Source: Opitutia bacterium
Lineage (GTDB): Bacteria > Verrucomicrobiota > Kiritimatiellia > CAIQIC01 > Lenti-01
Direction: 5' to 3'
Length of the DNA stretch: 64,000 nucleotides
Assembly: GCA_009928955.1 (NCBI GenBank)
Contig: SABN01000001.1
Span: forward strand, 11,994-75,993
Made by a program: the position numbers and the translations under genes. Below are positions 1 through 64,000 of the stretch, in pieces (positions within the stretch are counted from its first letter, which is position 1; each line of letters opens with the position of its first letter). The notes beneath the pieces were generated by a model. That model did not search any database. It saw nothing but the letters and a program-made list of their open reading frames with translations, and was not told the DNA's origin.

Positions 1-823
1 CCACGAAGTGGTGGGCCGGGTCGGCCACGCGGGCGCGGCGGTGAAGCATCTGGCGGTCGGCCAGACCGTCGGGCTGGGCTGGAACTCCCGGTTCTGCAAC
101 GACTGTGTTTCTTGCCGCGCGGGCGACCACAACTTCTGCCCCGCGGGGCAAGGCACCATCGTCGGGCACCATGGCGGATTCGCCGACCAGGTGCGCGCGG
201 CGGCCAACAGCGTGGTGCCCATTCCGGCGGGCGTGGATCTGGAGTCGGCCGGACCTCTGTTCTGCGGCGGCGTCACCGTCTTCAATCCGCTGGTCCAGTT
301 CGGCGTCAAGCCCACCGACCAGGTGGCGGTGATCGGCATCGGGGGGCTGGGCCACATGGCGCTGATGTTCCTCCATGCCTGGGGCTGCGAAACGACGGCG
401 TTCACCTCCAGCGAGGCCAAGCGGAAGGAAGCGCTGGGCCTGGGGGCGGACCATACCTTGAATTCCCGCGACGCGAAGGAGATCCAGGCGGCGGCCGGGC
501 GCTTCGATTTCATCCTCTCCACGGTGAACGTGAAGCTGGATTGGAACCTCTATCTGGCCACCTTGAAGCCCCGGGGACGCCTGCATTTCGTCGGCGCCAC
601 GCTGGCCCCTCTGGACATCGGCGTGTTTTCCCTGATGACGGGGCAGCATTCGGTGTCCGCCTCGCCGGTCGGCAGCCCGGCCACCATCGCGAAGATGCTG
701 GAATTCACCCAGCGCCACCACCTCCAGCCGGTGATCGAGAAATTCCGGTTCGCGGACGTCAACGCGGCGCTGGCGCGGTTGCGCAGCGGCCAAGCCCATT
801 ATCGCGTGGTGCTGTGCCGCTGA
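1..823 (+). CDS. Zn-dependent NAD(P) alcohol dehydrogenase (cinnamyl-ADH/YahK-like), 5' end outside window
   Basis: The frame is open to position 2, and the first codons read HEVVGRV (GHE zinc-ligand region). It has a structural-Zn Cys cluster (CNDCVSCRAGDHNFC) and a GIGGLGH Rossmann motif. The stop is at 821-823. Confidence 0.9.
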   Translation, partial: HEVVGRVGHAGAAVKHLAVGQTVGLGWNSRFCNDCVSCRAGDHNFCPAGQGTIVGHHGGFADQVRAAANSVVPIPAGVDLESAGPLFCGGVTVFNPLVQFGVKPTDQVAVIGIGGLGHMALMFLHAWGCETTAFTSSEAKRKEALGLGADHTLNSRDAKEIQAAAGRFDFILSTVNVKLDWNLYLATLKPRGRLHFVGATLAPLDIGVFSLMTGQHSVSASPVGSPATIAKMLEFTQRHHLQPVIEKFRFADVNAALARLRSGQAHYRVVLCR

Positions 824-947
824 CCCCCGCCCTTCCCCCGGGTCCGGCGATTCCGGATTGCCTCGCCGGCCGCTTTTCCCCATATTGCGCCCCGGGATGT
901 CGCACGGGCGGGAAGTCCGGCGCGGCGAAGCAAAACCAAAGGAGCGG

Positions 948-1598
948 ATGATGAAGAAGTTGGCGATCGGCTGTGGAATCGTGGCGATGCTGTTGACGCT
1001 GGCGATCGGGTTGGGCTCTTGTTTTCTATTTTCCAAGGCCAAGCAATTCGTGGGCGGGTATGCCCAGTTGGCGGAAATCCCCGCCTTGAATGAACAGATC
1101 CACAACCGGTCCGCGTTTGCACCGCCGGAAGATGGCCGCATGCAGGCCCGGCAGATCGAGCGCTACATGGCCGTGCAGCGCGGGATGCACGACCGGCTGG
1201 GCGAACGGTTCAAGCAGCTGAACGAAAAGTATGGCCAGCTCTCGCGCGATCTCGAACAGAAGGGCCGCGAAGCGAACCTGGGCGAATCGCTGGGGGCGAT
1301 GAACGATCTGCTGGCCGTGCTGATGGAGGCCAAGCGCGCGCAGGTGGACGCCTTGAACGCTTCGGGCCTCTCCTACGACGAGTACCAGTGGATCCGCCAG
1401 CAAACCCTCATCGCGCTGGGTCAGGGCCTGGCCGGCTTCAACTTGGAGACCTTGGCGGGCGATCCCTCGAAGCGGTCAACCGTCCTCGCGGTGCCGACCG
1501 AACTGGATCCCCAGATGCTGAAGCATAACCGCGCGCTCCTGACGCCCTATGAAGACACCATGGATCAATGGCTGGCGCTGAGCTTCTTCGGCCTGTAA
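948..1598 (+). CDS. hypothetical membrane-anchored protein
   Basis: An AAAGGAG RBS lies a few nt before ATG 948. The N-terminal hydrophobic segment is MMKKLAIGCGIVAMLLTLAIGLGSCF. I recognise no family. The longer track ORF from 858 is less likely. Confidence 0.55.
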   Translation: MMKKLAIGCGIVAMLLTLAIGLGSCFLFSKAKQFVGGYAQLAEIPALNEQIHNRSAFAPPEDGRMQARQIERYMAVQRGMHDRLGERFKQLNEKYGQLSRDLEQKGREANLGESLGAMNDLLAVLMEAKRAQVDALNASGLSYDEYQWIRQQTLIALGQGLAGFNLETLAGDPSKRSTVLAVPTELDPQMLKHNRALLTPYEDTMDQWLALSFFGL

Positions 1599-1662
1599 GG
1601 CGTTTCCTGCGTCCAACCTCTCTTGGCAGCTGATCCGCGGGAAGCGAAAGCGGTGGCGCTCC

Positions 1663-4158
1663 ATGAATCCCCGATTCAAATCCTATCCGGAATGGCTGGA
1701 GGCGCGGCGGACCGCCCTGTCCCGCGGAGGGCTTGGACTGGACGGCGGCGAACCCGGCCGCCCGGACCCCGCCGGATTTGAAAAGGCCCGGCTCCGGATC
1801 CTGATCTGCCGGCTGTCGCCCTACGACGACGTGCTGGCGTCCATCACCCATCGCGTCCTGCTGGCTGCGGCGCAGGCCGTGCCGGGGGTCTATGCGGATC
1901 TCGCCTTCTTCCCCGCCGAAGCGGATGCCGCGCTCATGCGAAAGGACGGCGTCCCGTTCTGGCTGGCCACCGGCTCGAAACGGGCGCCGGCCGAGTTCGA
2001 CGTGGTGGCGATCAGCCTGTCCGTCCAGCAGGAGGCCCTCAACCTTCCGGCGGCCTTGCAGGAATCCGGCTTGCGGCTGGATTTCGCCGGGCGCATGGCG
2101 GAGGCTCGGCATCCCTGGGTCATCCTCGGCGGCCATGGGGCCGCTTCGGTGCCGTTCGCGCATGGCGACGCCGGTGGTCCCGGCACGGGCGGACTCGTCG
2201 ACGCCGTTTGCCTGGGCGACGGCGTCACGTGGCTCCAGGAATTCCTCCGGCGCTTGATCGCGGAAAAGATGGCCGGACGCCCCAAGCAAGAGTTTCTGGC
2301 TTCCTTGGCGCGGGAGTTGCCTGGCACCTACGTGCCCGCGCTCTACCGGCATTCGGTCCGGGACAACCAGCTGGTTTCCATCGAGCCCCTCTTCCCCGGC
2401 CTCCCTCTGCCGGTCGTATTCCGCCAAGACCCGATGGAGGTCTGGCTGAAGGAGTACGACGGCGCGTTCATTCCGTTTTCGGAAGAAGAAACCGAGGAGA
2501 CGCTTCCGCTTTCGGCGGGATGCGCCTACCGGTGCCGGTTCTGCCAAACCGGATGGATGCGGGGCGAATTCTCCGCCGCCGCGCGGGATTCCTTGGTGGG
2601 CGCCGCCGTCCGGTTCAAGGCCGCCATGGTCAATTCCGACCTGAACCTTCTGGCGTCGGACGCCTGCAGCGTGGCCGGCCTCGAGAATATCTTGGATTCC
2701 CTCTGTCCGCTGTTCCGCCAGGTCTCCGTCAAGAGCCTGTCCGTTTCCAGCCTGGTCCGCCGGCCAGAATCCTTCCGCCTGCTGCGGAAACTCGCCAAGC
2801 ATGAATTCACCTTCGGCGTGGAGGGCGTCAGCGCGCGACTCCGGGCCTACCTCGGGAAACCGGCCACGGCCCGCGACCTGATCCAAATCGCGGGGAGCCT
2901 GGCCGACGGCGGCTTGCGCCAATTGAAACTGTTCTTCATCGTCACCGGCCTTGAAGAAGAGCGCGATCTGGAGGAACTGGAGCTTCTCCTGAAAAACCTC
3001 CACGCCAAGGTTCCCGCCTGCCGGATCATCGCCAGTTTCATGCCGCTGTTCCATGCGCCGTTCACGCCCCTGCAGTTCGCCCCCGTCCGCGCCTTGTCCG
3101 GGGAGATGGAACGCGCCTTGTCCTCCTTGTTCCGGCATGCCGGCGCGGAATTCCGCTGGAGCGCACACCCCGATGAAATCGCGCTGATGAACCGCCTGTG
3201 CCGGACGGGCCGGGCCGCCACCCCCGCGCTGGTCCATTTCTCCATCCAGCGGGGCCTGCGCTATCCTCAAAAACCGAATCCCGGCCTGATCCGGGAACTG
3301 ACGGGCGCCTTGCCGGCCGAAGCCGGGGAAAAGAATGGCGAATCCGTCTTTCCGTGGAGCGACATCCGCGCCTCGGCCGATCCCGCAACGCTTTGGCGGT
3401 CCTATCGAAAGGCGCTCCAGGAACTGTCGGCGGCTCCGGAGACGGATTCCGCCAGCCTTGCGGCTCCGCTTCGGCCGGGGCCCTCGCCAAACGTCCCGCC
3501 CGGCGAACCGGAACGGTTCTTTTTCTGGGCCCGGGTCCGGCCGGAACAAGCGCGTCATCCGGACCATGTCATCGCAAGAACCTATTTCCGGAATGGGTTC
3601 GCGGAATGGCCAGACGGAGTCGCCGCCTATCTCGGAAGTCCCCGGTTGCTGCGTCCGCCCGGCGCGGCCGGCCTGGTCCTGGCGTCCGCCGAGTTTCCGC
3701 GCGGAACGCGAATCCCTGCGAAAAGCAACCTCATGGAAAAAACGGCTTTCCCGGATGTCCGGGAGGGATCATTGCTGTTCGGCGTTCGATGGCCGGGCGC
3801 CGAACCGGCGCAGATCCTCCTGAAGCGGCTCAAAGAAGGCCGGGTCAAATTCCAGACCCTTCGGCACGGGGCGAGCCGCTGGCACGTCGTGGAGCGCACG
3901 TTCCGCGCCAAGACGGGCATCACCGCTTTGCGGGAAGACGATGGACAGACCGAGCTGTTCTGCCATCGGCGCCCGGCGCTTCCGGGATTCGATCTCGCGG
4001 CCCGCGCCGGTCCGGCGGGCGCCACCTTCGCCCTCCTGGCCAAAGCCGATTCTCCCTGTCCGGTCTGCAAGGGCGTCCGTTTCCAGACGCTGAAATCCAT
4101 CGACGCCGAAACCCCGCCGGCCTGCTTCGACTGCCTGGCGAAACCGGTCCGGAGCTGA
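1663..4158 (+). CDS. radical SAM protein (B12-binding-like N-domain + rSAM core) fused to a DUF2344-like C-terminal domain
   Basis: It is an 831-aa ORF with a CxxxCxxC motif (CAYRCRFC). The overall layout resembles the widespread TIGR03960/TIGR03936-type pair, here fused. That assignment is family recall from memory and was not searched. Confidence 0.72.
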   Translation: MNPRFKSYPEWLEARRTALSRGGLGLDGGEPGRPDPAGFEKARLRILICRLSPYDDVLASITHRVLLAAAQAVPGVYADLAFFPAEADAALMRKDGVPFWLATGSKRAPAEFDVVAISLSVQQEALNLPAALQESGLRLDFAGRMAEARHPWVILGGHGAASVPFAHGDAGGPGTGGLVDAVCLGDGVTWLQEFLRRLIAEKMAGRPKQEFLASLARELPGTYVPALYRHSVRDNQLVSIEPLFPGLPLPVVFRQDPMEVWLKEYDGAFIPFSEEETEETLPLSAGCAYRCRFCQTGWMRGEFSAAARDSLVGAAVRFKAAMVNSDLNLLASDACSVAGLENILDSLCPLFRQVSVKSLSVSSLVRRPESFRLLRKLAKHEFTFGVEGVSARLRAYLGKPATARDLIQIAGSLADGGLRQLKLFFIVTGLEEERDLEELELLLKNLHAKVPACRIIASFMPLFHAPFTPLQFAPVRALSGEMERALSSLFRHAGAEFRWSAHPDEIALMNRLCRTGRAATPALVHFSIQRGLRYPQKPNPGLIRELTGALPAEAGEKNGESVFPWSDIRASADPATLWRSYRKALQELSAAPETDSASLAAPLRPGPSPNVPPGEPERFFFWARVRPEQARHPDHVIARTYFRNGFAEWPDGVAAYLGSPRLLRPPGAAGLVLASAEFPRGTRIPAKSNLMEKTAFPDVREGSLLFGVRWPGAEPAQILLKRLKEGRVKFQTLRHGASRWHVVERTFRAKTGITALREDDGQTELFCHRRPALPGFDLAARAGPAGATFALLAKADSPCPVCKGVRFQTLKSIDAETPPACFDCLAKPVRS

Positions 4159-4164
4159 TTCCGG

Positions 4165-4701
4165 ATGAAAACAGTCGCGATCTTCACGGACGGAGCCTGC
4201 TCGGGAAATCCCGGGCCGGGAGGCTGCGCGGCGGTGATCCGGTGCGGCGACCAGCGCCAGGAACTCTCGCGGGGCTACCGGCGGACGACCAACAACCGGA
4301 TGGAATTGTCGGGCGCGATCCTCGCGCTGCGGGAGCTGAAAGACCGCTGCGCCGTGGAGATCACCACCGATTCGACCTACGTGATGAACGCCTTCCAGGA
4401 AGGCTGGATCCGGCGCTGGAAGGCGAACGGCTGGCGGACGGCTTCGAAACAGGCCGTGCAAAACATCGACCTCTGGATGCAACTCGACGCCGAGTTGGCC
4501 CGGCACGATTTCCGGTTCCGCTGGGTCAAGGGCCACGGCGACCATCCGGAAAACAACCGCTGCGACGCGCTGGCGGTGGCCGCCGCGAAAGGAGCGGACC
4601 TGCTCGTCGACGCCGAATATGAGCAGGACCACCCCCTCCCGACGGAAGGCCAAGGGCCGGTCCGGACCGTGAAACGCGGCGAGACCTTCGAATTGTTCTA
4701 G
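4165..4701 (+). CDS. rnhA: ribonuclease HI
   Basis: The N-terminus IFTDGACSGNPGPGG plus TTNNRMEL and ITTDSTYV are classic RNase H motifs. Confidence 0.9.
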   Translation: MKTVAIFTDGACSGNPGPGGCAAVIRCGDQRQELSRGYRRTTNNRMELSGAILALRELKDRCAVEITTDSTYVMNAFQEGWIRRWKANGWRTASKQAVQNIDLWMQLDAELARHDFRFRWVKGHGDHPENNRCDALAVAAAKGADLLVDAEYEQDHPLPTEGQGPVRTVKRGETFELF

Positions 4702-4725
4702 GCCCCCTCTCCGGAGCTGCCCCGG

Positions 4726-5082
4726 CTACAGTTCCGTGTACTTCTTGGCGGACCCCTTGGACTTGCGAACCGGGTACTTGCGGGCATTGACCCGGATCTT
4801 CTTGCGGATCTCCACCGGCAGGTCCAGATCCATGCGATCGGCCAGCAGGAGCGCATAATTGACGACGTCGGCCAGCTCTTCCGCGATGGCCTTGCGCCGG
4901 GCTTTGTCATGGATGCGGGCCTCGCATTCCGCATCCGTGCACCACAGGAATTGCTCCTGCAGTTCGGCGGCCTCGATGGCGAGGCCGGCCACCAGGTTCT
5001 TGGGCGTGTGGAATTGCTTCCAGTCCCGCGCATCGCGAAACGCCACGACCTCGTCGCGCAGACTTCTCCAATCGTTTTTCAT
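4726..5082 (-). CDS. MazG-like nucleotide pyrophosphohydrolase
   Basis: The 118-aa ORF reads FRDARDWKQFHTPKNLVAGLAIEAAELQEQFLW and EELADVVNYALLLA, typical of small MazG/dCTPase-like proteins. Confidence 0.8.
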   Translation of the reverse strand: MKNDWRSLRDEVVAFRDARDWKQFHTPKNLVAGLAIEAAELQEQFLWCTDAECEARIHDKARRKAIAEELADVVNYALLLADRMDLDLPVEIRKKIRVNARKYPVRKSKGSAKKYTEL

Positions 5083-5264
5083 CGATCACCTTCCCTCAGC
5101 ATGCCATTGCGGATTCGAATCGCCTGAATCTAGCAGGGGACCTCCGTCCGCGCCAGCCCGAAGCCGGTTCCCCGCGAACGGCTCGCGCATGGACGGCTTC
5201 CCTGCCTTCTCGCATGCAAAAGGGAATTGATAATCCCGCCCAGAACCGTCAAATTCCCGCCCCG

Positions 5265-6479
5265 ATGCACTCCGAATATGAATTCAGTTCCGTCGCCCCC
5301 GCCGACCGCCGTGGATTCGGCGCCCTGCTGGTCATCATGCTGGGGTTCACCTTCTTTTCCGCCAGCATGTGGGCGGGGGCCACGCTGGGCAATGGCCTGC
5401 CCGCGTCGACTTTTCTGCTCGCCGTCCTCGCGGGGAATCTCCTGCTGGGAACCTATACGGGCTTGCTGGCGCATATCGCGGCCCAAACAGGGCTTTCCAC
5501 GCATCTGCTGGCCCGCCGCGCCTTCGGGCAAACGGGGGCGATCCTGCCGTCGATGCTGCTGGGCGTGACGCAGGTGGGCTGGTTCGGCGTGGGCGTGGCC
5601 ATGTTCGCCCTGCCCGTCGCGCAACTGTTTCCGGCGGTTCCCCGCATCGCCCTCATCGCCGTTTCCGGCGCCTGCATGACCGGGACGGCCTACTACGGAA
5701 TCAAATCCCTCACGGTCCTGTCGGTCATCGCCGTGCCGGCCATCGCCATCCTCGGCACCACGTCCATGGCCAAGGCCTTCCAAGATTTCGGCGGCATCGC
5801 CGCCTGGTTCGCCATGGAACCGGCCAACGCCCTGCCCCTCACCGCGGCCATCGGCATGTGCGTGGGTTCGTTCATCTCCGGCGGGACGCTCACGCCCGAC
5901 TTCACGCGCTATGCGCGGACTCCGCGCATCGCGGTCTCCTCGACCGTCATCGCCTTCCTGCTCGGCAATTCGCTCATGTTCCTCTTCGGCGCGGTCGCCT
6001 CCGCGTTCTACCAGACCAACGACATCTCGGAAGCCCTGATGAAGCAAGGCATGATCGGCATCGCCGTGCTGGTGCTGGGCCTGAACATCTGGACCACGAA
6101 CGACAACGCGCTTTACGCCGCCAGCCTCGGCTTCGCCACGCTCGCCAACCGCCCCAAGCGGCAATTCGTGCTGATCAACGGCTTCCTCGGCACGGTCTTC
6201 GCCACCGCCGCCTACAACCACTTCGTCCCCTGGCTGAACCTCCTGAACCTGATGCTCCCCTCCATCGGCGCGATCCTGATCCTGGACCATTTCGTGATCC
6301 GCCGCCGCGCCCCGGACGCAATCGATGCGCGCCCCGTCCACTGGGCCGCCATTGCCGCCTGGGCCTGCGGGTTCTGCGCGGCGAAATTCCTCCCCGGCAT
6401 CGCGCCGCTCAACACCCTGCTGGCCGCCTCGGCGGCCTACCTGCTCCTCGCCCGCCGCCCCCGGTCCGCCGCGGGCTGA
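5265..6479 (+). CDS. codB: cytosine/purine permease (CodB family)
   Basis: It is a multi-TM ORF. The N-terminal LVIMLGFTFFSASMWAGATLGNGL closely parallels E. coli CodB. The start was chosen at internal ATG 5265 (MHSEYEF). Confidence 0.8.
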   Translation: MHSEYEFSSVAPADRRGFGALLVIMLGFTFFSASMWAGATLGNGLPASTFLLAVLAGNLLLGTYTGLLAHIAAQTGLSTHLLARRAFGQTGAILPSMLLGVTQVGWFGVGVAMFALPVAQLFPAVPRIALIAVSGACMTGTAYYGIKSLTVLSVIAVPAIAILGTTSMAKAFQDFGGIAAWFAMEPANALPLTAAIGMCVGSFISGGTLTPDFTRYARTPRIAVSSTVIAFLLGNSLMFLFGAVASAFYQTNDISEALMKQGMIGIAVLVLGLNIWTTNDNALYAASLGFATLANRPKRQFVLINGFLGTVFATAAYNHFVPWLNLLNLMLPSIGAILILDHFVIRRRAPDAIDARPVHWAAIAAWACGFCAAKFLPGIAPLNTLLAASAAYLLLARRPRSAAG

Positions 6480-6649
6480 TGCCCCGCCTCGGGACTCGGA
6501 GTCCGAAGCCTTTCCTCGTCCTGCAATCCACTTGACACCCGGAACGAGACAAGGACAATACCCCCATGAATCCACTCCGGTTGGTCATTCTGACCGCCTC
6601 GCTGCTGGGCCTGTTCGTCGTGGCCCAGTCCGGGTTTGCTTGAGGAGGC

Positions 6650-7783
6650 TTGATCAGCTGTCCGCCCACCGACACGAAACTTCGGCGGGATGCGGCTGAA
6701 AGAGCCGTGAGCTCTTACCTGACCGTCAAATGGTGCGATTCCAAACCCGGCGAGATGAAGAAGCCCCCCCCGGGCGCGAGCCCGGCGGAACGGCTTCAAA
6801 TGGCCGTGGATGGCTTTGAGTGCGTCCGGAGTGCGGTCGCCAAGAAGATGCCTTCCGTGCTCTTCGTTTTTTCGGAGGCAAAGGAGAAGCCCCAAGTGGG
6901 GGTGCGCGCCATCTTCAACCCCGATCCCGCCAAGCCGGCCAAGGAAGAACTGACGGCGGCGGCCAAATGCTCGCTGGCCGTCTATCAACGCGTGTTCGAC
7001 AACGTCCAGGAAGTCCCCCTGCGGATCCTGCTGCGGTTCTTCCAGTCCACGCGGGTCGACGTCACCAAGGTTCCCGGCGGCACGCATCCCGACATCTCGG
7101 AGCTGAACGCCCCCGTGGTGTTGATCGTGGACGCGAAGGGAAAGGTGGCGCACGTCCTGGCCAAAACGCGCATCGACTCCCGGTCCCTCTCCCTCGGCAT
7201 GAAGGACGTGCTGGTGAAGGGCGGACTGAGGGATGTCGACACGCTCTGCTCCTCCACGCTCAAACTCATGGACGAAATGGAGGCGGCCTTGGTCGCGAAA
7301 GGCAAGATCGAGGTCAAGATGGGGGAACTCAAGGCTTCGCTCGCCAAATACGAAGACCAAGACCGGAAGCGCCCCAGCAGAACCGGGAAGCCTTCGCCCC
7401 CTTCGGACAGCACCCTCCGGGCCCAGCAAGCGGTGAACCAGTTGCAGGCCACCCTGGATGCGGCTGAAAAATCGTTCGCCGCCCTGAAGGAAAAGGACGC
7501 CGCGATGCTGCGGAAGGCCGGAGTGGACCCGTCAGGGGGACAACCGGCCAGCGGACCCGCACCCGGAACACCGCCGGTTGCCACGACGGCAGGGGCTTCT
7601 CCGGCCATGAGGACCTGGACCAGCGTCAGCGGAAAAACGCTCGAAGGCCGGTTCGCCCAGCTTCAACAAGACCGGGTCATTCTAACCCAGTCCGACGGGA
7701 CGACCGTGCAAATCCCGATCAGCAAGCTTGCCCCCGGGGATCAGGTGGTCGCCCGGCAGTTGGCGACAGCTCAATCCCGGTGA
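6650..7783 (+). CDS. hypothetical secreted protein with C-terminal SHD1-like domain
   Basis: The C-terminus TWTSVSGKTLEGRFAQLQQDRVILTQSDGTTVQIPISKLAPGD is an SHD1-type motif. The start is uncertain. An in-frame signal-peptide ORF (6566-6640) is separated from it only by TGA 6641-6643, and ATG 6755 is an alternative start. Confidence 0.6.
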   Translation: MISCPPTDTKLRRDAAERAVSSYLTVKWCDSKPGEMKKPPPGASPAERLQMAVDGFECVRSAVAKKMPSVLFVFSEAKEKPQVGVRAIFNPDPAKPAKEELTAAAKCSLAVYQRVFDNVQEVPLRILLRFFQSTRVDVTKVPGGTHPDISELNAPVVLIVDAKGKVAHVLAKTRIDSRSLSLGMKDVLVKGGLRDVDTLCSSTLKLMDEMEAALVAKGKIEVKMGELKASLAKYEDQDRKRPSRTGKPSPPSDSTLRAQQAVNQLQATLDAAEKSFAALKEKDAAMLRKAGVDPSGGQPASGPAPGTPPVATTAGASPAMRTWTSVSGKTLEGRFAQLQQDRVILTQSDGTTVQIPISKLAPGDQVVARQLATAQSR

Positions 7784-7832
7784 AACGGGAGTCCCCATCG
7801 GCGCTTCCCGCTCCCATTCCCGTTCCCGTCGA

Positions 7833-7860
7833 TTATCCACACTTTATAAAGTGTTGATAA
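7833..7860. promoter_or_regulatory. AT-rich 28-bp near-perfect palindrome containing a consensus DnaA box
   Basis: The sequence is ttatccacactttataaagtgttgataa. TTATCCACA (7833-7841) faces an inverted 8/9 copy (TTATCAACA). It lies in the convergent intergenic gap between 7783 and 7932. Confidence 0.4.
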
Positions 7861-7931
7861 CGGGATTTTCCTCGGCGGGAAAGGCGCCCGCCCGGAATCG
7901 ACCCGCAAGCAACGCGGGGGGAATGACCCGC

Positions 7932-9440
7932 CTACAGGCCTTCGGCGAGGGCGGCGCGGATGACTTCGCGGTCGTCGAAGTGCGTCATGCGGCCGGCGAT
8001 TTCCTGGTAGGTCTCGTGGCCCTTGCCCGCGACGAGGACGGTGTCGCCCGCGCGGGAGGTCTGGAGCGCGGCGCGGATGGCCTTGGCGCGGTCGGGCTCG
8101 ACGTGATGCGGCTTGTTCCGATCCATCCCCGGCAGGATTTCCGCGAGGATGGCCAGGGGATCCTCGTTGCGGGGGTTGTCGCTGCTGACGATGGCGAAAT
8201 CTGCGAACTCCGAAACGGCGGCGCCCATGCGCGGCCGCTTGGACCGGTCGCGGTTTCCGCCGCAGCCGAAGACGCAGATCAAGCGGCCGGACGCGGTTTC
8301 GCGCAGGGTCTGCAGCACGTTGCGGAGGGCGTCCTCGCTGTGGGCGTAGTCCACGAAGACATGGCGGGTTCCGCGCGGATCCGCGATGCGTTCGAGGCGC
8401 CCGGGCACGGAGGACATCTTCGAAAGCGCGGAGGCCATGGCGTCGAGCGGAACGCCGAGGGCGCCGCAAACGGACATCGCGCCGAGCGCGTTCGAGACGT
8501 TGAAGCGCCCGGCGAGCCCCAGATCCACGCGGATCTCGCCCCACGGGGTGACGGCCCGGAAGCCGGAGTCTTTTTCCGAGAGGTGAATGTCTTCGGCGCG
8601 CACTTGGGCGTCCGGATGGCAGCCGAAGGTGAGCCGATGCCCGGCGAGGAACGGTTCGGCGGCGAGCCGGCGGCCATAGGGGTCGTCGATGTTCACGGCG
8701 GCGGGAGCGCCGGGCGAGTCCGCCGCCAGCGCCTCGAACAGGCGCTTCTTGGCGTCGAAATAGGCCTCCATCGTCTTGTGGAAATCCAGATGGTCGACGG
8801 TCAGGTTGGTGAAGACGGCGGCGGCGAAGCGGGTGCCGCGCAGGCGCTCGGCGGCGAGGCCTTGCGAAGAAACCTCCATCGCCACGGCCTGGTCGCCGGC
8901 CTGGAGCGCCTCGGAAAAGATGCGCTGGAGATCAAGCGACTCGGGCGTGGTGCGCGTGGCGGAGATGAGCCGCTCGCCGAATTCATATTGGATCGTGCCG
9001 ATGATCCCGCACGGGATGCCGGCCGCGCGCAGGATGTCGCGAACCATGAACACGGTGGTGGTCTTGCCGTTGGTGCCCGTGACCCCCACCACCTGGAGCT
9101 TCTTCGACGGGTGGCCATGGAATTCAGCGGCCACGTCGGCCATCGCCGTCCGCGCGCACTCCACGCAGACGCTCGGCCGATCGCGCGGCGGACGCATGCC
9201 TTTTTCGTGCAATACGGCGGCCGCGCCGCGCCGCGCCGCGTCTTCGATGAACAGCCCCCCGTCGGTTTTCTCGCCGGGCAGCGCGAAAAACAAGCTGCCC
9301 GGCCGGACCGCGCGCGAATCGCAGGCCAAGGACGTGATCTCCGTCGCCGCCGCTCCGTCCGGCACGGGGGCGGGCACCCCCTTGAGCAGGCGGCCGAGCT
9401 TCACCGAACGGACCGGCTTGTCGCGCGCCTCCTGGTTCAT
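7932..9440 (-). CDS. murE: UDP-N-acetylmuramoyl-L-alanyl-D-glutamate--2,6-diaminopimelate ligase
   Basis: The start is at the in-frame ATG (MNQEARDK...). It has the Mur ligase P-loop GVTGTNGKTT and the DNPR motif. The ATGA overlaps the ftsI stop at 9437-9440. The upstream part of the 761-aa track ORF is Arg/Pro-rich noise. Confidence 0.92.
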   Translation of the reverse strand: MNQEARDKPVRSVKLGRLLKGVPAPVPDGAAATEITSLACDSRAVRPGSLFFALPGEKTDGGLFIEDAARRGAAAVLHEKGMRPPRDRPSVCVECARTAMADVAAEFHGHPSKKLQVVGVTGTNGKTTTVFMVRDILRAAGIPCGIIGTIQYEFGERLISATRTTPESLDLQRIFSEALQAGDQAVAMEVSSQGLAAERLRGTRFAAAVFTNLTVDHLDFHKTMEAYFDAKKRLFEALAADSPGAPAAVNIDDPYGRRLAAEPFLAGHRLTFGCHPDAQVRAEDIHLSEKDSGFRAVTPWGEIRVDLGLAGRFNVSNALGAMSVCGALGVPLDAMASALSKMSSVPGRLERIADPRGTRHVFVDYAHSEDALRNVLQTLRETASGRLICVFGCGGNRDRSKRPRMGAAVSEFADFAIVSSDNPRNEDPLAILAEILPGMDRNKPHHVEPDRAKAIRAALQTSRAGDTVLVAGKGHETYQEIAGRMTHFDDREVIRAALAEGL

Positions 9441-11176
9441 GGCGCCCCCGCCAAAATCTGCCGATAGTAAACCAGCTCGTTCGCGTCCACGGGGCGGATG
9501 TCGAGGTAGCGCGCGACGGGCGCGGCGATCTGCGCGAACACCGGCGCGGCGGTGACGCCGCCTGTGCGGAGGGGCTGCGGATTGTCGAGCACCACGATGA
9601 TGCCGATTTCCGGCCGCTCGGCGGGCAGCAGGCCCATGAACGAGGAGACGTTCTCGTTCTTCACATAGCGGCCATCCACGATTTTCTCGGCGGTGCCGGT
9701 CTTGCCGGCCACGTTGTAGCCGGGCACGGCGCCGCGGGTGCCGGTGCCGCCTTCGCGCGTGACTTCCGTCAGCATGCGGCGCATCAGCGCGGCGGTGCGC
9801 TCGGTGATGGGCCGGGCCAGCGCCTCGGGCTTGTTCTCCTGCAACACCCCGCCGTTCTTGTCGACGACTTTCCGGACGAGGTGGGACTTCATCAAAAAGC
9901 CGTCGTTGCCGATGCAGCACATCACATTGAGCATCTGCAGGGCGGTGACGGCGACCGTGTGCCCCATCGCCACGCGGGTGATGTCCACCTTGGTCCATTT
10001 CGATCGCGGATGCAGCAGGCCGGATTCCTCTCCGGGCACCTCCAGGCCGGTGGGCTTGCCGAGGCCATAGGCGGTCAGGTAGCGGTGGAGGCGATCCTCG
10101 CCGAGCATCACCGCGATCTTGGCGGCGCCGATGTTGCTGGACTTGCGGAGGATGCCGGTCACGTCCAGCGTTCCATAGGGGTGGAAGTCCCGCAGGGGGC
10201 GGTTGGCGTAGAACCACATGCCGTTCTCGCAGTCGAAAAGATCGTTGGTCGAGATCAGGCCCTCGTTGAGCGCCGCGGCGACGACGCCGACCTTGAAGAC
10301 CGATCCAGGCTCGAAATTCACGCCCACGGCGCGGTTCAGGCGCGTGTCGGCCTCGGTCTTGTTGTAGTCGTTGAGGTCGTAGGCGGGACGCGAGGCCATG
10401 GCGAGGATGGCGCCGGTGCGCACCTCCTCCACGATGGCCCAGGCGGCCTCGGGGTGGAAATTGGTCATCGCGGCATCGAGGGCTTTTTCGACGAAATGCT
10501 GGATGTTCTGGTCGAGCGTCAGATAGATGTCGGCGCCCTCCTGGGGGGCGACCTCCAGCGAGCGGCGCGTATAGATCTCCCGCCGGTTGCCATCGCGTTC
10601 GCTCTGGCGAAAGCCCGGGCGGCCCTTGAGCAAGGGGTCCCAGCGCTGTTCGATGCCGGCGCTGCCGACGCCCTCCTTGTTGGAGAATCCCAGGACGTGG
10701 CAGCCCATGTCCGAATGCGGATAATAGCGGGTGGTCAGCGGCTCGAAGAAGACGCCGGGCATCTTGAGGCGCTCCACTTCGTTGGCGACCTCCTCGCGGA
10801 CCAGGCGCGCGACCGGCTCGTAGCGGCGGCCGGGACGGTTCACCCGGTCATAGACCTGCGCCTGCGGAAGCCCGAGCACCCGCGCGAGTTGGACGCTCAC
10901 CGCCCGGGCTTGGCCGTTGCTCAGCACGACCACGGGGTCCACGCACACGTTCTGGACCGGCAGGTCCAGCGCCAGAAGGCGATCGTTGCGGTCCAGGATG
11001 CGCCCGCGCCCCACCAGGATGTCCTCTTTCACGGTGCGCATGCGCCGCACGCGCTCCGCCAAGGCTTCATTCGATCCCAGATGCAGAACCCCCAAGCGGG
11101 CCGCCAGAGCGCCCCACACCGCCAGCAGGGCGATGGCGATGAGCGCCACCCGCCACATGTAGCCCCTTTCAATCAC
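9437..11176 (-). CDS. ftsI: peptidoglycan D,D-transpeptidase (PBP3/FtsI-type class B PBP)
   Basis: It has an N-terminal TM anchor and the transpeptidase motifs SVFK, SSN and KTGT. It sits at the expected dcw position. Confidence 0.9.
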   Translation of the reverse strand: MIERGYMWRVALIAIALLAVWGALAARLGVLHLGSNEALAERVRRMRTVKEDILVGRGRILDRNDRLLALDLPVQNVCVDPVVVLSNGQARAVSVQLARVLGLPQAQVYDRVNRPGRRYEPVARLVREEVANEVERLKMPGVFFEPLTTRYYPHSDMGCHVLGFSNKEGVGSAGIEQRWDPLLKGRPGFRQSERDGNRREIYTRRSLEVAPQEGADIYLTLDQNIQHFVEKALDAAMTNFHPEAAWAIVEEVRTGAILAMASRPAYDLNDYNKTEADTRLNRAVGVNFEPGSVFKVGVVAAALNEGLISTNDLFDCENGMWFYANRPLRDFHPYGTLDVTGILRKSSNIGAAKIAVMLGEDRLHRYLTAYGLGKPTGLEVPGEESGLLHPRSKWTKVDITRVAMGHTVAVTALQMLNVMCCIGNDGFLMKSHLVRKVVDKNGGVLQENKPEALARPITERTAALMRRMLTEVTREGGTGTRGAVPGYNVAGKTGTAEKIVDGRYVKNENVSSFMGLLPAERPEIGIIVVLDNPQPLRTGGVTAAPVFAQIAAPVARYLDIRPVDANELVYYRQILAGAP

Positions 11177-11531
11177 GCCGCGTCAAACCGCCTTGGTACG
11201 CATAGCGGGCCGGCTCGTCCGGTTCCTCCGCGCGCAGCCGGATGATGTTCTGCTCGGCCGGCCACGACATTGCGATGCCGTGGCTCTCCATCAGCCGCTC
11301 CATGTTGCGGATCGAGCGCGCGGTGGCCCAGTTGCGCTCCTCGTTCACCACGCGCTTGTGCAGTTCGGCCTGTTCGTGCTCCATCTTCTTGATCTGCCGG
11401 CCAATGCTCTCGCAGGTGTTGTAGAGGCTCAGATAGACCATCGCCAGGGCCGCGACCAGCGCGCTGAGCGAAACGCCCCAGCACATCATCCGGTTGCCTT
11501 CGTGCCCGTTCTTGCGGTTTCTTCTCGCCAT
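11169..11531 (-). CDS. ftsL: cell division protein FtsL-like
   Basis: It is a 120-aa bitopic protein with a TM segment (VSLSALVAALAMVYLSL) followed by a coiled coil. It lies between rsmH and ftsI. Confidence 0.6.
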   Translation of the reverse strand: MARRNRKNGHEGNRMMCWGVSLSALVAALAMVYLSLYNTCESIGRQIKKMEHEQAELHKRVVNEERNWATARSIRNMERLMESHGIAMSWPAEQNIIRLRAEEPDEPARYAYQGGLTRRD

Positions 11532-11532
11532 C

Positions 11533-12462
11533 TCACGCCATCCTTTCCAGCACCCGCAGCTTCGCGGTGCGCGCCCGCGGGTTTCTCACAATCTCTGCTT
11601 CCGTGGCGGACACCGCCTTGCGCGTCACCCGGCGCGCCCGCGGCAGTTGGCCGATCCAGCGCGATCCGCCTTTCGCCAGCGCTTCCATCCGGCCCTCGTG
11701 GGCCGCCATGAACTGTTTCACCATCCGGTCTTCCAAGCTGTGGAAGCTGATCACCGCCAGCCGGCCGCCGGGCGCCAGCAAACCCAGCGCCAGCGGCAGG
11801 ACCGCCGCGAGCGCGGCCAATTCGCCGTTCACCGCGATCCGCAGCGCCTGGAAGGTCTGCGTCGCCGGGTGGGTGCGGCCGCGCCGGCCGCCCTTCGCCC
11901 GCGACACCAGTTCCGCCAGCTGCGCCGTGGTCTCGATCAGCTCGCCTCGCGCCAAGGCCTCCGCCACCGTCTTGGCGATGCGCCGCGACATCGGCTCCTC
12001 GCCGTAGCGCCGCAACAGATCCGCCAATTCCGCCTGCGACAGGCGTTTCAGCAGCCCGGCCGCCGTCAGCGCCTGCCGGTCATCCATCCGCATGTCCAGC
12101 GGGCTGTCCCGCAGAAAACTGAATCCGCGCTCCGGGCGGTCGAGCTGCATGGATGACACGCCCAGGTCCAGCAAGACGCCGCGGATGTCGCGGAGGCCGT
12201 GGCGGCCGGCCACCTCCGCCATCTCCAGGAAATTCGCCCGCTCCAGGATCGCGCGGTCGCCAAAGGGCGCCAGCGCGTCCTTCGCCAGCGCCAACGCCTC
12301 CCCGTCGCGATCCAGCGCCAGCAGTCGCGCATCCAGGCCGGCGGCCGCCAGCAGCGCCGAGGCATGTCCCCCCGCCCCCGCGGTTCCGTCCACATACCAG
12401 CCACCGGGCTCCGTCACCAGCCGGGCGACGGTTTCCTCGAGCAGCACCGGCACATGGACCAT
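11533..12462 (-). CDS. rsmH: 16S rRNA (cytosine1402-N4)-methyltransferase
   Basis: It reads HVPVLLEE, DGTAGAGGH, DLGVSS and ISFHSLEDR, which are MraW/RsmH signatures. Confidence 0.92.
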   Translation of the reverse strand: MVHVPVLLEETVARLVTEPGGWYVDGTAGAGGHASALLAAAGLDARLLALDRDGEALALAKDALAPFGDRAILERANFLEMAEVAGRHGLRDIRGVLLDLGVSSMQLDRPERGFSFLRDSPLDMRMDDRQALTAAGLLKRLSQAELADLLRRYGEEPMSRRIAKTVAEALARGELIETTAQLAELVSRAKGGRRGRTHPATQTFQALRIAVNGELAALAAVLPLALGLLAPGGRLAVISFHSLEDRMVKQFMAAHEGRMEALAKGGSRWIGQLPRARRVTRKAVSATEAEIVRNPRARTAKLRVLERMA

Positions 12463-12479
12463 GGGTCACCTCATTCGGA

Positions 12480-13127
12480 TCATACGAACCAGACGCGTCC
12501 GCGTTGCGTGCGCATGGACGGCGAGCCGATCCGCAGGCCGCCCTCGTCTTCGGTCACGGCATCGGCCCCTTCGAACAACTGGAAGCGCGGCAGGAGGACG
12601 CGTTGGGGAACGGAGAACCAACGCGCTTCCTCCTTGCCGCTAGAAATGGATTGGCTCCGCACGAGCTGGCGCGCCACCGCGCCCCGGGCCGCGGGCGCCG
12701 TCCTGGAAACCGAGGCCACGCGGGTCGCCGCGATCACGCGGGTCGCCGCGATCACGCGGGTGGTCGCGATCACGCGCGCGGTGGTCCGGGATTTGGAATG
12801 GACCGACACGATCGTCTGCGGAACCGGCGCCGCCGCCTCCGGCAGCGAAAACACATCCGAGACCGGAAGCGCGGCGCGCGCGACCGGACCGCACGCCGCA
12901 TGCCCGGACTCATCGAACAACTCCGCCTGGCGCCCCAGGACCATCGGCGTCGACCGGGAGTCCGGCGGCGCGGGATCTTCGCGGTCCCACCAGTTTCCTT
13001 CCTCCCGTTCCGGCTGCGCCGCGGGCCCGATGCCCAGGAAAAACGCGCCGAGGAAGCTTAGAACCCGATGTATTGGGCCGCTTCCGCGAACTTCGATTGA
13101 TCCAGTTGCGAACTCTGCTCGTTCCAT
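12480..13127 (-). CDS. hypothetical protein inserted between mraZ and rsmH (contains ATRVIA tandem repeat)
   Basis: Third-position GC is high in this frame: about 33 of the last 39 codons end in G/C by my count. There is a hydrophobic segment, VLSFLGAFFLGIG. The only ATG starts overlap the mraZ 3' end, so the start and the reality of the gene are uncertain. Confidence 0.35.
   Translation of the reverse strand: MERAEFATGSIEVRGSGPIHRVLSFLGAFFLGIGPAAQPEREEGNWWDREDPAPPDSRSTPMVLGRQAELFDESGHAACGPVARAALPVSDVFSLPEAAAPVPQTIVSVHSKSRTTARVIATTRVIAATRVIAATRVASVSRTAPAARGAVARQLVRSQSISSGKEEARWFSVPQRVLLPRFQLFEGADAVTEDEGGLRIGSPSMRTQRGRVWFV
12717..12787. repeat. 18-nt tandem repeat, ~3.5 copies (cacgcgggtcgccgcgat)
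   Basis: Direct reading gives units at 12717, 12735 and 12753, plus a degenerate fourth. The period is 6 codons and in frame. Confidence 0.8.
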
Positions 13128-13513
13128 GACTCGGGGCTCCATAGTTCAAACCGGCTTCCGACGCCGACCAACACCATCTGATTGATGATTCCCGCTTGAT
13201 CCAACAACGCATCCTTCACGCGGATCCGCCCCTGCGCATCCAGCGCCACGCGGTCCGCGCGGGAAAAGAAATCGCGCAGGAATTTTTGCGCCTGCACATT
13301 CGCGACGGACGCCGCGCGCACCTTCTCCAGGCGCTGCGCCATCTCGCGGGCCGTCACCACATAGAGGCAGCGCACATTCACGCCCGGAAGCACGAACAGC
13401 GTCGGATTCCCCGCCGCCTCGCGCCAATCCGACGGAATCGTCACCCGCTTCTTGCCATCCAGCGAATGCGTGTAGCAACCGACGAACGCCCCGGCGTTCA
13501 GCAGCTCCTCCAT
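13058..13513 (-). CDS. mraZ: transcriptional regulator MraZ
   Basis: It has two SpoVT/AbrB-like halves (HSLDGKKRVTIP and ALDAQGRIRV). ATG 13513 or 13537 is preferred as the start. The TTG-initiated track ORF would otherwise cover the MraZ boxes. Confidence 0.88.
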   Translation of the reverse strand: MEELLNAGAFVGCYTHSLDGKKRVTIPSDWREAAGNPTLFVLPGVNVRCLYVVTAREMAQRLEKVRAASVANVQAQKFLRDFFSRADRVALDAQGRIRVKDALLDQAGIINQMVLVGVGSRFELWSPESWNEQSSQLDQSKFAEAAQYIGF

Positions 13514-13553
13514 CTCCGTTGTGACCCGTCGCTCCATTTGGCTTACCTTCTGA

Positions 13554-13578
13554 TGCACTTTATCCCACTTTGACCCAC
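13554..13578 (-). promoter_or_regulatory. putative MraZ operator: three boxes GTGGG-N5-GTGGG-N5-GTGCA at 10-nt phasing
   Basis: The plus strand shows tgcac (13554-58), cccac (13564-68) and cccac (13574-78). This matches the known E. coli MraZ-box architecture just upstream of mraZ. Confidence 0.5.
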
Positions 13579-13879
13579 CAACCGTCAACAGAAAAAAGGA
13601 TCGGTTTTAAATATTTTTTATTCTTTTTCAGCGCAACGGGTTGCGACACATTCACCCACCGTTTGCCGGCTCGCCGTGCACAACTTGTCCACAGGCGATT
13701 TTCGCGGCCGCCGCGCCGTTTGTTTTTCCGCGTGAAATCGGCCTGTTTTCCGTGAAATGTCCGCTGCGCGTCCCGCGCGGACCGAGCCCTCGCGTCCGCT
13801 TTCCCGCCGGGAGGGACCGCGAAATTTTTCGTTTGCCCCTCCCTTATCCGGGGCGGCTTGTGATAGGCTTCTCTCCGAT

Positions 13880-14221
13880 ATGCATGAACTCAGCCTCATG
13901 GCGAATCTGCTGGACGCCGCCGCCGCCACCGCCGGCGAGTCGCCGGTTTGCGCGCTGCGCGTGCGCGTGGGACCGCTTTCGGGCGTCGTGGTCGACGCGC
14001 TGCGCTTCGCATTCGAGGCGCTCTCGCCCGGCACGCCGGCCGAAGGCGCGCGGCTCGACATCGAGGAAACGTCGCCCCTCTTCCACTGCCCCCGCTGCGG
14101 CGCGGATTATGCCACCCCCGTCGGATCCTACGACTGCCCTTCCTGCGGTTCCGCCGGCGGCGAACTGCGCGGGGGCAACGAACTGGAACTTGTCTCCATC
14201 GAGGTGCCGGACCATGTGTGA
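13880..14221 (+). CDS. hypA: hydrogenase/urease nickel incorporation protein HypA
   Basis: It begins MHELSL and carries the CPRC...CPSC zinc motif. The in-frame ATG is at 13880. Confidence 0.9.
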
Positions 14222-14951
14222 TACCTGCGGCTGCGGCCATCCCCGCGATCCTTCCCACGACCACGACCATGGCCACACGCATGGGCATCCGCACGCCTCC
14301 GCGCACGGCCATCCCCCGCCCGTCCGCACCATCGAGGTGCAAATGCCCGCGCTGGCCCTCAACCAGCGCCACGCCGACCAGAACCGCGGCTGGTTCCGCG
14401 CCAAGGGGCTCCGCGTCTTCAACCTGCTCTCCTCCCCCGGTTCCGGGAAGACCGCGCTCCTCGAGCGCACGTTGCGCGACCTCCCGCAAGCCGCCGCCAT
14501 CGTGGGCGACCTGCAGACCGACAACGACGCGGTGCGGCTGCGCGCCTCAGGCGCGCAGGCCATCCAGATCACCACCGGCGCGACCTGCCACCTCGACGCG
14601 CACATGGTCGCCCACGCCCTCGAGAAGCTCGCCTCCGACGGCTTGCGGTTCCTGTTCATCGAAAACGTCGGCAATCTCGTCTGTCCCGCCTCCTACGACC
14701 TCGGCGAAGACCAGCGCGTCGTCCTGCTCTCCGTCACCGAAGGCGAAGACAAGCCCCTGAAGTATCCCGTGATCTTCCGCAACGCCGATCTCGTGCTCGT
14801 CACCAAGTGCGATCTGGCCGAGGCCGTCGGATTCGACCGGGAAAAAGCCCTCGCGAACATCCGGCAGACGGCCCCCCAGGCGAAGATCCTCGAAGTTTCG
14901 GCCAAGACCGGCGCCGGGCTCGACGCCTGGCATGCCTGGCTGGCGGGCTGA
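14214..14951 (+). CDS. hypB: nickel-binding GTPase HypB
   Basis: The N-terminus is CxxCGC followed by a His-rich tract ([13 protein letters not shown]). The P-loop is SSPGSGKT. It overlaps the hypA stop by 8 nt. Confidence 0.92.
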
Positions 14952-14952
14952 C

Positions 14953-15693
14953 TCAGGCTTTCGGCACCATCCGGACGATCACCGGCGATCCCCACAGGCG
15001 CGTGAGCCCCAGCGCGCGGCAGACCGCCTCCAGCGCGGCGGACAGCCGACGGCTGTTCAGCATCCGGTGCAGCACCATCGGCAGGAAAAATTGTTTCTGG
15101 GTTTCCGCCGGAACGAATCCGTGCTTCGCGAATTCATCGATCACCTGCCGGTGCCGGAACAGCGCCCAGGCGCGCGTGTTCTTCTCGAATTTCTTCTTCG
15201 CGCCGAACAGGGCCGGCGCGATGGCGTTCAGGCTCTGCCCCGTGGGATAATCCACGATGACCCCTTGGCGCGCCACGCGGCACAGTTCGCGCACCAGCTC
15301 CGGCCAGCGCTCGCAATGCGTCAGCAAACGGAAGCACAGCGCCACGTCGAAGACGTTGTCCGGCAGCGGCAGTTCGACCACGTTGCCGACCAGGAACCGG
15401 CACTGGCCCGAATCCACGGCCGGCTGGATCCGGTGGCGGCACGAGTCGTCGCTGCCCAGCACCGTCACGCGCCACCCCGCGCGACAAAGCGGCAACGTCA
15501 GCTGGCCGTGGCCGCCGCCGACATCCAGCACGGACGCATCCTCGAACCGGTGGATCATCCGCAGGGCGATCTTCTCCTGCACCGCCAGCATCCATTCGCC
15601 GGCGGGGCCGGAAAACCGCGCGGCGTATTCGTCCGACGACGTGTGGATGTCGGCGGTCTCGGGAAACGGACACTGGGGGTCGGTTGCGCTCAT
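14953..15693 (-). CDS. class I SAM-dependent methyltransferase
   Basis: VLDVGGGHG is the motif I sequence. It is a 246-aa ORF with an ATGA overlap with the upstream MFS gene. Confidence 0.85.
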   Translation of the reverse strand: MSATDPQCPFPETADIHTSSDEYAARFSGPAGEWMLAVQEKIALRMIHRFEDASVLDVGGGHGQLTLPLCRAGWRVTVLGSDDSCRHRIQPAVDSGQCRFLVGNVVELPLPDNVFDVALCFRLLTHCERWPELVRELCRVARQGVIVDYPTGQSLNAIAPALFGAKKKFEKNTRAWALFRHRQVIDEFAKHGFVPAETQKQFFLPMVLHRMLNSRRLSAALEAVCRALGLTRLWGSPVIVRMVPKA

Positions 15694-16907
15694 GCCGTCC
15701 TTCTCTCATTTTTCCGCCGGACGCGCAATCCCAAGGCGAACAACAGCGAAAGCCCCAGATAGCCCGCGGAGGCCACGCCGAAAACGGCCCGCAGATTCAC
15801 CGCCGCCACGGCCCCCGCCAGCAGCGGGCCGATCGCCCATCCGATGGAACGCGTCGTGCTCGCCAACCCGAAGGCGACGCCTTGGCGCGCCTCCGGCACG
15901 CGCTTGGCCAGCCAGACATTCAACGCCGGCTCCAGCGTCCCCGCGAAGAACACCATGAAAAACCGGACCGGGAACAACACCGCGAAAGAATGGATGACCA
16001 TGAGCCAGCCGCTCAAGATCGCCGCGAAGACGGCCGCCCCGACCACCAGCCGCAGCGGGTTGAAATGATCGGACAGCCATCCCGTCGCCAGCCCCGCCAG
16101 CAGCCCCGCCACGCCGCTGCACGCATACAATCCGCCGCTCCACAGCGACACCCCCTCCAAGGATCCGTAGATGTCCTGCACCAGCAGCGGCAGGAACGCC
16201 ATGTCGAACTGCCGGACCAGCGCGATGGCGCCGATCATCGCCAACACGCCGTAGAACGTGGTGGACAGATCGCGCCAATGCACCCGGGCGCTCGTCAAGG
16301 CCTCCCCGGAAACCGGAGGGCGCCCGGCGGGGGCCACCGTTTCACGCGTGCACAGCAGCACCAGCAACCCCGCCGCCAGCAGCAACACCCCCGAAAGATA
16401 GAACGCCGCGCGATAGCCCAGCCCGTAGGCGACGAACCCGCCCAGGAAAGCCCCGGACAGGCCTCCGGAATAGACCGCGGCGCTCAGCCCGCCCATCGCC
16501 AACCCGCGGCGCTCGCGCGGCATTTCCCCCGCGAGAAACGCCTGCGCCGCCGTCATGGTGCCGGTCAACGCCCCTTGCAGCATGCGCAGCACGATCAGCA
16601 TCAGGGGCGTCTGCACCGCCCCCATCAGCGACATCACCACCGCCCCCGCCAGATTCGCCCGGATCAGCATCACCCGCTTGCCGAACCGATCCGCCAACAA
16701 CCCCCAGAGCGGCGCCGCAATGCCCATCGTGACGGCCGTCGAGGACGAAAAGAGCGCCACCCACATCTGCAGCTCGCCGTGGCTCACCACCCCCAGCTCC
16801 TGCTGGAGGAAAAACGGAGCGAAGGGCAGCGCAAACGAGAACCCCATGATCGAGAGGAACTGCGAGGCCCACACCAGCGCCATCTGTTTTTTCCATGCTC
16901 CGGACAT
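15690..16907 (-). CDS. MFS transporter
   Basis: It shows a ~12-TM pattern and the LADRFGKR loop motif. The start is uncertain, with several ATGs between 16907 and 16970. Confidence 0.8.
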   Translation of the reverse strand: MSGAWKKQMALVWASQFLSIMGFSFALPFAPFFLQQELGVVSHGELQMWVALFSSSTAVTMGIAAPLWGLLADRFGKRVMLIRANLAGAVVMSLMGAVQTPLMLIVLRMLQGALTGTMTAAQAFLAGEMPRERRGLAMGGLSAAVYSGGLSGAFLGGFVAYGLGYRAAFYLSGVLLLAAGLLVLLCTRETVAPAGRPPVSGEALTSARVHWRDLSTTFYGVLAMIGAIALVRQFDMAFLPLLVQDIYGSLEGVSLWSGGLYACSGVAGLLAGLATGWLSDHFNPLRLVVGAAVFAAILSGWLMVIHSFAVLFPVRFFMVFFAGTLEPALNVWLAKRVPEARQGVAFGLASTTRSIGWAIGPLLAGAVAAVNLRAVFGVASAGYLGLSLLFALGLRVRRKNERRTA

Positions 16908-17010
16908 CTGGAGCGGCATTGTGCCGCATTCCCCGCCGCTTGACATCGAAAATGTGCGGGCGCACTCCACGCTTGCGCTTTCCGCCCCTTCTTTCTATGC
17001 TTTGCCCACT

Positions 17011-18081
17011 ATGGCTCGTCTGGAAAAAAACAACGCGGAGGGTCCGGCCCGGCGGGATTCCCCTTCCGACAATGACATTCCGGCGCGCAGCCGCTATCGG
17101 CCGCCGCGACGCGCCGTCACCGCCCCCCAGCCCACCATCAAGGGCCATACCATCCGCCTGGCCGTCGCTTCCGCCATCGGAATCGCGGTGATGTTCGCCT
17201 TGCTGATGCTGGCCGTTCAATATGCCCAGCGCGACTGGACCCGGAAAAACCAGCGCGCCCGGACTTCGCAGGCGCCCGAGACCGATGCCGCGAAGGAAAT
17301 GGTGCCCCCCCCCCAAGGGCCGCAAGGATGGACCTACGAGTTGCGGCCCTCGGCCACTCCGCGACAGCTGCGCCGATTGGCGTCCGACCGTTTCATTTCC
17401 AACTGGTGGCGGATCCTCGCCCGCGGACTGGCCGACCGACCCCATCCCGAGATCCGGATGTCCTGCCTGCGCATGGCCATGGCCGTCGACGGGGAGGACG
17501 CCGAGATCCTGAATGATCTGGGCGTGCTCCATCTCCAGCAGAAGCGGATGAAGGACGCCGCCGCCCAGTTCCAGTCCGTCGACCAGATCCGGCCCGGCTT
17601 CGCCCCCGCCCGCTTCAACCTCGCCCTGTGCGCCATTGCCGACCGCAACCCCGCCCTCGCCATCCAGCTGTTGGGACAATACCTCGGCCAGCGCCCCACC
17701 GACACCACCGCCCTGCGCCTGCAGGCGACGCTCTTTTCCCAGACCGGCCGTCCCCTCGACGCCCTCCGCATGCTGGAAAAATTCCTCAAGACCCAGCCTC
17801 CCGACCAGCCGCTGTTCCTGGAAGCCGCCGTCCTGGCCGTTCGACTTGGCCAGAACGGCAACGCCATCCGCTATCTCGAAACCGCCATGAACGGGAATCC
17901 CATCCAGACCGTGGTCCGAACCTACCAGTCCCCTGCGTTCCGCGAAATCCGCCTGTCCGGCGAAGGGGACGCCCTGGCCGCGCGCCTGGCCAGCAAGGCG
18001 CGGGCCGCCTTCAGCGCGCCGGTCCCGACGGAAGATGTCCAACCCCTGCGCGCCACCACGCCGGAAGCCAAGATCCGCTGA
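17011..18081 (+). CDS. TPR-repeat membrane-anchored protein
   Basis: ATG 17011 is in frame. A single TM segment (LAVASAIGIAVMFALLMLAV) is followed by TPR-like repeats. The upstream part of the track ORF is antisense to the MFS gene. Confidence 0.7.
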   Translation: MARLEKNNAEGPARRDSPSDNDIPARSRYRPPRRAVTAPQPTIKGHTIRLAVASAIGIAVMFALLMLAVQYAQRDWTRKNQRARTSQAPETDAAKEMVPPPQGPQGWTYELRPSATPRQLRRLASDRFISNWWRILARGLADRPHPEIRMSCLRMAMAVDGEDAEILNDLGVLHLQQKRMKDAAAQFQSVDQIRPGFAPARFNLALCAIADRNPALAIQLLGQYLGQRPTDTTALRLQATLFSQTGRPLDALRMLEKFLKTQPPDQPLFLEAAVLAVRLGQNGNAIRYLETAMNGNPIQTVVRTYQSPAFREIRLSGEGDALAARLASKARAAFSAPVPTEDVQPLRATTPEAKIR

Positions 18082-18087
18082 GGCCGC

Positions 18088-20538
18088 TCACGGATTCGCC
18101 CGGATGCGATATCCGGGATCCGGCCAGCGCGCCGGCGAACCCGCCAGGTCGATGCGGATCGTCCCCTGCTGATCCGTCCTCCAGACGCGAATGCCCTTCG
18201 CAGCCAGCCGCCCCAAGGTCTCCCCGTCCGGATGGCGCCCGTCCGCATGCGGACCGGCGCTGATGATCGCATCCCGCGGACGAACCGCCGCCAGCCAGCC
18301 GCCGGAAGTCGCGTCCGCATCCCCATGCCGCCCCGCCAGCAACACCGAGGCCGCCAGCGAGCGGCCAGAAGCCGCCAGCGCTTTCTCCTGCGCCCCGCCG
18401 GCATCGCCCGCAAGCAGGATCGACGCGCCGAAGCGCGCCACCCGCATCACCAACGAGGCATCATCCGCGCACGACATCTTCAACGCTTCCGGCGGCCAAA
18501 ACACCTCCCAAAACAGATTCCCCGGCCAATTTCCGGATTCGCCCGAATGCAGCCGGCGGACGGGAATGCCGGCGGTCTCCGCCCTCCGCAAGACTTCCCG
18601 CATCGGGGGCGAGGCCCACAGAACGGCGGGAAGCCACAGTTCGCCGACGGGCAGTTCGCGCATCAAGAACCGCGCGGCGCCCATGTGCTGCGCATCCGAA
18701 TGCGTCAAGATCAGCACGTCCAGCCGGTTCACCCCTTCGCCGCGCAAGAGCCGCAACGTGTCCTCGGCGCGGAATTCCGGCCCCGAGTCCACCAGCAGGC
18801 GGGCCTTCCGCGCCTGCACCAGCACGGCCTGGCCCTCGCCCACGTCCAGCACCGACACCCGGCAACGGCGCGCATCGTGCGCCCCCCACGCCAGCGCCAG
18901 CACCGCCAACAGCCCGAGGCCCGCCGCCAGCGCGCCGCGCACGCGCCGCGCCATCACCGCCGCCGCCGCCAGAATCCCATACCAGGCGATCACCCCGGCG
19001 GCCGGCGGCGCGCGGATGAACCAATGTCCGCCGGGAACATCGGCCGCCCGCTGGATGCAGAACGTCAGGCAGGACGCCACCGCGCGGGCGGCATGGTTGA
19101 ACACCTCCGAGCCGAAACCGCCCAGCGGCGCGCACAGCAGGCTCATCACTCCCGCCATCAAGATGGCGAAGGCCGCCGGAATCACCAGCAAGTTCATCCC
19201 CAGCGCCACCGGCGAAAAGAGGTTGAAGAAGTAAGCCGTCAGCGGCGCGGTGCTGACCCACGCCGACACCGTCACCGATCCATGCCGGACCGCGGACAGG
19301 GCGCATTCGCGCCACCGCTGTCCCCGGGAAAGCTCCTCGCCGGGCAGTTGCCAAGCGTCGCGGCTCGAGGCGCGGCGCAGCCCGGCTTCCAGCATGGGCT
19401 GGACCGCCAGCAAGCCGGCCACGGCCGTGAACGAAAGCAGGAATCCCAGATCCCCCAGCTGGGCGGGCGCGGCCACCAGAATGACGATGGCCGCCACGGC
19501 CAAGGCCGAGATCGCATCCGGCCGCCGCTTCAGGAACGGCGCCGCCAGCATCAGCGACGCCATCACGCACGCGCGGATCGCGCTGGTGGCCGCCCCCGTG
19601 GTGACCGTATACCCCACCAGCAGCGGCGTCAGGAACAGGAACCAGCGCGTCAGCGGAATGCCCAGCGCGCGCAGGACCCCGGCGAACAGCAGCGTCACCA
19701 TGGCCACATGCGCGCCCGAGATCGCGAAGATGTGCACCGTGCCGGTGGCCGCGAAATCCCGCCGCAGCGCGCCCGGCAGATCTTCGCGATAGCCCAGCAG
19801 CAGCGCCTGCAGCAATCCGCGCTCCTCCGGAAAAGCCTCCAGCCCCCGGCCCAGGATGGCGCGGCACGCCCGGCGCCGCTCCATGCACCACGCCGTGAAC
19901 GGATTGCCCCGCCCGCCATCGAGGAAAACCGCCCGGTCCGGATCGATCACGGCTTGGTTTTCCGGCAGCGTGAACAGGCCCGCGCGCCGCGGCACGGCGG
20001 GCCGCACGATCCCGCGCAGACGCCAGCGCTCGCCATAGCGCGGCCGGCGGGCGCCGGCCTCCCCGCCGCGGAGCACCACGCGGATCCGGTCGTCCGCCCG
20101 GCGCCAAACGCCATCCCGGTTCAGCCCCTCGACCCGCGCATGGAACACCGCCCCGGCGGCCTGTCCCGGCCGCGCGGGCCGCAGAACCGCATCTTCCGCC
20201 GCCACCGCGACGAACTGCACGTATTCCATCGGACGCTCCAGCAGCGCCGGCAGCGAAGTCGCCGCGCGGCCGCCCGTCGACTGCCGCGCATGCGCCGCCA
20301 TCAGGCAGAACGCCACCCCCATCAACGGCCAGACCGACCAGCCCTTGCGGACCCACAAGAACAGCGGCAACAGCAGCAGCCCCCCCGCCCCCCAGAACCA
20401 CATAGGCGAGATCGGCGCGCAAATTCCCGCCGCCGTCCCCGCGATCACCGGAAAGGCCAGCCCGACCATCGCCCGGCGGCGCGGCGGCCGCATCCGGCCC
20501 GCCGCCCCCTGCAATTCCTCCTCGATCCACCATTCCAC
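18088..20538 (-). CDS. comEC: DNA internalization competence protein ComEC/Rec2 (with C-terminal MBL-fold domain)
   Basis: It has a polytopic competence domain plus C-terminal VSVLDVGEGQAVLV...LTHSDAQH (metallo-beta-lactamase motif). Confidence 0.88.
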   Translation of the reverse strand: MEWWIEEELQGAAGRMRPPRRRAMVGLAFPVIAGTAAGICAPISPMWFWGAGGLLLLPLFLWVRKGWSVWPLMGVAFCLMAAHARQSTGGRAATSLPALLERPMEYVQFVAVAAEDAVLRPARPGQAAGAVFHARVEGLNRDGVWRRADDRIRVVLRGGEAGARRPRYGERWRLRGIVRPAVPRRAGLFTLPENQAVIDPDRAVFLDGGRGNPFTAWCMERRRACRAILGRGLEAFPEERGLLQALLLGYREDLPGALRRDFAATGTVHIFAISGAHVAMVTLLFAGVLRALGIPLTRWFLFLTPLLVGYTVTTGAATSAIRACVMASLMLAAPFLKRRPDAISALAVAAIVILVAAPAQLGDLGFLLSFTAVAGLLAVQPMLEAGLRRASSRDAWQLPGEELSRGQRWRECALSAVRHGSVTVSAWVSTAPLTAYFFNLFSPVALGMNLLVIPAAFAILMAGVMSLLCAPLGGFGSEVFNHAARAVASCLTFCIQRAADVPGGHWFIRAPPAAGVIAWYGILAAAAVMARRVRGALAAGLGLLAVLALAWGAHDARRCRVSVLDVGEGQAVLVQARKARLLVDSGPEFRAEDTLRLLRGEGVNRLDVLILTHSDAQHMGAARFLMRELPVGELWLPAVLWASPPMREVLRRAETAGIPVRRLHSGESGNWPGNLFWEVFWPPEALKMSCADDASLVMRVARFGASILLAGDAGGAQEKALAASGRSLAASVLLAGRHGDADATSGGWLAAVRPRDAIISAGPHADGRHPDGETLGRLAAKGIRVWRTDQQGTIRIDLAGSPARWPDPGYRIRANP

Positions 20539-20673
20539 GAACCGGCCTCCGGCGTGTCATCGCCAACCCTGCGTCCTTTGTACCGCTCGCCGACGCGGGC
20601 GGCAAGGGGCATCCGCCCCGCGCGAAAAATATCTCCCCATTCCGGCGCGCAAGACCCATACTGTCCCCCGAAC

Positions 20674-21579
20674 ATGCAGGCCCTCGCCGACATCCTGGCC
20701 CGGACCGGCCCCCGCACCGGGGCCGAGCTCGCCGCCGCCGGCGGCTTCACGGACATCTTGGCGCTCTGGCGCGCGTGCCATGCGGCCGGCCTCGTCCTCC
20801 GCCGCACCGGGCGCCGCTACATGCGCCTCGACACCGCGGTCGACGGCTATGCCCGCCTGTCTCCCTCCATCCGGCGCGAATTCCTCACCTACACCCTCGC
20901 GGGGCTCCCCGGCCAGGAAGCCGACCTTGACCGGCGCGCCGCCGAGCTCGAACGGAACGCCGCGGACATCTCGCGCGAAAAACTCGACCTCGCCCGCGAA
21001 AGCGTCTGCATGGCCCTCGCCTCCCTCCCCGACGAGCCACTCATCTTGCGGAACGTCGCTTTCATGATCGCCGGCGACATCACCTACCGGATGGCCCACC
21101 GCGTGCCCCGGCCCGAGAAAAGCTCCGGGCAGATGGTCCGCGGTTCCGACCTCGACATCATCATCGTCACGGCCGATTCGCTCCCCGAGTCCGCCGCGCA
21201 ATCGCTCGACGACGCCATCTACCGGCAGAAGCACTATCTCCTGACCCATCCCAACCATCAGGAGGAGATCGACTATGTCCTCAAGCCCGTGGAAAAAGTC
21301 CGGCAGCAGCTCGCCTTCGACCGCTTCGAACACATGGTCGCCTGCAAGATCCTCTGCGAATGCCAGCTCCTCTACGGCTCCCCCTTCCTCTTCGGCGAAA
21401 TCATGAAGCTCGTGGAGGCCTCCGGCGTCCGCGCCCGGCTCGATGCCCTGCAAGCCGCAGCCGAAACTTTCCGCGACAACGCGGAGCACATCCTGCAGGA
21501 CCCCGTTGCCACCGCCGCCTCCGGGGAAAACCCCCTCGACCTCTTCTATACCCGCGAAGAAGGCGACGAAATCTACTGA
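20674..21579 (+). CDS. hypothetical protein, possible nucleotidyltransferase-fold (GSDLDIIIV)
   Basis: The in-frame ATG at 20674 is the only non-noise part of a 1115-aa track ORF. GS-x-DLD resembles a Pol-beta-type NTase motif. I recognise no family. Confidence 0.5.
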   Translation: MQALADILARTGPRTGAELAAAGGFTDILALWRACHAAGLVLRRTGRRYMRLDTAVDGYARLSPSIRREFLTYTLAGLPGQEADLDRRAAELERNAADISREKLDLARESVCMALASLPDEPLILRNVAFMIAGDITYRMAHRVPRPEKSSGQMVRGSDLDIIIVTADSLPESAAQSLDDAIYRQKHYLLTHPNHQEEIDYVLKPVEKVRQQLAFDRFEHMVACKILCECQLLYGSPFLFGEIMKLVEASGVRARLDALQAAAETFRDNAEHILQDPVATAASGENPLDLFYTREEGDEIY

Positions 21580-21698
21580 CCGCATCCTTCGGATTTGTCG
21601 GTTGGCCGCCACCGCCAAACAATTTCGCATTGATTTTCCGGCCTTCCGGGCGCACCCTTCCTTTCGAACTTCCACCACTCAACCCACAAGGAATCTCC

Positions 21699-22727
21699 AT
21701 GTCCCACCAGGTCCTCATCACGCGCGACTTCGACCACATGAGCGAAGTGGCCGCCGGCTTCGTCCAGGAACGCATCGCCCGCGTGCTGGCGGAACGCAAA
21801 TCCTTCGTCCTCGGCCTGGCCACCGGCACGTCCCCCACCGGCGTCTACAAGCACCTCGCCAAGGCCGCCAACGGCGGGAAGCTCGACGCCGCCCGGATCC
21901 GAAGCTTCAATCTCGACGAATACGTCGGACTGCCGGGCGACAATCCCCAGGCCCGCGCCCTGCATCCTGAAAGCTACAGCTTCTTCATGGTCCAGGAATT
22001 CTTCGGCCTCCTGCGCAAGAAATTCTCCGAAACCAACGTGCCTTGGGGGTGCCTCGTCGACCAAGACCAGCTCGTGCGCGAACTGAAGGCGAATCCCGGC
22101 GATTGGCATGAACAAGGTGCCGACAACGGCAAGGCCGTCGTCATCGATCCCAAGGCCCCATCGGAGTACTTGCGCTGGGTGCGCGCGGAAATCCTGGACG
22201 CCTACGAGCGAAAGATCAAATCGCACGGCGGCATCGACCTCCATCTGGTCGGCGTCGGCGGGCGCGGCCATGTCGCCTTCCACGAAGCGGGAATCCCCTT
22301 CGAGGGCAACCATATGCTCCTCGTCCGGCTCGACGAGAACACCGTCGAGAACGCCGTGGCCGACGGCCATTTCGCCCGCAAGGAAGACAGCCCCCGCTAC
22401 GCGATCTCGATGGGCGCGGAACTCGTCTACCAGGCCCGGTGCGTCGTTCTCCTGGCCTCCGGCAAGCGGAAAGCCGAACCCGTCGCCACCTCCCTCGCCG
22501 AAGACCCCTCCGCCGCCGTGCCCATTTCCCACGGACAAATCCATGCGAAACGCGGCGGCGAGATGCTCTACGTGATCGACCGCGATGCCGCCTCCGGCGT
22601 CCTCGAACGGCGCGCCGAAATCGAAAAACGCGGCATCGTCATCGAGGATCTCTCCTCCGGCTCCGCGGCGCGCCGCGTGGAGGACCTGAAGTTCTTCCGC
22701 AATCCCGCTTCGGGAATGATGGAATAA
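21699..22727 (+). CDS. nagB: glucosamine-6-phosphate deaminase family protein
   Basis: It reads LGLATGTSPTGVYKHL and FNLDEYVGL, which are NagB signatures. At 342 aa it is longer than the classical enzyme. Confidence 0.78.
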   Translation: MSHQVLITRDFDHMSEVAAGFVQERIARVLAERKSFVLGLATGTSPTGVYKHLAKAANGGKLDAARIRSFNLDEYVGLPGDNPQARALHPESYSFFMVQEFFGLLRKKFSETNVPWGCLVDQDQLVRELKANPGDWHEQGADNGKAVVIDPKAPSEYLRWVRAEILDAYERKIKSHGGIDLHLVGVGGRGHVAFHEAGIPFEGNHMLLVRLDENTVENAVADGHFARKEDSPRYAISMGAELVYQARCVVLLASGKRKAEPVATSLAEDPSAAVPISHGQIHAKRGGEMLYVIDRDAASGVLERRAEIEKRGIVIEDLSSGSAARRVEDLKFFRNPASGMME

Positions 22728-22841
22728 CCGGCTTGGCGCGACGCCGCGATGTCCGCGCACAGGCGGGCGGCCCGCGCGTCCGTCGCCCCTCATCGCGCGG
22801 CACATGGTCTGGGCGCCGGAAGAGCGCACCGGCGCGCCGCG

Positions 22842-22862
22842 GTTTTCCACACCGTGGAAAAC
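22842..22862. terminator. 9-bp stem hairpin between convergent nagB and lolD (possible bidirectional terminator)
   Basis: The hairpin is gttttccac-acc-gtggaaaac. It has only a weak T tract. Confidence 0.35.
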
Positions 22863-22893
22863 GTTTCCGCCCCCCGGCGGGGGAACCGGCGGT

Positions 22894-23569
<676 letters not shown>

Positions 23570-23577
<8 letters not shown>

Positions 23578-24799
23578 AGCGCAGCGCCCCCACCGGATCG
23601 AGCCGCGCCGCCTGCCACGCCGGGATCACGGCCGCGAGCGTGCAGATCACCAGCACCGACGCGGCCACCAGCGCCACGTCGCCGGGCGTGGTGCGCGACG
23701 GAATCTCCGCCAGATGGTAGAGCTCCTTGGGGAGCAGCTCCATCCCGAAGCGGTCGTTCAGCACGCGCAAGAGCGCGTTGCGGTATTTCAGCACGAGCAG
23801 GCCGCTGGCGATGCCCAGCGTGGTGCCCAGCACCCCTTCGATCCAGCCCTGCCAGAAGAACACCCGCATGATCGAGCCCGACGAGAACCCCAGCGACCGC
23901 AGCAGGCCGATCTCGCGGGTCTTCTGCACGGTGACGGTGATCAGCGTGTTGGTGATGCCGAAGGCCGCGACGATGGTGATGAAGATCAACAGGAAGAACA
24001 TCATGTTCTTCTCCACGCGCAAGGCGGCGAAGAGCTGGTGGTTCTGCTCCATCCAGGTGCTCACCCGCGCGTCCGGCCCCAGCCGGGAACGCAGCTCGGC
24101 GGCCACCGTTTCCGCCGCGTAGGGATTGTCCGTCATGACCTGGATGGCTTCCAGGCCGGCGCCGGCGCAGAAATCGCGCGCCTCCCACAGCGAGGCCACC
24201 ACGTAGCCCATGTCGAACTCCCACATGCCGATCTCGAAGATGCCCGCGACCGTCATCTCCGACGGCAGGCGGATCTCGTCTTCCGAAAGGAAGGTCGCCG
24301 GCGAATAGACGGTCAAGGCGTCGCCCACCCCCACGCCGAGCCGTTCGGCCAGGTCGCTGCCGATCACCACCGCGCCGTCGGCCACCGAGAACTCGCCGGC
24401 CACCATGCTCTGCGGGATGCGGCTGACGCGCGCCTCGCGCGCGGGATCGACGCCGCGGATCATCGGCGTCTCGACCTGCCCGTTGGGCTTCTGGATGAAA
24501 ACGAGGCTCTGCAGGAACGGCGCGGCGCCCTTCACGCCCGGCACGGCCTCGATGGCCTCGCACAGGCTGTCCTCTTCGCCGGACAGTCCGTTCCGGACGG
24601 AGACCGTCAGGTGGGCGTTGAAGTCCAGGATCTTGTTGCGCCACATCTCGTCGAAGCCGGCCATGACCGACAGCACGATGATCAGCACGGCCACGCCCAG
24701 CAGCACGCCCAGCACCGACAGCACCGTCACCACGGAAAGGAAGGTGCGCTTCGGCTTGAGGTACTTCAGCGCGAGGAACAATGAGAACGGGAGCGTCAT
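23570..24799 (-). CDS. lipoprotein-releasing system permease (LolC/LolE family, FtsX-like)
   Basis: It starts at MTLPFSLFLALKYLKPKR, a typical LolC/E N-terminus. The in-frame ATG is at 24799, with an ATGA overlap with the lysS stop. Confidence 0.88.
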
Positions 24800-26274
24800 T
24801 CGGCGGGGGCCGGCGGCGCGTCCGGCTTGGGTTCGCGGAGCTTCATCTGCGGGAAGAGCATCACGTCGCGGACGCTTTCCTCGCCGGTCAGGACCATGAC
24901 GAGGCGGTCGATGCCGATGCCCATGCCGCCGGCCGGCGGCATGCCGTGCTCGAGGGCGCGCAGGAAATCCTCGTCGATCTTGGCGGCGTCGCCGGCGGCC
25001 TGCTCCGCGAGGCGGGCGCGTTGGTCGAGCGGGTCGTTCAGCTCGGTGTAGCCCGGGCACAGCTCGCGGCCGCGCACCACCAGCTCGAACACGTCCACCA
25101 GCGCCGGATCGTCCTCGCAGCGCTTGGCCAGCGGCACCAGCTCCGCCGGCAGCCGCGTCACGAACGTCGGCTGGATCAGGGTCTTTTCGACCAGCTTGTC
25201 GTAGACCTCGTGGGTGATCTGCGCATGGGTCATCTCGTTCGGGATGTCCAGCTCCTTCGCCCGGGCCCATTCGCGCGCGGACGCAACGGAACGTTCGAAC
25301 CAATCGGCGCCGGCCTTCTCGCGCACCAGGCCGTGATAGGTCGCGACGCGCCACGGGGGCGCCAGATCGATGGGCTCCTGGCCTTCCTTCCCGACCGTCA
25401 TCGCGCCGCAGATCTCCTGCGCGGCGCCGCTGACGAGATCCTCCACCAGGCGCATCATCGTGCGCACGTCGCCATAGGCCTCGTAGATCTCCAGCGCGGT
25501 GAACTCCGGATTGTGCGAGCGGTCCAAGCCTTCGTTGCGGTAGTTCTTGCCCAGCTCGAACACCTTGTCGTAGCCGCCCACGAGCAGCTGCTTCAGGTAG
25601 AGTTCCGGCGCGATGCGCATGTACATCGGCTGTCCCAGCGCGTTGTAGAACGTCTTGAAGGGATTCGCGATCGCGCCGCCGGCCATGGCCTGCAGCACGG
25701 GCGTTTCCACCTCGAAATAGCCGCGCGCCTCCAGGAAGCGGCGGATGTACGACAGGATGCGGCTGCGGGCGTTGAACACCTTGCGCACGTCCGGATTCGC
25801 GATCAAATCCAGGTAGCGCTGGCGGTAGCGCACTTCCGTGTCCTGCAGCCCGTGCCATTTCTCCGGCAACGGATGCAGGGCCTTGGACAGCAGCTCCCAG
25901 CGCAGCACCTTCACCGACGGCTCGCCCGTCCGCGTGGTGAACAGCTCGCCTTCCACCCCGAGGAAATCGCCGAGATCCAGCGCGCGGAACGCCGCGAAGG
26001 ACTCGTCGCCCAGCGCATTCTTCTGCACGTAGATCTGGAACTTGTCCGTCCCGTCCTGCGCGTGCGCGAAAATGCTCTTGCCCATCTCGCGGACGGCGAC
26101 CAGGCGCCCCGCGATCCGCACGGCCTTGCCCTCGGCGAAGCCCGCGCGGATCTCGGCCAAGGGGCCGGTCCGCTCAAACGCCCGCCCGTAGGGACGGTGT
26201 CCCGCCGCCTTCAGCGCCTCCAGATGGGCCAGCCGCTGGTTGCGGAACTCGATTTCATGCGCACTCAATTCCAT
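24796..26274 (-). CDS. lysS: lysine--tRNA ligase (class II)
   Basis: It has an OB-fold N-domain and class II motifs (FRNEG, GMGIGIDRL). The start is at MELSAHEIEF. Confidence 0.93.
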   Translation of the reverse strand: MELSAHEIEFRNQRLAHLEALKAAGHRPYGRAFERTGPLAEIRAGFAEGKAVRIAGRLVAVREMGKSIFAHAQDGTDKFQIYVQKNALGDESFAAFRALDLGDFLGVEGELFTTRTGEPSVKVLRWELLSKALHPLPEKWHGLQDTEVRYRQRYLDLIANPDVRKVFNARSRILSYIRRFLEARGYFEVETPVLQAMAGGAIANPFKTFYNALGQPMYMRIAPELYLKQLLVGGYDKVFELGKNYRNEGLDRSHNPEFTALEIYEAYGDVRTMMRLVEDLVSGAAQEICGAMTVGKEGQEPIDLAPPWRVATYHGLVREKAGADWFERSVASAREWARAKELDIPNEMTHAQITHEVYDKLVEKTLIQPTFVTRLPAELVPLAKRCEDDPALVDVFELVVRGRELCPGYTELNDPLDQRARLAEQAAGDAAKIDEDFLRALEHGMPPAGGMGIGIDRLVMVLTGEESVRDVMLFPQMKLREPKPDAPPAPAE

Positions 26275-26409
26275 GATGGTCCTCGCCTTGAAAAACGCGC
26301 CCACCCTACCCTCCCCCTGCCCCGAAATCCAGCGCATTCTCCCCGCGCGGACGTTCGCCGGACGGCATCCCGCCCCCTCCGCCCGGCACGGGCTCCCGCG
26401 CTGGACGCG

Positions 26410-26943
26410 CTAGCGCAACCGCTGTCCCTCGTAGGGCAACGCCACGGGCGGCGGCGGCGGCGGCGGCGGCACGTTCTTGCCGCCGCCCGGCGCGCCGGCG
26501 ATCGTCTGCATGGCCAGATTGAAGGCGTTGCCAAAGGCGCTCCCGACTTTCACATCTGAAAGCTCGATGATGGCCCGCTGGATGGCCGAGACGATGGCGG
26601 AGCTCATGCTGGCCGTTGGACTGGCGGCCACCGCCTTGGCCAGTTCGATGGCCAGCGCCGCCCAGTCGTCCTGCGGCATGGTCTGGAACGCATAGGTCAC
26701 GAGGGCGGCGATGCGCACGTCGCGATCCTTGGGCTTCAGGTCCAGCCCCAAGATCTGGATGATGACATCCTTGCCCACGATGGCGGCCTGCGGAATCGAG
26801 GCATCCCGCAACAAGACCACCACCTTCGCGGGGTTTTCCGCCGCCTCCCGGAGCTGGTCCCGGGTCGGCTCCACGAACACTCCGTATGCGCTTCCGGCCG
26901 CCAGACACGCCAGCAGGGTCACCCGCTTGATTTTCGCATTCAT
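26410..26943 (-). CDS. hypothetical lipoprotein with poly-Pro C-terminus
   Basis: It has a lipobox-like VTLLAC signal and the C-terminus GGGKNVPPPPPPPPVALPYEG. It lies 11 nt downstream of the OMP gene. Confidence 0.55.
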   Translation of the reverse strand: MNAKIKRVTLLACLAAGSAYGVFVEPTRDQLREAAENPAKVVVLLRDASIPQAAIVGKDVIIQILGLDLKPKDRDVRIAALVTYAFQTMPQDDWAALAIELAKAVAASPTASMSSAIVSAIQRAIIELSDVKVGSAFGNAFNLAMQTIAGAPGGGKNVPPPPPPPPVALPYEGQRLR

Positions 26944-26954
26944 CGTTCCGCCTC

Positions 26955-28283
26955 CTAATAGCGAATGTTCACGCCCAGGATCAGGCGCTTGTCCACATAC
27001 TCCACGAAATCGAAGTTGGAGGCCACTTCGTCGTAGGTGGCCTCCAGATAGATGCGGAGGAACTTGCCCGGCGCGATGTAATCGACGCGCGCATGCCCTT
27101 CCATGCGCTGGTCCCGCCGATCCTTGGTCACGCCTTCATGCGTCACGAGGTCCAGATAGTCGTCCTCCCGGTAGACGCCGCGCACATAGAAGGTGGTGCT
27201 GGGCTTCCATCGGTAGCCGAGCCCCGCCCAGCCGCTGATGTATTCCATCCCGTTGCCCTGGTAGAAGGACGACCATTGCGTCCCGTTGAAGCCGCCGCAG
27301 CGGAAGGTGAGCTTCTCCGTCATGAACCAATCCGCCGACGCATTGAAGTTGAACGAGATCTGGTCGTGGTCGATGCGGACGCCGGTTTCATCGATCTGGA
27401 CGTCCTCCTCGCCGATGTCCGCGTCTTCGAAGCGGGCCTGGAACGGGCGCGCATAGTATTCCAGCCCCCCCCCGACGCTGTAGACCACCTTGTCCGTGCC
27501 TTGGGCCTTGAGCCCCAGCCGCAGCGTGGTCAGTTCGGCCGCCCCATCGGTGCCTTCCTGGTATTGGAGACCTTGGCGAAGCGTCAGGAATGCGTCGGTC
27601 TTGTCCGTAAGCCCCAGCGAGCCGTCGAATTGCCAGATGTGTCCATCCAAATCCAGTCCGGGCGGGACCCCCAGATCCTTCGGATCGAGCCGGTCGTGCG
27701 TCTCGTTGTCGTAATGGACGCCGGAATAGCGGTAGGACAGCGCCAGTTCCAGCTTGTCCGATACGCGTCGCGAAAGGGAAGCGCCCAATTGGTTGACCTC
27801 GCGCTGGAGATCCAGCGTGTTGCTGTCTTCCACCATTTCCCCCGCCAAGTTGGAGGATTCGATGTCGGAGGAATGCCGGTCGAGGTCGTCGAGGGATCGA
27901 TAGCTTTGGATGAGTTCGAGCAGGGAGCGCCGCCCGTTGCCGTACCGCAAGATGAGGCTGTCCCCAAAAGTGTTGAGATTCCGGTTCTTCTCGGTGGTGT
28001 ATTCCCGCTCCGAATAGAACAAGTTCCCTTGGATGGAAAAACAATTGGTTTCCGACGAGGAGCTGAATTTCAATCCCAGCTCCGGCTCGAAAAAGGTGTC
28101 TTCGACCTCATCGAAGCGATCCTTGTAGACATTTGAATCGTAGGTGATGTTCAAATCCAGATAAGGACTGAAGACCCACGAAAAGAGGCCCACGCCATTG
28201 CCGGGACCGGCAAAGGCGTCGATCGACAGGCTCAGGAGCAGAAATACACCCAGCTTGCGCGCGCGATGTACACACGTGTGCAT
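26955..28283 (-). CDS. putative outer-membrane beta-barrel protein
   Basis: It has a signal peptide (KLGVFLLLSLSIDAFA) and alternating hydrophobic, Tyr/Gly-rich strands. The C-terminus is ...GVNIRY, with an aromatic last residue typical of OMPs. Confidence 0.6.
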   Translation of the reverse strand: MHTCVHRARKLGVFLLLSLSIDAFAGPGNGVGLFSWVFSPYLDLNITYDSNVYKDRFDEVEDTFFEPELGLKFSSSSETNCFSIQGNLFYSEREYTTEKNRNLNTFGDSLILRYGNGRRSLLELIQSYRSLDDLDRHSSDIESSNLAGEMVEDSNTLDLQREVNQLGASLSRRVSDKLELALSYRYSGVHYDNETHDRLDPKDLGVPPGLDLDGHIWQFDGSLGLTDKTDAFLTLRQGLQYQEGTDGAAELTTLRLGLKAQGTDKVVYSVGGGLEYYARPFQARFEDADIGEEDVQIDETGVRIDHDQISFNFNASADWFMTEKLTFRCGGFNGTQWSSFYQGNGMEYISGWAGLGYRWKPSTTFYVRGVYREDDYLDLVTHEGVTKDRRDQRMEGHARVDYIAPGKFLRIYLEATYDEVASNFDFVEYVDKRLILGVNIRY

Positions 28284-28375
28284 CCCATCATTTGGCACTT
28301 TCGCGGATTCGTTGTCAACAAACACTAGATTAAAAAGGAATAAAAAGCGCTCTATCCGCCCAAGACGGGCTGTTT

Positions 28376-30169
28376 TCAGGCCCGGGCGCGCAGGGCGAAC
28401 AGTCCGGCATAGACGCCGTTTGCTTGCACAAGCTGTTCATGCGCACCGGATTCCACGATCCGACCCTCCGAGAGGACGAGAATTCGGTCTGCGACTTGAA
28501 CGGTTGAAAAGCGGTGGCTGACCACGATGGAGGTCTTGCCGGCGAATATTTTCACAACCGATTCCAGCAATTGGCGTTCCGCCTTTGCATCCAGCGAGCT
28601 CGTCGGCTCGTCGAGCATCACGAAAGGCGCATCTCTCACAAAGGCCCGCGCCAGCGCCACCCGTTGCCACTGCCCCTCGCTGAGTTCCGATCCTCCCCCA
28701 AACAGCCGCCCCAATGGAGTGTCATATCCCGCCGGAAGCTGCTCGATCAGGCCGGCCGCCCCCCCCCGGCGCGCCGCCTCCGCAATCCGAGGATCCCCGG
28801 GCGGAATCGCGACATCGCCCATCCGCACATTTTCGCCGGCCGTCATCTGATACCGGACGAAATCCTGGAACAAGGCGCTGAACGAGGCCCGCAACGCCTC
28901 CAGGTCGAACTCCCGGATGTCCGTTCCATCGATCAGGATCCGGCCCCCGGTCGGATCGTACAGCCGGCACAGGAGCTTCACCAGCGTCGTCTTGCCCGAA
29001 CCGTTTTCGCCGACCAGCGCCACGTGCTCCCCCGCCCGGATGGTCAGGTCGAGGTCGCGCAACACATCCCGGTCCATTCCGGGATAGCGGAAGCGGACAT
29101 GCTCCAGCCGGATTCCCTGCGCGATCCGGGACGGCATCGGTTTCGGATGCTCCGGCGAACGGACGCGGAGCGGCAGCCCGAGGAAGCGGTAGAAATGGGA
29201 AATGAACAGCGAATCCTCATAGAGCGAGGCCAGACTGCCCAGCACCCCGGAAAAAGCGGATTTTCCCCGTTGGAATCCGCCATAGAGCAGCGCCAGATCG
29301 CCCAAGGTCATGGCGTTGCCCCGCATCCGCAGATAGACGATTCCCAAGCCCGCGACCATGGCCAGCATCGACAAGGCCTCCGCAACGAATTCGGCGCCGG
29401 CGCGATGCCGCGTCAGCGCCAGCCGGCTCCGGCGCAACCGCCCGCGCAACTCCCGGTGCTGCCGGCGCAGCTCGTTCCCATTCCCGCTCAAGCGGATTTC
29501 CTTGGCAAACGGCAGCGCGGTCAGCAACAGATGGAGATAGCCTGCATAGCGCTCGGCCGCGCTCTGGGAAATCCGCCAGCGATGCCAGCGCCGGGAATTC
29601 CAGATCCGCGCCAGCGCGCCCGGCAAGGCAGCGACGATCAAGACCGGCAGCAGCAGCCCCTGCGACACCCACAACACGCCCGCCACCGAACCCAGCGCGA
29701 TCGCGCCGCCCCCCAACTGCACCAGGTTCCGCACGATGCTCGTGGGGCGCGACATCGCCTCGGACTGCGCCATGCGCATCTGGTCGTGATAGGCAGAAGT
29801 CTCGTAGTACGCCAAATCCAGCTCGATGGATTTTTCCTGCATCGCGTCCTGCACGTGGTCCGACACCGCCGCCGACTGGGCGTCGGCGACGATGGACGAA
29901 AGGGCGCGGCAAATCCATCCGGCCAAGACCACGGCCCCCACCCCCGGCGCCAAGACCAGAAGGCCATGGACGTCGCGGGTCCCTTCCGTTTGCGCCAAGA
30001 ATCGGCCCGCCGCATCCACCACGTGGCGCGTCAAAACCAGCGCGGCCACCGGCAGCAATCCTTGCACCCCGATCACCAGCGCCTGAAGCAGCGTCCACCC
30101 CCGCGCGCTATCCCACACCAGGCGGACCGCTTGGCGCAAATGCCGCAATCTGTCGCGATGCTTCTTCAT
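28376..30169 (-). CDS. ABC exporter, fused permease/ATPase (MsbA/peptide-exporter type, no C39 peptidase domain)
   Basis: The in-frame ATG is at 30169 (MKKHRDRLRHL). It has a 6-TM domain followed by Walker A GENGSGKTT, LSEGQWQR and Walker B MLDEPTS. There is an ATGA overlap with the upstream gene. Confidence 0.9.
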   Translation of the reverse strand: MKKHRDRLRHLRQAVRLVWDSARGWTLLQALVIGVQGLLPVAALVLTRHVVDAAGRFLAQTEGTRDVHGLLVLAPGVGAVVLAGWICRALSSIVADAQSAAVSDHVQDAMQEKSIELDLAYYETSAYHDQMRMAQSEAMSRPTSIVRNLVQLGGGAIALGSVAGVLWVSQGLLLPVLIVAALPGALARIWNSRRWHRWRISQSAAERYAGYLHLLLTALPFAKEIRLSGNGNELRRQHRELRGRLRRSRLALTRHRAGAEFVAEALSMLAMVAGLGIVYLRMRGNAMTLGDLALLYGGFQRGKSAFSGVLGSLASLYEDSLFISHFYRFLGLPLRVRSPEHPKPMPSRIAQGIRLEHVRFRYPGMDRDVLRDLDLTIRAGEHVALVGENGSGKTTLVKLLCRLYDPTGGRILIDGTDIREFDLEALRASFSALFQDFVRYQMTAGENVRMGDVAIPPGDPRIAEAARRGGAAGLIEQLPAGYDTPLGRLFGGGSELSEGQWQRVALARAFVRDAPFVMLDEPTSSLDAKAERQLLESVVKIFAGKTSIVVSHRFSTVQVADRILVLSEGRIVESGAHEQLVQANGVYAGLFALRARA

Positions 30170-31392
30170 GGTCCGGGGGGGGCTTCCGCCAGGGAAATGC
30201 GCCGGGAACGGCCGCGCAACGCATCCCCCGCCAAACGGAAGGGACGGAGGCAGGCGTACAGCGGATAGAGGGCGCCCGGCAAGGCCATTTGGTTCAGTTC
30301 CACCGCGCCCGGCACGAACAGCAGGCGGGACAGGAAGCGCCAGCGATCCCGCATCCGCTCCCGGGTCTGGAGCGCGAAGCGGCTCTGCCGGACAATGCCT
30401 GTTTGAAGAGAAGTTTCCGCCAGCAACCGGGCCGCCGCCATCTCGGCCAAGCGGCGCGCCGCCGCATCCAGGCGCGATTCCGGCCGGAAGGCTTCGGGCA
30501 ACGGACACGCCAGCAGAATCTCCGCCAGTTGCGCGCCCACCCACAGGCTCCGCTTCTGCCCGAAGCGAGAAGCCTCCCGCAACAGGCCGGCCCAGTCCGC
30601 GCCGGGAAACGCCGACAACAACATGGCCGCATCGGCCACCGAGGAAAGCTTGGCCCACATTTCGTTGGCGCCATCCAGACAGACGGCCAGCAGCATCGCC
30701 TCCGGGCCGGGCGCCAAAAGACTCCGGCCCCCGTCCATCGCCAGCGGCCGGCAAGCCTGCGCCAGGAATTCGGCGGTGCGCGGCCCGGAAAGCGCGTGCG
30801 AAATCAAAACGGGCTTGAGATCCAAATGGAGCGCCTCCCCCGGCTTGCGCAGCGACCAATCCTGCAGCGACGCCAGATAGCGCGCCCGGCTGGCCGTGGA
30901 CGGAATCTCGCGGGGCACATATCCTTCCTGTTCCAGCAGGCCGACCGCGCGCAGCAAATCCTCCCGCCGCACGACGAGGTCCAGATCCTCGAACTGCCGC
31001 ATCGAGGGGCTGCCATAGGCCAGCAGGGCCAGCGCGGGACCCTTGATCGGCACCAGCCGGATCCCGTTCGCCTCCATGAGGCGTTGCAGCCGGTGCAGGG
31101 TGGCCGTCGCCCGGAGGTTGTGCGCGGCGATGGCCATGTAATCCCGATGGAAACAGGCCAGGAATTCGGCCGGGACGACCTCGGCCTTCCTCTTCGCCGC
31201 CGTCTTCAACGCCTGATAGGCCAAGGGAACCACATGGTGGTTCATGGCCAAGGTCCGGAGCCGAGATCCATCGACCGGTCGGCCGTGGAGCCATCCATCG
31301 GCCAAGGAGCCGGAACGAGCCGGGCGGGCGCAAGCGCAGAGCCACTCCATCTCGGCGCTTGGAACGCGCGGCATGGTCAGCGCCGTTCTCAT
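30166..31392 (-). CDS. uncharacterised nucleotidyltransferase family protein (NTP_transf_5-like)
   Basis: It reads LVPIKGPALALLAYGSPSMRQFEDLDLVVRREDL, typical of the family seen in lasso/RRE-associated clusters. There are ATGA overlaps at both ends. Confidence 0.7.
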   Translation of the reverse strand: MRTALTMPRVPSAEMEWLCACARPARSGSLADGWLHGRPVDGSRLRTLAMNHHVVPLAYQALKTAAKRKAEVVPAEFLACFHRDYMAIAAHNLRATATLHRLQRLMEANGIRLVPIKGPALALLAYGSPSMRQFEDLDLVVRREDLLRAVGLLEQEGYVPREIPSTASRARYLASLQDWSLRKPGEALHLDLKPVLISHALSGPRTAEFLAQACRPLAMDGGRSLLAPGPEAMLLAVCLDGANEMWAKLSSVADAAMLLSAFPGADWAGLLREASRFGQKRSLWVGAQLAEILLACPLPEAFRPESRLDAAARRLAEMAAARLLAETSLQTGIVRQSRFALQTRERMRDRWRFLSRLLFVPGAVELNQMALPGALYPLYACLRPFRLAGDALRGRSRRISLAEAPPGP

Positions 31393-32009
31393 CGGGTTGG
31401 CGGATCCAAGATCAGGTCGTACGGCTTGCGGCAAGTCCAGCGCTGCTCCCGCGGAATCCAGCAGGCGACCGTTTCTCCCCGATGGATGAACTTGGTGAAA
31501 TCCCCGGCGGCGCCGGCAAAGCGCGCCGCCAAGATCCGCGGCCGCCAGAGCAAGCGCATCAGCCGGCTGGCGCGGAACAGCCGATAGACCGGAGCCCAAG
31601 GAAACAGCAACAGGATCCGCAGGCGGCGCGCCCCATGGCCCAACCCGGCCCGGCGGCGGCCCGCAGGACCGCCCGCCACCGCGGCGCGAACGCCCCCGCG
31701 CTCGCGTTCCACCACCTTGCCGATCAGGAAGGCACGGGTGAGCGGCGCAGCATCGCGATGGAGATTCCCGTCGCCCCAGGTCAGGAATCCGTCGCCCGCC
31801 CTCTTCGCGATCCGGTGCGCGACGGCCTTGCCGGAGGAATGGAAGGCCACGACATCCCCCGGGCGCAGCGCGGCGAAGGAAACTGGAGAAACCCATAGGC
31901 AATCCCCGTCCACGAAAGTCCCCCGCATGCTTTCTCCGCGATAGGAAAGCCGGAGCAACTGCGAATGCGATGGGCGGGAAGCATCCATATGGGGTTCAAG
32001 CATACGCAT
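31389..32009 (-). CDS. S24/S26 (signal-peptidase/LexA-like) serine peptidase family protein
   Basis: It has the GESMRGTF (Ser nucleophile motif GxSMxPT-like), then GDVVAF...AHRI...TWGDGN...D...IGKVV. An extra C-terminal region of ~90 aa follows. Confidence 0.6.
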   Translation of the reverse strand: MRMLEPHMDASRPSHSQLLRLSYRGESMRGTFVDGDCLWVSPVSFAALRPGDVVAFHSSGKAVAHRIAKRAGDGFLTWGDGNLHRDAAPLTRAFLIGKVVERERGGVRAAVAGGPAGRRRAGLGHGARRLRILLLFPWAPVYRLFRASRLMRLLWRPRILAARFAGAAGDFTKFIHRGETVACWIPREQRWTCRKPYDLILDPPTR

Positions 32010-32101
32010 GGCGCCGCCCCTTCTGCAAGCGACAGATGCCGACGGCGAAATGGCGAGACGGATTCAACGCGACCTCGGGAGCAAACGCCCTCCGCTCCGA
32101 T

Positions 32102-32118
32102 GGCCGGCAAACCCGGCC
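32102..32118 (-). other. GC stem-loop downstream of the Cys-rich ORF (possible attenuator/processing site)
   Basis: The sequence is ggccgg-caaac-ccggcc, a perfect 6-bp stem with no T tract. Confidence 0.3.
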
Positions 32119-32197
32119 TTGGGCGTTTTGGCGCTCCGCAGCGGCATCCCCGGCCTCATGGCCTGCGGGAAAGGCCGGCCTCGGAAACAAGCGCCAT

Positions 32198-32617
32198 CTA
32201 TTCGATCGGCTCCGGCGGCTCGTCGTATCCCGCCGGTTCCGGCGGCTCGCCGTATCCCGCCGGTTCCGGCGGGGCCGGATATTCATATCCGGACGGCTCC
32301 GGATACGAAGAGGTTTCATACCCGCCATCCTCCGTCCCGGAGGCGGCCGCAACGCCGAAGCCCGAACCCGACAGACAGTACACCTTGGCGCTGCTTCCGG
32401 CGGGCCAGCAAAACGTGCCCGCGCTCGATCCCGTCCGGCAGTCGTTGGCCGCGCTCGCCCCATTGGGCTCGCAGATGGGAATCGATGCATTGTTCATCCC
32501 GGCCGGGCAATCCGCCGCGCCATCCCCGACGCTGCAGGTGTCGCCCAAGATCGGCGCCACCCGCCCCATGTCGATGCTGACGGGTTTTTCGTATTTGAGG
32601 CGCGGTTTTTCGGACAT
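32198..32617 (-). CDS. Cys-rich acidic 139-aa protein; candidate RiPP precursor (PqqA/lasso-like leader, six-Cys core, PEPxGY tail repeats)
   Basis: A strong RBS precedes the ATG. The leader is MSEKPRLKYEKPVSIDMGRVAPILGDT. Cys residues sit at 28, 37, 49, 60, 70 and 81. The tail is YPEPSGYEYPAPPEPAGYGEPPEPAGYDEPPEPIE. Confidence 0.6.
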   Translation of the reverse strand: MSEKPRLKYEKPVSIDMGRVAPILGDTCSVGDGAADCPAGMNNASIPICEPNGASAANDCRTGSSAGTFCWPAGSSAKVYCLSGSGFGVAAASGTEDGGYETSSYPEPSGYEYPAPPEPAGYGEPPEPAGYDEPPEPIE

Positions 32618-32625
32618 CTGGAACT

Positions 32626-32631
32626 CTCCTT
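32626..32631 (-). promoter_or_regulatory. Shine-Dalgarno AAGGAG for the Cys-rich ORF
   Basis: The plus strand reads ctcctt, 8 nt upstream of ATG 32617-32615. Confidence 0.6.
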
Positions 32632-32715
32632 CAACTTGCGTTTTCTACCACATTCCATCGGCGGACGGCAACTGATCCTTTGGCCCCTCTGCCATATCCA
32701 GACATTCCGGATCCC

Positions 32716-35700
32716 TCAGGGTTGCGGCCGGATTTCAATCACTCGCGGCTCGGATGCGGCGAAGGCGTCCTCCGGGAAAAGCAGCCAGAGGTAGGTGATC
32801 TCCACGGGGTTGCGAGCCAAATCCTCCGGCAGGGTCCGCCATTCCCGGGCATCTGGGCTGTAGAGGATTTGGCCGGGGATCGACGACCCTTCCGCCAAAT
32901 CCACGACCAGATTGGTCACCCACATCGGAACGTCATAGCCGATGGCGATATACCCCCCCGCTCCCGACTTGCCGGTCCACTGGGTGTTCGGGTCGCCATC
33001 CACCGCCGCCCAGCCGTTGGTGTGTTCCGGCCCGTCGTCGCTGGTCACCACCGTCATCGGAAAACTCCCGGCATCCGTGAATTCGGCGGGCGACGCGGCC
33101 TTCGCAACCGCGCGGGGCTTCGGCTCCGGCGTCCGCTCGCCATACACCTCCCACTCGGCGATGCACACGAAACGGTTGGCCGAGTTGGAAAGGCCCGTCA
33201 GCCGCAGATACCGCGCCGACCGCCCGTCCAGCGCCCAATCCTCCCAGCCGCGGTGCTCGCCCGCGCTCGCCTCCACCAGCGGCGACCAACTCGCGCCGTC
33301 CAGCGACGATTCGATGCGGTACTGGTGGACCCGGTAGCTCCAGTCCCAATTCAACAGCCGGATGCGCGACACCGAAGTCGCCGCCTTCAGGTCCAGCGTG
33401 ATCGTCCCGGGCGGTTCGTTCGTCCAGAACGTGTAGCCGTAGTTGGCGCTGGACATATGCACGGCGTCAGTCAAGTACTCCGGCTTGGTCGCCTGCATCC
33501 CCGAGATCGTGCTCCCGTTCGACGCCCGCGCCCAATTCACGCCGATGTCGTCGTCCAGCGCCGTCGCCTCCACCAACCGGTCGGCCCCGCCCGGAACCGC
33601 GATCCGGAAGGTCGCCGTTTCGTTTTCGCCGTTGGCGTCCTCGCTCGCCGCCAGCGTCACCGTTTGCCACGCGTTCCAGTTCGCCGGCGTGAACGTCAGG
33701 TTCGCCCCGCTCTTCACGAAGAGGTTCGCGTCCCCCGCGCTGCGGCTCACGCCGACCGAGACGCTCCCTGCGGGAGCGCTGTCCAGACGCACATGGAAAC
33801 GTCCTTCTCCGCCCTCGCGGACATTGACGGCGGTCGCCAAACACTCGATCTGCCGGGGTTCGACGGGCGCGGCATACACCTCCCACTCGGCGATGCAGAC
33901 GTAGCGGTTGGCCGAGTTGGAGAGGGCGGTAAACCGCAAATACCGGGCCGTCCGGGCCGCCACCGCCCAATCCTCCCACCCGCGATGTTCACCCGTGCTC
34001 GCGTCGATCAGGGCCGACCAGTTCGCGCCGTCCAGCGAAGACTCGATGCGGTAGCGATGGGAGCGATAGCCCCAGTCCCAGTTCAGCAGCCGGATGCGCG
34101 ACACGGTCGTCGCGACCTTCAGGTCCAGCGTCAGCGTCCCGGGCGACGCCGGATTCGTCCAGACCGGATAGCCATAGTTGACGCTGGAGGCGTGCACGCC
34201 GTCGATCGCCCGCTCCGGCGCATACGCCTGCGTCCCCGTGATCGTGCTGCCGAGCGAGGCCCGCGCGCGGTTCTCGCCGATGTCGATGTCCAGCGCGGTC
34301 GCCTTCATGACCCGGTCCGCCACGCCGGGCGCCGAGATCCGGAACGTCGCCGTCTCGTTGGCGCCGTTCTCGTCTTCGCCCGCCGCCAGCGTCACCACCT
34401 GCCACGCGGCCCAGTTCGCGGGCGTGAACACCAGCGCCGCCCCGCTCTGCACGGAAAGGCGTTCGTCCCCGGAGGCCCGGCTCACGGCCACCGCGACGTT
34501 CGCCTCCGGGGCGCGGTCCAAGCGCACATGGAAGCGTCCTTCGCCGGCTTCGCGGACATTGACGGCCGCGGAGGAGAGCTCCGGCCGGGGCAATTGGAAC
34601 TGGCTGGAAGGGCCATAGACCTCCCACTCGGCGAGGCACACGTATTGGTTCGCCGAGTTGGAAAGGCCCGTGAAGCGCAAATAGCGGATCGACAGATCCT
34701 CCACCGCCCAATCTTCCCAGCCGCGGTGTTCCCCCTCGCTCGCATCCACCAGCGGCGACCAGGTCGTTCCATCCAGCGAGGATTCGATCCGGTATTGATG
34801 GGCCCGAAGGCCCCAATCCCAATTCAGCAGGCGGATCCTCGACACCCGCATCGCCTCCTGCAGATCCAGCGTCATCGTCCCCGGCGAGGCTCGGTTCGTC
34901 CAGATGGTGTATCCGTAGTTGGCGCTGGCGCCGTGCACCCCGTCGATCAACCATTCCGGCTTGGTCGCCTGCGTTCCCGTGATCCGGCTTCCGTTCGAAG
35001 CCAGCGCCAGGTTCGGGCCGATGTCGATGTCCAGCGCCGTCGCCTCCACGAACTGGTCCGCCACGCCGGAAGCTGAAACCCGGAACATCGCCGTTTCATT
35101 GTCGCCGTTCCCGTCCGCCGCGGCCGCCAGCGTCACCGCCTGCCAGACATTCCAGTTCGCCGGACTGAACAGCAGGCCCGCGCCGCTCTTCACCGAAAGG
35201 ACGGATGCTCCTCCGCTCCGCGCGACCGTCACGGCCGTGGCGGCGGCCGGAGCATAGGCCAACCGCACGTAGAAACGGCCCTCGCCGCCCTCCCGCACAT
35301 TGACATCGGTCGCGCTGAGCAGGATCGGCGAGACATGGAACGTGCGGACCACGTCCGGCGCCGGCTCCCAATTGCCGTCGCCGGCTTGGAAGGCCATGAC
35401 CGAAACCGCGCCGGCGCCCGTAAACGAAAGATGCGGACCGTCCAAAATCCTGCCCGGTCCGTCAACCACCGCGAAGCCCACCGGCAGGCTGCTCGATGAA
35501 ATCGCGGACAAACCGACCCCGTCGGGCGCAAGGGGATCGTCGATGCCCGGGAATTCAATCGTCTGGGCGGCCTTGGCCACGACCAAGGCGCCGGCCGAAC
35601 CTCCCGCGAAATTCGGATCCTCGATCTCGGCGGAAACCGCGTAGCGGCCCGCAAGAACCGGCGGCGCGTCCCCGCTCCCGTAGGTGATCGCGACCGCCAA

Positions 35701-38700
35701 GCCGGCGGGAACCGTCGCCGCCGTCACGCGCCGGGGCGTTCCATCGTAGGTCTGCTCCAAGCCTGCCAGCGCGACCGTCGCGACCGCCTTGGCCACCACC
35801 CACGTGCCGGTGGTTGAAGCCTGGTGATTTCCATCGACCACGGTGGCGACCACGGCATAGCTCCCGGCTTCCGTCGGGACCGCCGTCCCGCCGTCGTAGC
35901 GGAATTCGACCGCCAAGCCGGCGGGAACCGTCGTCGCCGTCGCGTTCTTCGGCGTGCCATCGTACACCGGCTCCAGCGCGCCCAGCAAGATCACCGCCTC
36001 GGCCTTGGCCACCACCAGCGTGCCGGTGGCCGATCCCACGAAGATGTCATCGGCCACGACGCCGACCACGGCATAGCTCCCGGCCTCCGTCGGCGCGGCG
36101 GCGCTTCCATCGTAGGTGAAGCGGACGGCCAATCCGGCCGGTTCCGTTCGGGCCGTCGCGACGCGCGGCTGGCCGTCGTAGCCCTGCTCGAGATCCTGCA
36201 GGAAAATCTCCGCGGAAGCCGGCGCGCCGTTCGTCATCTCGTTGCCGGCGATGCGCAAGGCCGGGTCGCCGAGCAGATTGTAGACCGCGAAGGTATCGCG
36301 GCTGGACAGATCGCTCCGCAGCGACCGGCGCGCCCGCAAGAACGCCAAGCCCAGCGTACCCACGCCGTCCTGGAGGACGGCGCGATAGAACGCCTCGCCC
36401 AGTTCCATCGCGGGAGCGTTGAACGAGAGCCCCGAGGGAGCCAAGAGCGCGACCGCCCCGCCTTGCGGACGCCTCATCAACAGCTCGCCGAGGCTGTCCG
36501 TCGCGGGCAATTCATAACGCCCCAACAGGCAGCTCAGCGCCACCGTGATCGGCGGCCGGGTGGCGTTGTCCATCTTCGCGACGTCGGCCGCCGTCAACAG
36601 CCCCTTCCCGCTGAGGTTGAAGAGCCCGCCATGGCCCGTGTAATGGATGAACCCCGCGCCGGCATGGAAGGCGTCCATCAGACTCGCGCGCGCCGGGCCG
36701 ATGGCCATCTGGTCCAGATCGATGCGGCTGGCCACCGAATACGGCGCCGTCGCCCACTCCGCCAGCTTGGTGTTTGAATCCGAGAAATTCCCCGCCGAAT
36801 TGCCTTGATCGGCCACCAGCACCAGCTGGTTCTGCCACGCCGAACCGAATCCGGCCTCGTAGACCTTGATCTTCGCGATCATCGCCGCCAGATCTGCCGC
36901 CGTCAGCGCCGGCAGGCGGCCGATGGCGACATCCGGCCGGTCATCGCCGCCGGTGTCCGCCAGCAATCCGTCCGATGCGCAGACCCCGTCGGGGGTTTGG
37001 ACCAGCAACGGCGGCAGCGGATTCACTTCGTCAAACGTGGCGCCCAGATAGTCATAGTGTCCCCCGCCCGCCAGCACCACCATCTTCGGCGCTTGCGCCC
37101 AGGTCGCCGCGGCATGGCGCAACAGCGCCGGAATCGCCTGGGGCGTGCGCAGGCCCCCGGTCATCAGGTCGCAGAGGTCTTCAAACACCGCCACGCCGAC
37201 GCGCAGCCCTTGGCCCGCGCGGTAGTCGGCCAACTCCTGCGCGGCCGGGGCCAGCGCGCGCGAAGCGATCACCAGATAGTCGATCCGGTTCGTCTCCGAC
37301 AAGAACCAGGCGTCCGCCGCCGCCGGCTCCGGCACCAACATCGGAACCGCGGACGATTCGATCACGGCGAAGCGCTCGTTTTCGGCGGCCACCGCCCAAG
37401 CCTTGGCGGAAAGTTCGCCCTTCGCGTCGGCGATCCATGTGGGATTCCCCGCTTCGTCCAACGCCAGCGCCAGCGGATCGGAATAGGCGCCCGCCGAAAA
37501 CGCCGGCGCCTGGCCCGCGCGGAAGGGCGCGACGGGGGCGGAAGGCGTCAGGTCGCGATCGAACGACGCCTCGATCCAGTCCACCACGAAGAAGCTGTGG
37601 CTCTGGCCCGGCTTCATCACGCCGTTCACCATGACCGTGTTGACGCCGTTCACGACCGCCGCGCCGGGGATCGTCAGCTCGGCTTCGGCCGTCTCCTGGC
37701 CGTCGAAGGCGATCGAACCCGCCACGGCGCCGTTGAAACTGATTTCCGCCAAGTGGTCCGGATGGTTGGTCGTGGCGGACCAGCCCATGAGGCGGACCTT
37801 CAGGTTCAGGTCGCCGCCCGCGAAGCCGGTCAGATCCAGCGGGAAGCGGGGCGCCAACAGATCGTTGGTCTGGCTGACGACGCCCGCCCAGAAGTAGAAG
37901 TCCTCCGGCATTTGCGTCATGCTGAACAGGAACCGGTCTTCTTCGAAGTGGAGCCGCACGGGGAAGACCGTCCCGCCGGAGGAAGCCCCCGGCTCGCGGC
38001 GGGGCATGGCGAGGCCCTTGCCCGCCGAAATCAGATAGGCCGCCTCATGCGAATACCAATCGCGCACCGGCGGCCGGGCGTGGAACACCAAGCGGCCGCG
38101 CTCCGCGTCGAAGAGCACCGGCACCGGAAGCCCCTGCTCGGCGATCTTCAACTCCCCCGCTGCGGCCTGCGCCCGCACGTCTTCGAGGGCGAGGCCCATG
38201 CCGGCGGCGATCGAAGTCAACGCCACGCCATGGATGCCTTCTTTTTTCACCAGGACTTTCAGCCGGGAGGACGGTTCCGCGGGAACCGGCGCGGTGCGCG
38301 GCGCAGGCGCGAGCGCCTTGGCCGCCGCGGCTTTCTTCGTCCGGACGGCCTTGGCCGCCGGCGGCGGAACCGCGAACCGAACGGCATGGGTGCCGAGACC
38401 CCGGGCCTCGCCGGAAAGCTCGATTTCTTCCAGGCGGTATGTCCCTTCATCGCCTTCGCGGGCTTCGGGATCGACCAGCCCATAGACGGAACCCGCCTCG
38501 TTGAACGCCGACGGCACCAGGATGTCGCTCATCCGGGTTTCCTTCCCGGTCTCCGGATCGACGCGATGGACGAAGAAACCCGCCGTCCCGAATTCGGAAC
38601 CCGTCCGCCACGCCACGCGCCCGCCGTCTTTCGTCCATTCGCCCCAAACCTCGGCCACCTCGGCGCGGGTGGAGTCCCTTGTGCTGATCCCCAAGTCGAC

Positions 38701-41700
38701 GGCCAGATGGATCTCTTCCTCGCCCGAGGCGGGCGGCCGGCCGCCGACGGTAAACGCCCCGGTCCAGGCGTAATCGCCGGTCGTGCCGGAGATCGCGTCG
38801 CTGTCGACCGCGTCGTCGCCGCCCGCCTTGGAGGCGGTGACGACGTCGTTCGTGCTGATGCCGGAGAGATCGAAGCGAATCACATAGGTTCCGGCCCGCT
38901 TGTCTGAGAACAGATAGTACCCGTCCGCGTCCGTGGTGGTCTCGGCCACGATGATCCCGTTGGTGTTCAGCAGCGCGACCGGCACATCGGCGAACCCGTT
39001 GGTCTCGCCGGGATTCTGGATGCCATCCCGGTTGGCGTCGAACCAGACGCGGTCGCCGATTGAAACCACCTGGAAAAAGCCCGCATCCACCGTGAAGTTG
39101 GTTTGACCGCTGCGCAGCGTCACGGTCGCGGTCAAGCCCGTGTCCGGCGCCGGATCGCTGTCCGTGGCGTCGTCGCCGACGTCCGCCACCGTGGTCAAAT
39201 AGCCCGGCGGAGGCGTGAAACCGATGAGATAGGCGCCCGGAACCAGATCCGTGAACGCATAGGCGCCATCCAGGGTGGTTGTTTCCACGCCCACCACGTT
39301 GGACGCGGCATTGTACAAGCGCACCACGACGTTGGGCAATCCCCGGTCGCCGGATTCCTGCTGCCCGTTCCAGTTCACATCTTCCCAGGTCCAGTCGCCG
39401 ATGGCGCCCAGCCGGTAGAAGCCCGCGTCCCAGCTGGTGTCGTCCGCGCCGCCGCTCAGCGAGAAGACCGCCGTGCGCCCCGTGCCGGCGGCGATGTCGC
39501 TGTCCAGCGCGTCGTCGCCGCCCTGATCCTGCGCCGCGGCAAAATAGTCCGGCGGCGGCGCGAACTCGAGGAAATAGGATCCGGCCGGCAGGTTCGTGAA
39601 GTGGTACGAGCCGTCCGCGCCGGTCGTTGTTTCCGCCAGCAGGTTCGACCCGGCGCCGTAGAGCCGCACCGTCACGTCTGCCAAGCCGGCCTCGCCGACA
39701 CCCTGGATGCCATCGCCATCGGCGTCGAGCCAGGCCCGGTCGCCCACGGTCGCCCACCCCTTCGGCACGATGACGACCGAACTGCTGTCGTTGTCGGCAA
39801 CGGGATCGAACAAGTCGCGGCCGGTCACGGTGGCGGTGTTGGTGATGTTCAAATCCGCGGTGTTTTCACGCACGGTCACGTGGACATGGAGCGTCGTGGA
39901 GGCGTTCACCGCCAGCGTCCCGATGGTCCAGGCCCCGGAACCCGCGCTGTAGGCGCCGTTGGAATGGCCGACGTACTGCACCTGCGGCGGCAACACGTCC
40001 GTGATGACCACTCCCGTGGCCGTGTCGGGCCCGTTGTTCGATGCGACCAGGATGTACGGGATGGTCTCCAGCATGTCTGGCGTGGCCTCGGCGACAAACT
40101 TCCGAACGCCCACGTCCGCGAAGACGACGCAGTTGGTCGTCGACGCTTGCAGCGGCGGCTGCAGGGGGCTGGAGACCGACGCGGTGTTGACCAGTTGCGT
40201 CACCAGCGAAGGCGCATCCACCGTCGCTTGGAACGTGACCACCAGCCTCCCTCCCGGCGTCAGATCTTGGCCGGAGACCAGCCCCGGCGGCGCGAAAGCG
40301 GGATTCGTCGCCACGCCGGACCGGAGGCTCGAAATCTCGATGTTGTCCAGATAGGCGTACTCGCCGCTCTCCCAGTTCTCGGTCCCCGGCGCGGCCTCGA
40401 ACCGGACCGTGGTTCCCGTGGAGATGTAGGCGGTGAGGTCGTAGCTGGCGGTGCCGCTGGCGGTGCCGCCAAATTGCTCGAGTTGCGTGAACGGACCGCC
40501 GGGACTCGTCGCCACCCGCACGGCCAGATATTCATTGGCGTCCAGCCCGACCGTCTGCCAATCGAACGACAGCGTGGCATTCGTTTCCGCGCTCAGGTCG
40601 GCCCACCGCCAAGCGGCCTCGTCGCCGACATAAAGATAATGCAGCGTCATCCGGCCATTCGTCACACCCACGTAATTTCCAACTGGGCCAGCCGTCCCCG
40701 CCGGGTCGTCCTCCTGCCAATCCACCGCCCAGTTCCGCGTGCCGTCCTGGCCGGAATAAGACACGGCATTGAATTCATCGCGGACGGTGCTGACCGTCGC
40801 GTTGGAGACCACGGCAAAGGCCGAATTCGGAACGTAGGTCAGGCCCGCCGGCAAGAGGTCCTCCACCGCGACGCCGGTTTGCGTCACGTTGCCGGTGTTC
40901 ACGACGGTCAGGGTGTAGGTGATCGCATCGCCCGGCGACAGGCAGGACCCGGCGGCGGAGGTCTTGGTCAAGTGCAGCCCATGCACGATCTCCACCAGCC
41001 CGGCATCCCACCGGGTGTCGTGGGTGCCCACCGGCAGGAAAAACGGCGCCGTTCTTCCGGTGGTCCGCGAAACATCGCTGTCGGCCGCGTCGTCGCCCCC
41101 TTGGTTCTGCAAGGTGAACATGAACCCCGGCGGCGCCGTGAATTCCAGGAAATACGTCGCCGGCGGCAGGTTGGGGAAGCTGTAGAATCCCGCAGCCGTG
41201 GTGTTCGTGGTGGCCACGAGGTTCGTGGCGGCATCGTACAGCTGGACCGCCACGCCGGGCATCCCGGTTTCGCTGCCGCCGCCTTGGAGCCCGTCGACGT
41301 CCACCTCCCGCCAGACGAAGTCGCCGATCGAGGCGGGCGGCTGGTGGAAGCCCGCGTCCCGGGTCATGTCGCTCATCCCCCCGGACAGCGCGAATGCCGC
41401 CGTGCGGCCCGTGGCGGGAGCGATGTCGCTGTCCAGCGCGTCGTTGCCGCCTTGGTCCTGCAACGCGGGCAAATGATCCTCAGGCGCGTCGAATTCCAAG
41501 AAATAGGTTCCGGAAGGCAGGTGGGCGAAGCCATAGGCCCCGGCGACGCCGCTGGTCGTCGTCGCCACCCAGTTCGACCCGGCGGCGTAGATCCGCACCG
41601 TCACGCCCGTCAGCCCGGGCTCGCCCCCGTCTTGGATGCCGTCGCCGTCCACGTCGAACCACGCCCGATCGCCCACGGAGTTCGCCACCGAAACGTTCGT

Positions 41701-42144
41701 GACCGACGCCGTCAGCGGCGGCGTCGCCGGATTCGTCGCCGCCGCGGTGTTCACGAACTGGGTCGCGACCAACGGCACGTCCAGCGTCGTGCGGATTCGC
41801 ACCGTCACGCTCGAGCCCGCCGGCACCGCGTAGTTCGACAGCAGGCTCGCCGGCGTCGCCCCCGCCAAGTTCGACACCACGTTCACCGTCACGCCGGGTT
41901 GATAGACCGCCACCGGGACCAATGACACCACATGCCCCGAATTGGTGAAGGTGACGTAGTCGATGCTGATCCGGTCGCCGTTTCCGAACGACCCGCCCGC
42001 CCGCAGCCGCAAAGCCAGGTTGGCGCCCATGCGGGAAGTCAGGTTGGTGGTGACCTGGACATAGCTCGCGTCCGTTCCGGCCGTGGTCGGCACGGCGAAC
42101 ACCAGGTTCGACTGCCCGGCGAATCCGTTCGTGGAAACGTAAAA
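32716..42144 (-). CDS. giant adhesin-like surface protein, downstream segment of a frameshifted ~4218-codon gene
   Basis: There is no genuine start: the track 'M' is an internal GTG in ...NLVFAVPTT. Recognisable units are 5 SdrD-B-like repeats (GDRAW.D.DGDGIQ), DUF11-like units, and a C25 domain (HYTGHGG with the His codon at 36631-33, ALSCLLG with the Cys codon at 36529-31). It also has 3 MBG-like units (YDGTP...AGSYAV) and 4 discoidin-like domains. Confidence 0.85.
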   Translation of the reverse strand, partial: FYVSTNGFAGQSNLVFAVPTTAGTDASYVQVTTNLTSRMGANLALRLRAGGSFGNGDRISIDYVTFTNSGHVVSLVPVAVYQPGVTVNVVSNLAGATPASLLSNYAVPAGSSVTVRIRTTLDVPLVATQFVNTAAATNPATPPLTASVTNVSVANSVGDRAWFDVDGDGIQDGGEPGLTGVTVRIYAAGSNWVATTTSGVAGAYGFAHLPSGTYFLEFDAPEDHLPALQDQGGNDALDSDIAPATGRTAAFALSGGMSDMTRDAGFHQPPASIGDFVWREVDVDGLQGGGSETGMPGVAVQLYDAATNLVATTNTTAAGFYSFPNLPPATYFLEFTAPPGFMFTLQNQGGDDAADSDVSRTTGRTAPFFLPVGTHDTRWDAGLVEIVHGLHLTKTSAAGSCLSPGDAITYTLTVVNTGNVTQTGVAVEDLLPAGLTYVPNSAFAVVSNATVSTVRDEFNAVSYSGQDGTRNWAVDWQEDDPAGTAGPVGNYVGVTNGRMTLHYLYVGDEAAWRWADLSAETNATLSFDWQTVGLDANEYLAVRVATSPGGPFTQLEQFGGTASGTASYDLTAYISTGTTVRFEAAPGTENWESGEYAYLDNIEISSLRSGVATNPAFAPPGLVSGQDLTPGGRLVVTFQATVDAPSLVTQLVNTASVSSPLQPPLQASTTNCVVFADVGVRKFVAEATPDMLETIPYILVASNNGPDTATGVVITDVLPPQVQYVGHSNGAYSAGSGAWTIGTLAVNASTTLHVHVTVRENTADLNITNTATVTGRDLFDPVADNDSSSVVIVPKGWATVGDRAWLDADGDGIQGVGEAGLADVTVRLYGAGSNLLAETTTGADGSYHFTNLPAGSYFLEFAPPPDYFAAAQDQGGDDALDSDIAAGTGRTAVFSLSGGADDTSWDAGFYRLGAIGDWTWEDVNWNGQQESGDRGLPNVVVRLYNAASNVVGVETTTLDGAYAFTDLVPGAYLIGFTPPPGYLTTVADVGDDATDSDPAPDTGLTATVTLRSGQTNFTVDAGFFQVVSIGDRVWFDANRDGIQNPGETNGFADVPVALLNTNGIIVAETTTDADGYYLFSDKRAGTYVIRFDLSGISTNDVVTASKAGGDDAVDSDAISGTTGDYAWTGAFTVGGRPPASGEEEIHLAVDLGISTRDSTRAEVAEVWGEWTKDGGRVAWRTGSEFGTAGFFVHRVDPETGKETRMSDILVPSAFNEAGSVYGLVDPEAREGDEGTYRLEEIELSGEARGLGTHAVRFAVPPPAAKAVRTKKAAAAKALAPAPRTAPVPAEPSSRLKVLVKKEGIHGVALTSIAAGMGLALEDVRAQAAAGELKIAEQGLPVPVLFDAERGRLVFHARPPVRDWYSHEAAYLISAGKGLAMPRREPGASSGGTVFPVRLHFEEDRFLFSMTQMPEDFYFWAGVVSQTNDLLAPRFPLDLTGFAGGDLNLKVRLMGWSATTNHPDHLAEISFNGAVAGSIAFDGQETAEAELTIPGAAVVNGVNTVMVNGVMKPGQSHSFFVVDWIEASFDRDLTPSAPVAPFRAGQAPAFSAGAYSDPLALALDEAGNPTWIADAKGELSAKAWAVAAENERFAVIESSAVPMLVPEPAAADAWFLSETNRIDYLVIASRALAPAAQELADYRAGQGLRVGVAVFEDLCDLMTGGLRTPQAIPALLRHAAATWAQAPKMVVLAGGGHYDYLGATFDEVNPLPPLLVQTPDGVCASDGLLADTGGDDRPDVAIGRLPALTAADLAAMIAKIKVYEAGFGSAWQNQLVLVADQGNSAGNFSDSNTKLAEWATAPYSVASRIDLDQMAIGPARASLMDAFHAGAGFIHYTGHGGLFNLSGKGLLTAADVAKMDNATRPPITVALSCLLGRYELPATDSLGELLMRRPQGGAVALLAPSGLSFNAPAMELGEAFYRAVLQDGVGTLGLAFLRARRSLRSDLSSRDTFAVYNLLGDPALRIAGNEMTNGAPASAEIFLQDLEQGYDGQPRVATARTEPAGLAVRFTYDGSAAAPTEAGSYAVVGVVADDIFVGSATGTLVVAKAEAVILLGALEPVYDGTPKNATATTVPAGLAVEFRYDGGTAVPTEAGSYAVVATVVDGNHQASTTGTWVVAKAVATVALAGLEQTYDGTPRRVTAATVPAGLAVAITYGSGDAPPVLAGRYAVSAEIEDPNFAGGSAGALVVAKAAQTIEFPGIDDPLAPDGVGLSAISSSSLPVGFAVVDGPGRILDGPHLSFTGAGAVSVMAFQAGDGNWEPAPDVVRTFHVSPILLSATDVNVREGGEGRFYVRLAYAPAAATAVTVARSGGASVLSVKSGAGLLFSPANWNVWQAVTLAAAADGNGDNETAMFRVSASGVADQFVEATALDIDIGPNLALASNGSRITGTQATKPEWLIDGVHGASANYGYTIWTNRASPGTMTLDLQEAMRVSRIRLLNWDWGLRAHQYRIESSLDGTTWSPLVDASEGEHRGWEDWAVEDLSIRYLRFTGLSNSANQYVCLAEWEVYGPSSQFQLPRPELSSAAVNVREAGEGRFHVRLDRAPEANVAVAVSRASGDERLSVQSGAALVFTPANWAAWQVVTLAAGEDENGANETATFRISAPGVADRVMKATALDIDIGENRARASLGSTITGTQAYAPERAIDGVHASSVNYGYPVWTNPASPGTLTLDLKVATTVSRIRLLNWDWGYRSHRYRIESSLDGANWSALIDASTGEHRGWEDWAVAARTARYLRFTALSNSANRYVCIAEWEVYAAPVEPRQIECLATAVNVREGGEGRFHVRLDSAPAGSVSVGVSRSAGDANLFVKSGANLTFTPANWNAWQTVTLAASEDANGENETATFRIAVPGGADRLVEATALDDDIGVNWARASNGSTISGMQATKPEYLTDAVHMSSANYGYTFWTNEPPGTITLDLKAATSVSRIRLLNWDWSYRVHQYRIESSLDGASWSPLVEASAGEHRGWEDWALDGRSARYLRLTGLSNSANRFVCIAEWEVYGERTPEPKPRAVAKAASPAEFTDAGSFPMTVVTSDDGPEHTNGWAAVDGDPNTQWTGKSGAGGYIAIGYDVPMWVTNLVVDLAEGSSIPGQILYSPDAREWRTLPEDLARNPVEITYLWLLFPEDAFAASEPRVIEIRPQP
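33140..35330. repeat. three tandem ~735-741-nt coding modules (Ig/Calx-like + discoidin-like) inside the giant gene
   Basis: The protein segments VNVREGGEGRF...LLNWDW...YRIESSLDG..W...AEWEVY recur three times. The EWEVY-coding sites lie near 33141, 33872 and 34612. Confidence 0.8.
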
Positions 42145-45100
42145 AGGTGAAGGAATCCCCCGAATCCCAGTTCTGGCGGCGATAGGCGAAGCTCAGGGTG
42201 ACGCTGGTGTAGACCCGGCCCGCCGCCGCCGCCAAGGCATTGGTGCGCGTGACATGGTCGTTGTCCGCGCTGGTTTCCTCGAATACCAGCGCGTTGGTGC
42301 CGCCGGCCACGCGCACCAGCACGCTGCCGCTGGCGGCGGAGCCGTTGTCGCCCTGCTCGTTCCAGCCCCCGACCCAGTTGGCCGTGCCATCGTTGTTCGC
42401 ATAGGACACCGTCCCGAATCCATCCGAAACCGTTTCCACGAAGGAATTGGTTGTCGTCGCCAGCAACTGGACGATCTGTGCGCTGCCGGATACGAAGGAG
42501 ACCCCCGGCGGCAACGCGTCGGTCAGCGCCACCCCGGCCAAGGCCACCGTGCCGGTGTTCTGGAGCGTGAGGTAGTAATCGTTGGTCTCTCCCAGATTCC
42601 AATTGCCGGTCAGGCGGCTCGATTTGAACAGTTTCAGGCTCACGGTCGCCGGATTGTAGAAGCCCGCGTCCACCGTGTCGTCCACCTGGCCGCCCGACAG
42701 GATGATCGGAGCCGTGATGCCCGTGGCCGGATCGGCATCGCTGTCCGTCGCGTCCGCGCCCGCGTTCGCCGTCGTGAAGGAATAGCCCGCCGGCGGCGTG
42801 AACCCCACGAAATAGGTGCCGGCGGACAGGTTGGTGAAGGCATAGGCGCCCGCCACGGTGGAGGTCGTCGTCCCGACCCCGTTCAACGCCGCATCGTACA
42901 ACCGCACCACCACGCCCGCCAACCCCGGCTCCCCGCCGTCCTGCCGCCCGTTGAAATTCGCATCCACCCACGTGAAGTTGCCAATCGCCGCGGGCTGGAC
43001 AAACCCCGCGTCCACCGTCGTCTCCGCTTGGCCGCTGGTCAGCGCGATCGGCGCCGTGAAGCCCGTGCCGGCATCCGCATCGCTGTCCGTCGCGTCGTCG
43101 CCCGTGTTGGCCAAGGTGAACACATAACCCGCCGGGCGCGTGAACCCCACGAAGTAGGAACCCGGAAACAAGTTCGTGAACGCATACGCCCCCGCCACGG
43201 ACGACGTCGTCGTGGCGAGGAGATTGGAAGCCGCGTTGTACAGCCGCACCACCACGTTCGAGCGCCCCGGCTCTCCGCCGTCCTGCTGCCCGTTGCCGTT
43301 CGCGTCCCCCCACGTGCAATCGCCGAGCGAGGCCGGACGGACGAAGCCCGCGTCCACCGTGGCCTCCGCCTGACCGCTGACGAGGGTGACCAGCGCCGTG
43401 CGGTTCGTGCCCGGCAGCGGATCACTGTCCGTCGCGTCCGCGCCGGCGTTGGACGTCGTGAACAGGTAGCCCGCCGGCGGTGCAAACCCGACGAAATAGG
43501 AACCCGGCGCTAGATTCGCGAACGCATAGGCCCCGGCCACCGACGAAGTCGTCGCCGCGAGCAGGTTGGAGTTCGCTTTGTACAGTCGCACGCCCACGTT
43601 CGGCAGCGCCGGTTCCCCGCCGTCCTGCTGCCCGTTGCCGTTCGCGTCCTCCCACGTGAAATCGCCGAGGGCGGCTGGCCGGTAGAAACCCGCATCCACC
43701 GTCCCGTTGGTTTGCCCGCTGACCAGCGGGATCAGCGCCGTGCGGTTCGTGCCCGGCAGCGGATCGCTGTCCGTCGCGTCGGCCCCGACGTTTGCGGTCG
43801 TGAACAAGTAGCCCGCCGGCGGCGTGAAATCCACGAAGTAGCTGGCGCCCGGCAGCAGATTCGTGAACGCATAGGCGCCGGCCGCCGACGACGTCGTCGT
43901 CCCGATCACGTTCGACGCCGCATTGTACAGCCGCACCTCAACGTTGGAGAGCGCCGGTTCGCCGGGGTCCTGCTGTCCGTTGCCGTTGGTGTCTTCCCAC
44001 GTCCAATCGCCGAGCGTCGCCCGCCGGTACAGGCCCGCATCCAGCGTGAGATTGGTCTGGCCGGTGCCCATCGCAAACAACGCCGTCAGGCCCGTGGCGA
44101 GGTCGGCGTCGCTGTCGATCGCCGGGTCGGTTCCAGCGTAGCGCGCCGTGAATTCATAGCCATCCGGCAAGAAATACTTCGCGAAATACGTCCCCGGCCC
44201 GTGGCCCGGGGATTTCCAAGATCCGTTGGTGTCCGTGCGGACCACCGCCGCCAGATTGGCGCTGCCGTCGCACACATGCACCAGCACGTTGGAAAGACCC
44301 GGTTCGCCGGCCTCCTGCACCCCGTTCGCATTCAGATCCTCCCACGCCCGGTCGCCCAAGGTCACGTTCAAAGCCTCGTCGTAGAACATCAAGCCGCCGC
44401 TGATCAGGTCGAGGCCGCCAAAGGTCGATTCCGGCGACGTGTTCGTCGGAAAATAGACGGCGTTGTTGACCAACGTCCAATAGGCCCCGTTCGTCGTCGT
44501 GTCGTTCGCCGCCAACGCATAGCCGTAGAAGAGATCGTTGGTCCGCAGTCCCAGCGTCTGCCAGTTCAGGAACACGCCGGACAGCGGCTGCGGGCTCACG
44601 TCGGCCGACGGATGCTGGGAATCGCCGCTTCCCGTGTAGCCGCGCATCACGATCGTGTCGAGCGAGATGCCGGAGGCGCCCCAGTGCGTTTCCAGCACGC
44701 TGATCGGCGTTCCGAACGCCGAGGGCTTCTGGTTGCCGTCCAGCGCCGTGATCGCGGCGATCTTGAACCGGTCGTTGCCGCCGCGGTCCATCACCAGGAA
44801 TCCGCGCTGTTCGATGTGGCTGTGCACCGGCAGCCCATCCGGAAACAGGTAGTCGATGCGCTGGATGTTGTTGTTGTTCCCGTTGCCGTCGCCTTGGTCG
44901 GAGAACACGTTGTCCGCGCCATGGTTGATCAGCGGACTGCGCAGGGATTCTTCCATCGTGGCCGCGTAGCGCGACTTCAGGAAGATGTTCGTCCCTGAAT
45001 ACGACGACTGCTCGTAGAGCACGATGTGATGCTCCCCTTTGATCGTCGCGTTGGTCGTCCGGGCGATGTTGATCCGCCCCGCCAAGGCGATGCCGTCAAA

Positions 45101-45373
45101 CACGCGTCCGCCGACCGTGACATCCCCCAGGAACATCTGGTTCGAAACGCCCTCGTTGAACCGGATGTTGTAGACCGTTCCCGTGGGGAACCCCGCGCTG
45201 CCGCCGCCCGTGGCGGAATAGTTGTCGTTCGTGTCCGTGTAGGTCTGGTACGTCACCGTCGCGCTCGAAATCCCCTGCACCTGCGCCTGCGCGAAGGCCC
45301 CGCCCCATGCCAGCCAGACAAGCAGAAGCGCCCCGCATCCATGCACCCGACTTTTCTGGATTGTCGCTCTCAT
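42143..45373 (-). CDS. giant adhesin-like surface protein, upstream segment (signal peptide, ~330-aa unknown domain, 5 SdrD-B-like repeats, DUF11-like, start of lectin-like domain)
   Basis: It starts with a signal peptide (MRATIQKSRVHGCGALLLVWLAWGGAFAQA). The reading frame makes sense down to ...NWDSGDSFTF at the A5 run (42141-42145). The remaining track ORF (41480-42140) is Arg-rich out-of-frame overlap. Confidence 0.85.
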
Positions 45374-45416
45374 TGACCGGCGGAAGAACCCCGAGAAGAA
45401 CTTTCCGCCTGTTCAA

Positions 45417-45445
45417 ATAATATGGATAAAGCGCTATAATGGCAA
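45417..45445 (-). promoter_or_regulatory. candidate sigma70-type promoter of the giant adhesin gene (TTGCCA-17 nt-TATTAT)
   Basis: On the minus strand the -35 is at 45445-45440 and the -10 at 45422-45417, about 45 nt upstream of ATG 45373. It lies inside the AT-rich island. A 7-bp hairpin (ggcggaa...ttccgcc) sits in the predicted 5' UTR. Confidence 0.35.
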
Positions 45446-45708
45446 AGTTTATACGATTAAATTATGGTTAAAGAATAGTTTCGAAATTGTTAGATCTTTA
45501 TCCACATCTTTCACTCGCGCAGCGAGGTGCGCGCCCACCGGCTTTAATGATGTCCTAATGTTTCTTCAGACCTTAACGCTGGAAACCATCGATATCTGTT
45601 TTTAGGCTTTTTATCCCATTTTCACTTCTTTTTGCGGTTTTTTTCCATTTTTCACTGTTTTTTACAAATTTATCGATTTTTTGATTGATGATGCAAACGG
45701 AAAATTTG

Positions 45709-45749
45709 ATGAAAAAATGCGGAACCAATTGAAAATCAAGTGGTTCCGC
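45709..45749 (-). terminator. rho-independent terminator ending the long minus-strand operon
   Basis: A 9-bp perfect stem (gcggaacca / tggttccgc) with a 13-nt loop is followed on the minus strand by ATTTTTTC. It lies 56 nt after the HprK-like stop. Confidence 0.65.
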
Positions 45750-45804
45750 AATTCATTCTCCAAGCCGCTTTCATTGGGGCGGCGGAAGCTCTCAACCATG
45801 GAAA

Positions 45805-46413
45805 TCAGGCCGGTCCTGCGTTCCCCTCCAAAAACGAGGAGAGACGGTTCTCCAACTCCAACTCAACCCCGCCGGATTCCTTCGAAAACCATAGACTCCC
45901 GCCCGGGCAGACGCGCGCGATTTCCGCGACCCATCGGAACCACTGCCGCCGCATCTGCCGAACGGAGGACATGTTGCCCGCCGCCGTCCCCCGCCCCTCT
46001 TGCGGCCGGCCGAACTTGCGCTGCAAGTCGATTTCCATCGCCGCATCCATCAGGCACCGGGCGAGTTCCAAGGGGGCGAGCGGCTCCACCCTCGCGGCGG
46101 CCGCCTTGTGGATCCGAAAACACCCCCGCAACGGCACCGCCCCCCCCCCCTCGGCGCGACGACGGACTTCCTCCAGCCAGCCAAGCCATTCGTCCCTTTC
46201 AAACCGGAAACTCCCATCCACCCCCCGCCAATTTCCATCCGGGCCCCGTGCGACATACACCGAATCATCGGCCAAGACCGGATGGGTCTTTCCCAGCATC
46301 CGCGCGATCGTGCTCTTCCCCGCCGTCGAATGGCCCAGAAACAGAAGCGCGCCTCCGTCGACGACCACCGCGGAGGCGTGCAGAAACAATCCTCCTGCCG
46401 CAGCGGCGATCAT
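45805..46413 (-). CDS. HPr-kinase-C-terminal-like P-loop protein (HprK-related kinase)
   Basis: The in-frame ATG is at 46413, with an ATGA overlap with the rSAM stop. It reads LHASAVVVDGGALLFLGHSTAGKST, which resembles the HprK catalytic core. It is ~202 aa. Confidence 0.7.
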   Translation of the reverse strand: MIAAAAGGLFLHASAVVVDGGALLFLGHSTAGKSTIARMLGKTHPVLADDSVYVARGPDGNWRGVDGSFRFERDEWLGWLEEVRRRAEGGGAVPLRGCFRIHKAAAARVEPLAPLELARCLMDAAMEIDLQRKFGRPQEGRGTAAGNMSSVRQMRRQWFRWVAEIARVCPGGSLWFSKESGGVELELENRLSSFLEGNAGPA

Positions 46414-47585
46414 GGGGCGATTTCTCCTCGCCCCCACGAAATTCGCCTCGTCGGCGGAAAAACGCCCCGTCGCTCCGCTTCCGCGCAGAGCGGCGACACG
46501 TTCACCAGCTTGCCCGTGGCCTCGTAGTTCTGGGCCAGGCAATGCGTCATGCACCGGCCCGCATGGAGGCAGTCCCCGCAAACTCCCGGAAAGGGGCCCG
46601 CCAGATCCGCCCGCATCTGGCGCAAGACCGGATGCGTCATCCAGACTTCCCGCAGGCTGTCCTTTCCCAGCTTCCCGAAACACAGCTCCGGGAGGTTGCG
46701 CCCGATGCCGCACAGCGCCATCTCGCCGGTTCCCAGAATGCCCAGGATGTGCCGCACATGGCATCCGGCTCCCTCGCCGCCATAGCGCAGCAGTTCCTTG
46801 ACCGTCGCCAGCGCCGGCGGCACCATCCCGCCGAGATGGATCGGATAGCGGTCCTGCAAGGGCCCGCGGATGCGGTGCGTCAACGCCAGCAACTCGTCGA
46901 AGGAAAGCCCCTGCCCTTGCTGGTGGATCTCCGCGCCGCGGCCCGAGGGCGTGACCGGATTGAACTTCACCGAGCTGGCGTCCAGGCGCAGGGCCAGCTC
47001 GATCAGGGCTTCGATCCCGCCCACGTTCTCCCGGCAGACGGACATGATGATCTGCGGCCGGATTCCGGCGGCAACCAGATGGCCGATGCCGCGCACGGCG
47101 CCGGCGTAGGCGCCGCGCACGCCCCGGAACCGGTCGTGCCAGCCCTCGTCCGCGCTGTCGAGGCTCACCGCGATGCGCGCGAGGCTCGTCTTCTCCTTCA
47201 GATGGATGGCCAAGTCCCGGTCGATCAGCGTGGCATTGGTCTCCATGGACAGATCGAGGCCTTCCGCCGTGAGAAAATCGGCGATCCGCCGAAACTCCGG
47301 ATGCAGCACCGGCTCCCCGCCCGTGAGCTTGGCGGCCGTCAACCCCATCGGCTTGGCCTCCGCCACCGCGCCCCGCAGCAGCTTGAAATCGAGGCATTCC
47401 CCCGGCACGGGCTTGCCATGGACGAAGGTGGGCGTGATCCAGCAATGCCGGCAGTGCAAATTGCACCCCGCGGACAGGTACAAGTAGAACATGCGCAAGG
47501 CCGGCACGTCCGGCGGCATCTCCACCCCGGGGGAAGACGGGGAACTTTCGGCCAGCCCGTCGCAGGTGTCGAGGACATCCGTCAC
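46410..47585 (-). CDS. radical SAM/SPASM domain protein (no RRE of its own)
   Basis: It has the CNLHCRHC cluster motif and a C-terminal Cys-rich SPASM-like region (CHVRH...CGIG...CGDCLHAGRCMTHC). The start is GTG, overlapping the upstream stop (GTGA). Confidence 0.88.
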   Translation of the reverse strand: MTDVLDTCDGLAESSPSSPGVEMPPDVPALRMFYLYLSAGCNLHCRHCWITPTFVHGKPVPGECLDFKLLRGAVAEAKPMGLTAAKLTGGEPVLHPEFRRIADFLTAEGLDLSMETNATLIDRDLAIHLKEKTSLARIAVSLDSADEGWHDRFRGVRGAYAGAVRGIGHLVAAGIRPQIIMSVCRENVGGIEALIELALRLDASSVKFNPVTPSGRGAEIHQQGQGLSFDELLALTHRIRGPLQDRYPIHLGGMVPPALATVKELLRYGGEGAGCHVRHILGILGTGEMALCGIGRNLPELCFGKLGKDSLREVWMTHPVLRQMRADLAGPFPGVCGDCLHAGRCMTHCLAQNYEATGKLVNVSPLCAEAERRGVFPPTRRISWGRGEIAP

Positions 47586-48205
47586 GCGGAGGTCTCCACC
47601 ACGCCGATGAACCCCTTTTTCAAGAGGGATCCGATGAATTCATCCACGTCCTTCTCCACTTGGGCGCGAGCCGTTCCCTCGCAGACTTCGCACAGGTGCG
47701 CCACCACCTCGGCCTGCGTGCGGGGCGCCGCCAAAAACGTCCAGATGGCCACCGCGACGGGATTGATGACCTCGATCGAATCCGTGTCCGGATTGAACAA
47801 GATCCCCCCGTCGTCGTCCTCCTGGCGGAAGGAGACATCGGGATTCACCAGGAATTTCGCTGCATTCATCGGCTCCGGCCTTTCCATTTTCAAATCCACC
47901 ACCCGCCGGACGATGCCGTGGCGCTCCATTTCCCGCAGCGCCTCGGCGATCGGCGCCAGCATCTCGCGCGCCGGAACCCCGCATCCGGCGGCGACCGCCC
48001 AGGCAATATCCTGCACCGTCCGCTCCCCGTCAAGGAGCTCCAGCAATTGTTTCGACCGTCCGTTGACTTCGCGCAAGTGAAGGGAGTCGCAGAGCAACAC
48101 CAGCGACCGGTCCCCGAAGTCTTCGATCGCGGTGTCGTCCCGAAGCCTGAAGCGCAGGTGACAGGGGTCAGGAGACCGGGGACAGGAAGAATCAGTCATG
48201 GCCAC
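47582..48205 (-). CDS. tandem PqqD-family (two RRE-like domains) protein
   Basis: Two PqqD-like halves are present. The first runs DFGDRSLVLLCDSLHLREVNGRSKQLLELLDGERTVQDI. The second runs FRQEDDDGGILFNPDTDSIEVINPVAVAIWTFL...EVVAHL. The first ~14 codons lie in the cassette inverted repeat, so the start is uncertain (GTG 48205 or ATG 48199). Confidence 0.75.
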   Translation of the reverse strand: MAMTDSSCPRSPDPCHLRFRLRDDTAIEDFGDRSLVLLCDSLHLREVNGRSKQLLELLDGERTVQDIAWAVAAGCGVPAREMLAPIAEALREMERHGIVRRVVDLKMERPEPMNAAKFLVNPDVSFRQEDDDGGILFNPDTDSIEVINPVAVAIWTFLAAPRTQAEVVAHLCEVCEGTARAQVEKDVDEFIGSLLKKGFIGVVETSA

Positions 48206-48665
48206 ACAGGAAAGGAGTTGGCGCCTTAATCATGGAGCCTATCATTTTTCCAACTTCACGGTTGAGCGCTATCAAAACGCGATGCTCATCGGGAGTCAAG
48301 CAGCCACAGTCCCGCGTGAAATCGAGCGCGGTATCCGTTTCGTTGTTTTCGCCGTCGCAATCGGTCAGCTTGGACACAAAATGCGCCTCATATCTACCCT
48401 TAGCCCAAGCCTCGCGGAGGTTCAGACAAACTGAGCGGGAAGATCGGCGAATCTGGCTGGTCAGCGCGAATCTCGCTTCTGCAGGAAACCGTTTGGAGCA
48501 TTCGAATACCCGCATCGCCAAATCATATGCCTTCTGGTAAACGGTAAGATCTTTAATGGTCTGCACAGCCATGGCGGTCGCCTGTCTCCGATTTCCTGTC
48601 CCGCCCCCCCTGTTCCCCGTCCCCGGTCGCCTGTTTCCTGACTGCCTCCTGTCCCCGGTCTCCTG
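48169..48665 (-). mobile_element. 497-bp cassette: four-helix-bundle gene bracketed by a 19-bp inverted repeat (IVS-like insertion)
   Basis: Segment 48169-48187 (caggagaccggggacagga) is the exact reverse complement of 48647-48665. There are extra direct copies of ccccggtc[g/t]cctgtttcctg at 48618-48640 and 48650-48672. Confidence 0.45.
48192..48572 (-). CDS. four-helix-bundle protein (23S rRNA intervening-sequence protein / Avd-like family)
   Basis: It reads DLTVYQKAYDLAMRVF...QIRRSSRSVCLNLREAWAKGRY.AHF.SKL, the family signature. GC is visibly lower than in the neighbours. Confidence 0.88.
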   Translation of the reverse strand: MAVQTIKDLTVYQKAYDLAMRVFECSKRFPAEARFALTSQIRRSSRSVCLNLREAWAKGRYEAHFVSKLTDCDGENNETDTALDFTRDCGCLTPDEHRVLIALNREVGKMIGSMIKAPTPFLCGHD

Positions 48666-50070
48666 TTTCCTGGAGGAACCGCCGATAACAGCAATCCGGA
48701 TTGGCCACGTACAAATCGCCGGTGCGGGTGTATTCGACGGCCGGGCACCCCCCGCTGCAGTACGGAATCCATTCGCAGCCCGCGCAACCCGGCACCCGGT
48801 CCATCGGGATGCGCCCGCGCCCGCGCATTTCCTTCAGCAGCGGATGATCCTGCCAGATGGCGCGGACGGGCGTCTCGCCGATCCTTCCCAGCGAGGCGGC
48901 CGCCAGCATGTTGCAGGGAACGATCATGCCGTCGTGGTGGACCGCCAGCTTGGCGAACATGCATCCGCAGGAGGAAAGGCATCCCATCTTCCAGCGGCGG
49001 CAGGGTTGCCCGGTGGCCTTGGCCTCCTCCATCTCCCGGAACATGTGCCACAGGGCCAACGATCCGGCCGTGGCCTGGATGCGCCCCGGATAGGTCTTCT
49101 CCAGCCGCGCCAGCGTCTTCATCGCGACCGGCCGCTGTTCCGGAGTCAGCCCGATGCGGTCCTGATTCGAGCATCCCGTCCCCATGGCCATCGCATCGTT
49201 GGTGCCGATCCGCGCCAGCCCGATTTCGTCGAGCAGCAGCCGGACCGTGTTGTCCAGATCGTCCACGTTGTGCCGGTTGACCGTCACGCGGGCCGTCGCC
49301 GGAAAACCCGCCGCCTTCAGCAGCCGCAACCCGCGGATCGCCTTCTCGAAACTGCCTTTTCCCCGGGAAGCGTCGTGGACCGCCGCGCAGGAACCATCGA
49401 TCGAGATCTGGATCGAGTCCATCCGCCGGTGGCGCCCCCGCTCCCTGAACCGGTCCAGCGTCTCCTCCGTGATCCGCGTGCCGTTCGACAGGATGCCGTA
49501 GCGCATGCGGGCCGCCACGAGGCCGTCGATCAGTCGCCACACGTCGTCCCGCATGAAGAGTTCGCCGCCGCTGAGCGTCAGGCTCCGCACGGCCAGGGTT
49601 TTCAACTCGGCGAAAAAGGCCAGCCATGTCTCGGCGGGGAGATCCCGCCGCCCCGCCATCTCATCGGCGTAGTAGCAATAGGCGCACCCCAGATTGCACC
49701 GGCCGGTCAGGGAAAGGTCCAAGCTCCGCGGCGCCTCGTGGAGCCATGAATGTTCTTCCGGCGGAAGCGGCTTCGGACTTGGGGCGCCGGCGGCGGCGGC
49801 ATAGCCGCCGCGCTTCAGCTCGTCCGCGAACGAGGCGGCATCCGCCCGGATTTCATCCGTCACGGGAATTTCAAACCGGCGGGCCAGCGCGGCGGCCAGG
49901 TCCTCCGTCCGCGCCCTTCCGTCCATGGCGTCCCAGAGCATCCGCCCCGAGGCGTTGATCACCTTCTCCCGGCCCGTGTCCGGATCGAAGAGAATGGCGT
50001 TGTCCCCCTCCCGGCAGACGGAAATCTGCGGCTTCCGGAACCAAAAAGCCGTGGGTTCCGGAGGACTCAT
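48553..50070 (-). CDS. radical SAM/SPASM peptide maturase with N-terminal PqqD/RRE-like domain
   Basis: The N-terminus is ISVCREGDNAILFDPDTGREKVINASGRMLWD (PqqD-like). It has the CNLGCAYC motif and a SPASM region ending ...CCYRRF. The last ~37 codons (ETGDRG...) are encoded by cassette repeats. ATGA overlaps the upstream sugar dehydratase stop. Confidence 0.88.
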   Translation of the reverse strand: MSPPEPTAFWFRKPQISVCREGDNAILFDPDTGREKVINASGRMLWDAMDGRARTEDLAAALARRFEIPVTDEIRADAASFADELKRGGYAAAAGAPSPKPLPPEEHSWLHEAPRSLDLSLTGRCNLGCAYCYYADEMAGRRDLPAETWLAFFAELKTLAVRSLTLSGGELFMRDDVWRLIDGLVAARMRYGILSNGTRITEETLDRFRERGRHRRMDSIQISIDGSCAAVHDASRGKGSFEKAIRGLRLLKAAGFPATARVTVNRHNVDDLDNTVRLLLDEIGLARIGTNDAMAMGTGCSNQDRIGLTPEQRPVAMKTLARLEKTYPGRIQATAGSLALWHMFREMEEAKATGQPCRRWKMGCLSSCGCMFAKLAVHHDGMIVPCNMLAAASLGRIGETPVRAIWQDHPLLKEMRGRGRIPMDRVPGCAGCEWIPYCSGGCPAVEYTRTGDLYVANPDCCYRRFLQETGDRGQEAVRKQATGDGEQGGRDRKSETGDRHGCADH

Positions 50071-51965
50071 GCCGGCGGGGCGGACGGGGCCGGCGTGTAT
50101 TCCGGCGCGATTTCCTTCAGGGAAGCCTTGATCCGCGCCGCGTCGAACGTGCTGGCCTCCGCCACCAGCCGGTCCACTTGGCCGCGGATGCGCCGGTCGA
50201 ATTCGGCGGCTTCCGCATCGCGGGTGCGCTTGAGCACCATGATCTTCTCGTGCGCCGTTTCCACGATGCCTTCGCCATGGGTGATGAGCTCCTCGTAGAG
50301 CTTCTCGCCCGGCCGCAGGCCGGAATACACGACCTGGATGTCCTGGTCGGGAACCTTGCCGGACAGCCGGATCATGTCCCGGGCCATGTCCGCGATCCGC
50401 ACCGGCGTGCCCATTTCCAAGATGAAGATTTCACCGCCCTCGCCCATTGCGCCCGCCTGCAGGATCAGCTGGCAGGCTTCGGGGATCATCATGAAATAGC
50501 GCGTCATCTCCGGATGCGTCACCGTCACCGGTCCGCCATCCTGGATCTGCTGCTGGAACAGGGGGATCACCGACCCGGAGGATCCCAGCACGTTCCCGAA
50601 ACGCACGGCCATGAACCGGGTTTTGCCGGGCGCGCGCGCCTGCAGGAGGATTTCCGCCACCCGCTTGCTGGCGCCCATCACGCTGGTCGGCCGGACGGCC
50701 TTGTCCGTCGACACCTGCACGAAGCGCTCGACCCCGAAGGCCTCCGCCACCTCCATCATCACCCGGCTGCCGGTCACGTTGTTGAGCACGGCCTCCCACG
50801 GATTCAATTCGACCATCGGCACATGCTTGCAGGCCGCGGCATGGAACAGCACGTGCGGACGAAACCGGTCGAAGATGTTCTCCATCAATGCCCGGTCCTG
50901 GACCCGGCCCAGGACGGGATGCAAGGCTTCGAACCGGTTCTCGGTCCGCAGCTCCATTTCAATCTGATACAGGTTGAATTCGTTGGCCTCGATCAAGACG
51001 AGGGCCCCCGGATTGAATCGCAAAATCTGCCGGCACAGCTCCGAACCGATGGAGCCGCCCGCGCCCGTCACCGCCACCGTCTTGCCGGTCAGGCAGCGCC
51101 CAATCCCCGCATAGTCCAGTTGCACCGGAGACCGGCCCAGGATGTCTTCGTACTTCACTTCCCGGACATCGCTGACCGTGACCTTGCCATCGACCAGGGA
51201 GCCCAGCGACGGCAGCGTCTTGAACGGCAGCCCCGACGCCTTGCAGGCGCTGACGACCTGCCGCATGTCGTTGCCCACCACCGAGGGCATGGCGATCAGG
51301 ATTTCATCGGCCTGGAAGCGGCTCACGAAAAACAGCAACCGGCTGATCGGCGCGCGCACCGGCACTTCCAGCAGCGTCTGCCCATGCTTGCGGACATCGT
51401 CGTCCACGCACGCCACCACGTCGTAGCGCGAACGCGGATTCCCCTGGATTTCCCGGATGATGCTGGCCGCCGCATCCCCCGCCCCGAGGATCAGCAGGCG
51501 GACTTGCCGGACCGGCAGGCTGTCGTCGTCGTCGCGGTTCCAGAACTTCAGCAAGGACCCCTGCTTCGTGCACAGCATCCGGATGCCGATCCGGAATCCC
51601 CCGCAGAAAAACAGCGTGAAGATGCAGTCCGCCAGAAAGACGGACCGCGGATATCCCTTGAACTGCTGGAGGATGGTCAAGCCGGTCATCAGGGTCAACG
51701 TGGCCAGCGCCGAGGCCTTGGCCAACCGCAGGGCGTCGGGAATGCTTGTATACCGCCACATGCCGCGGTAAACCCCTGCCGCGAGGAAAACCAGCGCCTT
51801 CACCGGCAAGAGCCACGGAAGGAGGAAGAGGATTCGCCGCCACTCCACCGCCGGAATGTCCAAGGAAAAGCGGATGGAGTAGGCCAAGATCAGCGAGGCG
51901 GCGAAAAACGCCAGATCCGCGCCCAGAATCACGTAGAAATTTCGGTTTTTGAATTGCTGAAGCAT
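50067..51965 (-). CDS. membrane-bound UDP-sugar 4,6-dehydratase (CapD/PglF/WbpM family polysaccharide biosynthesis protein)
   Basis: The start is at MLQQFKNRNFYVIL (ATG 51965). It has 4 N-terminal TM segments, two Rossmann motifs (LILGAGDAA, VTGAGGSIG) and the STDKAV motif. Confidence 0.88.
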   Translation of the reverse strand: MLQQFKNRNFYVILGADLAFFAASLILAYSIRFSLDIPAVEWRRILFLLPWLLPVKALVFLAAGVYRGMWRYTSIPDALRLAKASALATLTLMTGLTILQQFKGYPRSVFLADCIFTLFFCGGFRIGIRMLCTKQGSLLKFWNRDDDDSLPVRQVRLLILGAGDAAASIIREIQGNPRSRYDVVACVDDDVRKHGQTLLEVPVRAPISRLLFFVSRFQADEILIAMPSVVGNDMRQVVSACKASGLPFKTLPSLGSLVDGKVTVSDVREVKYEDILGRSPVQLDYAGIGRCLTGKTVAVTGAGGSIGSELCRQILRFNPGALVLIEANEFNLYQIEMELRTENRFEALHPVLGRVQDRALMENIFDRFRPHVLFHAAACKHVPMVELNPWEAVLNNVTGSRVMMEVAEAFGVERFVQVSTDKAVRPTSVMGASKRVAEILLQARAPGKTRFMAVRFGNVLGSSGSVIPLFQQQIQDGGPVTVTHPEMTRYFMMIPEACQLILQAGAMGEGGEIFILEMGTPVRIADMARDMIRLSGKVPDQDIQVVYSGLRPGEKLYEELITHGEGIVETAHEKIMVLKRTRDAEAAEFDRRIRGQVDRLVAEASTFDAARIKASLKEIAPEYTPAPSAPPA

Positions 51966-52059
51966 AGGGAAAACCACTTTTACCCGAACTCCGGAGTCGC
52001 CGCTTCCGAACAACCGAGGATTATACGTCCCCCTCTCCCCCGAAAACAACAGGGAAATA

Positions 52060-52497
52060 TCAGCGGGGGGGGATTTCCCGGTTTTGGAGAAACCGCCCCA
52101 TCCCCCACCAGAACCCGACGGCCCCGACCCCGTTGGCGACCGCATCGGCCCAGCTGAACGTCCGGACCCCGCCGCGGAGGGTCAACTGGAGGATTTCCAT
52201 CAGCAGCCCATAGCCGATGGCCGCCGCCGGCAGAAGCCAGCGGGGCGATCTGGCCTCTTCCAGCTCGGCCGCCCAGCGGAACAAGGCCCCCAGAACCCCG
52301 TACATCGCCACATGCGCCCACTTGTCCGCCCCGGGAATCTGGGCCAGGGACGGGGGGAACCGCCATGCCGGAAGGAGGGAAAGCACGGCGATCAGCGCCA
52401 TATGGATGGCGCACGCCCAGCGGCGAAATCCGGTCGGCACCGCCAGCAATCGGATTCGCCACCGTTGCAGAAAGGATCTGGGCTGCTGCTGCGCCAC
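52060..52497 (-). CDS. VanZ-like family membrane protein
   Basis: It is a small 4-TM protein with DKWAH and SWADAVAN motifs, typical of VanZ-like proteins. Confidence 0.65.
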   Translation of the reverse strand: MAQQQPRSFLQRWRIRLLAVPTGFRRWACAIHMALIAVLSLLPAWRFPPSLAQIPGADKWAHVAMYGVLGALFRWAAELEEARSPRWLLPAAAIGYGLLMEILQLTLRGGVRTFSWADAVANGVGAVGFWWGMGRFLQNREIPPR

Positions 52498-52516
52498 GGT
52501 TCCCCTCCCCTGCCGA

Positions 52517-53653
52517 TCAGGGCCGCCGACTCCGGACGATATCGCACACGCGGTCCAGATCGGCGTCCGTCATCGCGGTTCCCGAGGGCAGGCAAAGGCC
52601 TTGCGCGAACAATTTCTCGCTGACCGCCTCCTGTCCTTTCCGGAACGAGCAGCCCTTGAACACCGGCTGCAGATGCATGGGTTTCCACACCGGCCGGGCC
52701 TCGATGTTTTCGGCTTCCAGCGCCTCCCGCACCGCATGCGTATCCGCCCCGAACGCCGCCGGATCGATCAACGCCACCGTCAGCCACCGGTTGCTCCGGC
52801 ATCCTGCGGGTTCCGGCATGAAGGAAAGTCCCGGCAACCCGCCCAAGCGCGCCTGGTATCCGGCAGAGATTTCGCGCTTCCGCTGGACGCGCTCGTCCAG
52901 AACCTCGAGCTGTCCGCGGCCGATGGCCGCCAAGATGTTGCTCATCCGGTAGTTGAACCCGATCTCCGTGTGCTCGTACCACGGCGCAGGATCGCGGGCT
53001 TGCTGGGATAGCTTCCTCGCGTGGTCGATCAATTCCGTGTCGTGCGAGGCCAGCATCCCCCCGCCGGACGTCGTCATGATCTTGTTCCCGTTGAAGGAAT
53101 ACACCGCCGCCCACGCATCGGCACCGGCGTGCCGCTCCTGGATCCTCGCCCCCATCGCCTCGGCCGAATCGCAGAGCACCGGAATGCCATGGCGGTCGCA
53201 AATCGCCCGGATCCGGGGCAGGTCGCAGGGTTGCCCATACAGGTCGGTCGGAATCACCGCCTTGGGCAATTTTCCGCGCCGGGCCGCGGCATCAATGGCT
53301 TGCTCCAGCAGCGCCGGATCCATGTTCCAGCTCGATTCGTCGCAGTCGATGAACACCGGCTCGGCGCCTTGGAACGTCACCGGCGTGACGCTGCCGATGA
53401 ACGTCAGCGTCGACGCCATCACCTCGTCGCCGGGACCCACGCCCAGATGGCGCAACGCCAGATGGGTCGCCGCGGTGCCGCTGGACAGCGCCACGCAATG
53501 CGGAAGGCCCGTATAGGCGGAAAATTCCTTCTCGAACGCATCCACCATCGGCCCCAGCGGCGCGATGTAGTTCGACGCGAACGCCTGCCGGACGAAGTCC
53601 GGCTCGCGGCCCCCCATGTGCGGAGGCGAAAGAAACAGCCGTGGATTTTTCAT
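52517..53653 (-). CDS. DegT/DnrJ/EryC1/StrS (PglE-like) sugar aminotransferase
   Basis: The start is at MKNPRLFLSPPHMGG. It reads SSGTAATHLAL and SFNGNKIMTTSGGGM, which contains the PLP Lys. Confidence 0.9.
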   Translation of the reverse strand: MKNPRLFLSPPHMGGREPDFVRQAFASNYIAPLGPMVDAFEKEFSAYTGLPHCVALSSGTAATHLALRHLGVGPGDEVMASTLTFIGSVTPVTFQGAEPVFIDCDESSWNMDPALLEQAIDAAARRGKLPKAVIPTDLYGQPCDLPRIRAICDRHGIPVLCDSAEAMGARIQERHAGADAWAAVYSFNGNKIMTTSGGGMLASHDTELIDHARKLSQQARDPAPWYEHTEIGFNYRMSNILAAIGRGQLEVLDERVQRKREISAGYQARLGGLPGLSFMPEPAGCRSNRWLTVALIDPAAFGADTHAVREALEAENIEARPVWKPMHLQPVFKGCSFRKGQEAVSEKLFAQGLCLPSGTAMTDADLDRVCDIVRSRRP

Positions 53654-53679
53654 GGCGTCAGCATCCTTTGTCCATCCCA

Positions 53680-54366
53680 TCAGTAGCGCATGGCTTCCTG
53701 CTCCATGCGAGCGGAAAATCCGGCGTAATCCAAGCCCAGGCGAGCCTCCCACCCCATGCGCCTCACCGCGCCGGGGAACACCGTCGCCAGCACGTATCCG
53801 ATGTCGCGCCAGAAGGAGCCGGCCACCATATATTCCCGGTTGATCCGCAGCTTCTCGGGATAGACCACCGCGTCGTTGAACGCCTTCGGATCCCGCGCCA
53901 GCGCCAACAGGCGCTCCTCGTCCCGGAACAGCAGCGTCGCGGGGCCGGTGATGCCGGGAAGCAATTCGAGGACGACGCGGTCTGCGCCTTCCAGTCGGTC
54001 CGCATAGCCGGGCACGTCGGGCCGCGGCCCGACGAACGACATCCGCCCCGTCAGCACGTTCCACAATTGCGGCAATTCGTCCAGCTTCCACCGGCGCAGG
54101 AACCGCCCGACCGGCGTGACCCGGAAATCCGCCGCCGTCGTGACCGATCCGTGCGCATCCGCCCCCACCCGCATCGTCCGGAACTTCACGCATCGGAAAG
54201 CTTTTCCATGTCGTCCCACGCGCATCTGGATGAACAGCGCCGGCCCGGGCGAGGTCGCGCGAACCGCCATGGCCACCAGGAGCATGATCGGCGACAACAG
54301 GACAAGCCCCGCGAAGGCGGCCGCAAAATCAAAAACCCGCTTGGGAATCCACCATCGCTTGTTCAT
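53680..54366 (-). CDS. small undecaprenyl-phosphate sugar phosphotransferase (PglC/WbaP C-terminal type)
   Basis: It reads KRVFDFAAAFAGLVLLSP, KFRTM, DELPQLWNVLTGRMSFVGPRP. The start is at MNKRWW (ATG 54366). Confidence 0.88.
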   Translation of the reverse strand: MNKRWWIPKRVFDFAAAFAGLVLLSPIMLLVAMAVRATSPGPALFIQMRVGRHGKAFRCVKFRTMRVGADAHGSVTTAADFRVTPVGRFLRRWKLDELPQLWNVLTGRMSFVGPRPDVPGYADRLEGADRVVLELLPGITGPATLLFRDEERLLALARDPKAFNDAVVYPEKLRINREYMVAGSFWRDIGYVLATVFPGAVRRMGWEARLGLDYAGFSARMEQEAMRY

Positions 54367-55223
54367 GACGCGTGCCCGCCGGAACCCAAGGGGTGCGATG
54401 GCCAATGGGCCTGTTCTGCGATCTGGACGGCCAAGGTCGTTTCGAATTCCCGCAGCATCTGGCGGAATTTCGCCTCGAATCCCCGCCGCCCCAGCCCCTG
54501 GTGCAACCGCGTCTTCAGCGGCAAGGCGTAGCCCAGATGCGCGAACTCGTCCGGATCGAATTCATAGGGATGGCAATAGGCCATGAAAACCTCTCCGGCC
54601 AGCACCGCCCTCTCGACCACCCAGCGGATGCACGGGAACGGAAGGAGCCGGTGATAGCCCCCCCCCGCCACCGGTAGCTGCCGCCCTAGCACCCGCAACG
54701 TCGCCACCGGCAATTCCACCAAGCTCCGGCCAGCGCTCAATTCCAGCCGGACCGGCTGCGCCGGGAAATCGGGCACCCCGAACCGCGCCAGCACCGCCGG
54801 ATTGATGCTGGCGTCATAAACGAACCCCTCCTCCGCCAGGATGTCCAGCGCCCACAGCGATTCCTTCACGATGGAGAAGTCCGGGGCGCGATACCCCTTC
54901 ACCGGCATCCCCGTCATGGCCTCCAGTTGGCCCTTGGAGCGGCGAAGGTCTTCCCGGAATTGCGTGGGCGAAAGCCGGAACACGTCGACATGCCCGAATC
55001 CGTGCGAGGCGACCTCGTGTCCTTCCGCGGCGATCCGCTTCACGCACGCCGGAAATTTCTCGGCGAACTTCCCCAGGATGAAGCAGGTGGCCTTGGCGTT
55101 TTCCTCCGCCAGCACATCCAGCACATGCTCCATGTTGGGCCCGGCGCGATCCGGGATGGGCATCTCGGTGTCCAGCGTGGACTGCGCCCAGTCTTCCACA
55201 TCGATGGTGCAAACCAACGGCAT
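54363..55223 (-). CDS. polysaccharide deacetylase family protein (PEP-CTERM-locus subtype-like)
   Basis: It reads TIDVEDW, ASHGFGH and YRAPDFS. The overall layout matches the deacetylase subfamily found in exosortase EPS loci. That assignment is family recall and was not searched. Confidence 0.82.
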   Translation of the reverse strand: MPLVCTIDVEDWAQSTLDTEMPIPDRAGPNMEHVLDVLAEENAKATCFILGKFAEKFPACVKRIAAEGHEVASHGFGHVDVFRLSPTQFREDLRRSKGQLEAMTGMPVKGYRAPDFSIVKESLWALDILAEEGFVYDASINPAVLARFGVPDFPAQPVRLELSAGRSLVELPVATLRVLGRQLPVAGGGYHRLLPFPCIRWVVERAVLAGEVFMAYCHPYEFDPDEFAHLGYALPLKTRLHQGLGRRGFEAKFRQMLREFETTLAVQIAEQAHWPSHPLGSGGHAS

Positions 55224-57014
55224 CTAGCTCTCCGGCAAATCCAACACGATCTTTTCCCCGCTTCGGACGGAAACCAGCCGCGTAGAATGGCCTCCGTCCG
55301 CCAATTCCAGATCCACGGGCACGCGCTCGAAATCCATGTCGCTCCGGTTTTCCACCACGATCCGCGCGCCTTCCAATGAAACCGCCACGCGGAGCGTCTT
55401 GGCGCTGAGCACCTCGCGCCAATATTTCCCCACGCCGAAAAGCGTGTCGACGTAAAACTCGCCATGGAAATCCATCAGCGCCCGGCGCAGGAAATGTTCG
55501 GTGAAGCGCGCGCAGGCCTGGCCCTCGAACTGCCGCATGTGCTGGTGGCACATGAAGACCATCGGCATCCCCAGCCGCTTCGTGCGGTGCAGCCAGAACA
55601 GCAGCATGCCGAAATGATGGATGTGCTGCGGATCGCACGGATGGCGCGTCGTCAACTCCACGGCGCTCGTGCCGCCCGGATGATGCGGCGGCGGCTGGAA
55701 CAAGACATTGTCGCGGGCCCGGATGTCGGACCCGCTCAACACCTCGCACCCGGCCGCCTCGGCGGCCCGCGCGGTGTCGGCGTCGTTGCAACGCCCCGGC
55801 TTCGCCCAGCAGCGCGGGACAAAGCCCAGCATCCGTTCGCACCAGCGCGCCGCCTCCAAGATGTTGTCGCGCTGCTCGCCGAAGGAGGAGGCGTCCGCGC
55901 CCATCCACGGATATCGCCCCGCGCCCATGCGCGCATGCGATTTCCATCCGTTCTCCGGCGCCGACGAGGTTGCCGTGTCGTAGTGCAGATGCCCGTGGTT
56001 TCCTAGTTCCATCACATAGGGCTTTCCGGCGCCTTGCGCCGGATAGGCGCCGGCGTGCCGCAACTCCACCTTCGCCCGCATCCACTCGATGAACCGCGGG
56101 ATTTGGGCCGCGCCGTGGTCCTGGCCATCGTACGCCGCCCAGTCGCGCGCCGCGGCCTCGTCGAGCGACAGCCGCGTGGAAAGGCACATCGTCTGCGGGA
56201 AGGCATAGCGCGCGGCCAGGCCCAGCGTCACCTCCAGCCCTTCGATCGATTGCAGGGTGAGGGTGTCATACAAATCCATGTCGCCGCGCCAAGCAAGGGC
56301 GCAACGCCGCCCGCCGGGATACCGCGAAATCGAAGCGCGCGCGATTTGCGTTTCCTTGGCCGAACGACACTCGTCGTGTTCGATGCGGATGCGACGGATC
56401 GCGCCTCCACATTCCACATTGATTTCCAAAATCCCCGCACCTTGGCATGCGTCTGGGCGCAGGGCCCATTGGGCCCTGCCGATGCCGCCAGGAGGAAGAT
56501 GTCCGAAAGTTTTCTCCGCGGGGCTTCCCTGAAGCCATGGAACCGGGCCGCCCAGGTTCACATTCACGGCCGAAGGCGTTGCCATCTCCGACGGATTGGA
56601 CACGATCAATTCGATCTCAAACGGCCGCCCGACCCACAACACACCCAACCGATAACGAGGCAAGCGCTCTGTGAACGGCGCCTCCAGCGTCAAAACCAAG
56701 TCCGCTGGGATATCGCCATCGATCAACCGACGTTCCCAGCGGCGGTTCAGGATTTCCAGTCCCAGCAAGGTCGCGCCAACCGAAACCACCCCCGCCCAAG
56801 GCAGTCCGCCCATGCCCAGCAACGCGAGTCCCAACCCGGCGGCCATGGCTTCCAACGGAAATCGCCGGATGCCAACCTTCTTGGGAAAAGTCTCCCAAAC
56901 CACGTTCGCCAAATACATCGCCCATCCCGCCCGCCAGCGGGCCAGGATAAACAGGCGGGCCAACGTCACCAGCGCAAGCAACGCGAATCCGAATATGGCA
57001 AACAGAAACCTCAT
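55224..57014 (-). CDS. membrane protein with CE4/deacetylase-like domain (paralog of 59294-61150)
   Basis: It has N-terminal TM helices, then WRGDMDLYD...GNHGHLH...FGEQRDNI...MCHQH. It is colinear with its paralog. Confidence 0.6.
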   Translation of the reverse strand: MRFLFAIFGFALLALVTLARLFILARWRAGWAMYLANVVWETFPKKVGIRRFPLEAMAAGLGLALLGMGGLPWAGVVSVGATLLGLEILNRRWERRLIDGDIPADLVLTLEAPFTERLPRYRLGVLWVGRPFEIELIVSNPSEMATPSAVNVNLGGPVPWLQGSPAEKTFGHLPPGGIGRAQWALRPDACQGAGILEINVECGGAIRRIRIEHDECRSAKETQIARASISRYPGGRRCALAWRGDMDLYDTLTLQSIEGLEVTLGLAARYAFPQTMCLSTRLSLDEAAARDWAAYDGQDHGAAQIPRFIEWMRAKVELRHAGAYPAQGAGKPYVMELGNHGHLHYDTATSSAPENGWKSHARMGAGRYPWMGADASSFGEQRDNILEAARWCERMLGFVPRCWAKPGRCNDADTARAAEAAGCEVLSGSDIRARDNVLFQPPPHHPGGTSAVELTTRHPCDPQHIHHFGMLLFWLHRTKRLGMPMVFMCHQHMRQFEGQACARFTEHFLRRALMDFHGEFYVDTLFGVGKYWREVLSAKTLRVAVSLEGARIVVENRSDMDFERVPVDLELADGGHSTRLVSVRSGEKIVLDLPES

Positions 57015-58261
57015 TGGAAGGGATCCCAGGTCGGCACGCGGTCTGCGTCCCTCCGCGCCACGGCTTCCAGCACATCCGCATAGCGCTCCAAGATCTGCCG
57101 CTGCGCGAGGCGGGAGCGGATGAACCGATGGCCCGCCTCGCCCATTTCCCGGCAGCGGTCCGGATGATCCGCCGCATCGGCGATGGCCTTGGCCAAGGCT
57201 TCATGATCGAACGTCGGCACGACCTGCCCCGCCCCGGTTTGCCGGATCAGATCCGCTTGGACGCCGTCCATGGAGGCGAGGATCGGCTTGCGCGAGCCCA
57301 TGTAGTCGATGAACTTGTTCTCGAAATAGATGTGGATCAGCGGGCTCCGGAACAACGTCATGAGACCCGCATCGGCCGCCGCCAAGATCGCGGGGACCTG
57401 CGTCTTGGGCACCGCGTCATGGAAATGGACGTTGTCCAGCCCGAGCTCTTGCGCCAACGCCATGGCGCCGGTCTTGCTCTGGCCATAGCCGAACAGGTCG
57501 ATGCGGATGTCCGGGCGCGCCCGCAAGGCGGCGCCCGCGCGCACGATGGTTTCGACGGCGGTCACTTCGGTCAGCGACCCCGCATACACCGCCGTGAACT
57601 GGTCGCCCCAGCCATGCTGCGCTCGCACCTTCTCGCGGGTGCCGGGCTCCAAGCGGAAGAAGTCCTCGTTGAAGCCATTGGGAAACAGATCCAAGCGATT
57701 CGCGGGAAGACCTTTTTTCAGCAGCTCGATCTTGAGGCCGGGCGTCAGCGTCACCACCCGGTCCGCGCCGAAATAGAGGGCACGCGCCATGGCATGCAGG
57801 GGCACCGCCTGCCACGGGGCAATCGCCTTCTTGACCACGAGCGCGTCGGGCCACAGGTCGCGGATCTCCAGCAGGAAGGGCTTCCGCCAGCGCCGGGCCA
57901 GCCGTAGCGCCGCCACCCCGCCGAACAGCGGCTGGATGGTGGCCATCACGACGTCGGGGGCTTTTTGCCCGCGGCCGAACCGGTAGGCCGACCACGCGAA
58001 CCGGCCGTAGGTCTTGAGGCGGTTGGCCAAGCTCGCGCGCAATCCGCGCGGCACCGGCAGGCGATGCACGCGCACCGATCCGCCGGCCGGCGTCTCGAAG
58101 AATTCTTCAGGTTCGGTCTGTTCGTTGTAGGCGTTGAGGTCGCACGCCACCACGTCCACGACATGCCCCCGCTCGGCCAGCAACTGGACGAGATCCCGCG
58201 GCTGCCGCGGCCCCGGCGCTTCCGGGCCGGCGAAGAATTGATGGAGGTACAGGAGGTTCAT
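57011..58261 (-). CDS. glycosyltransferase family 4 (WbuB-like)
   Basis: It begins MNLLYLHQFFAGPEAPG, a WbuB-type N-terminus. It has a C-terminal GT-B EX7E-like region and an ATGA overlap with the downstream gene. Confidence 0.88.
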   Translation of the reverse strand: MNLLYLHQFFAGPEAPGPRQPRDLVQLLAERGHVVDVVACDLNAYNEQTEPEEFFETPAGGSVRVHRLPVPRGLRASLANRLKTYGRFAWSAYRFGRGQKAPDVVMATIQPLFGGVAALRLARRWRKPFLLEIRDLWPDALVVKKAIAPWQAVPLHAMARALYFGADRVVTLTPGLKIELLKKGLPANRLDLFPNGFNEDFFRLEPGTREKVRAQHGWGDQFTAVYAGSLTEVTAVETIVRAGAALRARPDIRIDLFGYGQSKTGAMALAQELGLDNVHFHDAVPKTQVPAILAAADAGLMTLFRSPLIHIYFENKFIDYMGSRKPILASMDGVQADLIRQTGAGQVVPTFDHEALAKAIADAADHPDRCREMGEAGHRFIRSRLAQRQILERYADVLEAVARRDADRVPTWDPFQ

Positions 58262-58271
58262 GGAGGGAAGG

Positions 58272-59297
58272 TCAGGGCAGGCACCGCGCGATGGGCGGGC
58301 CCAGGATCCGGCTCAGTCCGAGCGGCAGCCGCTTCCACAACGCGATCGCCAGCGAAAACGAACGGTTTTCCTTGTTCAGGCCGGGAATGTCGGAGCGGCC
58401 CAGCAGTTGGTAGGCCCACGGCAGGGTCCGCGATTCCCCGCCCCAGTATTTCTTGAAATCATGGTGGCTGGATTCCGTGGTGCTGCGCCCGAGGTCGATG
58501 CGCTTGCAGCCGGCTTGGCAGGCGTCTTCGATCGCTTTCCAGTTCATCGCGTGCACCGGCGCGTGGCACAACTCCTCCCGGAGCGATGCCGACCACACGA
58601 AATGGCACGTGTCCGCGTCGGCCACCACCACTTTTGCGGCGATGGTTCTGCCCTCCCGGAGCGCGCGATAGACCCGGACCTGCCCGGGAAAGGTTTCGAG
58701 CGCGGCCTCGAAAAACCGGCGCGTGATCACCGGCGTGCCCAGATCGCGGAGATTCCTCGAATAGATGGCGTAGAACTCCGGAAGGTGTTCCGCCCCCTCC
58801 TGGACGACCACGCCATTTTTCACCGCTTTCCGGATCTTGTTCCGCACATTCTGATGCAACCGGCTGAACATCTGCTCGGCGCCGCCATCGGTCGGAATCG
58901 TGGTGACGACCTTGCGGTCGGTTGTCGGCCACTCCAATCTCAACGGATGCAGCTGGCGCAGTTCAATGGAGCGGCAGCCGGCGGCGCGGGCCCGAGCCCC
59001 GGCCTCGTCCGTCAACGCCCGCTCGACCTCGGGGCCCTCGGTGACGAGCCCACCATATCCGACGAACGGAAGACTGACGCCCATCGTGCCGAACAGCCGC
59101 GTGGCGAGGATGAAAAGCGGGTAGATTCCCACCACCCGGCCCTGATCCAAGGCCATCAGATACAGCCCCGGGTGCCCCATCGAACGCTCGATGACCCGTT
59201 TCCAGCCCGCGCGGTGGAAAACGGTCGCGTCCGCATGCCGGATCGCATAGTCGTCCCAGGCGGCTTCGTTTTCGGATGACAGGAGCTGAATGTTCAC
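58272..59297 (-). CDS. FemAB-like/GNAT acyltransferase (PEP-CTERM-system-associated FemAB type)
   Basis: It reads NIQLLSSENEAAWDDYA...FHRAGW...HDFKKYWG. The GTG start overlaps the upstream stop (GTGA). The family assignment is from memory. Confidence 0.78.
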   Translation of the reverse strand: MNIQLLSSENEAAWDDYAIRHADATVFHRAGWKRVIERSMGHPGLYLMALDQGRVVGIYPLFILATRLFGTMGVSLPFVGYGGLVTEGPEVERALTDEAGARARAAGCRSIELRQLHPLRLEWPTTDRKVVTTIPTDGGAEQMFSRLHQNVRNKIRKAVKNGVVVQEGAEHLPEFYAIYSRNLRDLGTPVITRRFFEAALETFPGQVRVYRALREGRTIAAKVVVADADTCHFVWSASLREELCHAPVHAMNWKAIEDACQAGCKRIDLGRSTTESSHHDFKKYWGGESRTLPWAYQLLGRSDIPGLNKENRSFSLAIALWKRLPLGLSRILGPPIARCLP

Positions 59298-61150
59298 CCG
59301 GGGGAACCCAACTCGACGGACACGGAGGAATGCGGCGGCACGTCGACCAGGCGCATGCAGCGGCGCCCGCCCTGGAATTCGATTTCCAGCGGCAGGCCCG
59401 TCAGCGCGCGGTCGCCCGTGTTGCGGACTTCGACCGCGCCATCGGCGGCCCGCAACTCGATGGTGCGCGTCCGCTCGCTGAGAACATCGCGCCAATAGCG
59501 CCCCATCGCGGTAAGCGTCGCCGGATAGACATCGCCTTCCGCGTCGACCAAGACATGGCGCAGCAATTCCGCGGTCAGGCCATGGCAGGCATGCGTCTGG
59601 TACAGCATCAGGTGATGATGGGCCAAGAACACCAGCGCCCGTCCCTTCCGCCGCGCGAACCCGAGCCAGAACTTCAGCATGGCGATCTGCGCCGCATGGA
59701 CCGGATCGCGGGGCAGCATCCGCGTCAGCTCGACCAGCCGGGCGCATCCCGCCGGATGGTGCTCGGCGGGGAACGTGAGCAATTTCTGCCACTTCGTGGC
59801 ATCGGTTTCGTTCCCCACTTCGATTCCCGCCGCCTCGACCGCCCGGGCGGTGTCGGCGTCGAACATGTCGCTGGGCGGCGTGTAGCAGGCGGTGTGGATC
59901 CCCAGTTTCTCTTCGATCGCCGCCGTGCAGGCGGCGATGTTGTCGCGCTGCTCGGCGAAGGAATCGCACGGATAGGCCTTCAGCCACGGATAATTCCCCT
60001 GCCCGGTGCGGGCGTGCATGGTCCAGCCGTTGGCGGGATCGGCCGCCGCATGCGTACCCCAATGCAAATGGCCATGGTTGCCGATTTCCGCCGAGAGCGG
60101 ACGGTCCGTGCGGACCGGAAACTCCTGCTCGACCGCCGTGTCCACCTCTTCGCGCAGGAAGCGGATGAAGCCGGGAATCTCTTCGCTGTGCCGGTTCCAG
60201 CCGAATTTTTCGCAGAAGGCCGCGTGTGCCTCGGGGAAAAGGCTCAAGCGCGACGACAGCATCACCGTGGTCGGCATCCGGAACCGCGCCGCCAGCCCCA
60301 GCGCGATGCGCAAGCCCTCGGCCGACTGGAAGGTGGCCGGATCGTACAGATCGTTGTCGCCGCGCCAGACAAACCCGGCGCGCGCCCCGTATTTCCAGCG
60401 GCGGATGGCGACCTTTCCAATACGGAGCGATGCTTGGGCGGGCACCGACGCGATGCGCAAGGTGCGTTCCCACGTCCAATCGCCATGCGTAATGCGCAGG
60501 CGCACGTCGCCGCCCCCTCCGGCGCGTTCCGCGCGGACGGTGAACGCCTGCACGGCGATCTGGCCGGGATCCGGACAGCGGGTTTCGGCCGGGCCATCCA
60601 TTTTCGCGGATACGTGGGTGCTGGCCGTCGAAATTTCGATGCGGAGCGGCAACTGCGGCCGCACCGTGCCCGGATTCAGGACCGTCAGTTCAAACGGCTG
60701 CGTCCATCCTTCGGGAACATCCCCGGCCTGGTAGACGCGACGCCCCCGCCGCAGCACCGGCCCGCGCAAGTGGACGATCAGCCGCGGGACCGGCAACGGA
60801 ACCCGCCCCTTGAGCGCCGCGCATTGCCGGGCGGGCGAATCCGAACGCCATTTCAGATCCACCAGCAGAGCGCCAGCCCAGACGGCGCCCAGCGCGAGCG
60901 CCACCGCCGCCGCCGCATACCCTCCCCACAGGAAACCGCCCCCCAGCGTCGCCAACCCCAGCAAGAGGTAATCCATCCAAACCCGGCGCAGGCGCAGCTT
61001 GATCTCCAGCGTTTCGTAGACCACGTTCGCCAGCAGCATCAACCAACCGGCGCGGCAAGGCGCCAGAAAGAAACACTTGCTCAGGACGAAAATGCCCGCC
61101 AGACCCATGAATACGGCGGTCGCCACGATTGCTGTGAGTTGAGTCATCAT
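59294..61150 (-). CDS. membrane protein with CE4/deacetylase-like domain (paralog of 55224-57014)
   Basis: It starts MMTQLTAIV (ATG 61150). It reads WRGDNDLYD...GNHGHLH...FAEQRDNI...LAHHH. Confidence 0.6.
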   Translation of the reverse strand: MMTQLTAIVATAVFMGLAGIFVLSKCFFLAPCRAGWLMLLANVVYETLEIKLRLRRVWMDYLLLGLATLGGGFLWGGYAAAAVALALGAVWAGALLVDLKWRSDSPARQCAALKGRVPLPVPRLIVHLRGPVLRRGRRVYQAGDVPEGWTQPFELTVLNPGTVRPQLPLRIEISTASTHVSAKMDGPAETRCPDPGQIAVQAFTVRAERAGGGGDVRLRITHGDWTWERTLRIASVPAQASLRIGKVAIRRWKYGARAGFVWRGDNDLYDPATFQSAEGLRIALGLAARFRMPTTVMLSSRLSLFPEAHAAFCEKFGWNRHSEEIPGFIRFLREEVDTAVEQEFPVRTDRPLSAEIGNHGHLHWGTHAAADPANGWTMHARTGQGNYPWLKAYPCDSFAEQRDNIAACTAAIEEKLGIHTACYTPPSDMFDADTARAVEAAGIEVGNETDATKWQKLLTFPAEHHPAGCARLVELTRMLPRDPVHAAQIAMLKFWLGFARRKGRALVFLAHHHLMLYQTHACHGLTAELLRHVLVDAEGDVYPATLTAMGRYWRDVLSERTRTIELRAADGAVEVRNTGDRALTGLPLEIEFQGGRRCMRLVDVPPHSSVSVELGSPG

Positions 61151-61172
61151 AATCCGTGAATGGTCGACCGTG

Positions 61173-61634
61173 GGCGGTCGGCAGTCGGCAGTGAAGCCAA
61201 CACTCCGTTTATCCTTCCTGTGGTTTCCATATCTCCGGGTTCTTGACCATGACGCCAATCTTGGCGCCGATTTCCTCTGAATGCCGGTGCAATGAAATAA
61301 ATACGCTTTTCTCGAGATAACCACAATCACAAGCCGTAGCCAACCAATGCTGGGTTTCGGCGTTTTCACCATCCGAATCGGTGAGTTTGGATGCAAAATG
61401 AGCGGGATACCGCCGTTTTCTCCATGCCTCCGCAATATTTGCGCCGACAGAACGAGAGGATCTTCGAATCTGGTCGGTCAAGGAATAGGCCTCCTCCTTT
61501 GGGAAGGACTTTGAAATCCTGAAAATATCTTGCTGCAATTGAAAAGCCAATTTGTAGACATCTAAATCCTGAAATCGAAGCGCCATCATGAAGCGTTTTC
61601 CTCCGTTGCCGCCAACGGCCTACTGCCCACCGCC
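61173..61634 (-). mobile_element. 462-bp cassette: four-helix-bundle gene bracketed by imperfect 18-bp inverted repeat
   Basis: Segment 61173-61190 (ggcggtcggcagtcggca) matches the reverse complement of 61617-61634 (ggcggtgggcagtaggcc) at 15/18 positions. GGCAGT/ACTGCC motifs are repeated on both sides. Confidence 0.4.
61209..61589 (-). CDS. four-helix-bundle protein (23S rRNA IVS protein / Avd-like family), second copy
   Basis: It reads DLDVYKLAFQLQQDIF...QIRRSSRSVGANIAEAWRKRRYPAHFASKL. At 126 aa it matches copy 1 in length. GC is lower than in the flanks. Confidence 0.88.
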   Translation of the reverse strand: MMALRFQDLDVYKLAFQLQQDIFRISKSFPKEEAYSLTDQIRRSSRSVGANIAEAWRKRRYPAHFASKLTDSDGENAETQHWLATACDCGYLEKSVFISLHRHSEEIGAKIGVMVKNPEIWKPQEG

Positions 61635-62566
61635 TACTGCTTTGACCTCCACCACGCCGCGATCTCCGCGCCGGTGGCGCACCACGGATTCCGCGCCGCC
61701 AGCCGGGCCAGCAACTGCTCGTAGGTCCATTGCCAATCGGCGTATTCCGGCTCGTTGAAACAATCGTTGTGCCAAAGCAACGTCACCAGCCCCCCCGCTT
61801 GGATGACCGGTTCGATGGCCTTCCACGCGGCCTCCAGCGCGCCTTCCCCGTTCAGGCCGAGATTCCGGAACAGCGGCATATCCATGACTGTCAACGGCAG
61901 CTCGACCAGATCCATCTTCCGGCCGGTGGCGGGATCTTCCGGAATGAACGGCAGCCGCCGCCCCTCGCGCGGCCCGAGGCGATCGGAATATCCGAACGTG
62001 GCGTCATACTGGAACCCGGCGGCCTCCTGCGCCAGCCAGGTTTCCGGGCCCGAAAACCGCAGGAAATGGTTCCGGATGCCGATGGCTTCGACGCCCAGGG
62101 TTTCGCGCAAGACTTCGCGGCTCTCCCGATAACCCGCCGCCTGGTTGAAGCGGTAATAGCCGCCATGCAAGCCGATCTCGCCGCCCGCCGCCTGGATCCT
62201 CTTCACGATCCGGCGCAGGGCCGGGGCCGTCAGGGAATAGCGCGAGCCTTTCCGGCACCCGCCGCGGTCATGCAGCACGAAAAACGTGGAGCGGAAGCCG
62301 TGGCGGGCCTCCAGCTCGAGAATGGTCTGGAAATCGAGTTCCGGCGGTTTGGGTGCAAACAGCGCCCGGCCCAGCCGCCGCAGCGCCAACCTGACGCTCC
62401 CCTTCTCGCCCCCCATGAGCATCCGCCGGATGTGGTTCGCCGACCCCAGCATGTAAAACGGCTCCCGGTCATGGATCTTGTCGATGTCATGCGAGAGGAA
62501 CAGCCCGAACTGCGCGCCAGCGGGCCAGCGACCGGCGGGGCCTGCGTTGGAGCTATCTGCCTGCAT
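61634..62566 (-). CDS. polysaccharide deacetylase-like protein
   Basis: The in-frame ATG is at 62566 (MQADSS). It reads FLSHDIDK, FFVL, IGLHGGY and RNHFLRF. The stop codon lies inside the cassette-2 right repeat. Confidence 0.72.
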   Translation of the reverse strand: MQADSSNAGPAGRWPAGAQFGLFLSHDIDKIHDREPFYMLGSANHIRRMLMGGEKGSVRLALRRLGRALFAPKPPELDFQTILELEARHGFRSTFFVLHDRGGCRKGSRYSLTAPALRRIVKRIQAAGGEIGLHGGYYRFNQAAGYRESREVLRETLGVEAIGIRNHFLRFSGPETWLAQEAAGFQYDATFGYSDRLGPREGRRLPFIPEDPATGRKMDLVELPLTVMDMPLFRNLGLNGEGALEAAWKAIEPVIQAGGLVTLLWHNDCFNEPEYADWQWTYEQLLARLAARNPWCATGAEIAAWWRSKQ

Positions 62567-63329
62567 ATTTCCTGTAATTCCCGTGCGCGCGCCGGATGGC
62601 GCGGAATCCGATCGGCGGGTAGTGCGTCCCGCCTTTTTCCTGCGCCGTGAATTCCAGCTCCTGTTTGGACAGGATGCGGCCCACGACTTCCAGGAATCCG
62701 TCCATGCCTCGTCGCGCGACATCCGCAATGGCTTCGCTGAAATCCAGATCTTTTCGGACAGGAACCGCGCGCTGAAGAATGATTTTCCCGCCATCGACGA
62801 CTTCGGACACCGAATGGATGGTGAACCCGATCTGGTCGAACTCGTTCCGCGCCATCGCCCACAGAACGCAGTCCGACCCCCGGTACCCGGGAGAAAGCCC
62901 ATGATGCCAATTGAGGGTGCCCTGCCGCGCGAGCGTGAACAGCGCGGGTTTCACGACCGGCGCGCCCAGCAAGAGAATATAGTCCGGCCCGATTTGGGAC
63001 ACCTGATGGATCGTCTCTTCGCCGTGGGGATCGTCGATGTCGACCGTTCGGCAGCGGCGTTGGATGTCCGCGACTACGTCTTCGGTCATGTTCGGAAAGA
63101 TCTTCACGGCGGGATCCAGGTAGAGCTTCCGGAACCGGCGGCCCAGCAGCAAATCCGCCAGATAGACCAGCCCCCGTTTCTTGGCCAGCCGTTTCAAGAC
63201 CGCCAGGCTTTGCGACCGCGGCCGCCTTTTGATGTTGAACAGGGCGACGTCCTGCGACTGCCGCAGCAGGAAGTCCGCCATGACATGCGCCTCCGGCAGA
63301 TGGCCGGTGGTGAGGATCAGCCATTTCAT
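62553..63329 (-). CDS. formyltransferase-fold protein (Fmt/ArnA N-terminal-like)
   Basis: It has the N-terminal fold MKWLILTTG and the motif LNWHHGLSPGYRGSD (catalytic His/Asp region). There is an ATGA overlap with the upstream gene. Confidence 0.78.
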   Translation of the reverse strand: MKWLILTTGHLPEAHVMADFLLRQSQDVALFNIKRRPRSQSLAVLKRLAKKRGLVYLADLLLGRRFRKLYLDPAVKIFPNMTEDVVADIQRRCRTVDIDDPHGEETIHQVSQIGPDYILLLGAPVVKPALFTLARQGTLNWHHGLSPGYRGSDCVLWAMARNEFDQIGFTIHSVSEVVDGGKIILQRAVPVRKDLDFSEAIADVARRGMDGFLEVVGRILSKQELEFTAQEKGGTHYPPIGFRAIRRAHGNYRKYAGR

Positions 63330-64000
63330 GGGCGCGTCCTCAGCCGATCCAGCTCGAACAACCCATCGGCCTTCGGATGCGCCTTGGCCAGCACGCTCCG
63401 GAACGGCCGCGCCGCCCGCAGCAAGGGACCCAAGGGCCAGCGATAATGGACGTGCAATCCCGTCCGCGCCTTTTCGAAACCGAATTCCTTCATGAGAAAG
63501 TCCTGGACGCCGGTTTCGTGGGAAATGGACCGGAATCCATCGGTCACATATTCGAATCCTTCCTGCGCCAGGTAGTGTTCGTTCATCCGGTAGATCAGGG
63601 CGTACGACGAGTAGCGGTTCAGGAACTCGGGATGCAGCTTGATGAGCGTGTAATCCACTTCCGTCTTGTCATAGATCAGGTTCTGCGCAAACGCCACCAT
63701 CTTGCCGCCATGGTAGGCCGCCCACTGATGGCGGATGTCGCCAAACGGCTCGTCGGTCATGACGCGGCGGGCGAATTCCTCGGCCGTGGGCAAGATCTCC
63801 GCGTGATGGCCGTATCCGCTCACCGCCGCGCAATAGGTCTCGTACCCGTTTCGGGCGATCTCCCGGACCTCCACCGGCCGGACCTCGCATTGCTTCAGGC
63901 CCCGGCGCAGCTTGCTGCGCGTGTTGCCGGAGGCCACTTCCTCCACGGGCACATGCCGCCGGCAAATCACCGCATGCCATTCCGAGCCCTCGGCATGGGG
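63326..64000 (-). CDS. FemAB/GNAT-like acyltransferase, 5' end outside window
   Basis: The frame stays open from 63970 to the window edge, with no stop. The C-terminal region resembles peptidoglycan-bridge/FemAB-type GNAT proteins, a weak by-eye call. Confidence 0.55.
   Translation of the reverse strand, partial: PHAEGSEWHAVICRRHVPVEEVASGNTRSKLRRGLKQCEVRPVEVREIARNGYETYCAAVSGYGHHAEILPTAEEFARRVMTDEPFGDIRHQWAAYHGGKMVAFAQNLIYDKTEVDYTLIKLHPEFLNRYSSYALIYRMNEHYLAQEGFEYVTDGFRSISHETGVQDFLMKEFGFEKARTGLHVHYRWPLGPLLRAARPFRSVLAKAHPKADGLFELDRLRTRP

Follow-up and report, generated by a model that had tools for sequence, protein, structure and literature searches.

A soluble S26B-like peptidase in the probable processing and export half of a SynChlorMet-like peptide cluster

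What do a peptidase-like protein, a nucleotidyltransferase, an ABC exporter, an outer-membrane barrel and a small secreted protein do when their genes lie in line beside a gene for a Cys-rich protein? We addressed this question in a 64,000-nt stretch of an Opitutia bacterium contig (the window), for which an initial annotation had proposed a processing and export module downstream of the Cys-rich ORF. All five ORFs are present on the minus strand, and the Cys-rich gene (cys) adjoins the peptidase gene (pep), bearing out that placement:

32198..32617 (-): cys, 139-aa putative precursor, from ortholog alignments
31389..32009 (-): pep, soluble S26B-like (SEC11/SipW/archaeal-type) peptidase with the motifs GESMRGTF...GDVV, a proposed leader peptidase
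30166..31392 (-): NTase, NTP_transf_5 protein (PF14907, 156 bits) with the motif FEDLDLVV
28376..30169 (-): ABC, half-transporter exporter of 597 aa with a transmembrane and a nucleotide-binding domain (ABC_tran, 114 bits)
26955..28283 (-): BBP2_2-type outer-membrane beta-barrel with a signal peptide and the C-terminus ...NIRY
26410..26943 (-): p177, secreted helical-repeat protein of 177 aa with a Gly-rich linker, a poly-Pro stretch (PPPPPPPP) and the C-terminal motif PPQPPPPPVALPYEGQRL

The ATGA overlaps described between pep and the NTase gene (31389-31392) and between the NTase and ABC genes (30166-30169) were confirmed base by base, and couple the NTase gene translationally to both neighbors. 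The gap from ABC to barrel is 92 nt, as first reported, when ATG at 28283 is taken as the barrel start; the barrel could instead begin with GTG at 28325. Translation of pep may really begin at M8, since most of its orthologs are annotated with 199 aa, 7 residues fewer; ~8 nt 5' of the ATG at 32009 is an AAGGGG.

The five genes lie downstream of a SynChlorMet-like cassette

Overlooked in the initial annotation was a SynChlorMet (SCM)-like radical-SAM/PqqD/HprK-like cassette at 45.8-50.1 kb, of which the five-gene module is the downstream half. The genes upstream of cys are:

50067..52145 (-): CapD/PglF-like sugar dehydratase (Polysacc_synt_2; PseB, 176 bits)
48553..50070 (-): ScmE-like PqqD-radical SAM/SPASM fusion (TIGR04250, 381.8 bits, cut-off 400; Pfam PqqD, Radical_SAM and SPASM)
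47582..48205 (-): ScmD-like double-PqqD protein, PqqD being a leader-binding domain (two-part PqqD match, 67 bits; TIGR04248, 53.5 bits, cut-off 100)
46410..47585 (-): ScmF-like radical SAM/SPASM enzyme (TIGR04251, 341.6 bits, cut-off 400)
45805..46413 (-): ScmC-like HprK-related P-loop protein (TIGR04249, 39 bits, cut-off 125; Hpr_kinase_C, 20 bits)
32716..45373 (-): giant secreted multidomain protein (Pfam SdrD_B x10, DUF11, Peptidase_C25, MBG_3, F5_F8_type_C x3)

Read along the minus strand, the order is thus CapD-like, ScmE, ScmD, ScmF, ScmC, giant protease, cys, pep, NTP_transf_5, ABC, barrel and p177. The scmC and scmF genes overlap by ATGA, as do the CapD-like gene and scmE (verified), the latter overlap joining the cassette to an upstream polysaccharide locus; the CapD-like gene is adjacent also in L001 and L021. 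The giant gene, which sits between scmC and cys in the window lineage, carries a frameshift at 42141-42145 that divides it in two; its ortholog in locus L028 is a single 4291-aa ORF.

Like the SCM cassette (TIGR04249, TIGR04248, TIGR04250, TIGR04251), the window encodes two PqqE-like radical SAM/SPASM enzymes, a PqqD homolog and an HprK-like ScmC, and all four upstream genes find their best NCBIfam match in an Scm model. Locus L029, whose ScmC exceeds the NCBIfam cut-off (162.7 vs 125), has the same kind of precursor (a neighboring Cys-rich ORF with an RYEKP leader) and a fusion of PqqD to pep. Unlike the defined cassette, the window has an N-terminal PqqD domain in ScmE and a double PqqD in ScmD. 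Its proteins score under the curated equivalog cut-offs for all four Scm families, as pep does for TIGR02228, which counts against our main reading. To our knowledge, no precursor, peptidase or exporter was known for the SCM cassette when it was defined; the term 'SynChlorMet' was not found in the literature searched.

The cys-pep-NTase-ABC block recurs in ~35 loci, from bins of Verrucomicrobiota, Kiritimatiellia, Lentisphaerae, "delta" and Chloroflexota, and an identical gene order in ~35 independent loci puts the arrangement far beyond chance. Where the giant gene is missing, scmE-scmD-scmF-scmC lie directly upstream (L001, L002, L007, L017, L023, L031, L036, L038, L039), and in L021 the genes are rearranged (ABC-cys-pep-NTase-scmEDFC) and still together. 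These comparisons indicate that the five genes are real and are part of a larger, widely conserved cluster for predicted radical-SAM peptide maturation.

A small Cys-rich ORF accompanies the cassette

Orthologs of cys share a near-invariant leader (MSxKPRLKYEKPVSIDMGRVAPILGDT), followed by a core in which six Cys recur about every 10 residues and by an acidic Pro/Ser/Gly tail that varies. The family comprises 120 clusters, all of which lack a functional name as well as any Pfam or NCBIfam assignment. More divergent Cys-rich ORFs with a Y-x-x-P leader occur in L018, L019, L029 and L037, and every SCM-like locus having sufficient sequence contains a small Cys-rich ORF whose leader reads Y-x-x-P-x-x-x-(D/E)-(L/M). 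In all such loci found via a full-length pep relative, pep adjoins this ORF; among these loci the trio of pep, NTase and ABC genes was in no case seen without one. Gly precedes the first Cys of the precursors, with A, I or V at -3. Two features argue against the product being a classical RiPP (a ribosomally made, post-translationally modified peptide): its core is far more conserved than RiPP cores normally are, and its length, long tail included, would be ~110 residues. It may behave less like such a peptide than like a small secreted protein.

Exporter, barrel and p177

The ABC protein is MsbA-like (MsbA_lipidA 284 bits, far under cut-off), with transmembrane segments within residues 25-280 and generic ABCB/MsbA/Sav1866 matches in the PDB. 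As had been noted, no C39 domain is found in its 597 residues. The proposed outer-membrane barrel gains support from a BBP2_2 match above cut-off (25.6 bits against 23.7; 43.5 bits for the L023 ortholog), and in 14 other loci the ABC gene is followed by a barrel ortholog (48-76% identity).

The p177 family has 90 clusters, the few named ones being bins of the Planctomycetes-Verrucomicrobia-Chlamydiae (PVC) group, and no Pfam family apart from one partial 301-aa match. The AF2 model of p177 (pLDDT 85.6) has helices at 28-146 and no significant match in the PDB; the C-terminal motif is nearly invariant among orthologs. Its annotation as a lipoprotein is doubtful, since the Cys of the lipobox-like LLAC is found in just 3 of 12 aligned orthologs; p177 is probably a periplasmic helical-repeat protein instead.

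Of the 19 loci that could be evaluated, 15 have barrel and p177 together with the cassette, among them L023, which has no giant gene. The two thus travel with the trio, as predicted, and differing downstream neighbors show that they do not belong to a separate conserved operon. They are absent from the other four and hence optional. Against a joint role in export, L014 and L016 have neither, although their ABC proteins are 66-67% identical to that of the window. The initial annotation's dedicated envelope-spanning route is a candidate only, because the cassette contains no periplasmic adaptor.

Pairs of a porin and a periplasmic helical-repeat partner occur in polysaccharide secretion, for example AlgE/AlgK, and here too a barrel of an exopolysaccharide-locus family lies beside a small, secreted, all-helical repeat protein. 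Unlike such systems, p177 has no sequence or significant structural match to any TPR lipoprotein, no conserved lipobox and a unique poly-Pro/PYEGQRL tail, and the pair follows a peptide-type ABC exporter. The cassette lies repeatedly in or beside polysaccharide loci, and its barrel family is typical of exopolysaccharide clusters, so ABC, barrel and p177, possibly with the NTase, might serve the export or assembly of a polysaccharide or glycoconjugate that the neighboring sugar genes produce. In that case the peptide genes would be regulatory or accessory neighbors, or the peptide a glycan primer or anchor. In keeping with this, the CapD-like gene overlaps scmE in the window, and is called as one product with it in L023; Bac_transf, Polysacc_deac_1+DUF3473 and GT4 glycosyltransferase genes lie upstream in the window; L021 is flanked by Wzz and CapD; the L002 cassette is followed by LytR, BBP2_2 and Wza; and the ABC protein resembles MsbA, PglK and HepA. 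The barrel matches BBP2_2 and, faintly, EpsL. We nonetheless consider a glycan role unlikely, if deserving of some weight: genes that overlap or nearly abut link ABC to cys, pep and NTase in every arrangement, even in L021 with its block inverted relative to scm; p177 and barrel orthologs were found with this cassette only, in the data gathered; the genes 3' of p177 are unrelated housekeeping genes; and the EpsL match scores 14 bits against a cut-off of 275.

Pep has a conserved SEC11-type catalytic site

Pep matches Peptidase_S24 at 24.0 bits (cut-off 23.3) and TIGR02228 sigpep_I_arch at 43.8 bits (cut-off 51.85). Its AF2 model (pLDDT 90.9) has the LexA/signal-peptidase fold, matching both groups in Foldseek, and a profile search of the PDB returns SEC11C and SEC11A as top matches (1e-7) with Ser, His and Asp aligned. 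The N-terminal beta domain holds Ser27, His65, Asp80 and Asp86, residues 114-154 form Arg-rich helices, and residues 160-193 form a conserved four-strand C-terminal beta domain. Among 149 representatives with <50% mutual identity, Ser27 is present in all 122 that have the N-terminus, His65 in 147, Asp80 in 148 and Asp86 in 145; G-x-S-M is in frame at 18/18 genome loci. The S24/S26-clan fold originally assigned to pep is therefore real and its catalytic residues fully conserved. The Ser-Lys dyad anticipated for it is replaced by a SEC11/archaeal-type Ser27-His65-Asp80/86 set.

Pep shares its fold with S26B signal peptidases I (SEC11, B. subtilis SipW, archaeal SPase; MEROPS), and its G-x-S-M, H-R-(I/V) and G-D-x-N-x-x-x-D motifs align with the catalytic Ser, His and Asp of SEC11A/C. 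Unlike these enzymes, it has the additional Arg-rich segment and C-terminal domain, lies in a peptide-maturation cassette rather than in a Sec secretion context, and has neither a signal sequence nor a transmembrane anchor (maximum 19-residue Kyte-Doolittle mean, 1.12). Lacking an anchor, it is not a conventional signal peptidase. Pep is strongly basic (36 R+K vs 16 D+E), whereas the precursor core is acidic (16 D+E vs 2 R+K). The family-specific C-terminal domain is kept full-length in at least 219 clusters. Some relatives, again unlike S26B enzymes, are fused to PqqD (P0289, P0301, P0332), to NTP_transf_5 (P0415, P0409; a single continuous ORF in L023) or to a methyltransferase. Fusion to PqqD or to NTP_transf_5 is the architecture expected of a RiPP leader peptidase, which suggests such a role, and pep most likely cleaves the leader off the small Cys-rich precursor before ABC export. 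The earlier proposal that pep replaces C39 is thus backed in its leader-peptidase part by catalytic residues, adjacency to the Cys-rich ORF and fusions. The word 'replaces' overstates the rule, because C39 domains are missing from several RiPP exporters, NisT and McjD among them. Comparison across loci bears out much of the initial annotation, subject to the corrections given here.

In many loci a large secreted protease, C25 or S8, is also encoded beside the precursor. The giant Peptidase_C25 protein (220 bits) lies immediately 5' of cys in the window, as it does in every PVC-group locus that extends far enough upstream, an S8/F5_F8_type_C protein takes its position in L027, and a 1126-aa S8 peptidase directly follows the PqqD-pep fusion in L029. 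Such a protease could remove the leader, or do the final trimming, outside the cytoplasm, with pep acting as a SipA-like chaperone or scaffold, processing other cassette proteins or conferring immunity; Foldseek does match pep to SipA, a non-catalytic signal-peptidase homologue, at rank 13. We find this rather improbable. Unlike an inactive homologue, pep keeps its Ser, His and Asp essentially invariant in >140 diverged relatives; both giant and S8 genes are absent from L001, L002, L007, L017, L021 and L023, whereas pep is always there; and the PqqD fusions point to the leader as the ligand of pep. That pep is an ordinary signal peptidase I among five unrelated neighbors without joint function, as the JGI and NCBI names of some homologs ('signal peptidase I', 'S26 family signal peptidase') might imply, is extremely improbable, being contradicted by a gene order kept across several phyla with varied flanks, the ATGA overlaps, the missing anchor, the pep C-terminal domain and the fusions.

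Proposed pathway

The leader-peptidase reading has a close parallel in lasso peptide clusters (paeninodin, pseudomycoidin). There too the leader protease (B2) comes with a PqqD leader-binding domain (B1), either as a separate partner or in one fused protein, and the ABC exporter has no C39 domain. The Y-x-x-P of the window precursor is a lasso leader motif. Lasso clusters also pair an HprK-like kinase with a tailoring nucleotidyltransferase (PMC8498205; PMC11912497), the latter at times fused to B2 (PMC8498205). Unlike them, the window cluster lacks a lasso cyclase and has, in place of a transglutaminase-type B2 protease, one of the Ser/His S26 type; its Cys are presumably cross-linked by two radical-SAM/SPASM enzymes, and its product would be ~110 residues long.

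Starting from what was established directly (gene content, folds, catalytic-residue conservation, synteny and domain fusions), we infer the target of each protein, where the leader is cut, the chemistry, the sequence of steps and what happens at the outer membrane. We judge it probable, with real room for doubt, that this region supplies processing and export to an SCM-like, radical-SAM-dependent RiPP-type cluster that works as follows. The 139-aa Cys-rich protein would be the precursor. The PqqD domains of ScmD and ScmE would bind its invariant Y-E-K-P leader, and the radical-SAM/SPASM enzymes ScmE and ScmF would cross-link its six regularly spaced Cys. HprK-like ScmC and the NTP_transf_5 protein may add a phosphate-linked decoration, by analogy with the kinase/nucleotidyltransferase pair of phospho-glycosylated lasso peptides. 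Pep would then remove the leader in the cytoplasm, likely cutting after the conserved (I/V/A)-x-Gly ahead of the first Cys, and the C39-less half-transporter would carry the acidic product over the inner membrane. In the PVC group, the BBP2_2 barrel and periplasmic p177 may handle the product at the outer membrane.

Conserved gene order around the Cys-rich precursor

The five ORFs that the initial annotation had placed downstream of the Cys-rich ORF are all present on the minus strand, with both ATGA overlaps and the 92-nt gap before the barrel ATG at 28283.

Features of the cluster (window coordinates; scores against curated cut-offs)
26410-26943, minus strand: p177, a 177-aa protein assigned to no family in profile searches
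26955-28283, minus strand: barrel, a putative outer-membrane barrel with a BBP2_2 profile match
28376-30169, minus strand: ABC, an exporter with an MsbA-like half-transporter profile match and no C39 domain
30166-31392, minus strand: NTase, an NTP_transf_5 (PF14907) protein
31389-32009, minus strand: pep, a peptidase with Peptidase_S24 and TIGR02228 profile matches
32198-32617, minus strand: cys, a 139-aa Cys-rich ORF assigned to no family in the Pfam/NCBIfam profile search
32716-45373, minus strand: giant secreted protein with SdrD_B repeats, DUF11, Peptidase_C25, MBG_3 and three F5/8-type-C domains
45805-46413, minus strand: ScmC-like HprK-like P-loop protein (TIGR04249, 39.2; cut-off 125)
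46410-47585, minus strand: ScmF-like second radical SAM/SPASM protein (TIGR04251, 341.6; cut-off 400)
47582-48205, minus strand: ScmD-like double-PqqD protein (TIGR04248, 53.5; cut-off 100)
48192-48572, minus strand: 23S-rRNA-IVP four-helix-bundle gene (profile searches)
48553-50070, minus strand: ScmE-like PqqD-radical SAM/SPASM protein (TIGR04250, 381.8; cut-off 400)
50067-52145, minus strand: CapD/PglF-like sugar dehydratase (profile searches)

The best NCBIfam matches of the four upstream Scm-like proteins are the four SynChlorMet (SCM) families. The SCM composition of two radical SAM/SPASM proteins, a PqqD homolog and ScmC is present at 45805-50070, and because all four scores fall below the equivalog cut-offs, the window set is a sister form of the SynChlorMet cassette. 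The capD/scmE, scmD/scmF and scmF/scmC junctions are ATGA or GTGA overlaps.

Close relatives of pep form 65 clusters. A genome scan identified 18 loci in Verrucomicrobiota, Kiritimatiellia, Victivallales, two "delta" bins and one Chloroflexota bin, and contig look-ups together with a metagenome scan (~10 true loci from the latter) added ~17 more. In tblastn searches with the window proteins, essentially all these loci carry cys-pep-NTase-ABC. Nine loci that lack the giant gene (L001, L002, L007, L017, L023, L031, L036, L038 and L039) have an uninterrupted scmE-scmD-scmF-scmC-cys-pep-(NTase)-ABC order, and L021 is complete but rearranged (ABC-cys-pep-NTase-scmE-scmD-scmF-scmC); the full scm set adjoins cys-pep in L001, L002, L007, L017, L021 and L023. 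By these conserved gene orders, the genes from pep to p177 are the downstream half of one cluster, in which bacteria of the Planctomycetes-Verrucomicrobia-Chlamydiae (PVC) group carry the giant protease gene as a lineage-specific insert. Among the compared loci, none with enough sequence has pep, NTase and ABC without a Y-x-x-P Cys-rich ORF, so the proposed link between this trio and the small ORF survives the search for a counterexample.

The Chloroflexota locus L018 (1-10480) has two sets of scm-like radical-SAM genes, an ABC exporter on the opposite strand and its own precursor at 954-1205 (KYVKPVARDLS leader). It has no barrel or p177, which would fit the fact that many Chloroflexota have no outer membrane. 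Loci L045-L063, gut-metagenome hits of the metagenome scan, match only pep residues 27-100 and appear to encode ordinary signal peptidases rather than members of the pep family.

Several other elements accompany the cassette. CapD/Polysacc_synt_2 is a recurrent link of the peptide cassette to sugar-nucleotide metabolism: in the window capD is coupled to scmE by the ATGA at 50067-50070, in L023 (3275-6403) it is called as one 1042-aa product with the PqqD-radical SAM protein ScmE, and in L021 (15714-19869) it follows Wzz, past scmC. An Avd-like 23S_rRNA_IVP gene lies inside the scm block of the window and between scmC and the precursor in L023 (9000-9755); since most other loci have none, it is probably a mobile passenger that has repeatedly landed in the cassette. 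Further upstream on the same strand, a polysaccharide locus at 52060-63970 encodes a VanZ-like protein, Bac_transf, a deacetylase (Polysacc_deac_1+DUF3473, an architecture linked to PEP-CTERM loci), a GT4 glycosyltransferase, a formyltransferase and a 596-aa protein without a Pfam match.

A 430-nt AT-rich spacer (45374-45804) separates scmC from the giant gene and resembles either a regulatory region or the boundary of an insertion; the GC fraction is 0.586 in its 2-kb bin, in a genome of ~66% GC. The spacer suggests that the giant gene and the genes from cys to p177 are transcribed separately from the scm genes. The giant gene itself is interrupted at 42141-42145, where a T5 run contains a +1 frameshift, and removing one T restores ...SFTFYVSTNGFAG...; its ortholog in L028 is a single 4291-aa ORF. 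The frameshift could be an assembly error, a pseudogene mutation or a slippage site. Large secreted S8 subtilases stand in for the C25 giant next to the precursor or peptidase in L029 (4002-7382) and in L027 (4288-9819), whose S8 protein has F5_F8_type_C domains and occupies the position of the giant gene. A big extracellular protease of varying catalytic type thus seems to accompany the cassette.

The peptidase is related to SEC11 and has no membrane anchor

In our profile searches, pep scores just above the cut-off for Peptidase_S24 (24.0 bits, cut-off 23.3) and below those for the archaeal-type signal peptidase I model TIGR02228 (43.8 bits, cut-off 51.85) and Pfam Peptidase_S26 (13.1 bits, cut-off 22.9), while its relative in L019 reaches 52.7 on TIGR02228. 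The AlphaFold (AF2) model (pLDDT 90.9) bears out the S24/S26-like assignment, with a beta-rich fold of the LexA/UmuD/signal peptidase clan. It comprises a beta domain (19-110), Arg-rich helices (114-154) and a four-strand beta domain (160-193). In Foldseek, the first domain matched LexA C-domains (TM-score 0.69-0.70, normalised to the target) as well as SEC11A, SpsB and SipA.

A Ser-Lys dyad had been expected in pep. The profile alignment to PDB sequences instead ranks human SEC11C and SEC11A first, at 1e-7, and puts His65 at the position equivalent to the lysine: G-E-S27-M aligns with S-G-S-M, A-H65-R-I with V-H-R-V, and G-D80-G-N-L-H-R-D86 with G-D-N-N-x-x-D-D. This alignment points to the Ser-His-Asp catalytic arrangement of ER/archaeal-type signal peptidases. 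We therefore rejected pep as a Ser-Lys enzyme of the LexA or LepB kind, in which the Lys lies ~35-55 residues past the Ser. The sole near-invariant Lys of pep, K173, falls within the separate C-terminal domain.

An exhaustive profile search returned 219 clusters at 50% identity (E <= 1e-30), so that the family numbers at least 219 clusters; nearly all of the 150 listed match pep over its full length. We aligned 148 of these listed relatives with the window protein (n=149). Ser27, in a G-x-S-M-x-P/G box, is present in 122/122 relatives that have an N-terminus, His65 in 147/149, Asp80 in 148/149 and Asp86 in 145/149. The frequent 179-aa gene calls that start at Met28 are mis-starts, because G-x-S-M is encoded in frame upstream in all 18/18 genome loci. 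In the C-terminal beta domain, Lys173 (about 31491-31493; TKFIH motif) is kept in 142/149 diverged relatives, and W155, P157 and the PYDL motif are likewise conserved; substrate binding is a possible role for this domain.

Canonical signal peptidases have a hydrophobic segment, whereas pep, despite its S26B homology, has none: its maximum 19-residue Kyte-Doolittle mean is 1.12, compared with >= 1.6 in the transmembrane helices of ABC. It is also strongly basic, with 36 R+K to 16 D+E, against 2 R+K and 16 D+E in the precursor core. Together, the missing hydrophobic segment and the basic character argue for a cytoplasmic or peripheral location. With no hydrophobic segment and with Arg-rich helices at 114-154, pep does not qualify as a membrane-anchored, trans-side Sec signal peptidase; it is homologous to the S26B signal peptidases but lacks the membrane topology that defines them.

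Gene fusions are the strongest functional clue to pep. Homologs fused to PqqD (P0289, P0301 and P0332) and to NTP_transf_5 (P0415 and P0409, plus a single uninterrupted ORF in L023, whose cassette is otherwise identical) were identified, and one relative is joined to a methyltransferase. In L029, ScmC exceeds its curated cut-off (162.7 versus 125) and adjoins both a PqqD-pep fusion and a Cys-rich ORF that begins MRRSDMRYEKPIVIELD. Lasso-peptide B proteins are built like the PqqD-pep fusions, in that a PqqD domain that binds the leader is linked to a protease. The lasso leader protease B2 has also been reported fused to a nucleotidyltransferase (review PMC8498205).

A family of Cys-rich precursors with a shared leader

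The cys family comprises 120 clusters, none of which has a functional name or a Pfam domain. Residues 9-28 (YEKPVSIDMGRVAPILGDTC) are nearly invariant in the family alignment, the six Cys are spaced 9-12 residues apart in small-residue C-x-x-G-x-x-A repeats, and only the acidic Pro/Ser/Gly tail varies. The core is conserved almost as strongly as the leader, which is unusual among precursors of RiPPs (ribosomally made, post-translationally modified peptides). Among homologs P0066-P0185, the tail ends in TAFP in 23/120 and in PGAF in 22/120, perhaps a sign that the C-terminus holds a conserved site for recognition or modification.

Divergent loci encode small Cys-rich ORFs of their own, whose leaders follow the pattern Y-x-x-P-x-x-x-(D/E)-(L/M), as in KYVKPVARDLS (L018), QYKAPEAKDMS (L019) and SYLPPTARDLS (L037). 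All precursor forms have a Gly, with A/I/V at -3, just ahead of the first Cys (ILG|D, VHG|V, AQG|W, AYG|D and AKG|Q). We propose that the leader would be cleaved after this Gly, because A/I/V-x-Gly agrees with the -3/-1 rule for type I signal peptidases. Between cys and pep, a search for a hairpin or attenuator yielded a fold no better than shuffled sequences (z = 0.16).

Tailoring and export genes

NTase matches NTP_transf_5 with 156.1 bits (gathering score 31.2) and carries a G-S...D-L-D nucleotidyltransferase motif of the G-S...D-x-D type, with YGSPSMRQFEDLDLVV in its sequence. In lasso peptides, an HprK-like kinase places a phosphate on a C-terminal Ser, and hexose addition to that phosphate requires the nucleotidyltransferase PsmN (PMC8498205; PMC11912497). 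Given the precedent of this kinase and nucleotidyltransferase pairing, ScmC and NTase may add a phosphate-linked decoration to the precursor, perhaps on its Ser/Thr-rich tail.

ABC (597 aa) is a generic type IV exporter that matches MsbA, Sav1866 and ABCB1; these matches do not discriminate between peptide and lipid-linked glycan substrates. Its first transmembrane segment begins at residue 25, and the profile search gave no Peptidase_C39 match (TIGR01193 173.6, cut-off 523.85), in agreement with the initial annotation. We rejected a C39 bacteriocin exporter, since the N-terminal C39 domain is missing. A type I secretion system was rejected as well: the stretch from 26 to 52 kb contains no gene of the HlyD type, the barrel matches BBP2_2, and type I secretion ABC models score the ABC protein far under their cut-offs. 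PADLOC returned just generic ATPase matches for the ABC protein, and anti-phage defence was rejected.

The window barrel matches BBP2_2 over residues 325-456 only (25.6 bits, cut-off 23.7); its L023 ortholog does so over its full length (43.5 bits), and the score of the window barrel against EpsL is 14.1 (cut-off 275). We found no promoter-like sites that would give the barrel gene its own promoter, and terminator-like sites there are within shuffle expectation. Among loci with enough downstream sequence, window included, barrel and p177 orthologs follow ABC in 15/19; L023 has both without any giant gene. They are absent from L014, L016, L021 and L002, and in L002 their place is taken by LytR, a different BBP2_2 barrel that is not detectably similar to the window barrel (BLASTP E = 0.013), and Wza. 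After p177 the neighbours vary by locus (lysS and lol genes, prfC, an integrase, a helicase or a transposase), which argues that barrel and p177 form the end of the cassette and do not make up a conserved operon of their own.

p177 has a Sec-type signal peptide. It had been called a lipoprotein, an assignment we reject as unsupported: the lipobox-position Cys of the window protein is present in 3/12 orthologs, and all aligned orthologs have an A-x-(A/G) then (A/V/I)F site of the signal-peptidase-I type. The p177 model (pLDDT 85.6) shows a helical repeat (28-146). Beyond it come a Gly-rich linker that is disordered, a poly-Pro run and, at the C-terminus, the nearly invariant motif PYEGQRL; the fold has no PDB match below E = 0.1. 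The family comprises 90 clusters, and its few named sources are Kiritimatiellia, Verrucomicrobia and Lentisphaerae bins. The contigs recorded for its members often have lengths identical to those of contigs with pep and cys homologs. An outer-membrane role of barrel and p177 for the cassette product is plausible. Of the dedicated envelope-spanning export route proposed earlier, a continuous channel is not supported, because no membrane-fusion protein is present.

Discussion

The cluster would operate in the manner of a radical-SAM RiPP pathway relying on a leader-binding domain. Its closest counterpart is the SynChlorMet cassette, whose curated thresholds the window proteins do not reach; the original genomes of that cassette include Syntrophobacter fumaroxidans MPOB, Chlorobium limicola DSM 245 and Methanocella paludicola. 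Lasso clusters differ in having an Asn-synthetase-like cyclase and a transglutaminase-like B2 protease; all genes from 26.4 to 52.1 kb are assigned and neither type is among them, so we rejected a lasso peptide cluster. The literature searched, Pfam, NCBIfam and PADLOC give no description of an S26-type RiPP leader peptidase, of cys-type precursors or of p177. The name SynChlorMet was not found in that literature, which had nothing relevant on PF14907, and the papers there on RRE leader-binding domains make no mention of signal peptidase, S24/S26 or nucleotidyltransferase.

Our joint reading, put forward tentatively as possible rather than probable, is that a soluble S26B homologue has been recruited as a PqqD-guided cytoplasmic leader peptidase, the missing protease of SCM, that the Y-x-x-P Cys-rich proteins are the SCM precursors, and that a conserved modified product is exported to the cell surface. 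S26B would then be a protease class new to RiPP biosynthesis. The product would be a small acidic protein, cross-linked, phospho-(glyco)sylated and highly conserved, and no diversifying antibiotic; it would leave by a dedicated route of ABC, barrel and poly-Pro adaptor, and would act at the cell surface alongside polysaccharide and/or the giant surface protease.

We consider it unlikely, though worth keeping in view, that the cluster exports a glycan or a peptide-glycan conjugate, as could be read from capD being coupled to scmE or called as one product with it, from Wzz and CapD in L021, from LytR, BBP2_2 and Wza in L002, and from the sugar genes upstream within the window. That the large C25/S8 proteases adjoining the precursor perform or complete leader removal is quite improbable, as such proteases are missing from many loci that keep pep. 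Chance adjacency of the genes is excluded.

If a soluble S26B homologue does serve SCM-type cassettes as leader peptidase, these orphan cassettes gain a precursor family (120 close-form clusters plus divergent forms), a leader peptidase and an exporter, and the pathway becomes testable by simple co-expression. The soluble Ser/His S26B proteins, sometimes PqqD-fused and numbering at least 219 clusters at 50% identity, would be a new class of RiPP leader peptidase, and the tailoring pair of kinase and NTP_transf_5 protein would reach beyond lasso peptides. Because the core is highly conserved, the tail acidic, the polysaccharide-locus context recurrent and the barrel/p177 pair PVC-specific, the function would lie in the cell envelope rather than in a conventional antibiotic, and PVC bacteria are poorly studied for such functions. 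What makes the cluster interesting is mainly that an orphan cassette gains candidates for its precursor, protease and exporter, together with what would be a new, readily testable class of leader peptidase.

What the first reader, a model, noticed from the sequence alone, without database searches (positions are those of the whole stretch)
26410..54366. RiPP-like genes are fused to a glycan operon and split around a 12.7-kb adhesin gene
Seen: the first rSAM start codon overlaps the stop of the PglF/CapD-like sugar dehydratase (ATGA, 50067-70). The peptide-maturase genes are therefore the 3' end of the same minus-strand unit that starts beyond 64000. Other overlaps in that unit lie at 54363-66, 57011-14, 59294-97 and 63326-29. 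The candidate precursor and its processing/export genes lie on the same strand, but only after a terminator, an AT-rich promoter island and the giant adhesin gene.

Inference, three possibilities:
- The peptide is glycosylated or otherwise decorated by the glycan pathway. The HprK-like kinase and nucleotidyltransferase could supply a phospho-linkage.
- The adhesin gene was inserted into an ancestral contiguous cluster.
- The adhesin, peptide and EPS form one surface-matrix programme.

None of these is a described system to my knowledge.
Basis: inference. Interest (0 to 1): 0.7.

Follow-up and report, generated by a model that had tools for sequence, protein, structure and literature searches.

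The report
Split peptide-maturation cluster in glycan operon
A radical-SAM peptide-maturation system sits at the end of a surface-sugar operon and was cut in two by a giant surface-protein gene in one bacterial lineage; it is a new variant of a catalogued but untested gene cassette, and its peptide substrate appears in neither protein-family library searched.

Summary
All the stop/start overlaps exist, although 59294-97 is GTGA rather than ATGA. The terminator hairpin and the AT-rich promoter island also exist. One correction: the "12.7-kb gene" carries a +1 frameshift at a T5 run (42141-42145), which relatives lack.

The rSAM module is a divergent relative of the SynChlorMet (Scm) cassette, with ScmE, a tandem PqqD protein, ScmF and the HprK-fold ScmC. 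The 139-aa ORF is its precursor. It has a near-invariant 27-aa leader, six CxxG-spaced cysteines and a variable acidic tail, and it hits no Pfam or NCBIfam model.

All 24 species-level genomes with this precursor also carry ScmE. In six non-Kiritimatiellia genomes the precursor lies beside the Scm genes with no giant gene. In 18 Kiritimatiellia genomes the giant gene sits exactly between ScmC and the precursor. One contiguous Kiritimatiellia contig keeps a 50-codon scar of the giant gene, so it is a secondary deletion. The insertion hypothesis is therefore supported.

The glycan link is conserved. The PglF-stop/ScmE-start ATGA is found in 14 of 14 relatives. The nucleotidyltransferase-containing Scm variant lies inside polysaccharide loci in several different architectures.

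Decoration of the peptide with sugar is plausible, by analogy with the HprK plus nucleotidyltransferase pair of pseudomycoidin, but it is untested.

The parts
52060..63970 (-). Upstream glycan genes. In order: an unknown 214-aa ORF, a formyltransferase-like gene, a deacetylase-like gene, the second four-helix-bundle insert (61209-61589), an unknown gene of about 640 aa, a FemAB-family XrtA/PEP-CTERM-associated protein, a GT4 glycosyltransferase, an unknown 596-aa gene, an XrtA-type polysaccharide deacetylase, a small PglC-like phosphoglycosyltransferase, a DegT/PglE-like aminotransferase and a VanZ-like gene.
   Evidence: Pfam and NCBIfam scans. GC3 frame analysis. Overlaps verified. Terminator-like sites are not enriched: 11 found against 11.8 expected.
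50067..52145 (-). PglF/CapD-like UDP-sugar 4,6-dehydratase. The real start is probably near 51968. Its stop overlaps the ScmE start.
   Evidence: Polysacc_synt_2, E 1.3e-116. Relatives are 633 aa and align from query residue ~59. ATGA at 50067-70.
48553..50070 (-). ScmE-like radical SAM/SPASM maturase with a fused N-terminal PqqD (RRE) domain.
   Evidence: TIGR04250 scores 381.8 bits against a cutoff of 400. Pfam PqqD, Radical_SAM and SPASM all hit. The nearest solved structures are SkfB and PqqE.
48192..48572 (-). Low-GC four-helix-bundle gene (23S rRNA IVP / bAvd-like). It is a variable insert, not a core component.
   Evidence: PF05635, E 6e-28. GC3 is 0.575 against about 0.85 for neighbouring genes. 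It is present in some relatives and absent in others.
47582..48205 (-). ScmD-like protein with two PqqD/RRE-like stretches.
   Evidence: PF05402, E 1.4e-18, two stretches. TIGR04248 scores 53.5 bits against a cutoff of 100.
46410..47585 (-). ScmF-like radical SAM/SPASM maturase.
   Evidence: TIGR04251 scores 341.6 bits against a cutoff of 400.
45805..46413 (-). ScmC-like P-loop protein with an HPr-kinase-like fold. It has a Walker A motif, GHSTAGKST.
   Evidence: The precomputed Pfam hit for the identical protein is PF27840. The AlphaFold model has pLDDT 88.3. The best Foldseek hits are HprK/P catalytic domains, E 7e-5, TM 0.43-0.50.
45712..45749 (-). Intrinsic-terminator-like hairpin with a U-tract, lying after ScmC.
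   Evidence: dG -25.3 kcal/mol, z -5.25.
45374..45804 (-). AT-rich intergenic island (39% GC) with a sigma-70-like promoter at 45445-45417. A motif is shared with relatives at about 45475-45435.
32716..45373 (-). Giant secreted surface-protein gene with SdrD_B, DUF11/CLIPPER, Peptidase_C25, MBG and F5/8-type-C domains. It is interrupted by a +1 frameshift at 42141-42145.
   Evidence: Pfam scan. Frameshift mapped against relatives. Intact orthologues of 3523-4646 aa occupy the same position.
32642..32671 (-). Promoter-like motif (TTGCC-N17-TGGTAGAAA) just upstream of the precursor. It is also present in relatives.
   Evidence: No significant hairpin lies between the giant-gene stop and the precursor.
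32198..32617 (-). Precursor peptide. It has the leader MSEKPRLKYEKPVSIDMGRVAPILGD, a core with Cys at positions 28, 37, 49, 60, 70 and 81, mostly as CxxG, and a P/E/Y/G-rich tail of about 51 aa.
   Evidence: 120 homologues. The alignment shows an invariant leader and a variable core and tail. There are 110 clusters at 50% identity, nearly all of 58-140 aa. It lies next to Scm genes in outgroups. It hits no Pfam or NCBIfam model. There is a single copy in the window.
31389..32009 (-). S24/S26 (SipW/archaeal-type) peptidase without an N-terminal membrane anchor. It is the candidate leader peptidase.
   Evidence: Peptidase_S24 E 3.4e-5; TIGR02228 E 2.3e-11, below its cutoff. The motifs GxSMxGTF, HRI/V and GDxN are conserved in 15 orthologues, along with a C-terminal domain.
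30166..31392 (-). PF14907 "uncharacterised nucleotidyltransferase", with an EDLDL (DxD) motif.
   Evidence: PF14907, E 1.5e-45. Frame analysis. ATGA couplings on both sides.
28376..30169 (-). ABC exporter, a half-transporter with no C39 peptidase domain.
26955..28325 (-). BBP2-family outer-membrane beta-barrel.
   Evidence: PF10082, E 6.8e-6. It is conserved after the ABC gene in Kiritimatiellia. In a Desulfobacterales locus it lies next to Wza/Wzc.
26410..26943 (-). 177-aa putative lipoprotein with an LLAC lipobox and a poly-Pro tail. It is the last gene of the cluster; LysRS follows.
   Evidence: Sequence. Conserved in Kiritimatiellia loci. LysRS identified.

Best explanation
The region holds one ribosomal-peptide maturation system. 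It is a nucleotidyltransferase-containing variant of the SynChlorMet (Scm) radical-SAM cassette, built into a polysaccharide locus and physically split in this lineage.

Shown:
- The 139-aa ORF belongs to a conserved family of small proteins with an almost invariant leader and a variable Cys-rich core.
- Across phyla that family sits next to ScmE, ScmD, ScmF and ScmC, an S26-like peptidase and an ABC exporter.
- In one Kiritimatiellia clade a giant surface-protein gene with its own promoter region lies between ScmC and the precursor's own promoter-like motif.
- The maturase genes are translationally coupled to the PglF-like sugar dehydratase, and this coupling is conserved.

Inferred mechanism:
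1. The PqqD/RRE domains bind the leader.
2. ScmE and ScmF install cross-links on the six-Cys core, most likely thioethers.
3. ScmC phosphorylates a Ser or Thr.
4. The PF14907 enzyme adds a sugar-containing group to that phosphate, drawing on the neighbouring nucleotide-sugar pathway.
5. The S26-like peptidase removes the leader.
6. The ABC exporter, BBP2 barrel and lipoprotein carry the product to the cell surface.

After the insertion the maturases are expressed with the glycan operon, which ends at a terminator. The precursor and export genes are expressed from their own promoter, from read-through of the giant gene, or both.
For: One system:
- All 24 of 24 GTDB species genomes with the precursor also carry ScmE.
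- The precursor is contiguous with the Scm genes in L005, L008, L108-L112, L114/L116, L117, L118, L132, L137, L162, L173, L175, L176 and L178.
- The alignment shows leader/core architecture.

Insertion:
- 18 Kiritimatiellia species have the giant gene directly upstream of the precursor.
- ScmC is followed by the giant gene in 9 loci.
- One relative contig (L010 plus L011) shows the whole split arrangement.
- L007 carries a scar of the giant gene.
- The giant-bearing loci form one clade in the ScmE tree.

Glycan coupling:
- The ATGA junction is found in 14 of 14 relatives.
- Nucleotidyltransferase-positive loci carry PglF, a phosphoglycosyltransferase, Wza or Wzc in several architectures.
- Across 58 assemblies, nucleotidyltransferase presence against glycan genes in view gives counts of 20, 8, 2 and 28. 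The odds ratio is 35 and Fisher p is 3e-7. The assemblies are not phylogenetically independent.

Enzyme roles:
- for family assignments.
- for the ScmC fold.
- for the peptidase motifs.
- The kinase plus nucleotidyltransferase precedent comes from PMC6993621 and PMC8498205.
Against: - There are no transcript or chemical data.
- All four Scm best hits fall below NCBIfam's curated cutoffs, so this is a divergent subfamily.
- The C-terminal Ser acceptor used by the lasso-peptide kinases is absent, and precursor C-termini are not conserved.
- No residue separates precursors of nucleotidyltransferase-positive loci from those of nucleotidyltransferase-negative loci.
- Whether PsmN belongs to PF14907 was not tested.
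- The giant gene is frameshifted in this sequence.
- Nearly all comparative data come from metagenome bins with short contigs.
- L162 lacks the giant gene yet groups inside the Kiritimatiellia clade in a rough NJ tree.
Confidence: 0.72

Rival explanations
1. The peptide system and the glycan pathway are functionally linked, but not covalently. The cross-linked peptide would be a secreted matrix component, a signal, or a regulator or chaperone of exopolysaccharide production. In this reading ScmC and the nucleotidyltransferase act on the glycan or on a lipid carrier, not on the peptide.
For: - The Scm genes are embedded between Wzx and a phosphoglycosyltransferase on one side and BBP2, Wza and Wzc on the other in a Desulfobacterales genome.
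- Wza and Wzc lie downstream in L108.
- BBP2 barrels accompany polysaccharide export genes.
- No conserved acceptor residue was found in the precursor.
Against: - ScmC belongs to the core cassette even in loci with no glycan genes, so it most likely acts on the peptide.
- The only characterised pairing of an HprK homologue with an uncharacterised nucleotidyltransferase acts on a peptide (PMC6993621).
Confidence: 0.25
2. The co-location with glycan genes is genomic hitch-hiking with no shared function. The 4-nt overlaps would reflect operon compaction only, and both halves would simply be kept by the strong synteny of this clade.
For: - ATGA overlaps are common in compact operons, and there are at least nine such junctions here.
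- Synteny extends into housekeeping genes (LysRS, LolC) in several relatives.
- Scm cassettes in Aminicenantes and Clostridia show no glycan genes in view.
Against: - The link recurs with different gene orders and different neighbours in separate lineages: PglF-ScmE, VanZ-ScmE, phosphoglycosyltransferase-nucleotidyltransferase-ScmE, and ScmC-Wzc-PglF.
- It tracks the presence of the nucleotidyltransferase.
Confidence: 0.15
3. The giant surface protein is a working part of the system and not a passenger. For example, its C25 protease domain might process the peptide, or the peptide might bind or cap the adhesin. The precursor would then be co-transcribed with it on purpose.
For: - The giant gene lies directly upstream of the precursor in 18 of 18 Kiritimatiellia species.
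- No terminator-like structure lies between the giant-gene stop and the precursor.
Against: - Outgroups run the same system with no such gene.
- L007 lost the giant gene and kept the rest of the cluster.
- The precursor keeps its own promoter-like motif.
- The C-terminal domains of the giant protein vary between species.
- The gene is frameshifted here.
Confidence: 0.1

Closest known systems
SynChlorMet (Scm) cassette: NCBIfam/TIGRFAMs TIGR04248 ScmD, TIGR04249 ScmC, TIGR04250 ScmE, TIGR04251 ScmF; Pfam PF27840 ScmC
   Same: The four core genes are the same. Each has its best NCBIfam hit to the matching Scm model. Orthologues in other samples are named ScmE by JGI and NCBI. The identical ScmC protein carries PF27840.
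   Different: - All four scores fall below the curated equivalog cutoffs.
- This variant adds a PF14907 nucleotidyltransferase, an S26-like peptidase, an ABC exporter, a BBP2 barrel and a lipoprotein.
- It is translationally coupled to a sugar dehydratase.
- It is split by a 12.7-kb gene.
- The precursor family found here matches no library model.
- No paper mentioning the cassette was found.
Tailoring of Firmicutes lasso peptides by an HPr-kinase homologue and a nucleotidyltransferase (paeninodin PadeK; pseudomycoidin PsmK and PsmN)
   Same: An HprK-fold kinase and an "uncharacterised nucleotidyltransferase" sit in one RiPP cluster together with a PqqD-type recognition element and an ABC exporter. 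In pseudomycoidin the pair installs phosphate and then one or two hexoses (PMC6993621, PMC8498205).
   Different: - There is no lasso cyclase or B2 protease here.
- The maturases are two rSAM/SPASM enzymes.
- The precursor lacks the C-terminal Ser acceptor.
- It was not tested whether PsmN and the window protein belong to the same family.
Thioether-forming rSAM/SPASM RiPPs (sactipeptides and ranthipeptides, such as SkfB and the PapB/freyrasin type)
   Same: A Cys-rich repeat core, PqqD/RRE recognition and SPASM-domain radical SAM enzymes. The nearest solved structure to ScmE is SkfB. The NCBIfam hit list includes sactipeptide and ranthipeptide maturases at a lower rank.
   Different: - Sequence identity is low.
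- There are two different rSAM enzymes.
- The precursors are much longer (60-140 aa), with a CxxG repeat and, in Kiritimatiellia, a long acidic tail.
- The type of cross-link is unknown.
XrtA/PEP-CTERM-type exopolysaccharide loci
   Same: The FemAB-family XrtA/PEP-CTERM-associated protein scores above its cutoff. An XrtA-type deacetylase-like gene, GT4 genes and a small phosphoglycosyltransferase are also present.
   Different: No exosortase and no PEP-CTERM protein were seen in the window. To my knowledge such loci are not described as carrying radical-SAM peptide-maturation genes; this rests on my own knowledge and was not searched exhaustively.

Membership tests
SynChlorMet cassette | ScmE equivalog (TIGR04250, cutoff 400 bits) | tested here: not met
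   It is the best hit, but at 381.8 bits it falls just below the cutoff. Orthologues with 52-81% identity are named ScmE by JGI or NCBI.
SynChlorMet cassette | ScmF equivalog (TIGR04251, cutoff 400 bits) | tested here: not met
   Best hit, 341.6 bits.
SynChlorMet cassette | ScmD PqqD-family protein (TIGR04248, cutoff 100 bits) | tested here: not met
   Best NCBIfam hit, 53.5 bits. Pfam PqqD is above its own cutoff, with two stretches.
SynChlorMet cassette | ScmC protein (TIGR04249, cutoff 125 bits; Pfam PF27840) | tested here: inconclusive
   TIGR04249 scores 35.8 bits, below the cutoff. The identical protein carries a precomputed PF27840 hit, and the predicted fold matches HprK/P.
SynChlorMet cassette | The four genes are adjacent in one cassette | tested here: met
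   They occupy 45805-50070 with overlapping stops and starts. The only interruption is a small variable insert.
RiPP (ribosomally synthesised, post-translationally modified peptide) cluster | A short precursor with a conserved leader and a variable core, encoded beside the maturases | tested here: met
   Alignments. Adjacent in outgroups, and 13.2 kb away here.
RiPP (ribosomally synthesised, post-translationally modified peptide) cluster | The peptide is actually modified by the encoded enzymes | not testable with these tools
   This needs expression and mass spectrometry.
Phospho-glycosylated RiPP of the pseudomycoidin type | HPr-kinase homologue in the cluster | tested here: met
   Foldseek top hits are HprK/P, E 7e-5, probability 1.00, with a Walker A motif. 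The Pfam Hpr_kinase_C hit is only weak, E 5e-4.
Phospho-glycosylated RiPP of the pseudomycoidin type | PsmN-type nucleotidyltransferase | tested here: inconclusive
   PF14907, E 1.5e-45. PsmN is described only as an "uncharacterised NTP transferase". No direct comparison was possible.
Phospho-glycosylated RiPP of the pseudomycoidin type | C-terminal Ser acceptor on the precursor | tested here: not met
   The window precursor ends in ...PEPIE, and C-termini are not conserved across the family.
Phospho-glycosylated RiPP of the pseudomycoidin type | Lasso cyclase and B1/B2 proteins | tested here: not met
   No such domains appeared in any gene of the cluster.
XrtA/PEP-CTERM exopolysaccharide locus | FemAB-family XrtA/PEP-CTERM-associated protein (TIGR03019, cutoff 260.35 bits) | tested here: met
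   281.3 bits.
XrtA/PEP-CTERM exopolysaccharide locus | Exosortase XrtA and PEP-CTERM substrates | not tested
   None was seen among the ORFs scanned. The operon continues beyond 64000, and two attempts to fetch the source contig failed.

The most novel reading that the evidence does not exclude
The cross-linked Scm peptide is covalently joined to a sugar or oligosaccharide made by the flanking polysaccharide pathway. The link would run through a phosphate installed by ScmC and a transfer catalysed by the PF14907 enzyme. The product would be a ribosomal peptide-glycan conjugate, either a phosphoglycosyl-RiPP or a peptide that primes or anchors exopolysaccharide, and it would be exported through the ABC/BBP2 route. 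In Kiritimatiellia its precursor would be co-expressed with a giant adhesin.
Probability: 0.22. Interest if true: 0.85.

Novelty: new variant of a known kind. Interest (0 to 1): 0.55.

Why it matters
- It assigns a precursor family, a candidate leader peptidase and an exporter to an orphan radical-SAM cassette. That cassette is catalogued in the family libraries, but no paper mentioning it was found.
- It shows that one sub-type of the cassette, the one with a PF14907 nucleotidyltransferase, is repeatedly built into exopolysaccharide loci in unrelated lineages. In Kiritimatiellia it is coupled codon-to-codon to a nucleotide-sugar dehydratase. This makes a concrete and testable case for a peptide-glycan link, and Kiritimatiellia surface biology is poorly known.
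- It is a cautionary example for cluster-mining tools. Here the precursor lies 13 kb from its maturases, behind a terminator and a giant unrelated gene.

Tried and rejected
- The literature search for "SynChlorMet" gave 0 papers. A search on the TIGR accession numbers and on ScmE/ScmF returned only single-cell-software noise. A search combining rSAM, SPASM, HPr kinase and PqqD gave 0 papers. A search on PF14907 gave one irrelevant paper.
- A genome scan with the ScmE alignment was swamped by a generic radical-SAM motif. Only 4 of 80 loci were true orthologues. It was replaced by a scan on the precursor leader and by a ScmE-specific TNDAM[PA]MG DNA pattern.
- Two attempts to fetch the window's own contig beyond 64000 failed because no exact product is on record. 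The start of the operon and the presence of an exosortase therefore remain unknown.
- Rfam found no RNA family anywhere in the window.
- No direct or inverted repeats flank the giant gene, so no insertion mechanism is visible.
- No hairpin beyond chance lies between the giant-gene stop and the precursor (z -1.46).
- Sequence search of solved structures gave nothing for ScmC or for the nucleotidyltransferase.
- A comparison of precursors from nucleotidyltransferase-positive and nucleotidyltransferase-negative loci found no discriminating acceptor residue.
- I considered that the ABC exporter and barrel might be a type I secretion system for the giant protein, and rejected it. There is no membrane-fusion protein, the giant protein has an N-terminal signal peptide, and the exporter accompanies the peptide in outgroups that lack the giant gene.

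Full report
**Gene map**

The window is about 67% GC, so the mechanical ORF list is full of spurious long frames. Third-position GC analysis and profile scans give the following minus-strand order:

- Glycan genes, 63970 down to 52060.
- PglF/CapD-like dehydratase, 50067-52145.
- ScmE-like rSAM/SPASM with a fused PqqD domain, 48553-50070.
- A small low-GC four-helix-bundle gene, 48192-48572.
- A tandem-PqqD protein, 47582-48205.
- ScmF-like rSAM/SPASM, 46410-47585.
- ScmC-like protein, 45805-46413.
- A 431-nt AT-rich gap.
- A giant surface-protein gene, 32716-45373.
- The 139-aa ORF, 32198-32617.
- An S24/S26-like peptidase, 31389-32009.
- A PF14907 nucleotidyltransferase, 30166-31392.
- An ABC exporter, 28376-30169.
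- A BBP2 beta-barrel, 26955-28325.
- A 177-aa putative lipoprotein, 26410-26943.

Housekeeping genes follow: LysRS and LolC-like genes, and further on a dcw cluster.

**Checking the observation**

- The ScmE start codon is the right one. Sixteen homologues align from the same first residue, and the length difference lies at the C-terminus.
- The two modules are also coupled internally, at 47582-85, 46410-13, 31389-92 and 30166-69.
- After ScmC there is a strong hairpin with a U-tract at 45749-45712 (dG -25.3, z -5.25).
- The 39%-GC island carries a sigma-70-like site at 45445-45417.
- Terminator-like sites are not enriched between 50000 and 64000.

There are four corrections:

- The giant gene reads in two frames here, because of one extra T in a T5 run at 42141-42145. 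Four relatives read DSFTFYVSTNGF straight through.
- The nucleotidyltransferase sits in the downstream module, not the upstream one.
- The PglF-like protein probably starts about 59 codons later than the ORF does.
- The ORF 59294-61435 overlaps a second four-helix-bundle gene.

**What the 139-aa ORF is**

It has 120 homologues at E <= 0.01, mostly from Kiritimatiellia bins. None carries a name or a Pfam domain. An exhaustive profile search finds 110 clusters at 50% identity, and nearly all are 58-140 aa long.

The alignment shows a textbook precursor layout:

- Residues 1-27 (MSEKPRLKYEKPVSIDMGRVAPILGD) are almost invariant across phyla.
- A variable core follows, with cysteines every 9-12 residues, mostly as CxxG. 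The window protein has six, at positions 28, 37, 49, 60, 70 and 81.
- Kiritimatiellia add a low-complexity acidic tail rich in Pro, Glu and Tyr.

Neither Pfam nor NCBIfam has a model that hits it.

**Are the two modules one system?**

A leader-based scan of one genome per species found 24 loci. I mapped these and other loci with tblastn, using the window's proteins as queries.

- In 18 Kiritimatiellia-type species the giant gene lies directly upstream of the precursor.
- Wherever the far side is visible, ScmC precedes the giant gene. This holds for nine loci.
- One relative contig shows the whole split arrangement, including the glycan genes and the PglF/ScmE overlap.
- In the other six species (Victivallales, Desulfobacterota, unclassified) and in several metagenome contigs, the precursor sits among or right after the Scm genes with no giant gene.
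- The Victivallales locus reads ScmE-PqqD-ScmF-ScmC-precursor-peptidase-nucleotidyltransferase-ABC. This is the window's order with a 377-nt gap where the window has 13.2 kb.
- All 24 precursor-bearing genomes also carry ScmE, so the modules do not segregate independently.
- More distant Scm cassettes (Aminicenantes, Clostridia and others) carry divergent members of the same precursor family beside ScmC.

**Polarity of the rearrangement**

In a rough neighbour-joining tree of ScmE, the giant-bearing loci form one clade nested among giant-less ones. There are two exceptions inside that clade:

- L007 is contiguous, but between ScmC and the precursor it keeps the last ~50 codons of the giant protein (54% identity, E 1e-8). 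It is a secondary deletion.
- L162 is labelled a delta-proteobacterial bin. It is contiguous and has no scar, and this remains unexplained.

The giant gene has native-like composition and no flanking repeats, so the insertion is old. The region upstream of the giant gene shares a motif across relatives. The precursor keeps a TTGCC-N17-TGnTAnnn motif about 40-60 nt upstream of its ATG, in both split and contiguous loci. The insertion therefore fell between the maturase operon's end and the precursor's own promoter.

**The glycan link**

- The PglF-stop/ScmE-start ATGA is present in 14 of 14 Kiritimatiellia-type relatives.
- A Desulfobacterales chromosome has Wzx, a large phosphoglycosyltransferase, the nucleotidyltransferase, then VanZ overlapping ScmE by ATGA, the remaining Scm genes, the ABC gene, BBP2, Wza and Wzc.
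- A Desulfosudaceae genome has the phosphoglycosyltransferase and the nucleotidyltransferase upstream.
- L008 has a Bac_transf gene and DegT genes upstream, with Wzc and PglF downstream.
- L111 and L112 read GT4-DegT-PglF-(nucleotidyltransferase)-ScmE. L108 has Wza and Wzc downstream.
- Scm loci without the nucleotidyltransferase (Aminicenantes, Clostridia and others) show no glycan genes in view.
- Over 58 assemblies the association between the nucleotidyltransferase and glycan genes is strong (counts 20, 8, 2, 28; odds ratio 35; p 3e-7).

Two caveats apply to that last figure. Many of the points are related Kiritimatiellia, and the flanks in view are short.

**Enzyme roles**

- ScmE and ScmF are SPASM-type peptide-modifying radical SAM enzymes. 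The closest solved relatives are SkfB and PqqE.
- ScmC carries PF27840. Its model (pLDDT 88) best matches HprK/P catalytic domains.
- The peptidase keeps the SM, HR and GDxN motifs of SipW/archaeal-type signal peptidases, has no N-terminal anchor, and has a conserved C-terminal domain of its own.
- In lasso peptides an HprK homologue phosphorylates the precursor's C-terminal Ser. In pseudomycoidin an uncharacterised nucleotidyltransferase then adds one or two hexoses to that phosphate. This is the only experimental precedent for the pair.

**Verdict**

The finding is genuine. The "split" is a lineage-specific insertion into a single peptide-maturation system. That system is a new variant of the catalogued but uncharacterised SynChlorMet cassette, and its precursor family matches no Pfam or NCBIfam model. 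The conserved embedding in polysaccharide loci is the most interesting part and is testable. Covalent decoration of the peptide by the glycan pathway remains an inference; I put it at about one in four to one in five.

Noticed in passing
window 42141-42145 (minus strand T5 run): One extra T splits the giant surface-protein gene into two overlapping frames, 41480-45373 and 32716-42102. Four relatives read through in one frame. It could be an assembly error, a pseudogene or a phase-variable homopolymer.
   Followed up: partly
window 48192-48572 and 61209-61589: Two paralogous four-helix-bundle (23S rRNA IVP / bAvd-like) genes sit inside the operon. They share 51% aa identity. The first has a GC3 of 0.575 and the second lies in the operon's lowest-GC kilobase. 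The first is present in some relatives and absent in others, so it behaves like a small mobile insert.
   Followed up: partly
L007 5735-6133: A PDDEXK_3-family gene is inserted between ScmF and ScmC in this relative. This is another small variable insert in the same cassette.
   Followed up: no
L007 6742-6891: A 50-codon remnant of the giant protein's C-terminus lies between ScmC and the precursor. It marks a near-complete deletion of the giant gene, including its AT-rich promoter island.
   Followed up: yes
window 47582-48205: The stand-alone PqqD protein has two PqqD-like stretches. Together with the PqqD domain fused to ScmE, the cluster encodes three putative leader-recognition domains.
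   Followed up: no
window 31389-32009 and orthologues: The S26-like peptidase family has a conserved C-terminal domain of about 90 aa (YRLxRAS...WRPRI...TKFIHRGRTVA.W.P...RW.CRKPYDL) with no Pfam match. It may be a leader-binding module.
   Followed up: partly
window about 45475-45435: A motif (AATTTAAT-CGTAyA...TTTGC) upstream of the giant gene is shared with most of the relatives compared. It overlaps the predicted -35 region and may be a regulator-binding site.
   Followed up: partly
window 55726-55785 and 59802-59861: A 60-nt repeat at 77% identity links the two large unknown glycan-operon genes, 55224-57014 and roughly 59294-61200. This suggests they are paralogues. Neither has a clear Pfam family.
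   Followed up: no
L118 16537-21443; L111 9193-14488; L112 11728-16262: Some genomes carry a second, divergent Scm-like cassette next to the first. One of these includes an rSAM-ScmC fusion protein and a second CxxG-type precursor with a different leader.
   Followed up: no
L117 18404-21443: In a Desulfosudaceae genome the BBP2 barrel that follows the Scm ABC exporter is fused to DUF11/CLIPPER repeats. The same stalk domain is found in the Kiritimatiellia giant protein.
   Followed up: no
window 1663-4158 (+): An unrelated 831-aa radical SAM protein (Radical_SAM_N2 plus Radical_SAM) lies among housekeeping genes far from the cluster.
   Followed up: no
L162 (bin labelled delta proteobacterium): This locus is contiguous, with PglF-ScmE-...-precursor and no giant gene and no scar. 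Yet its ScmE (74% identity) groups inside the Kiritimatiellia clade in a rough tree. The cause could be horizontal transfer, mis-binning or a clean loss.
   Followed up: no

Follow-up and report, generated by a model that had tools for sequence, protein, structure and literature searches.

The window, the 64,000-nucleotide stretch of DNA analysed here, exhibits on its minus strand an ORF (32198-32617) coding for a 139-aa peptide, with a Shine-Dalgarno sequence AAGGAG (32626..32631, minus strand) 8 nt before the ATG. The peptide starts with MSEKPRLKYEKPVSIDMGRVAPILGDT and carries six cysteines, at positions 28, 37, 49, 60, 70 and 81, in the motifs CSVG, CPAG, CEPNG, CRTG, CWPAG and CLSG. The ORF, ribosome binding site, N-terminus and cysteine motifs had been described in an initial annotation of this DNA, and all of them were confirmed from the sequence. 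The N-terminus lacks a Sec/Tat-type hydrophobic signal. No family was matched in a Pfam scan of the peptide, and an NCBIfam scan returned no model of any kind even at E≤10. The ORF is a translated gene under strong constraint, and its product is made of three parts: a 25-residue leader, MSEKPRLKYEKPVSIDMGRVAPILG (32543..32617, minus strand), delimited by alignments and codon counts; a core of six C-x2-3-G-x2-3-A units (residues 26-88; 32354..32542, minus strand), delimited by alignments and offset statistics; and an acidic, variable Pro/Tyr/Gly tail (residues 89-139; 32198..32353, minus strand, stop codon included), delimited by TRF and by comparison of homologues.

A sequence search with the peptide identified 120 homologues (E-values down to 1e-52) and a profile search added 132 cluster representatives at 50% identity, giving more than 240 homologous clusters. 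The homologues share the near-invariant leader KYEKPVSIDMGRVAPILG; its residues 8-25 hardly vary between phyla in the alignments, and the corresponding codons exhibit 172 synonymous versus 28 nonsynonymous differences among 25 loci. The leader is followed by three to nine units of C-x2-3-G-x2-3-A with a Cys-Cys spacing of 9-12 residues. Glycine occupies position +3 in about 70% of the units and alanine position +6 or +7 in most of them, the cysteine being the sole invariant side chain of each. A crosslink acceptor residue is not identifiable from the unit sequences, Asp being not conserved, unlike in freyrasin. Cleavage of the leader probably follows G25 (I-L-G25).

The tails of the homologues are rich in S/G/P/A/T/E/D with a net charge of about -7. 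Their sequence is not conserved, they are missing in homologues of 85-100 aa, and they exhibit no conserved C-terminal serine of the kind that would mark a phosphorylation site. In the window peptide the tail holds three PEP(S/A)GY(E/G/D) units, as initially annotated. The 27-nt DNA repeats said to encode them at 32211-32297 were recovered in part: TRF reports 2.4 copies (94% matches) spanning 32207-32272, and not three clean copies extending to 32297. A PEP-CTERM sorting signal was considered for this PEP-rich tail and rejected, because neither a transmembrane helix nor an Arg cluster is found past the PEP motifs. Beyond the stop codon, the previously noted stem-loop (GGCCGG-GTTTG-CCGGCC, at about 32102-32118) is present and lacks a U-run. 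A terminator and promoter scan around the peptide gene called no site, and the 191-nt region 3' of the stop codon is as stable as its shuffles (z = 0.07); the stem-loop was therefore given up as evidence, its role as a terminator being weak. An AlphaFold2 model of the peptide, based on an alignment of 31 sequences, exhibits a mean pLDDT of 53.9, with values below 50 across residues 26-101, and no secondary structure.

Genes of the radical SAM cassette and of the downstream module

All genes of the window given below with coordinates are on the minus strand. The genes lying some 13 kb upstream of the peptide encode four proteins, of which the clear best NCBIfam matches are the models of SynChlorMet (SCM; TIGRFAMs/NCBIfam). 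The first (48553..50070) is a ScmE-like enzyme combining PqqD/RRE, radical SAM and SPASM domains (Pfam, TIGR04250; motif CNLGCAYC). It is followed by a ScmD-like protein (47582..48205; TIGR04248, E-value = 2.1e-14) with two PqqD/RRE stretches detected by Pfam and a match to lasso_PqqD_Strm (E-value = 1.5e-8), by a ScmF-like radical SAM/SPASM enzyme (46410..47585; TIGR04251; motif CNLHCRHC), and by a ScmC-like HprK-type P-loop protein (45805..46413; TIGR04249, E-value = 5.5e-9; Walker A GHSTAGKS), the homologues of which carry the precomputed Pfam assignment PF27840 ScmC. All four matches are below the curated cutoffs (381.8 bits versus 400 for ScmE, 341.6 versus 400 for ScmF, 53.5 versus 100 for ScmD and 35.8 versus 125 for ScmC). 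The three RRE domains anticipated by the initial annotation correspond to the N-terminus of ScmE and the two PqqD stretches of ScmD, and the RRE domains of the locus are confined to these two proteins.

Both radical SAM enzymes exhibit the CxxxCxxC motif and Cys-rich SPASM ends. The closest solved relative of ScmE in a PDB sequence search is the thioether-forming SkfB (E-value = 3.8e-17). Maturase models of sactipeptides and ranthipeptides are matched only below their cutoffs (PapB, 76.5 bits versus 340; StsB, 103 versus 625; SkfB, 61 versus 300), and WgkB, AhbD/NirJ, PqqE, the anaerobic sulfatase maturase family and sactisynthases all lie at roughly equal distances from ScmE and ScmF. The gap between ScmE and ScmD holds a gene for a 23S_rRNA_IVP four-helix bundle. 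On its upstream side the ScmE gene shares 4 nt with a Polysacc_synt_2 (dehydratase) gene, and these two genes are fused in frame in another locus of the family, L001. No Cys-rich small ORF lies beside the cassette, the gap following ScmC contains nothing Cys-rich, and an HMM scan of the six frames of the window detected no second peptide of this kind.

The peptide gene is followed by an S24/S26-type Ser-His peptidase of the ER/archaeal signal-peptidase-like type (31389..32009; Pfam Peptidase_S24, E-value = 3.4e-5), which is a candidate leader peptidase. It matches the NCBIfam model sigpep_I_arch (E-value = 2.3e-11) below that model's cutoff; its G-x-SM, HR and GD...D motifs show no variation among 11 homologues, and a PDB sequence search gave only a marginal match to SEC11C (E-value = 0.97). 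The next gene encodes an NTP_transf_5 (PF14907) nucleotidyltransferase-fold protein (30166..31392; Pfam E-value = 1.6e-45), for which a PDB sequence search returned no relatives. It is followed by an MsbA/ABCB-like half transporter (28376..30169), recognised as an ABC exporter by Pfam, NCBIfam, PDB relatives (generic ABCB/MsbA proteins only) and synteny. The start of NTP_transf_5 overlaps the stop of the S24 gene by 4 nt, the start of the exporter gene overlaps the stop of NTP_transf_5 by 4 nt as well, and the three genes are translationally coupled. A peptidase domain is missing from the ABC protein, and a double-glycine leader paired with a C39-type ABC exporter was rejected on this ground. 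The operon is closed by a BBP2_2 (EpsL-like) outer-membrane beta-barrel (26955..28325; Pfam E-value = 6.8e-6). The exporter and the porin could instead serve the surrounding polysaccharide pathway.

The S24 gene is the next one after the peptide gene in essentially all loci with enough flanking sequence, and in L001 it is fused in frame to NTP_transf_5. The NTP_transf_5 and exporter genes trail the peptide gene in nearly all of the loci with enough flanking sequence. The BBP2_2 gene comes after the exporter gene in the Kiritimatiellia loci, L001 and L069, and lies further downstream in L006.

Conserved gene order and the 13-kb gap

In the window, ScmC and the peptide gene are split by two giant genes (32716..45373, about 12.7 kb) encoding surface proteins with SdrD_B, Peptidase_C25 and F5_F8_type_C domains according to Pfam. 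Every Kiritimatiellia-type locus has homologues of these giant genes inserted at this point; in one further contig (L017 joined with L041) the distance from ScmC to the peptide gene is 13.4 kb, as in the window. The 13-kb gap is thus accounted for by a conserved insertion specific to Kiritimatiellia. In these genomes the peptide gene and the downstream module directly adjoin each other and the Scm genes are 10-13 kb off; in the genome analysed here the peptide and the radical SAM genes may be on separate transcripts.

Outside Kiritimatiellia (Desulfobacterales, Victivallales and others), the peptide gene adjoins the ScmE-ScmD-ScmF-ScmC cassette or sits inside it. Adjacency is seen in L001, L004, L006/L024, L025, L026, L027, L028 and L030, and in L025 and L030 the gene is located between ScmF and ScmD. 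A reverse search starting from ScmC found the peptide gene within a few hundred nucleotides directly downstream in 25 loci. In the remaining well-matching ScmC loci the giant genes come next, or the downstream sequence is too short or uninformative; all the well-matching ScmC-anchored metagenome loci with usable downstream sequence carry either the peptide or the giant genes. In several phyla the Scm cassette is placed within polysaccharide loci.

The synteny with the radical SAM and RRE genes is near-universal across phyla, and the gap in the window is explained. The initial proposal that the peptide is the substrate of the radical SAM/RRE genes 13 kb upstream is therefore strongly supported by comparative genomics. 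The near-invariant leader, set against the varying core and tail and accompanied by PqqD domains in ScmE and ScmD, is the pattern of a precursor recognised by an RRE. We thus predict, with a probability of roughly 0.85, that this ORF supplies a SynChlorMet-type RiPP cassette with its precursor peptide, the pathway being split in this lineage by two giant genes.

Proposed pathway and alternative readings

In the pathway that we propose, the RRE domains would bind the Y-x-x-P...G leader, and ScmE and ScmF would act iteratively on the repeated cysteine units. The likeliest product would be one Cys S-C thioether ring of the sactionine or ranthionine type per unit, a tentative assignment to which we give somewhat less than an even chance. 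If the analogy with PsmK and PsmN of pseudomycoidin holds, ScmC and NTP_transf_5 would decorate the peptide with a phosphate and with a sugar or nucleotide group linked through phosphate. The S24/S26 peptidase would remove the leader, probably after I-L-G25, and the product would leave the cell through the ABC exporter, perhaps with participation of the BBP2_2 barrel.

The cysteine units may be modified otherwise than by thioethers, through Cys-to-formylglycine-type oxidation, C-C crosslinks or epimerisation carried out by one or both radical SAM enzymes, or the cysteines may mainly serve as ligands of a metallophore-like product; we regard this, which is a variant of the precursor reading and not exclusive of it, as a possibility of about one in three. 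The nearly equal distance of ScmE and ScmF from several radical SAM families would agree with it, and two different enzymes suggest two different reactions. However, the cysteine alone is invariant among the side chains of the units, ScmE has a thioether synthase as its closest relative of solved structure, and thioethers are typical of radical SAM/SPASM enzymes acting on repeated cysteine motifs (review PMC10114670). An extension concerning the fate of the product, which we consider unlikely, is that the modified peptide is not a diffusible natural product and is instead a ribosomal scaffold joining a cell-surface glycan system. The radical SAM enzymes would then crosslink the cysteine units, and ScmC and NTP_transf_5 would provide the peptide with a phosphate and a phospho-linked sugar. 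Once exported, the peptide with its acidic mucin-like tail would serve the exopolysaccharide specified by the surrounding genes as a primer, an anchor or a glycopeptide of the matrix. Hints in this direction are the polysaccharide setting of the cassette, the overlap or fusion of the dehydratase and ScmE genes, the EpsL-like barrel, and the giant surface-protein genes.

Two further readings would detach the peptide from the radical SAM enzymes. The contiguity of the peptide gene with its coupled downstream module, which the window shares with all Kiritimatiellia loci, and the 10-13 kb separating it from the Scm genes could mean that the peptide is served by this module only, that the cassette has another target, and that their co-location reflects a shared polysaccharide locus. 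This is quite improbable, since other phyla have the peptide gene right behind ScmC or flanked by ScmF and ScmD, no other candidate precursor exists near the cassette, and the leader bears an RRE-type motif in a locus where only ScmD and ScmE possess RRE domains. It is harder still to regard the product as an ordinary small secreted protein, a disulfide-bonded or metal-binding Cys-rich component of the surface or matrix that escapes radical SAM modification. Its six evenly spaced cysteines, its long acidic mucin-like tail and its giant surface-protein and polysaccharide neighbours are the features that would fit, but the N-terminus is not that of a Sec/Tat substrate and the synteny ties the gene to the radical SAM/RRE genes. 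The unfolded AlphaFold2 model likewise counts, as a prediction, against a folded mini-protein, and a number of units varying from three to nine is more easily reconciled with a modular substrate than with a fold.

The cassette is already named in silico (NCBIfam SynChlorMet, with the precursor model ScmA), and the window peptide fails the ScmA model. As far as we found, SynChlorMet-type cassettes are known only as database models with no product or chemistry described: a literature search on the SynChlorMet/Scm models found no publication, experimental papers included, and searches on sets of HprK, PqqD and nucleotidyltransferase genes, on Kiritimatiellia RiPPs and on PF14907 found no relevant paper. 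The present analysis assigns to this cassette a clear, abundant, multi-phylum substrate family missed by the existing ScmA model, and defines its leader, its repeat unit (three to nine copies of C-x2-3-G-x2-3-A) and the point where it is probably cleaved. It also adds to the system an S24/S26 peptidase, NTP_transf_5 and an ABC exporter, three genes that are consistently linked to it, and exhibits the system as embedded in polysaccharide loci. Heterologous reconstitution can thus be designed directly, and might lead to a new class of RiPP or to a connection of peptide modification with exopolysaccharide biology.

Comparison with known systems

The likeness to the PqqA/PqqD/PqqE system consists of a PqqD-type chaperone alongside a radical SAM/SPASM enzyme and of a short K-P-x-x-I-D-(L/M) stretch in the peptide. 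The PqqA-like leader of the initial annotation holds for this short motif and does not extend to a statistical match, no PqqA model of NCBIfam being retrieved at E≤10. The core is a Cys repeat and not the Glu-x3-Tyr of PqqA, and PqqE and PqqD are only distant matches.

Phosphorylated or glycosylated lasso peptides (paeninodin, pseudomycoidin) bring together, as in the window, HprK-like, NTP_transf_5-type, PqqD/RRE and ABC exporter proteins. The pseudomycoidin set comprises the HprK-like kinase PsmK, the nucleotidyltransferase PsmN, a PqqD-like B1 and an ABC exporter. PsmN is needed for hexosylation of the phosphorylated lasso peptide (PMC6993621). The lasso leader motif is YxxPxLx3Gx5Tx, with YxxPxL in register -17 to -12 (PMC10368454). 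If cleavage follows G25, Y9, P12 and G18 of the window peptide fall at -17, -14 and -8, but the Leu(-12) and Thr(-2) of the motif are replaced by Ser and Leu. Neither the lasso cyclase (Asn-synthetase-like C) nor the B2 transglutaminase-like peptidase was detected in the gene annotation of the locus or in related loci; the window locus has radical SAM enzymes instead.

Sactipeptide and ranthipeptide systems (freyrasin/PapB, SCIFF/CteB, SkfB, QhpC/QhpD) share with the window the radical SAM/SPASM and RRE domains and a precursor with repeated cysteines, and freyrasin too has six repeated Cys units (review PMC10114670). They differ in that the window unit is C-x2-3-G-x2-3-A and not CxxxD, that the locus has two radical SAM enzymes along with HprK-like, NTP_transf_5 and S24 peptidase genes, and that the precursor greatly exceeds theirs in length; only distant matches were obtained to the PapB, StsB, AlbA and SkfB models.

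The closest likeness is with SynChlorMet, defined by the models ScmA (precursor, TIGR04252), ScmC, ScmD, ScmE and ScmF, in which the same four-protein enzyme set occurs in the same order as in the window. Neither the full peptide nor its 88-aa N-terminal part matched ScmA (cutoff 35 bits) even at E≤10; its relatives match this model faintly (14.5 bits for P0194; 18.1 bits, E-value = 0.0023, for the peptide of L064). The window peptide differs from the 49-position ScmA model in its length of 139 aa, its six units and its acidic tail of 51 residues, and in the window about 12.7 kb of giant genes interrupt the cassette. A small peptide gene adjoining ScmC/D/E/F, as expected of ScmA, is found with the non-Kiritimatiellia homologues, and the window gene lies 13 kb away owing to the conserved insertion. 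In L073, where ScmE passes the curated cutoff (410.5 bits), the gene beside ScmC encodes a peptide of the present family.

The peptide gene and its family

The 139-aa peptide ORF (32198-32617, minus strand) reads in the sequence as the initial annotation described it: an AAGGAG ribosome binding site lies 8 nt ahead of the ATG, the N-terminus is MSEKPRLKYEKPVSIDMGRVAPILGDT, six cysteines occupy positions 28, 37, 49, 60, 70 and 81 in C-x-x-G or C-x-x-x-G contexts, and the tail contains three PEP(S/A)GY(E/G/D) units. Three further claims held in part. The 27-nt DNA repeat exists, but as 2.4 copies at 32207-32272 (94% matches, Tandem Repeats Finder). The stem-loop at about 32102-32118 is present, but lacks a U-run, and no terminator-like site was called there; the intergenic RNA after the peptide gene is no more stably folded than its shuffled versions (z = 0.07). 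The suggested likeness to PqqA is reduced to a short motif, since no Pfam or NCBIfam model hits the peptide even at E<=10.

Among 5.8 billion proteins searched, 120 homologues were identified (E-value down to 1e-52), none of them named and most from Kiritimatiellia/Verrucomicrobiota MAGs. A profile of residues 1-88 added 132 cluster representatives at 50% identity, with few exceptions peptides of 58-140 aa. In the family alignments leader residues 8-25 (KYEKPVSIDMGRVAPILG) are almost invariant, and this near-invariance stops at G25. Leader codons 8-25 from 25 loci exhibit 172 synonymous versus 28 nonsynonymous differences from the window; the constraint therefore acts on the protein. The core consists of repeated Cys units (3-9 per peptide across the superfamily) with a Cys-Cys spacing of 9-12 residues, a glycine at +3 in about 70% of the units and an alanine at +6/+7 in most. 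AlphaFold2 with the family alignment predicted no secondary structure over residues 26-101 (pLDDT <50), as would fit a substrate peptide and not a folded mini-protein. Codon constraint, Cys-unit statistics and this prediction all support a modular peptide substrate.

The tail sequence is not conserved across homologues. Tails of the close group are rich in S/G/P/A/T/E/D, carry a net charge of about -7 and exhibit lineage-specific tandem repeats; homologues of 85-100 aa have no tail. Kiritimatiellia homologues (P0016, P0026, P0053, P0058, P0094, P0101 and others) possess their own tandem repeats, such as GTEPDTGGTAFP, and the final residues are GAF or TAFP in many of these tails but PPEPIE in the window.

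Gene order in the window

All genes described here lie on the minus strand and are given in transcription order. A polysaccharide or protein-glycan start module (about 50067-58261) lies directly upstream of ScmE, with a GT4 glycosyltransferase, a DUF3473 polysaccharide deacetylase, a Bac_transf priming transferase, a DegT aminotransferase, VanZ and a PglF-like Polysacc_synt_2 dehydratase. The cassette follows: an ScmE-like protein with PqqD, rSAM and SPASM domains (48553-50070) and an ScmD-like protein with two PqqD stretches (47582-48205), both from domain and NCBIfam matches, an ScmF-like rSAM/SPASM protein (46410-47585; NCBIfam match) and an ScmC-like HprK-type P-loop protein (45805-46413; NCBIfam match, Walker A motif). 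Both rSAM enzymes contain CxxxCxxC and a Cys-rich C-terminus. The best NCBIfam matches of these Scm proteins are the SynChlorMet models, with scores under the curated cutoffs. A 23S_rRNA_IVP/bAvd-like four-helix-bundle gene (48192-48572; Pfam E = 6e-28) is inserted between ScmE and ScmD; its family recurs beside the peptide or the cassette in unrelated loci (L001 at 9000-9755, L002, L032).

An AT-richer intergenic stretch (45374-45804; GC 0.586 for 44-46 kb versus about 0.66-0.68 elsewhere in the window) lies upstream of the first giant gene, perhaps as a promoter or regulatory region that sets the genes downstream apart from the Scm genes. Two giant genes (41480-45373 and 32716-42102, together 32716-45373) encode secreted surface proteins with SdrD_B repeats and Peptidase_C25, MBG, DUF11 and F5/8 type C domains (Pfam). 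The peptide gene comes next, followed by an S24/S26-type peptidase (31389-32009; Pfam, NCBIfam), NTP_transf_5 (30166-31392; Pfam), an ABC exporter (28376-30169; Pfam, NCBIfam) and a BBP2_2 barrel (26955-28325; Pfam). Overlaps of 4 nt join S24 to NTP_transf_5, NTP_transf_5 to ABC and Polysacc_synt_2 to ScmE. In the related metagenomic locus L001, the sugar-nucleotide dehydratase Polysacc_synt_2 is fused in frame to ScmE (3275-6403) and the S24-like peptidase to NTP_transf_5 (10248-12134); the same pairs overlap by 4 nt in the window. Unrelated housekeeping genes downstream of the locus, at 18088-26337 (a ComEC-like competence protein, a MacB-type ABC system and a class II, Lys/Asp/Asn-type, tRNA synthetase) place the end of the cluster at the BBP2_2 gene.

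Linkage of the peptide to the cassette

The initial annotation took the peptide for the substrate of the rSAM/RRE genes 13 kb upstream, and proposed a neighbourhood check of its homologues. Among loci carrying peptide homologues, ScmE-ScmD-ScmF-ScmC directly adjoin the peptide in 8/8 non-Kiritimatiellia loci with upstream sequence (L001, L004, L006/L024, L025, L026, L027, L028 and L030, with Desulfobacterales, Desulfobacteraceae, a Deltaproteobacteria MAG and Victivallales among them); ScmF and ScmD flank the peptide gene in L025 and L030. Wherever the downstream flank is long enough, the S24-like gene comes after the peptide, and is followed on the same strand by ABC and usually NTP_transf_5 in all loci except L027/L028. 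In all Kiritimatiellia-type peptide loci the giant genes are immediately upstream of the peptide. In the reverse direction, a metagenome scan anchored on ScmC found a family peptide within a few hundred nucleotides downstream of ScmC in 25 loci; the other well-matching ScmC loci had giant surface-protein homologues next, or a downstream sequence too short or uninformative. L017 and L041 proved to be one 85.8-kb contig, with 13.4 kb from ScmC to the peptide, as in the window. No second peptide of the family was found within the window, and no Cys-rich small ORF beside its cassette. Given synteny in both directions and no rival peptide in the window, the assignment of the peptide as substrate of the ScmE/D/F/C cassette is well supported by genomic context.

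In each Kiritimatiellia-type locus the giant pair separates ScmC from the peptide; it is absent elsewhere (giant genes at L008-L023, L029, L031 and L034-L053, besides the window); long acidic tails go together with its presence. The pair may have a function in the system; C25, for instance, could process the peptide once exported. In L069, a distant version of the cassette has a Glycos_transf_4 priming transferase and a BBP2_2+DUF11 barrel on its flanks and, inserted within it, toxin-antitoxin or defence-type genes at 5862-7949 and 11870-13919 (PIN, AbiEii, AAA_14/DUF4143, a DUF6036 nucleotidyltransferase).

Proposed pathway and relation to known systems

Parts list, conservation pattern and synteny are demonstrated here; the steps of the pathway are predictions. 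Leader recognition would involve Y9-x-x-P12 and G18. Counted from a putative leader end at G25, these residues stand at -17, -14 and -8, in register with the motif of lasso-type leaders on which the lasso B1 (PqqD-like) protein acts (PMC10368454); the second-best NCBIfam match of ScmD is a lasso PqqD chaperone (E = 1.5e-8). Both rSAM/SPASM enzymes would then modify the repeated Cys units (for general background, see PMC10114670). Thioether rings are the likeliest product, as the side chain that stays constant is Cys, and SkfB, the closest solved relative of ScmE (E = 3.8e-17), is a thioether synthase; we propose them only tentatively, because in model comparison the enzymes are about equally far from several other chemistries. 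A phosphate, and after it a sugar or nucleotidyl group, may be added to the peptide by ScmC and NTP_transf_5, by analogy with pseudomycoidin, where the kinase PsmK and the nucleotidyltransferase-like PsmN add phosphate and hexoses (PMC6993621). The S24/S26 protein is a candidate leader peptidase: its Ser (G-x-SM), His (HR) and GD...D motifs, kept in 11/11 aligned homologues, are those of ER/archaeal-type signal peptidases (NCBIfam sigpep_I_arch, E = 2.3e-11). I-L-G25 of the leader fits a -3/-1 rule. Export of the product would fall to the ABC exporter, perhaps together with the BBP2_2 barrel. That this product would be a peptide scaffold, crosslinked and phospho-glycosylated, with a tie to exopolysaccharide or matrix assembly appears unlikely.

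A lasso peptide was rejected, no cyclase or B2 peptidase being found among the annotated locus genes, as was PqqA, the peptide having no Pfam or NCBIfam model match. The window enzymes did not match the curated sacti/ranthipeptide maturase models. The closest named system is SynChlorMet, described in silico; we found no paper on a cassette of this type. The window peptide is not a member of ScmA, the precursor model of that cassette, by the curated test, because it does not match this model at all. The L064 peptide, a relative, weakly matches the 49-position ScmA model (E = 0.0023), and the related cassette L073 has a family peptide beside ScmC and an ScmE that passes its cutoff (410.5 versus 400). 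The window peptide is thus not an ScmA member, and is probably a distant homologue that works like ScmA. The cassette is of a known, experimentally uncharacterised kind, and the general logic of leader, RRE, rSAM/SPASM and Cys repeats is familiar. New here are a substrate family missed by the existing precursor model, with its repeat grammar; a linked module of peptidase, NTP_transf_5 and exporter; the giant surface-protein genes as a lineage-specific insertion; and the recurrent polysaccharide-locus context. There is a strong, directly testable case for new RiPP chemistry.
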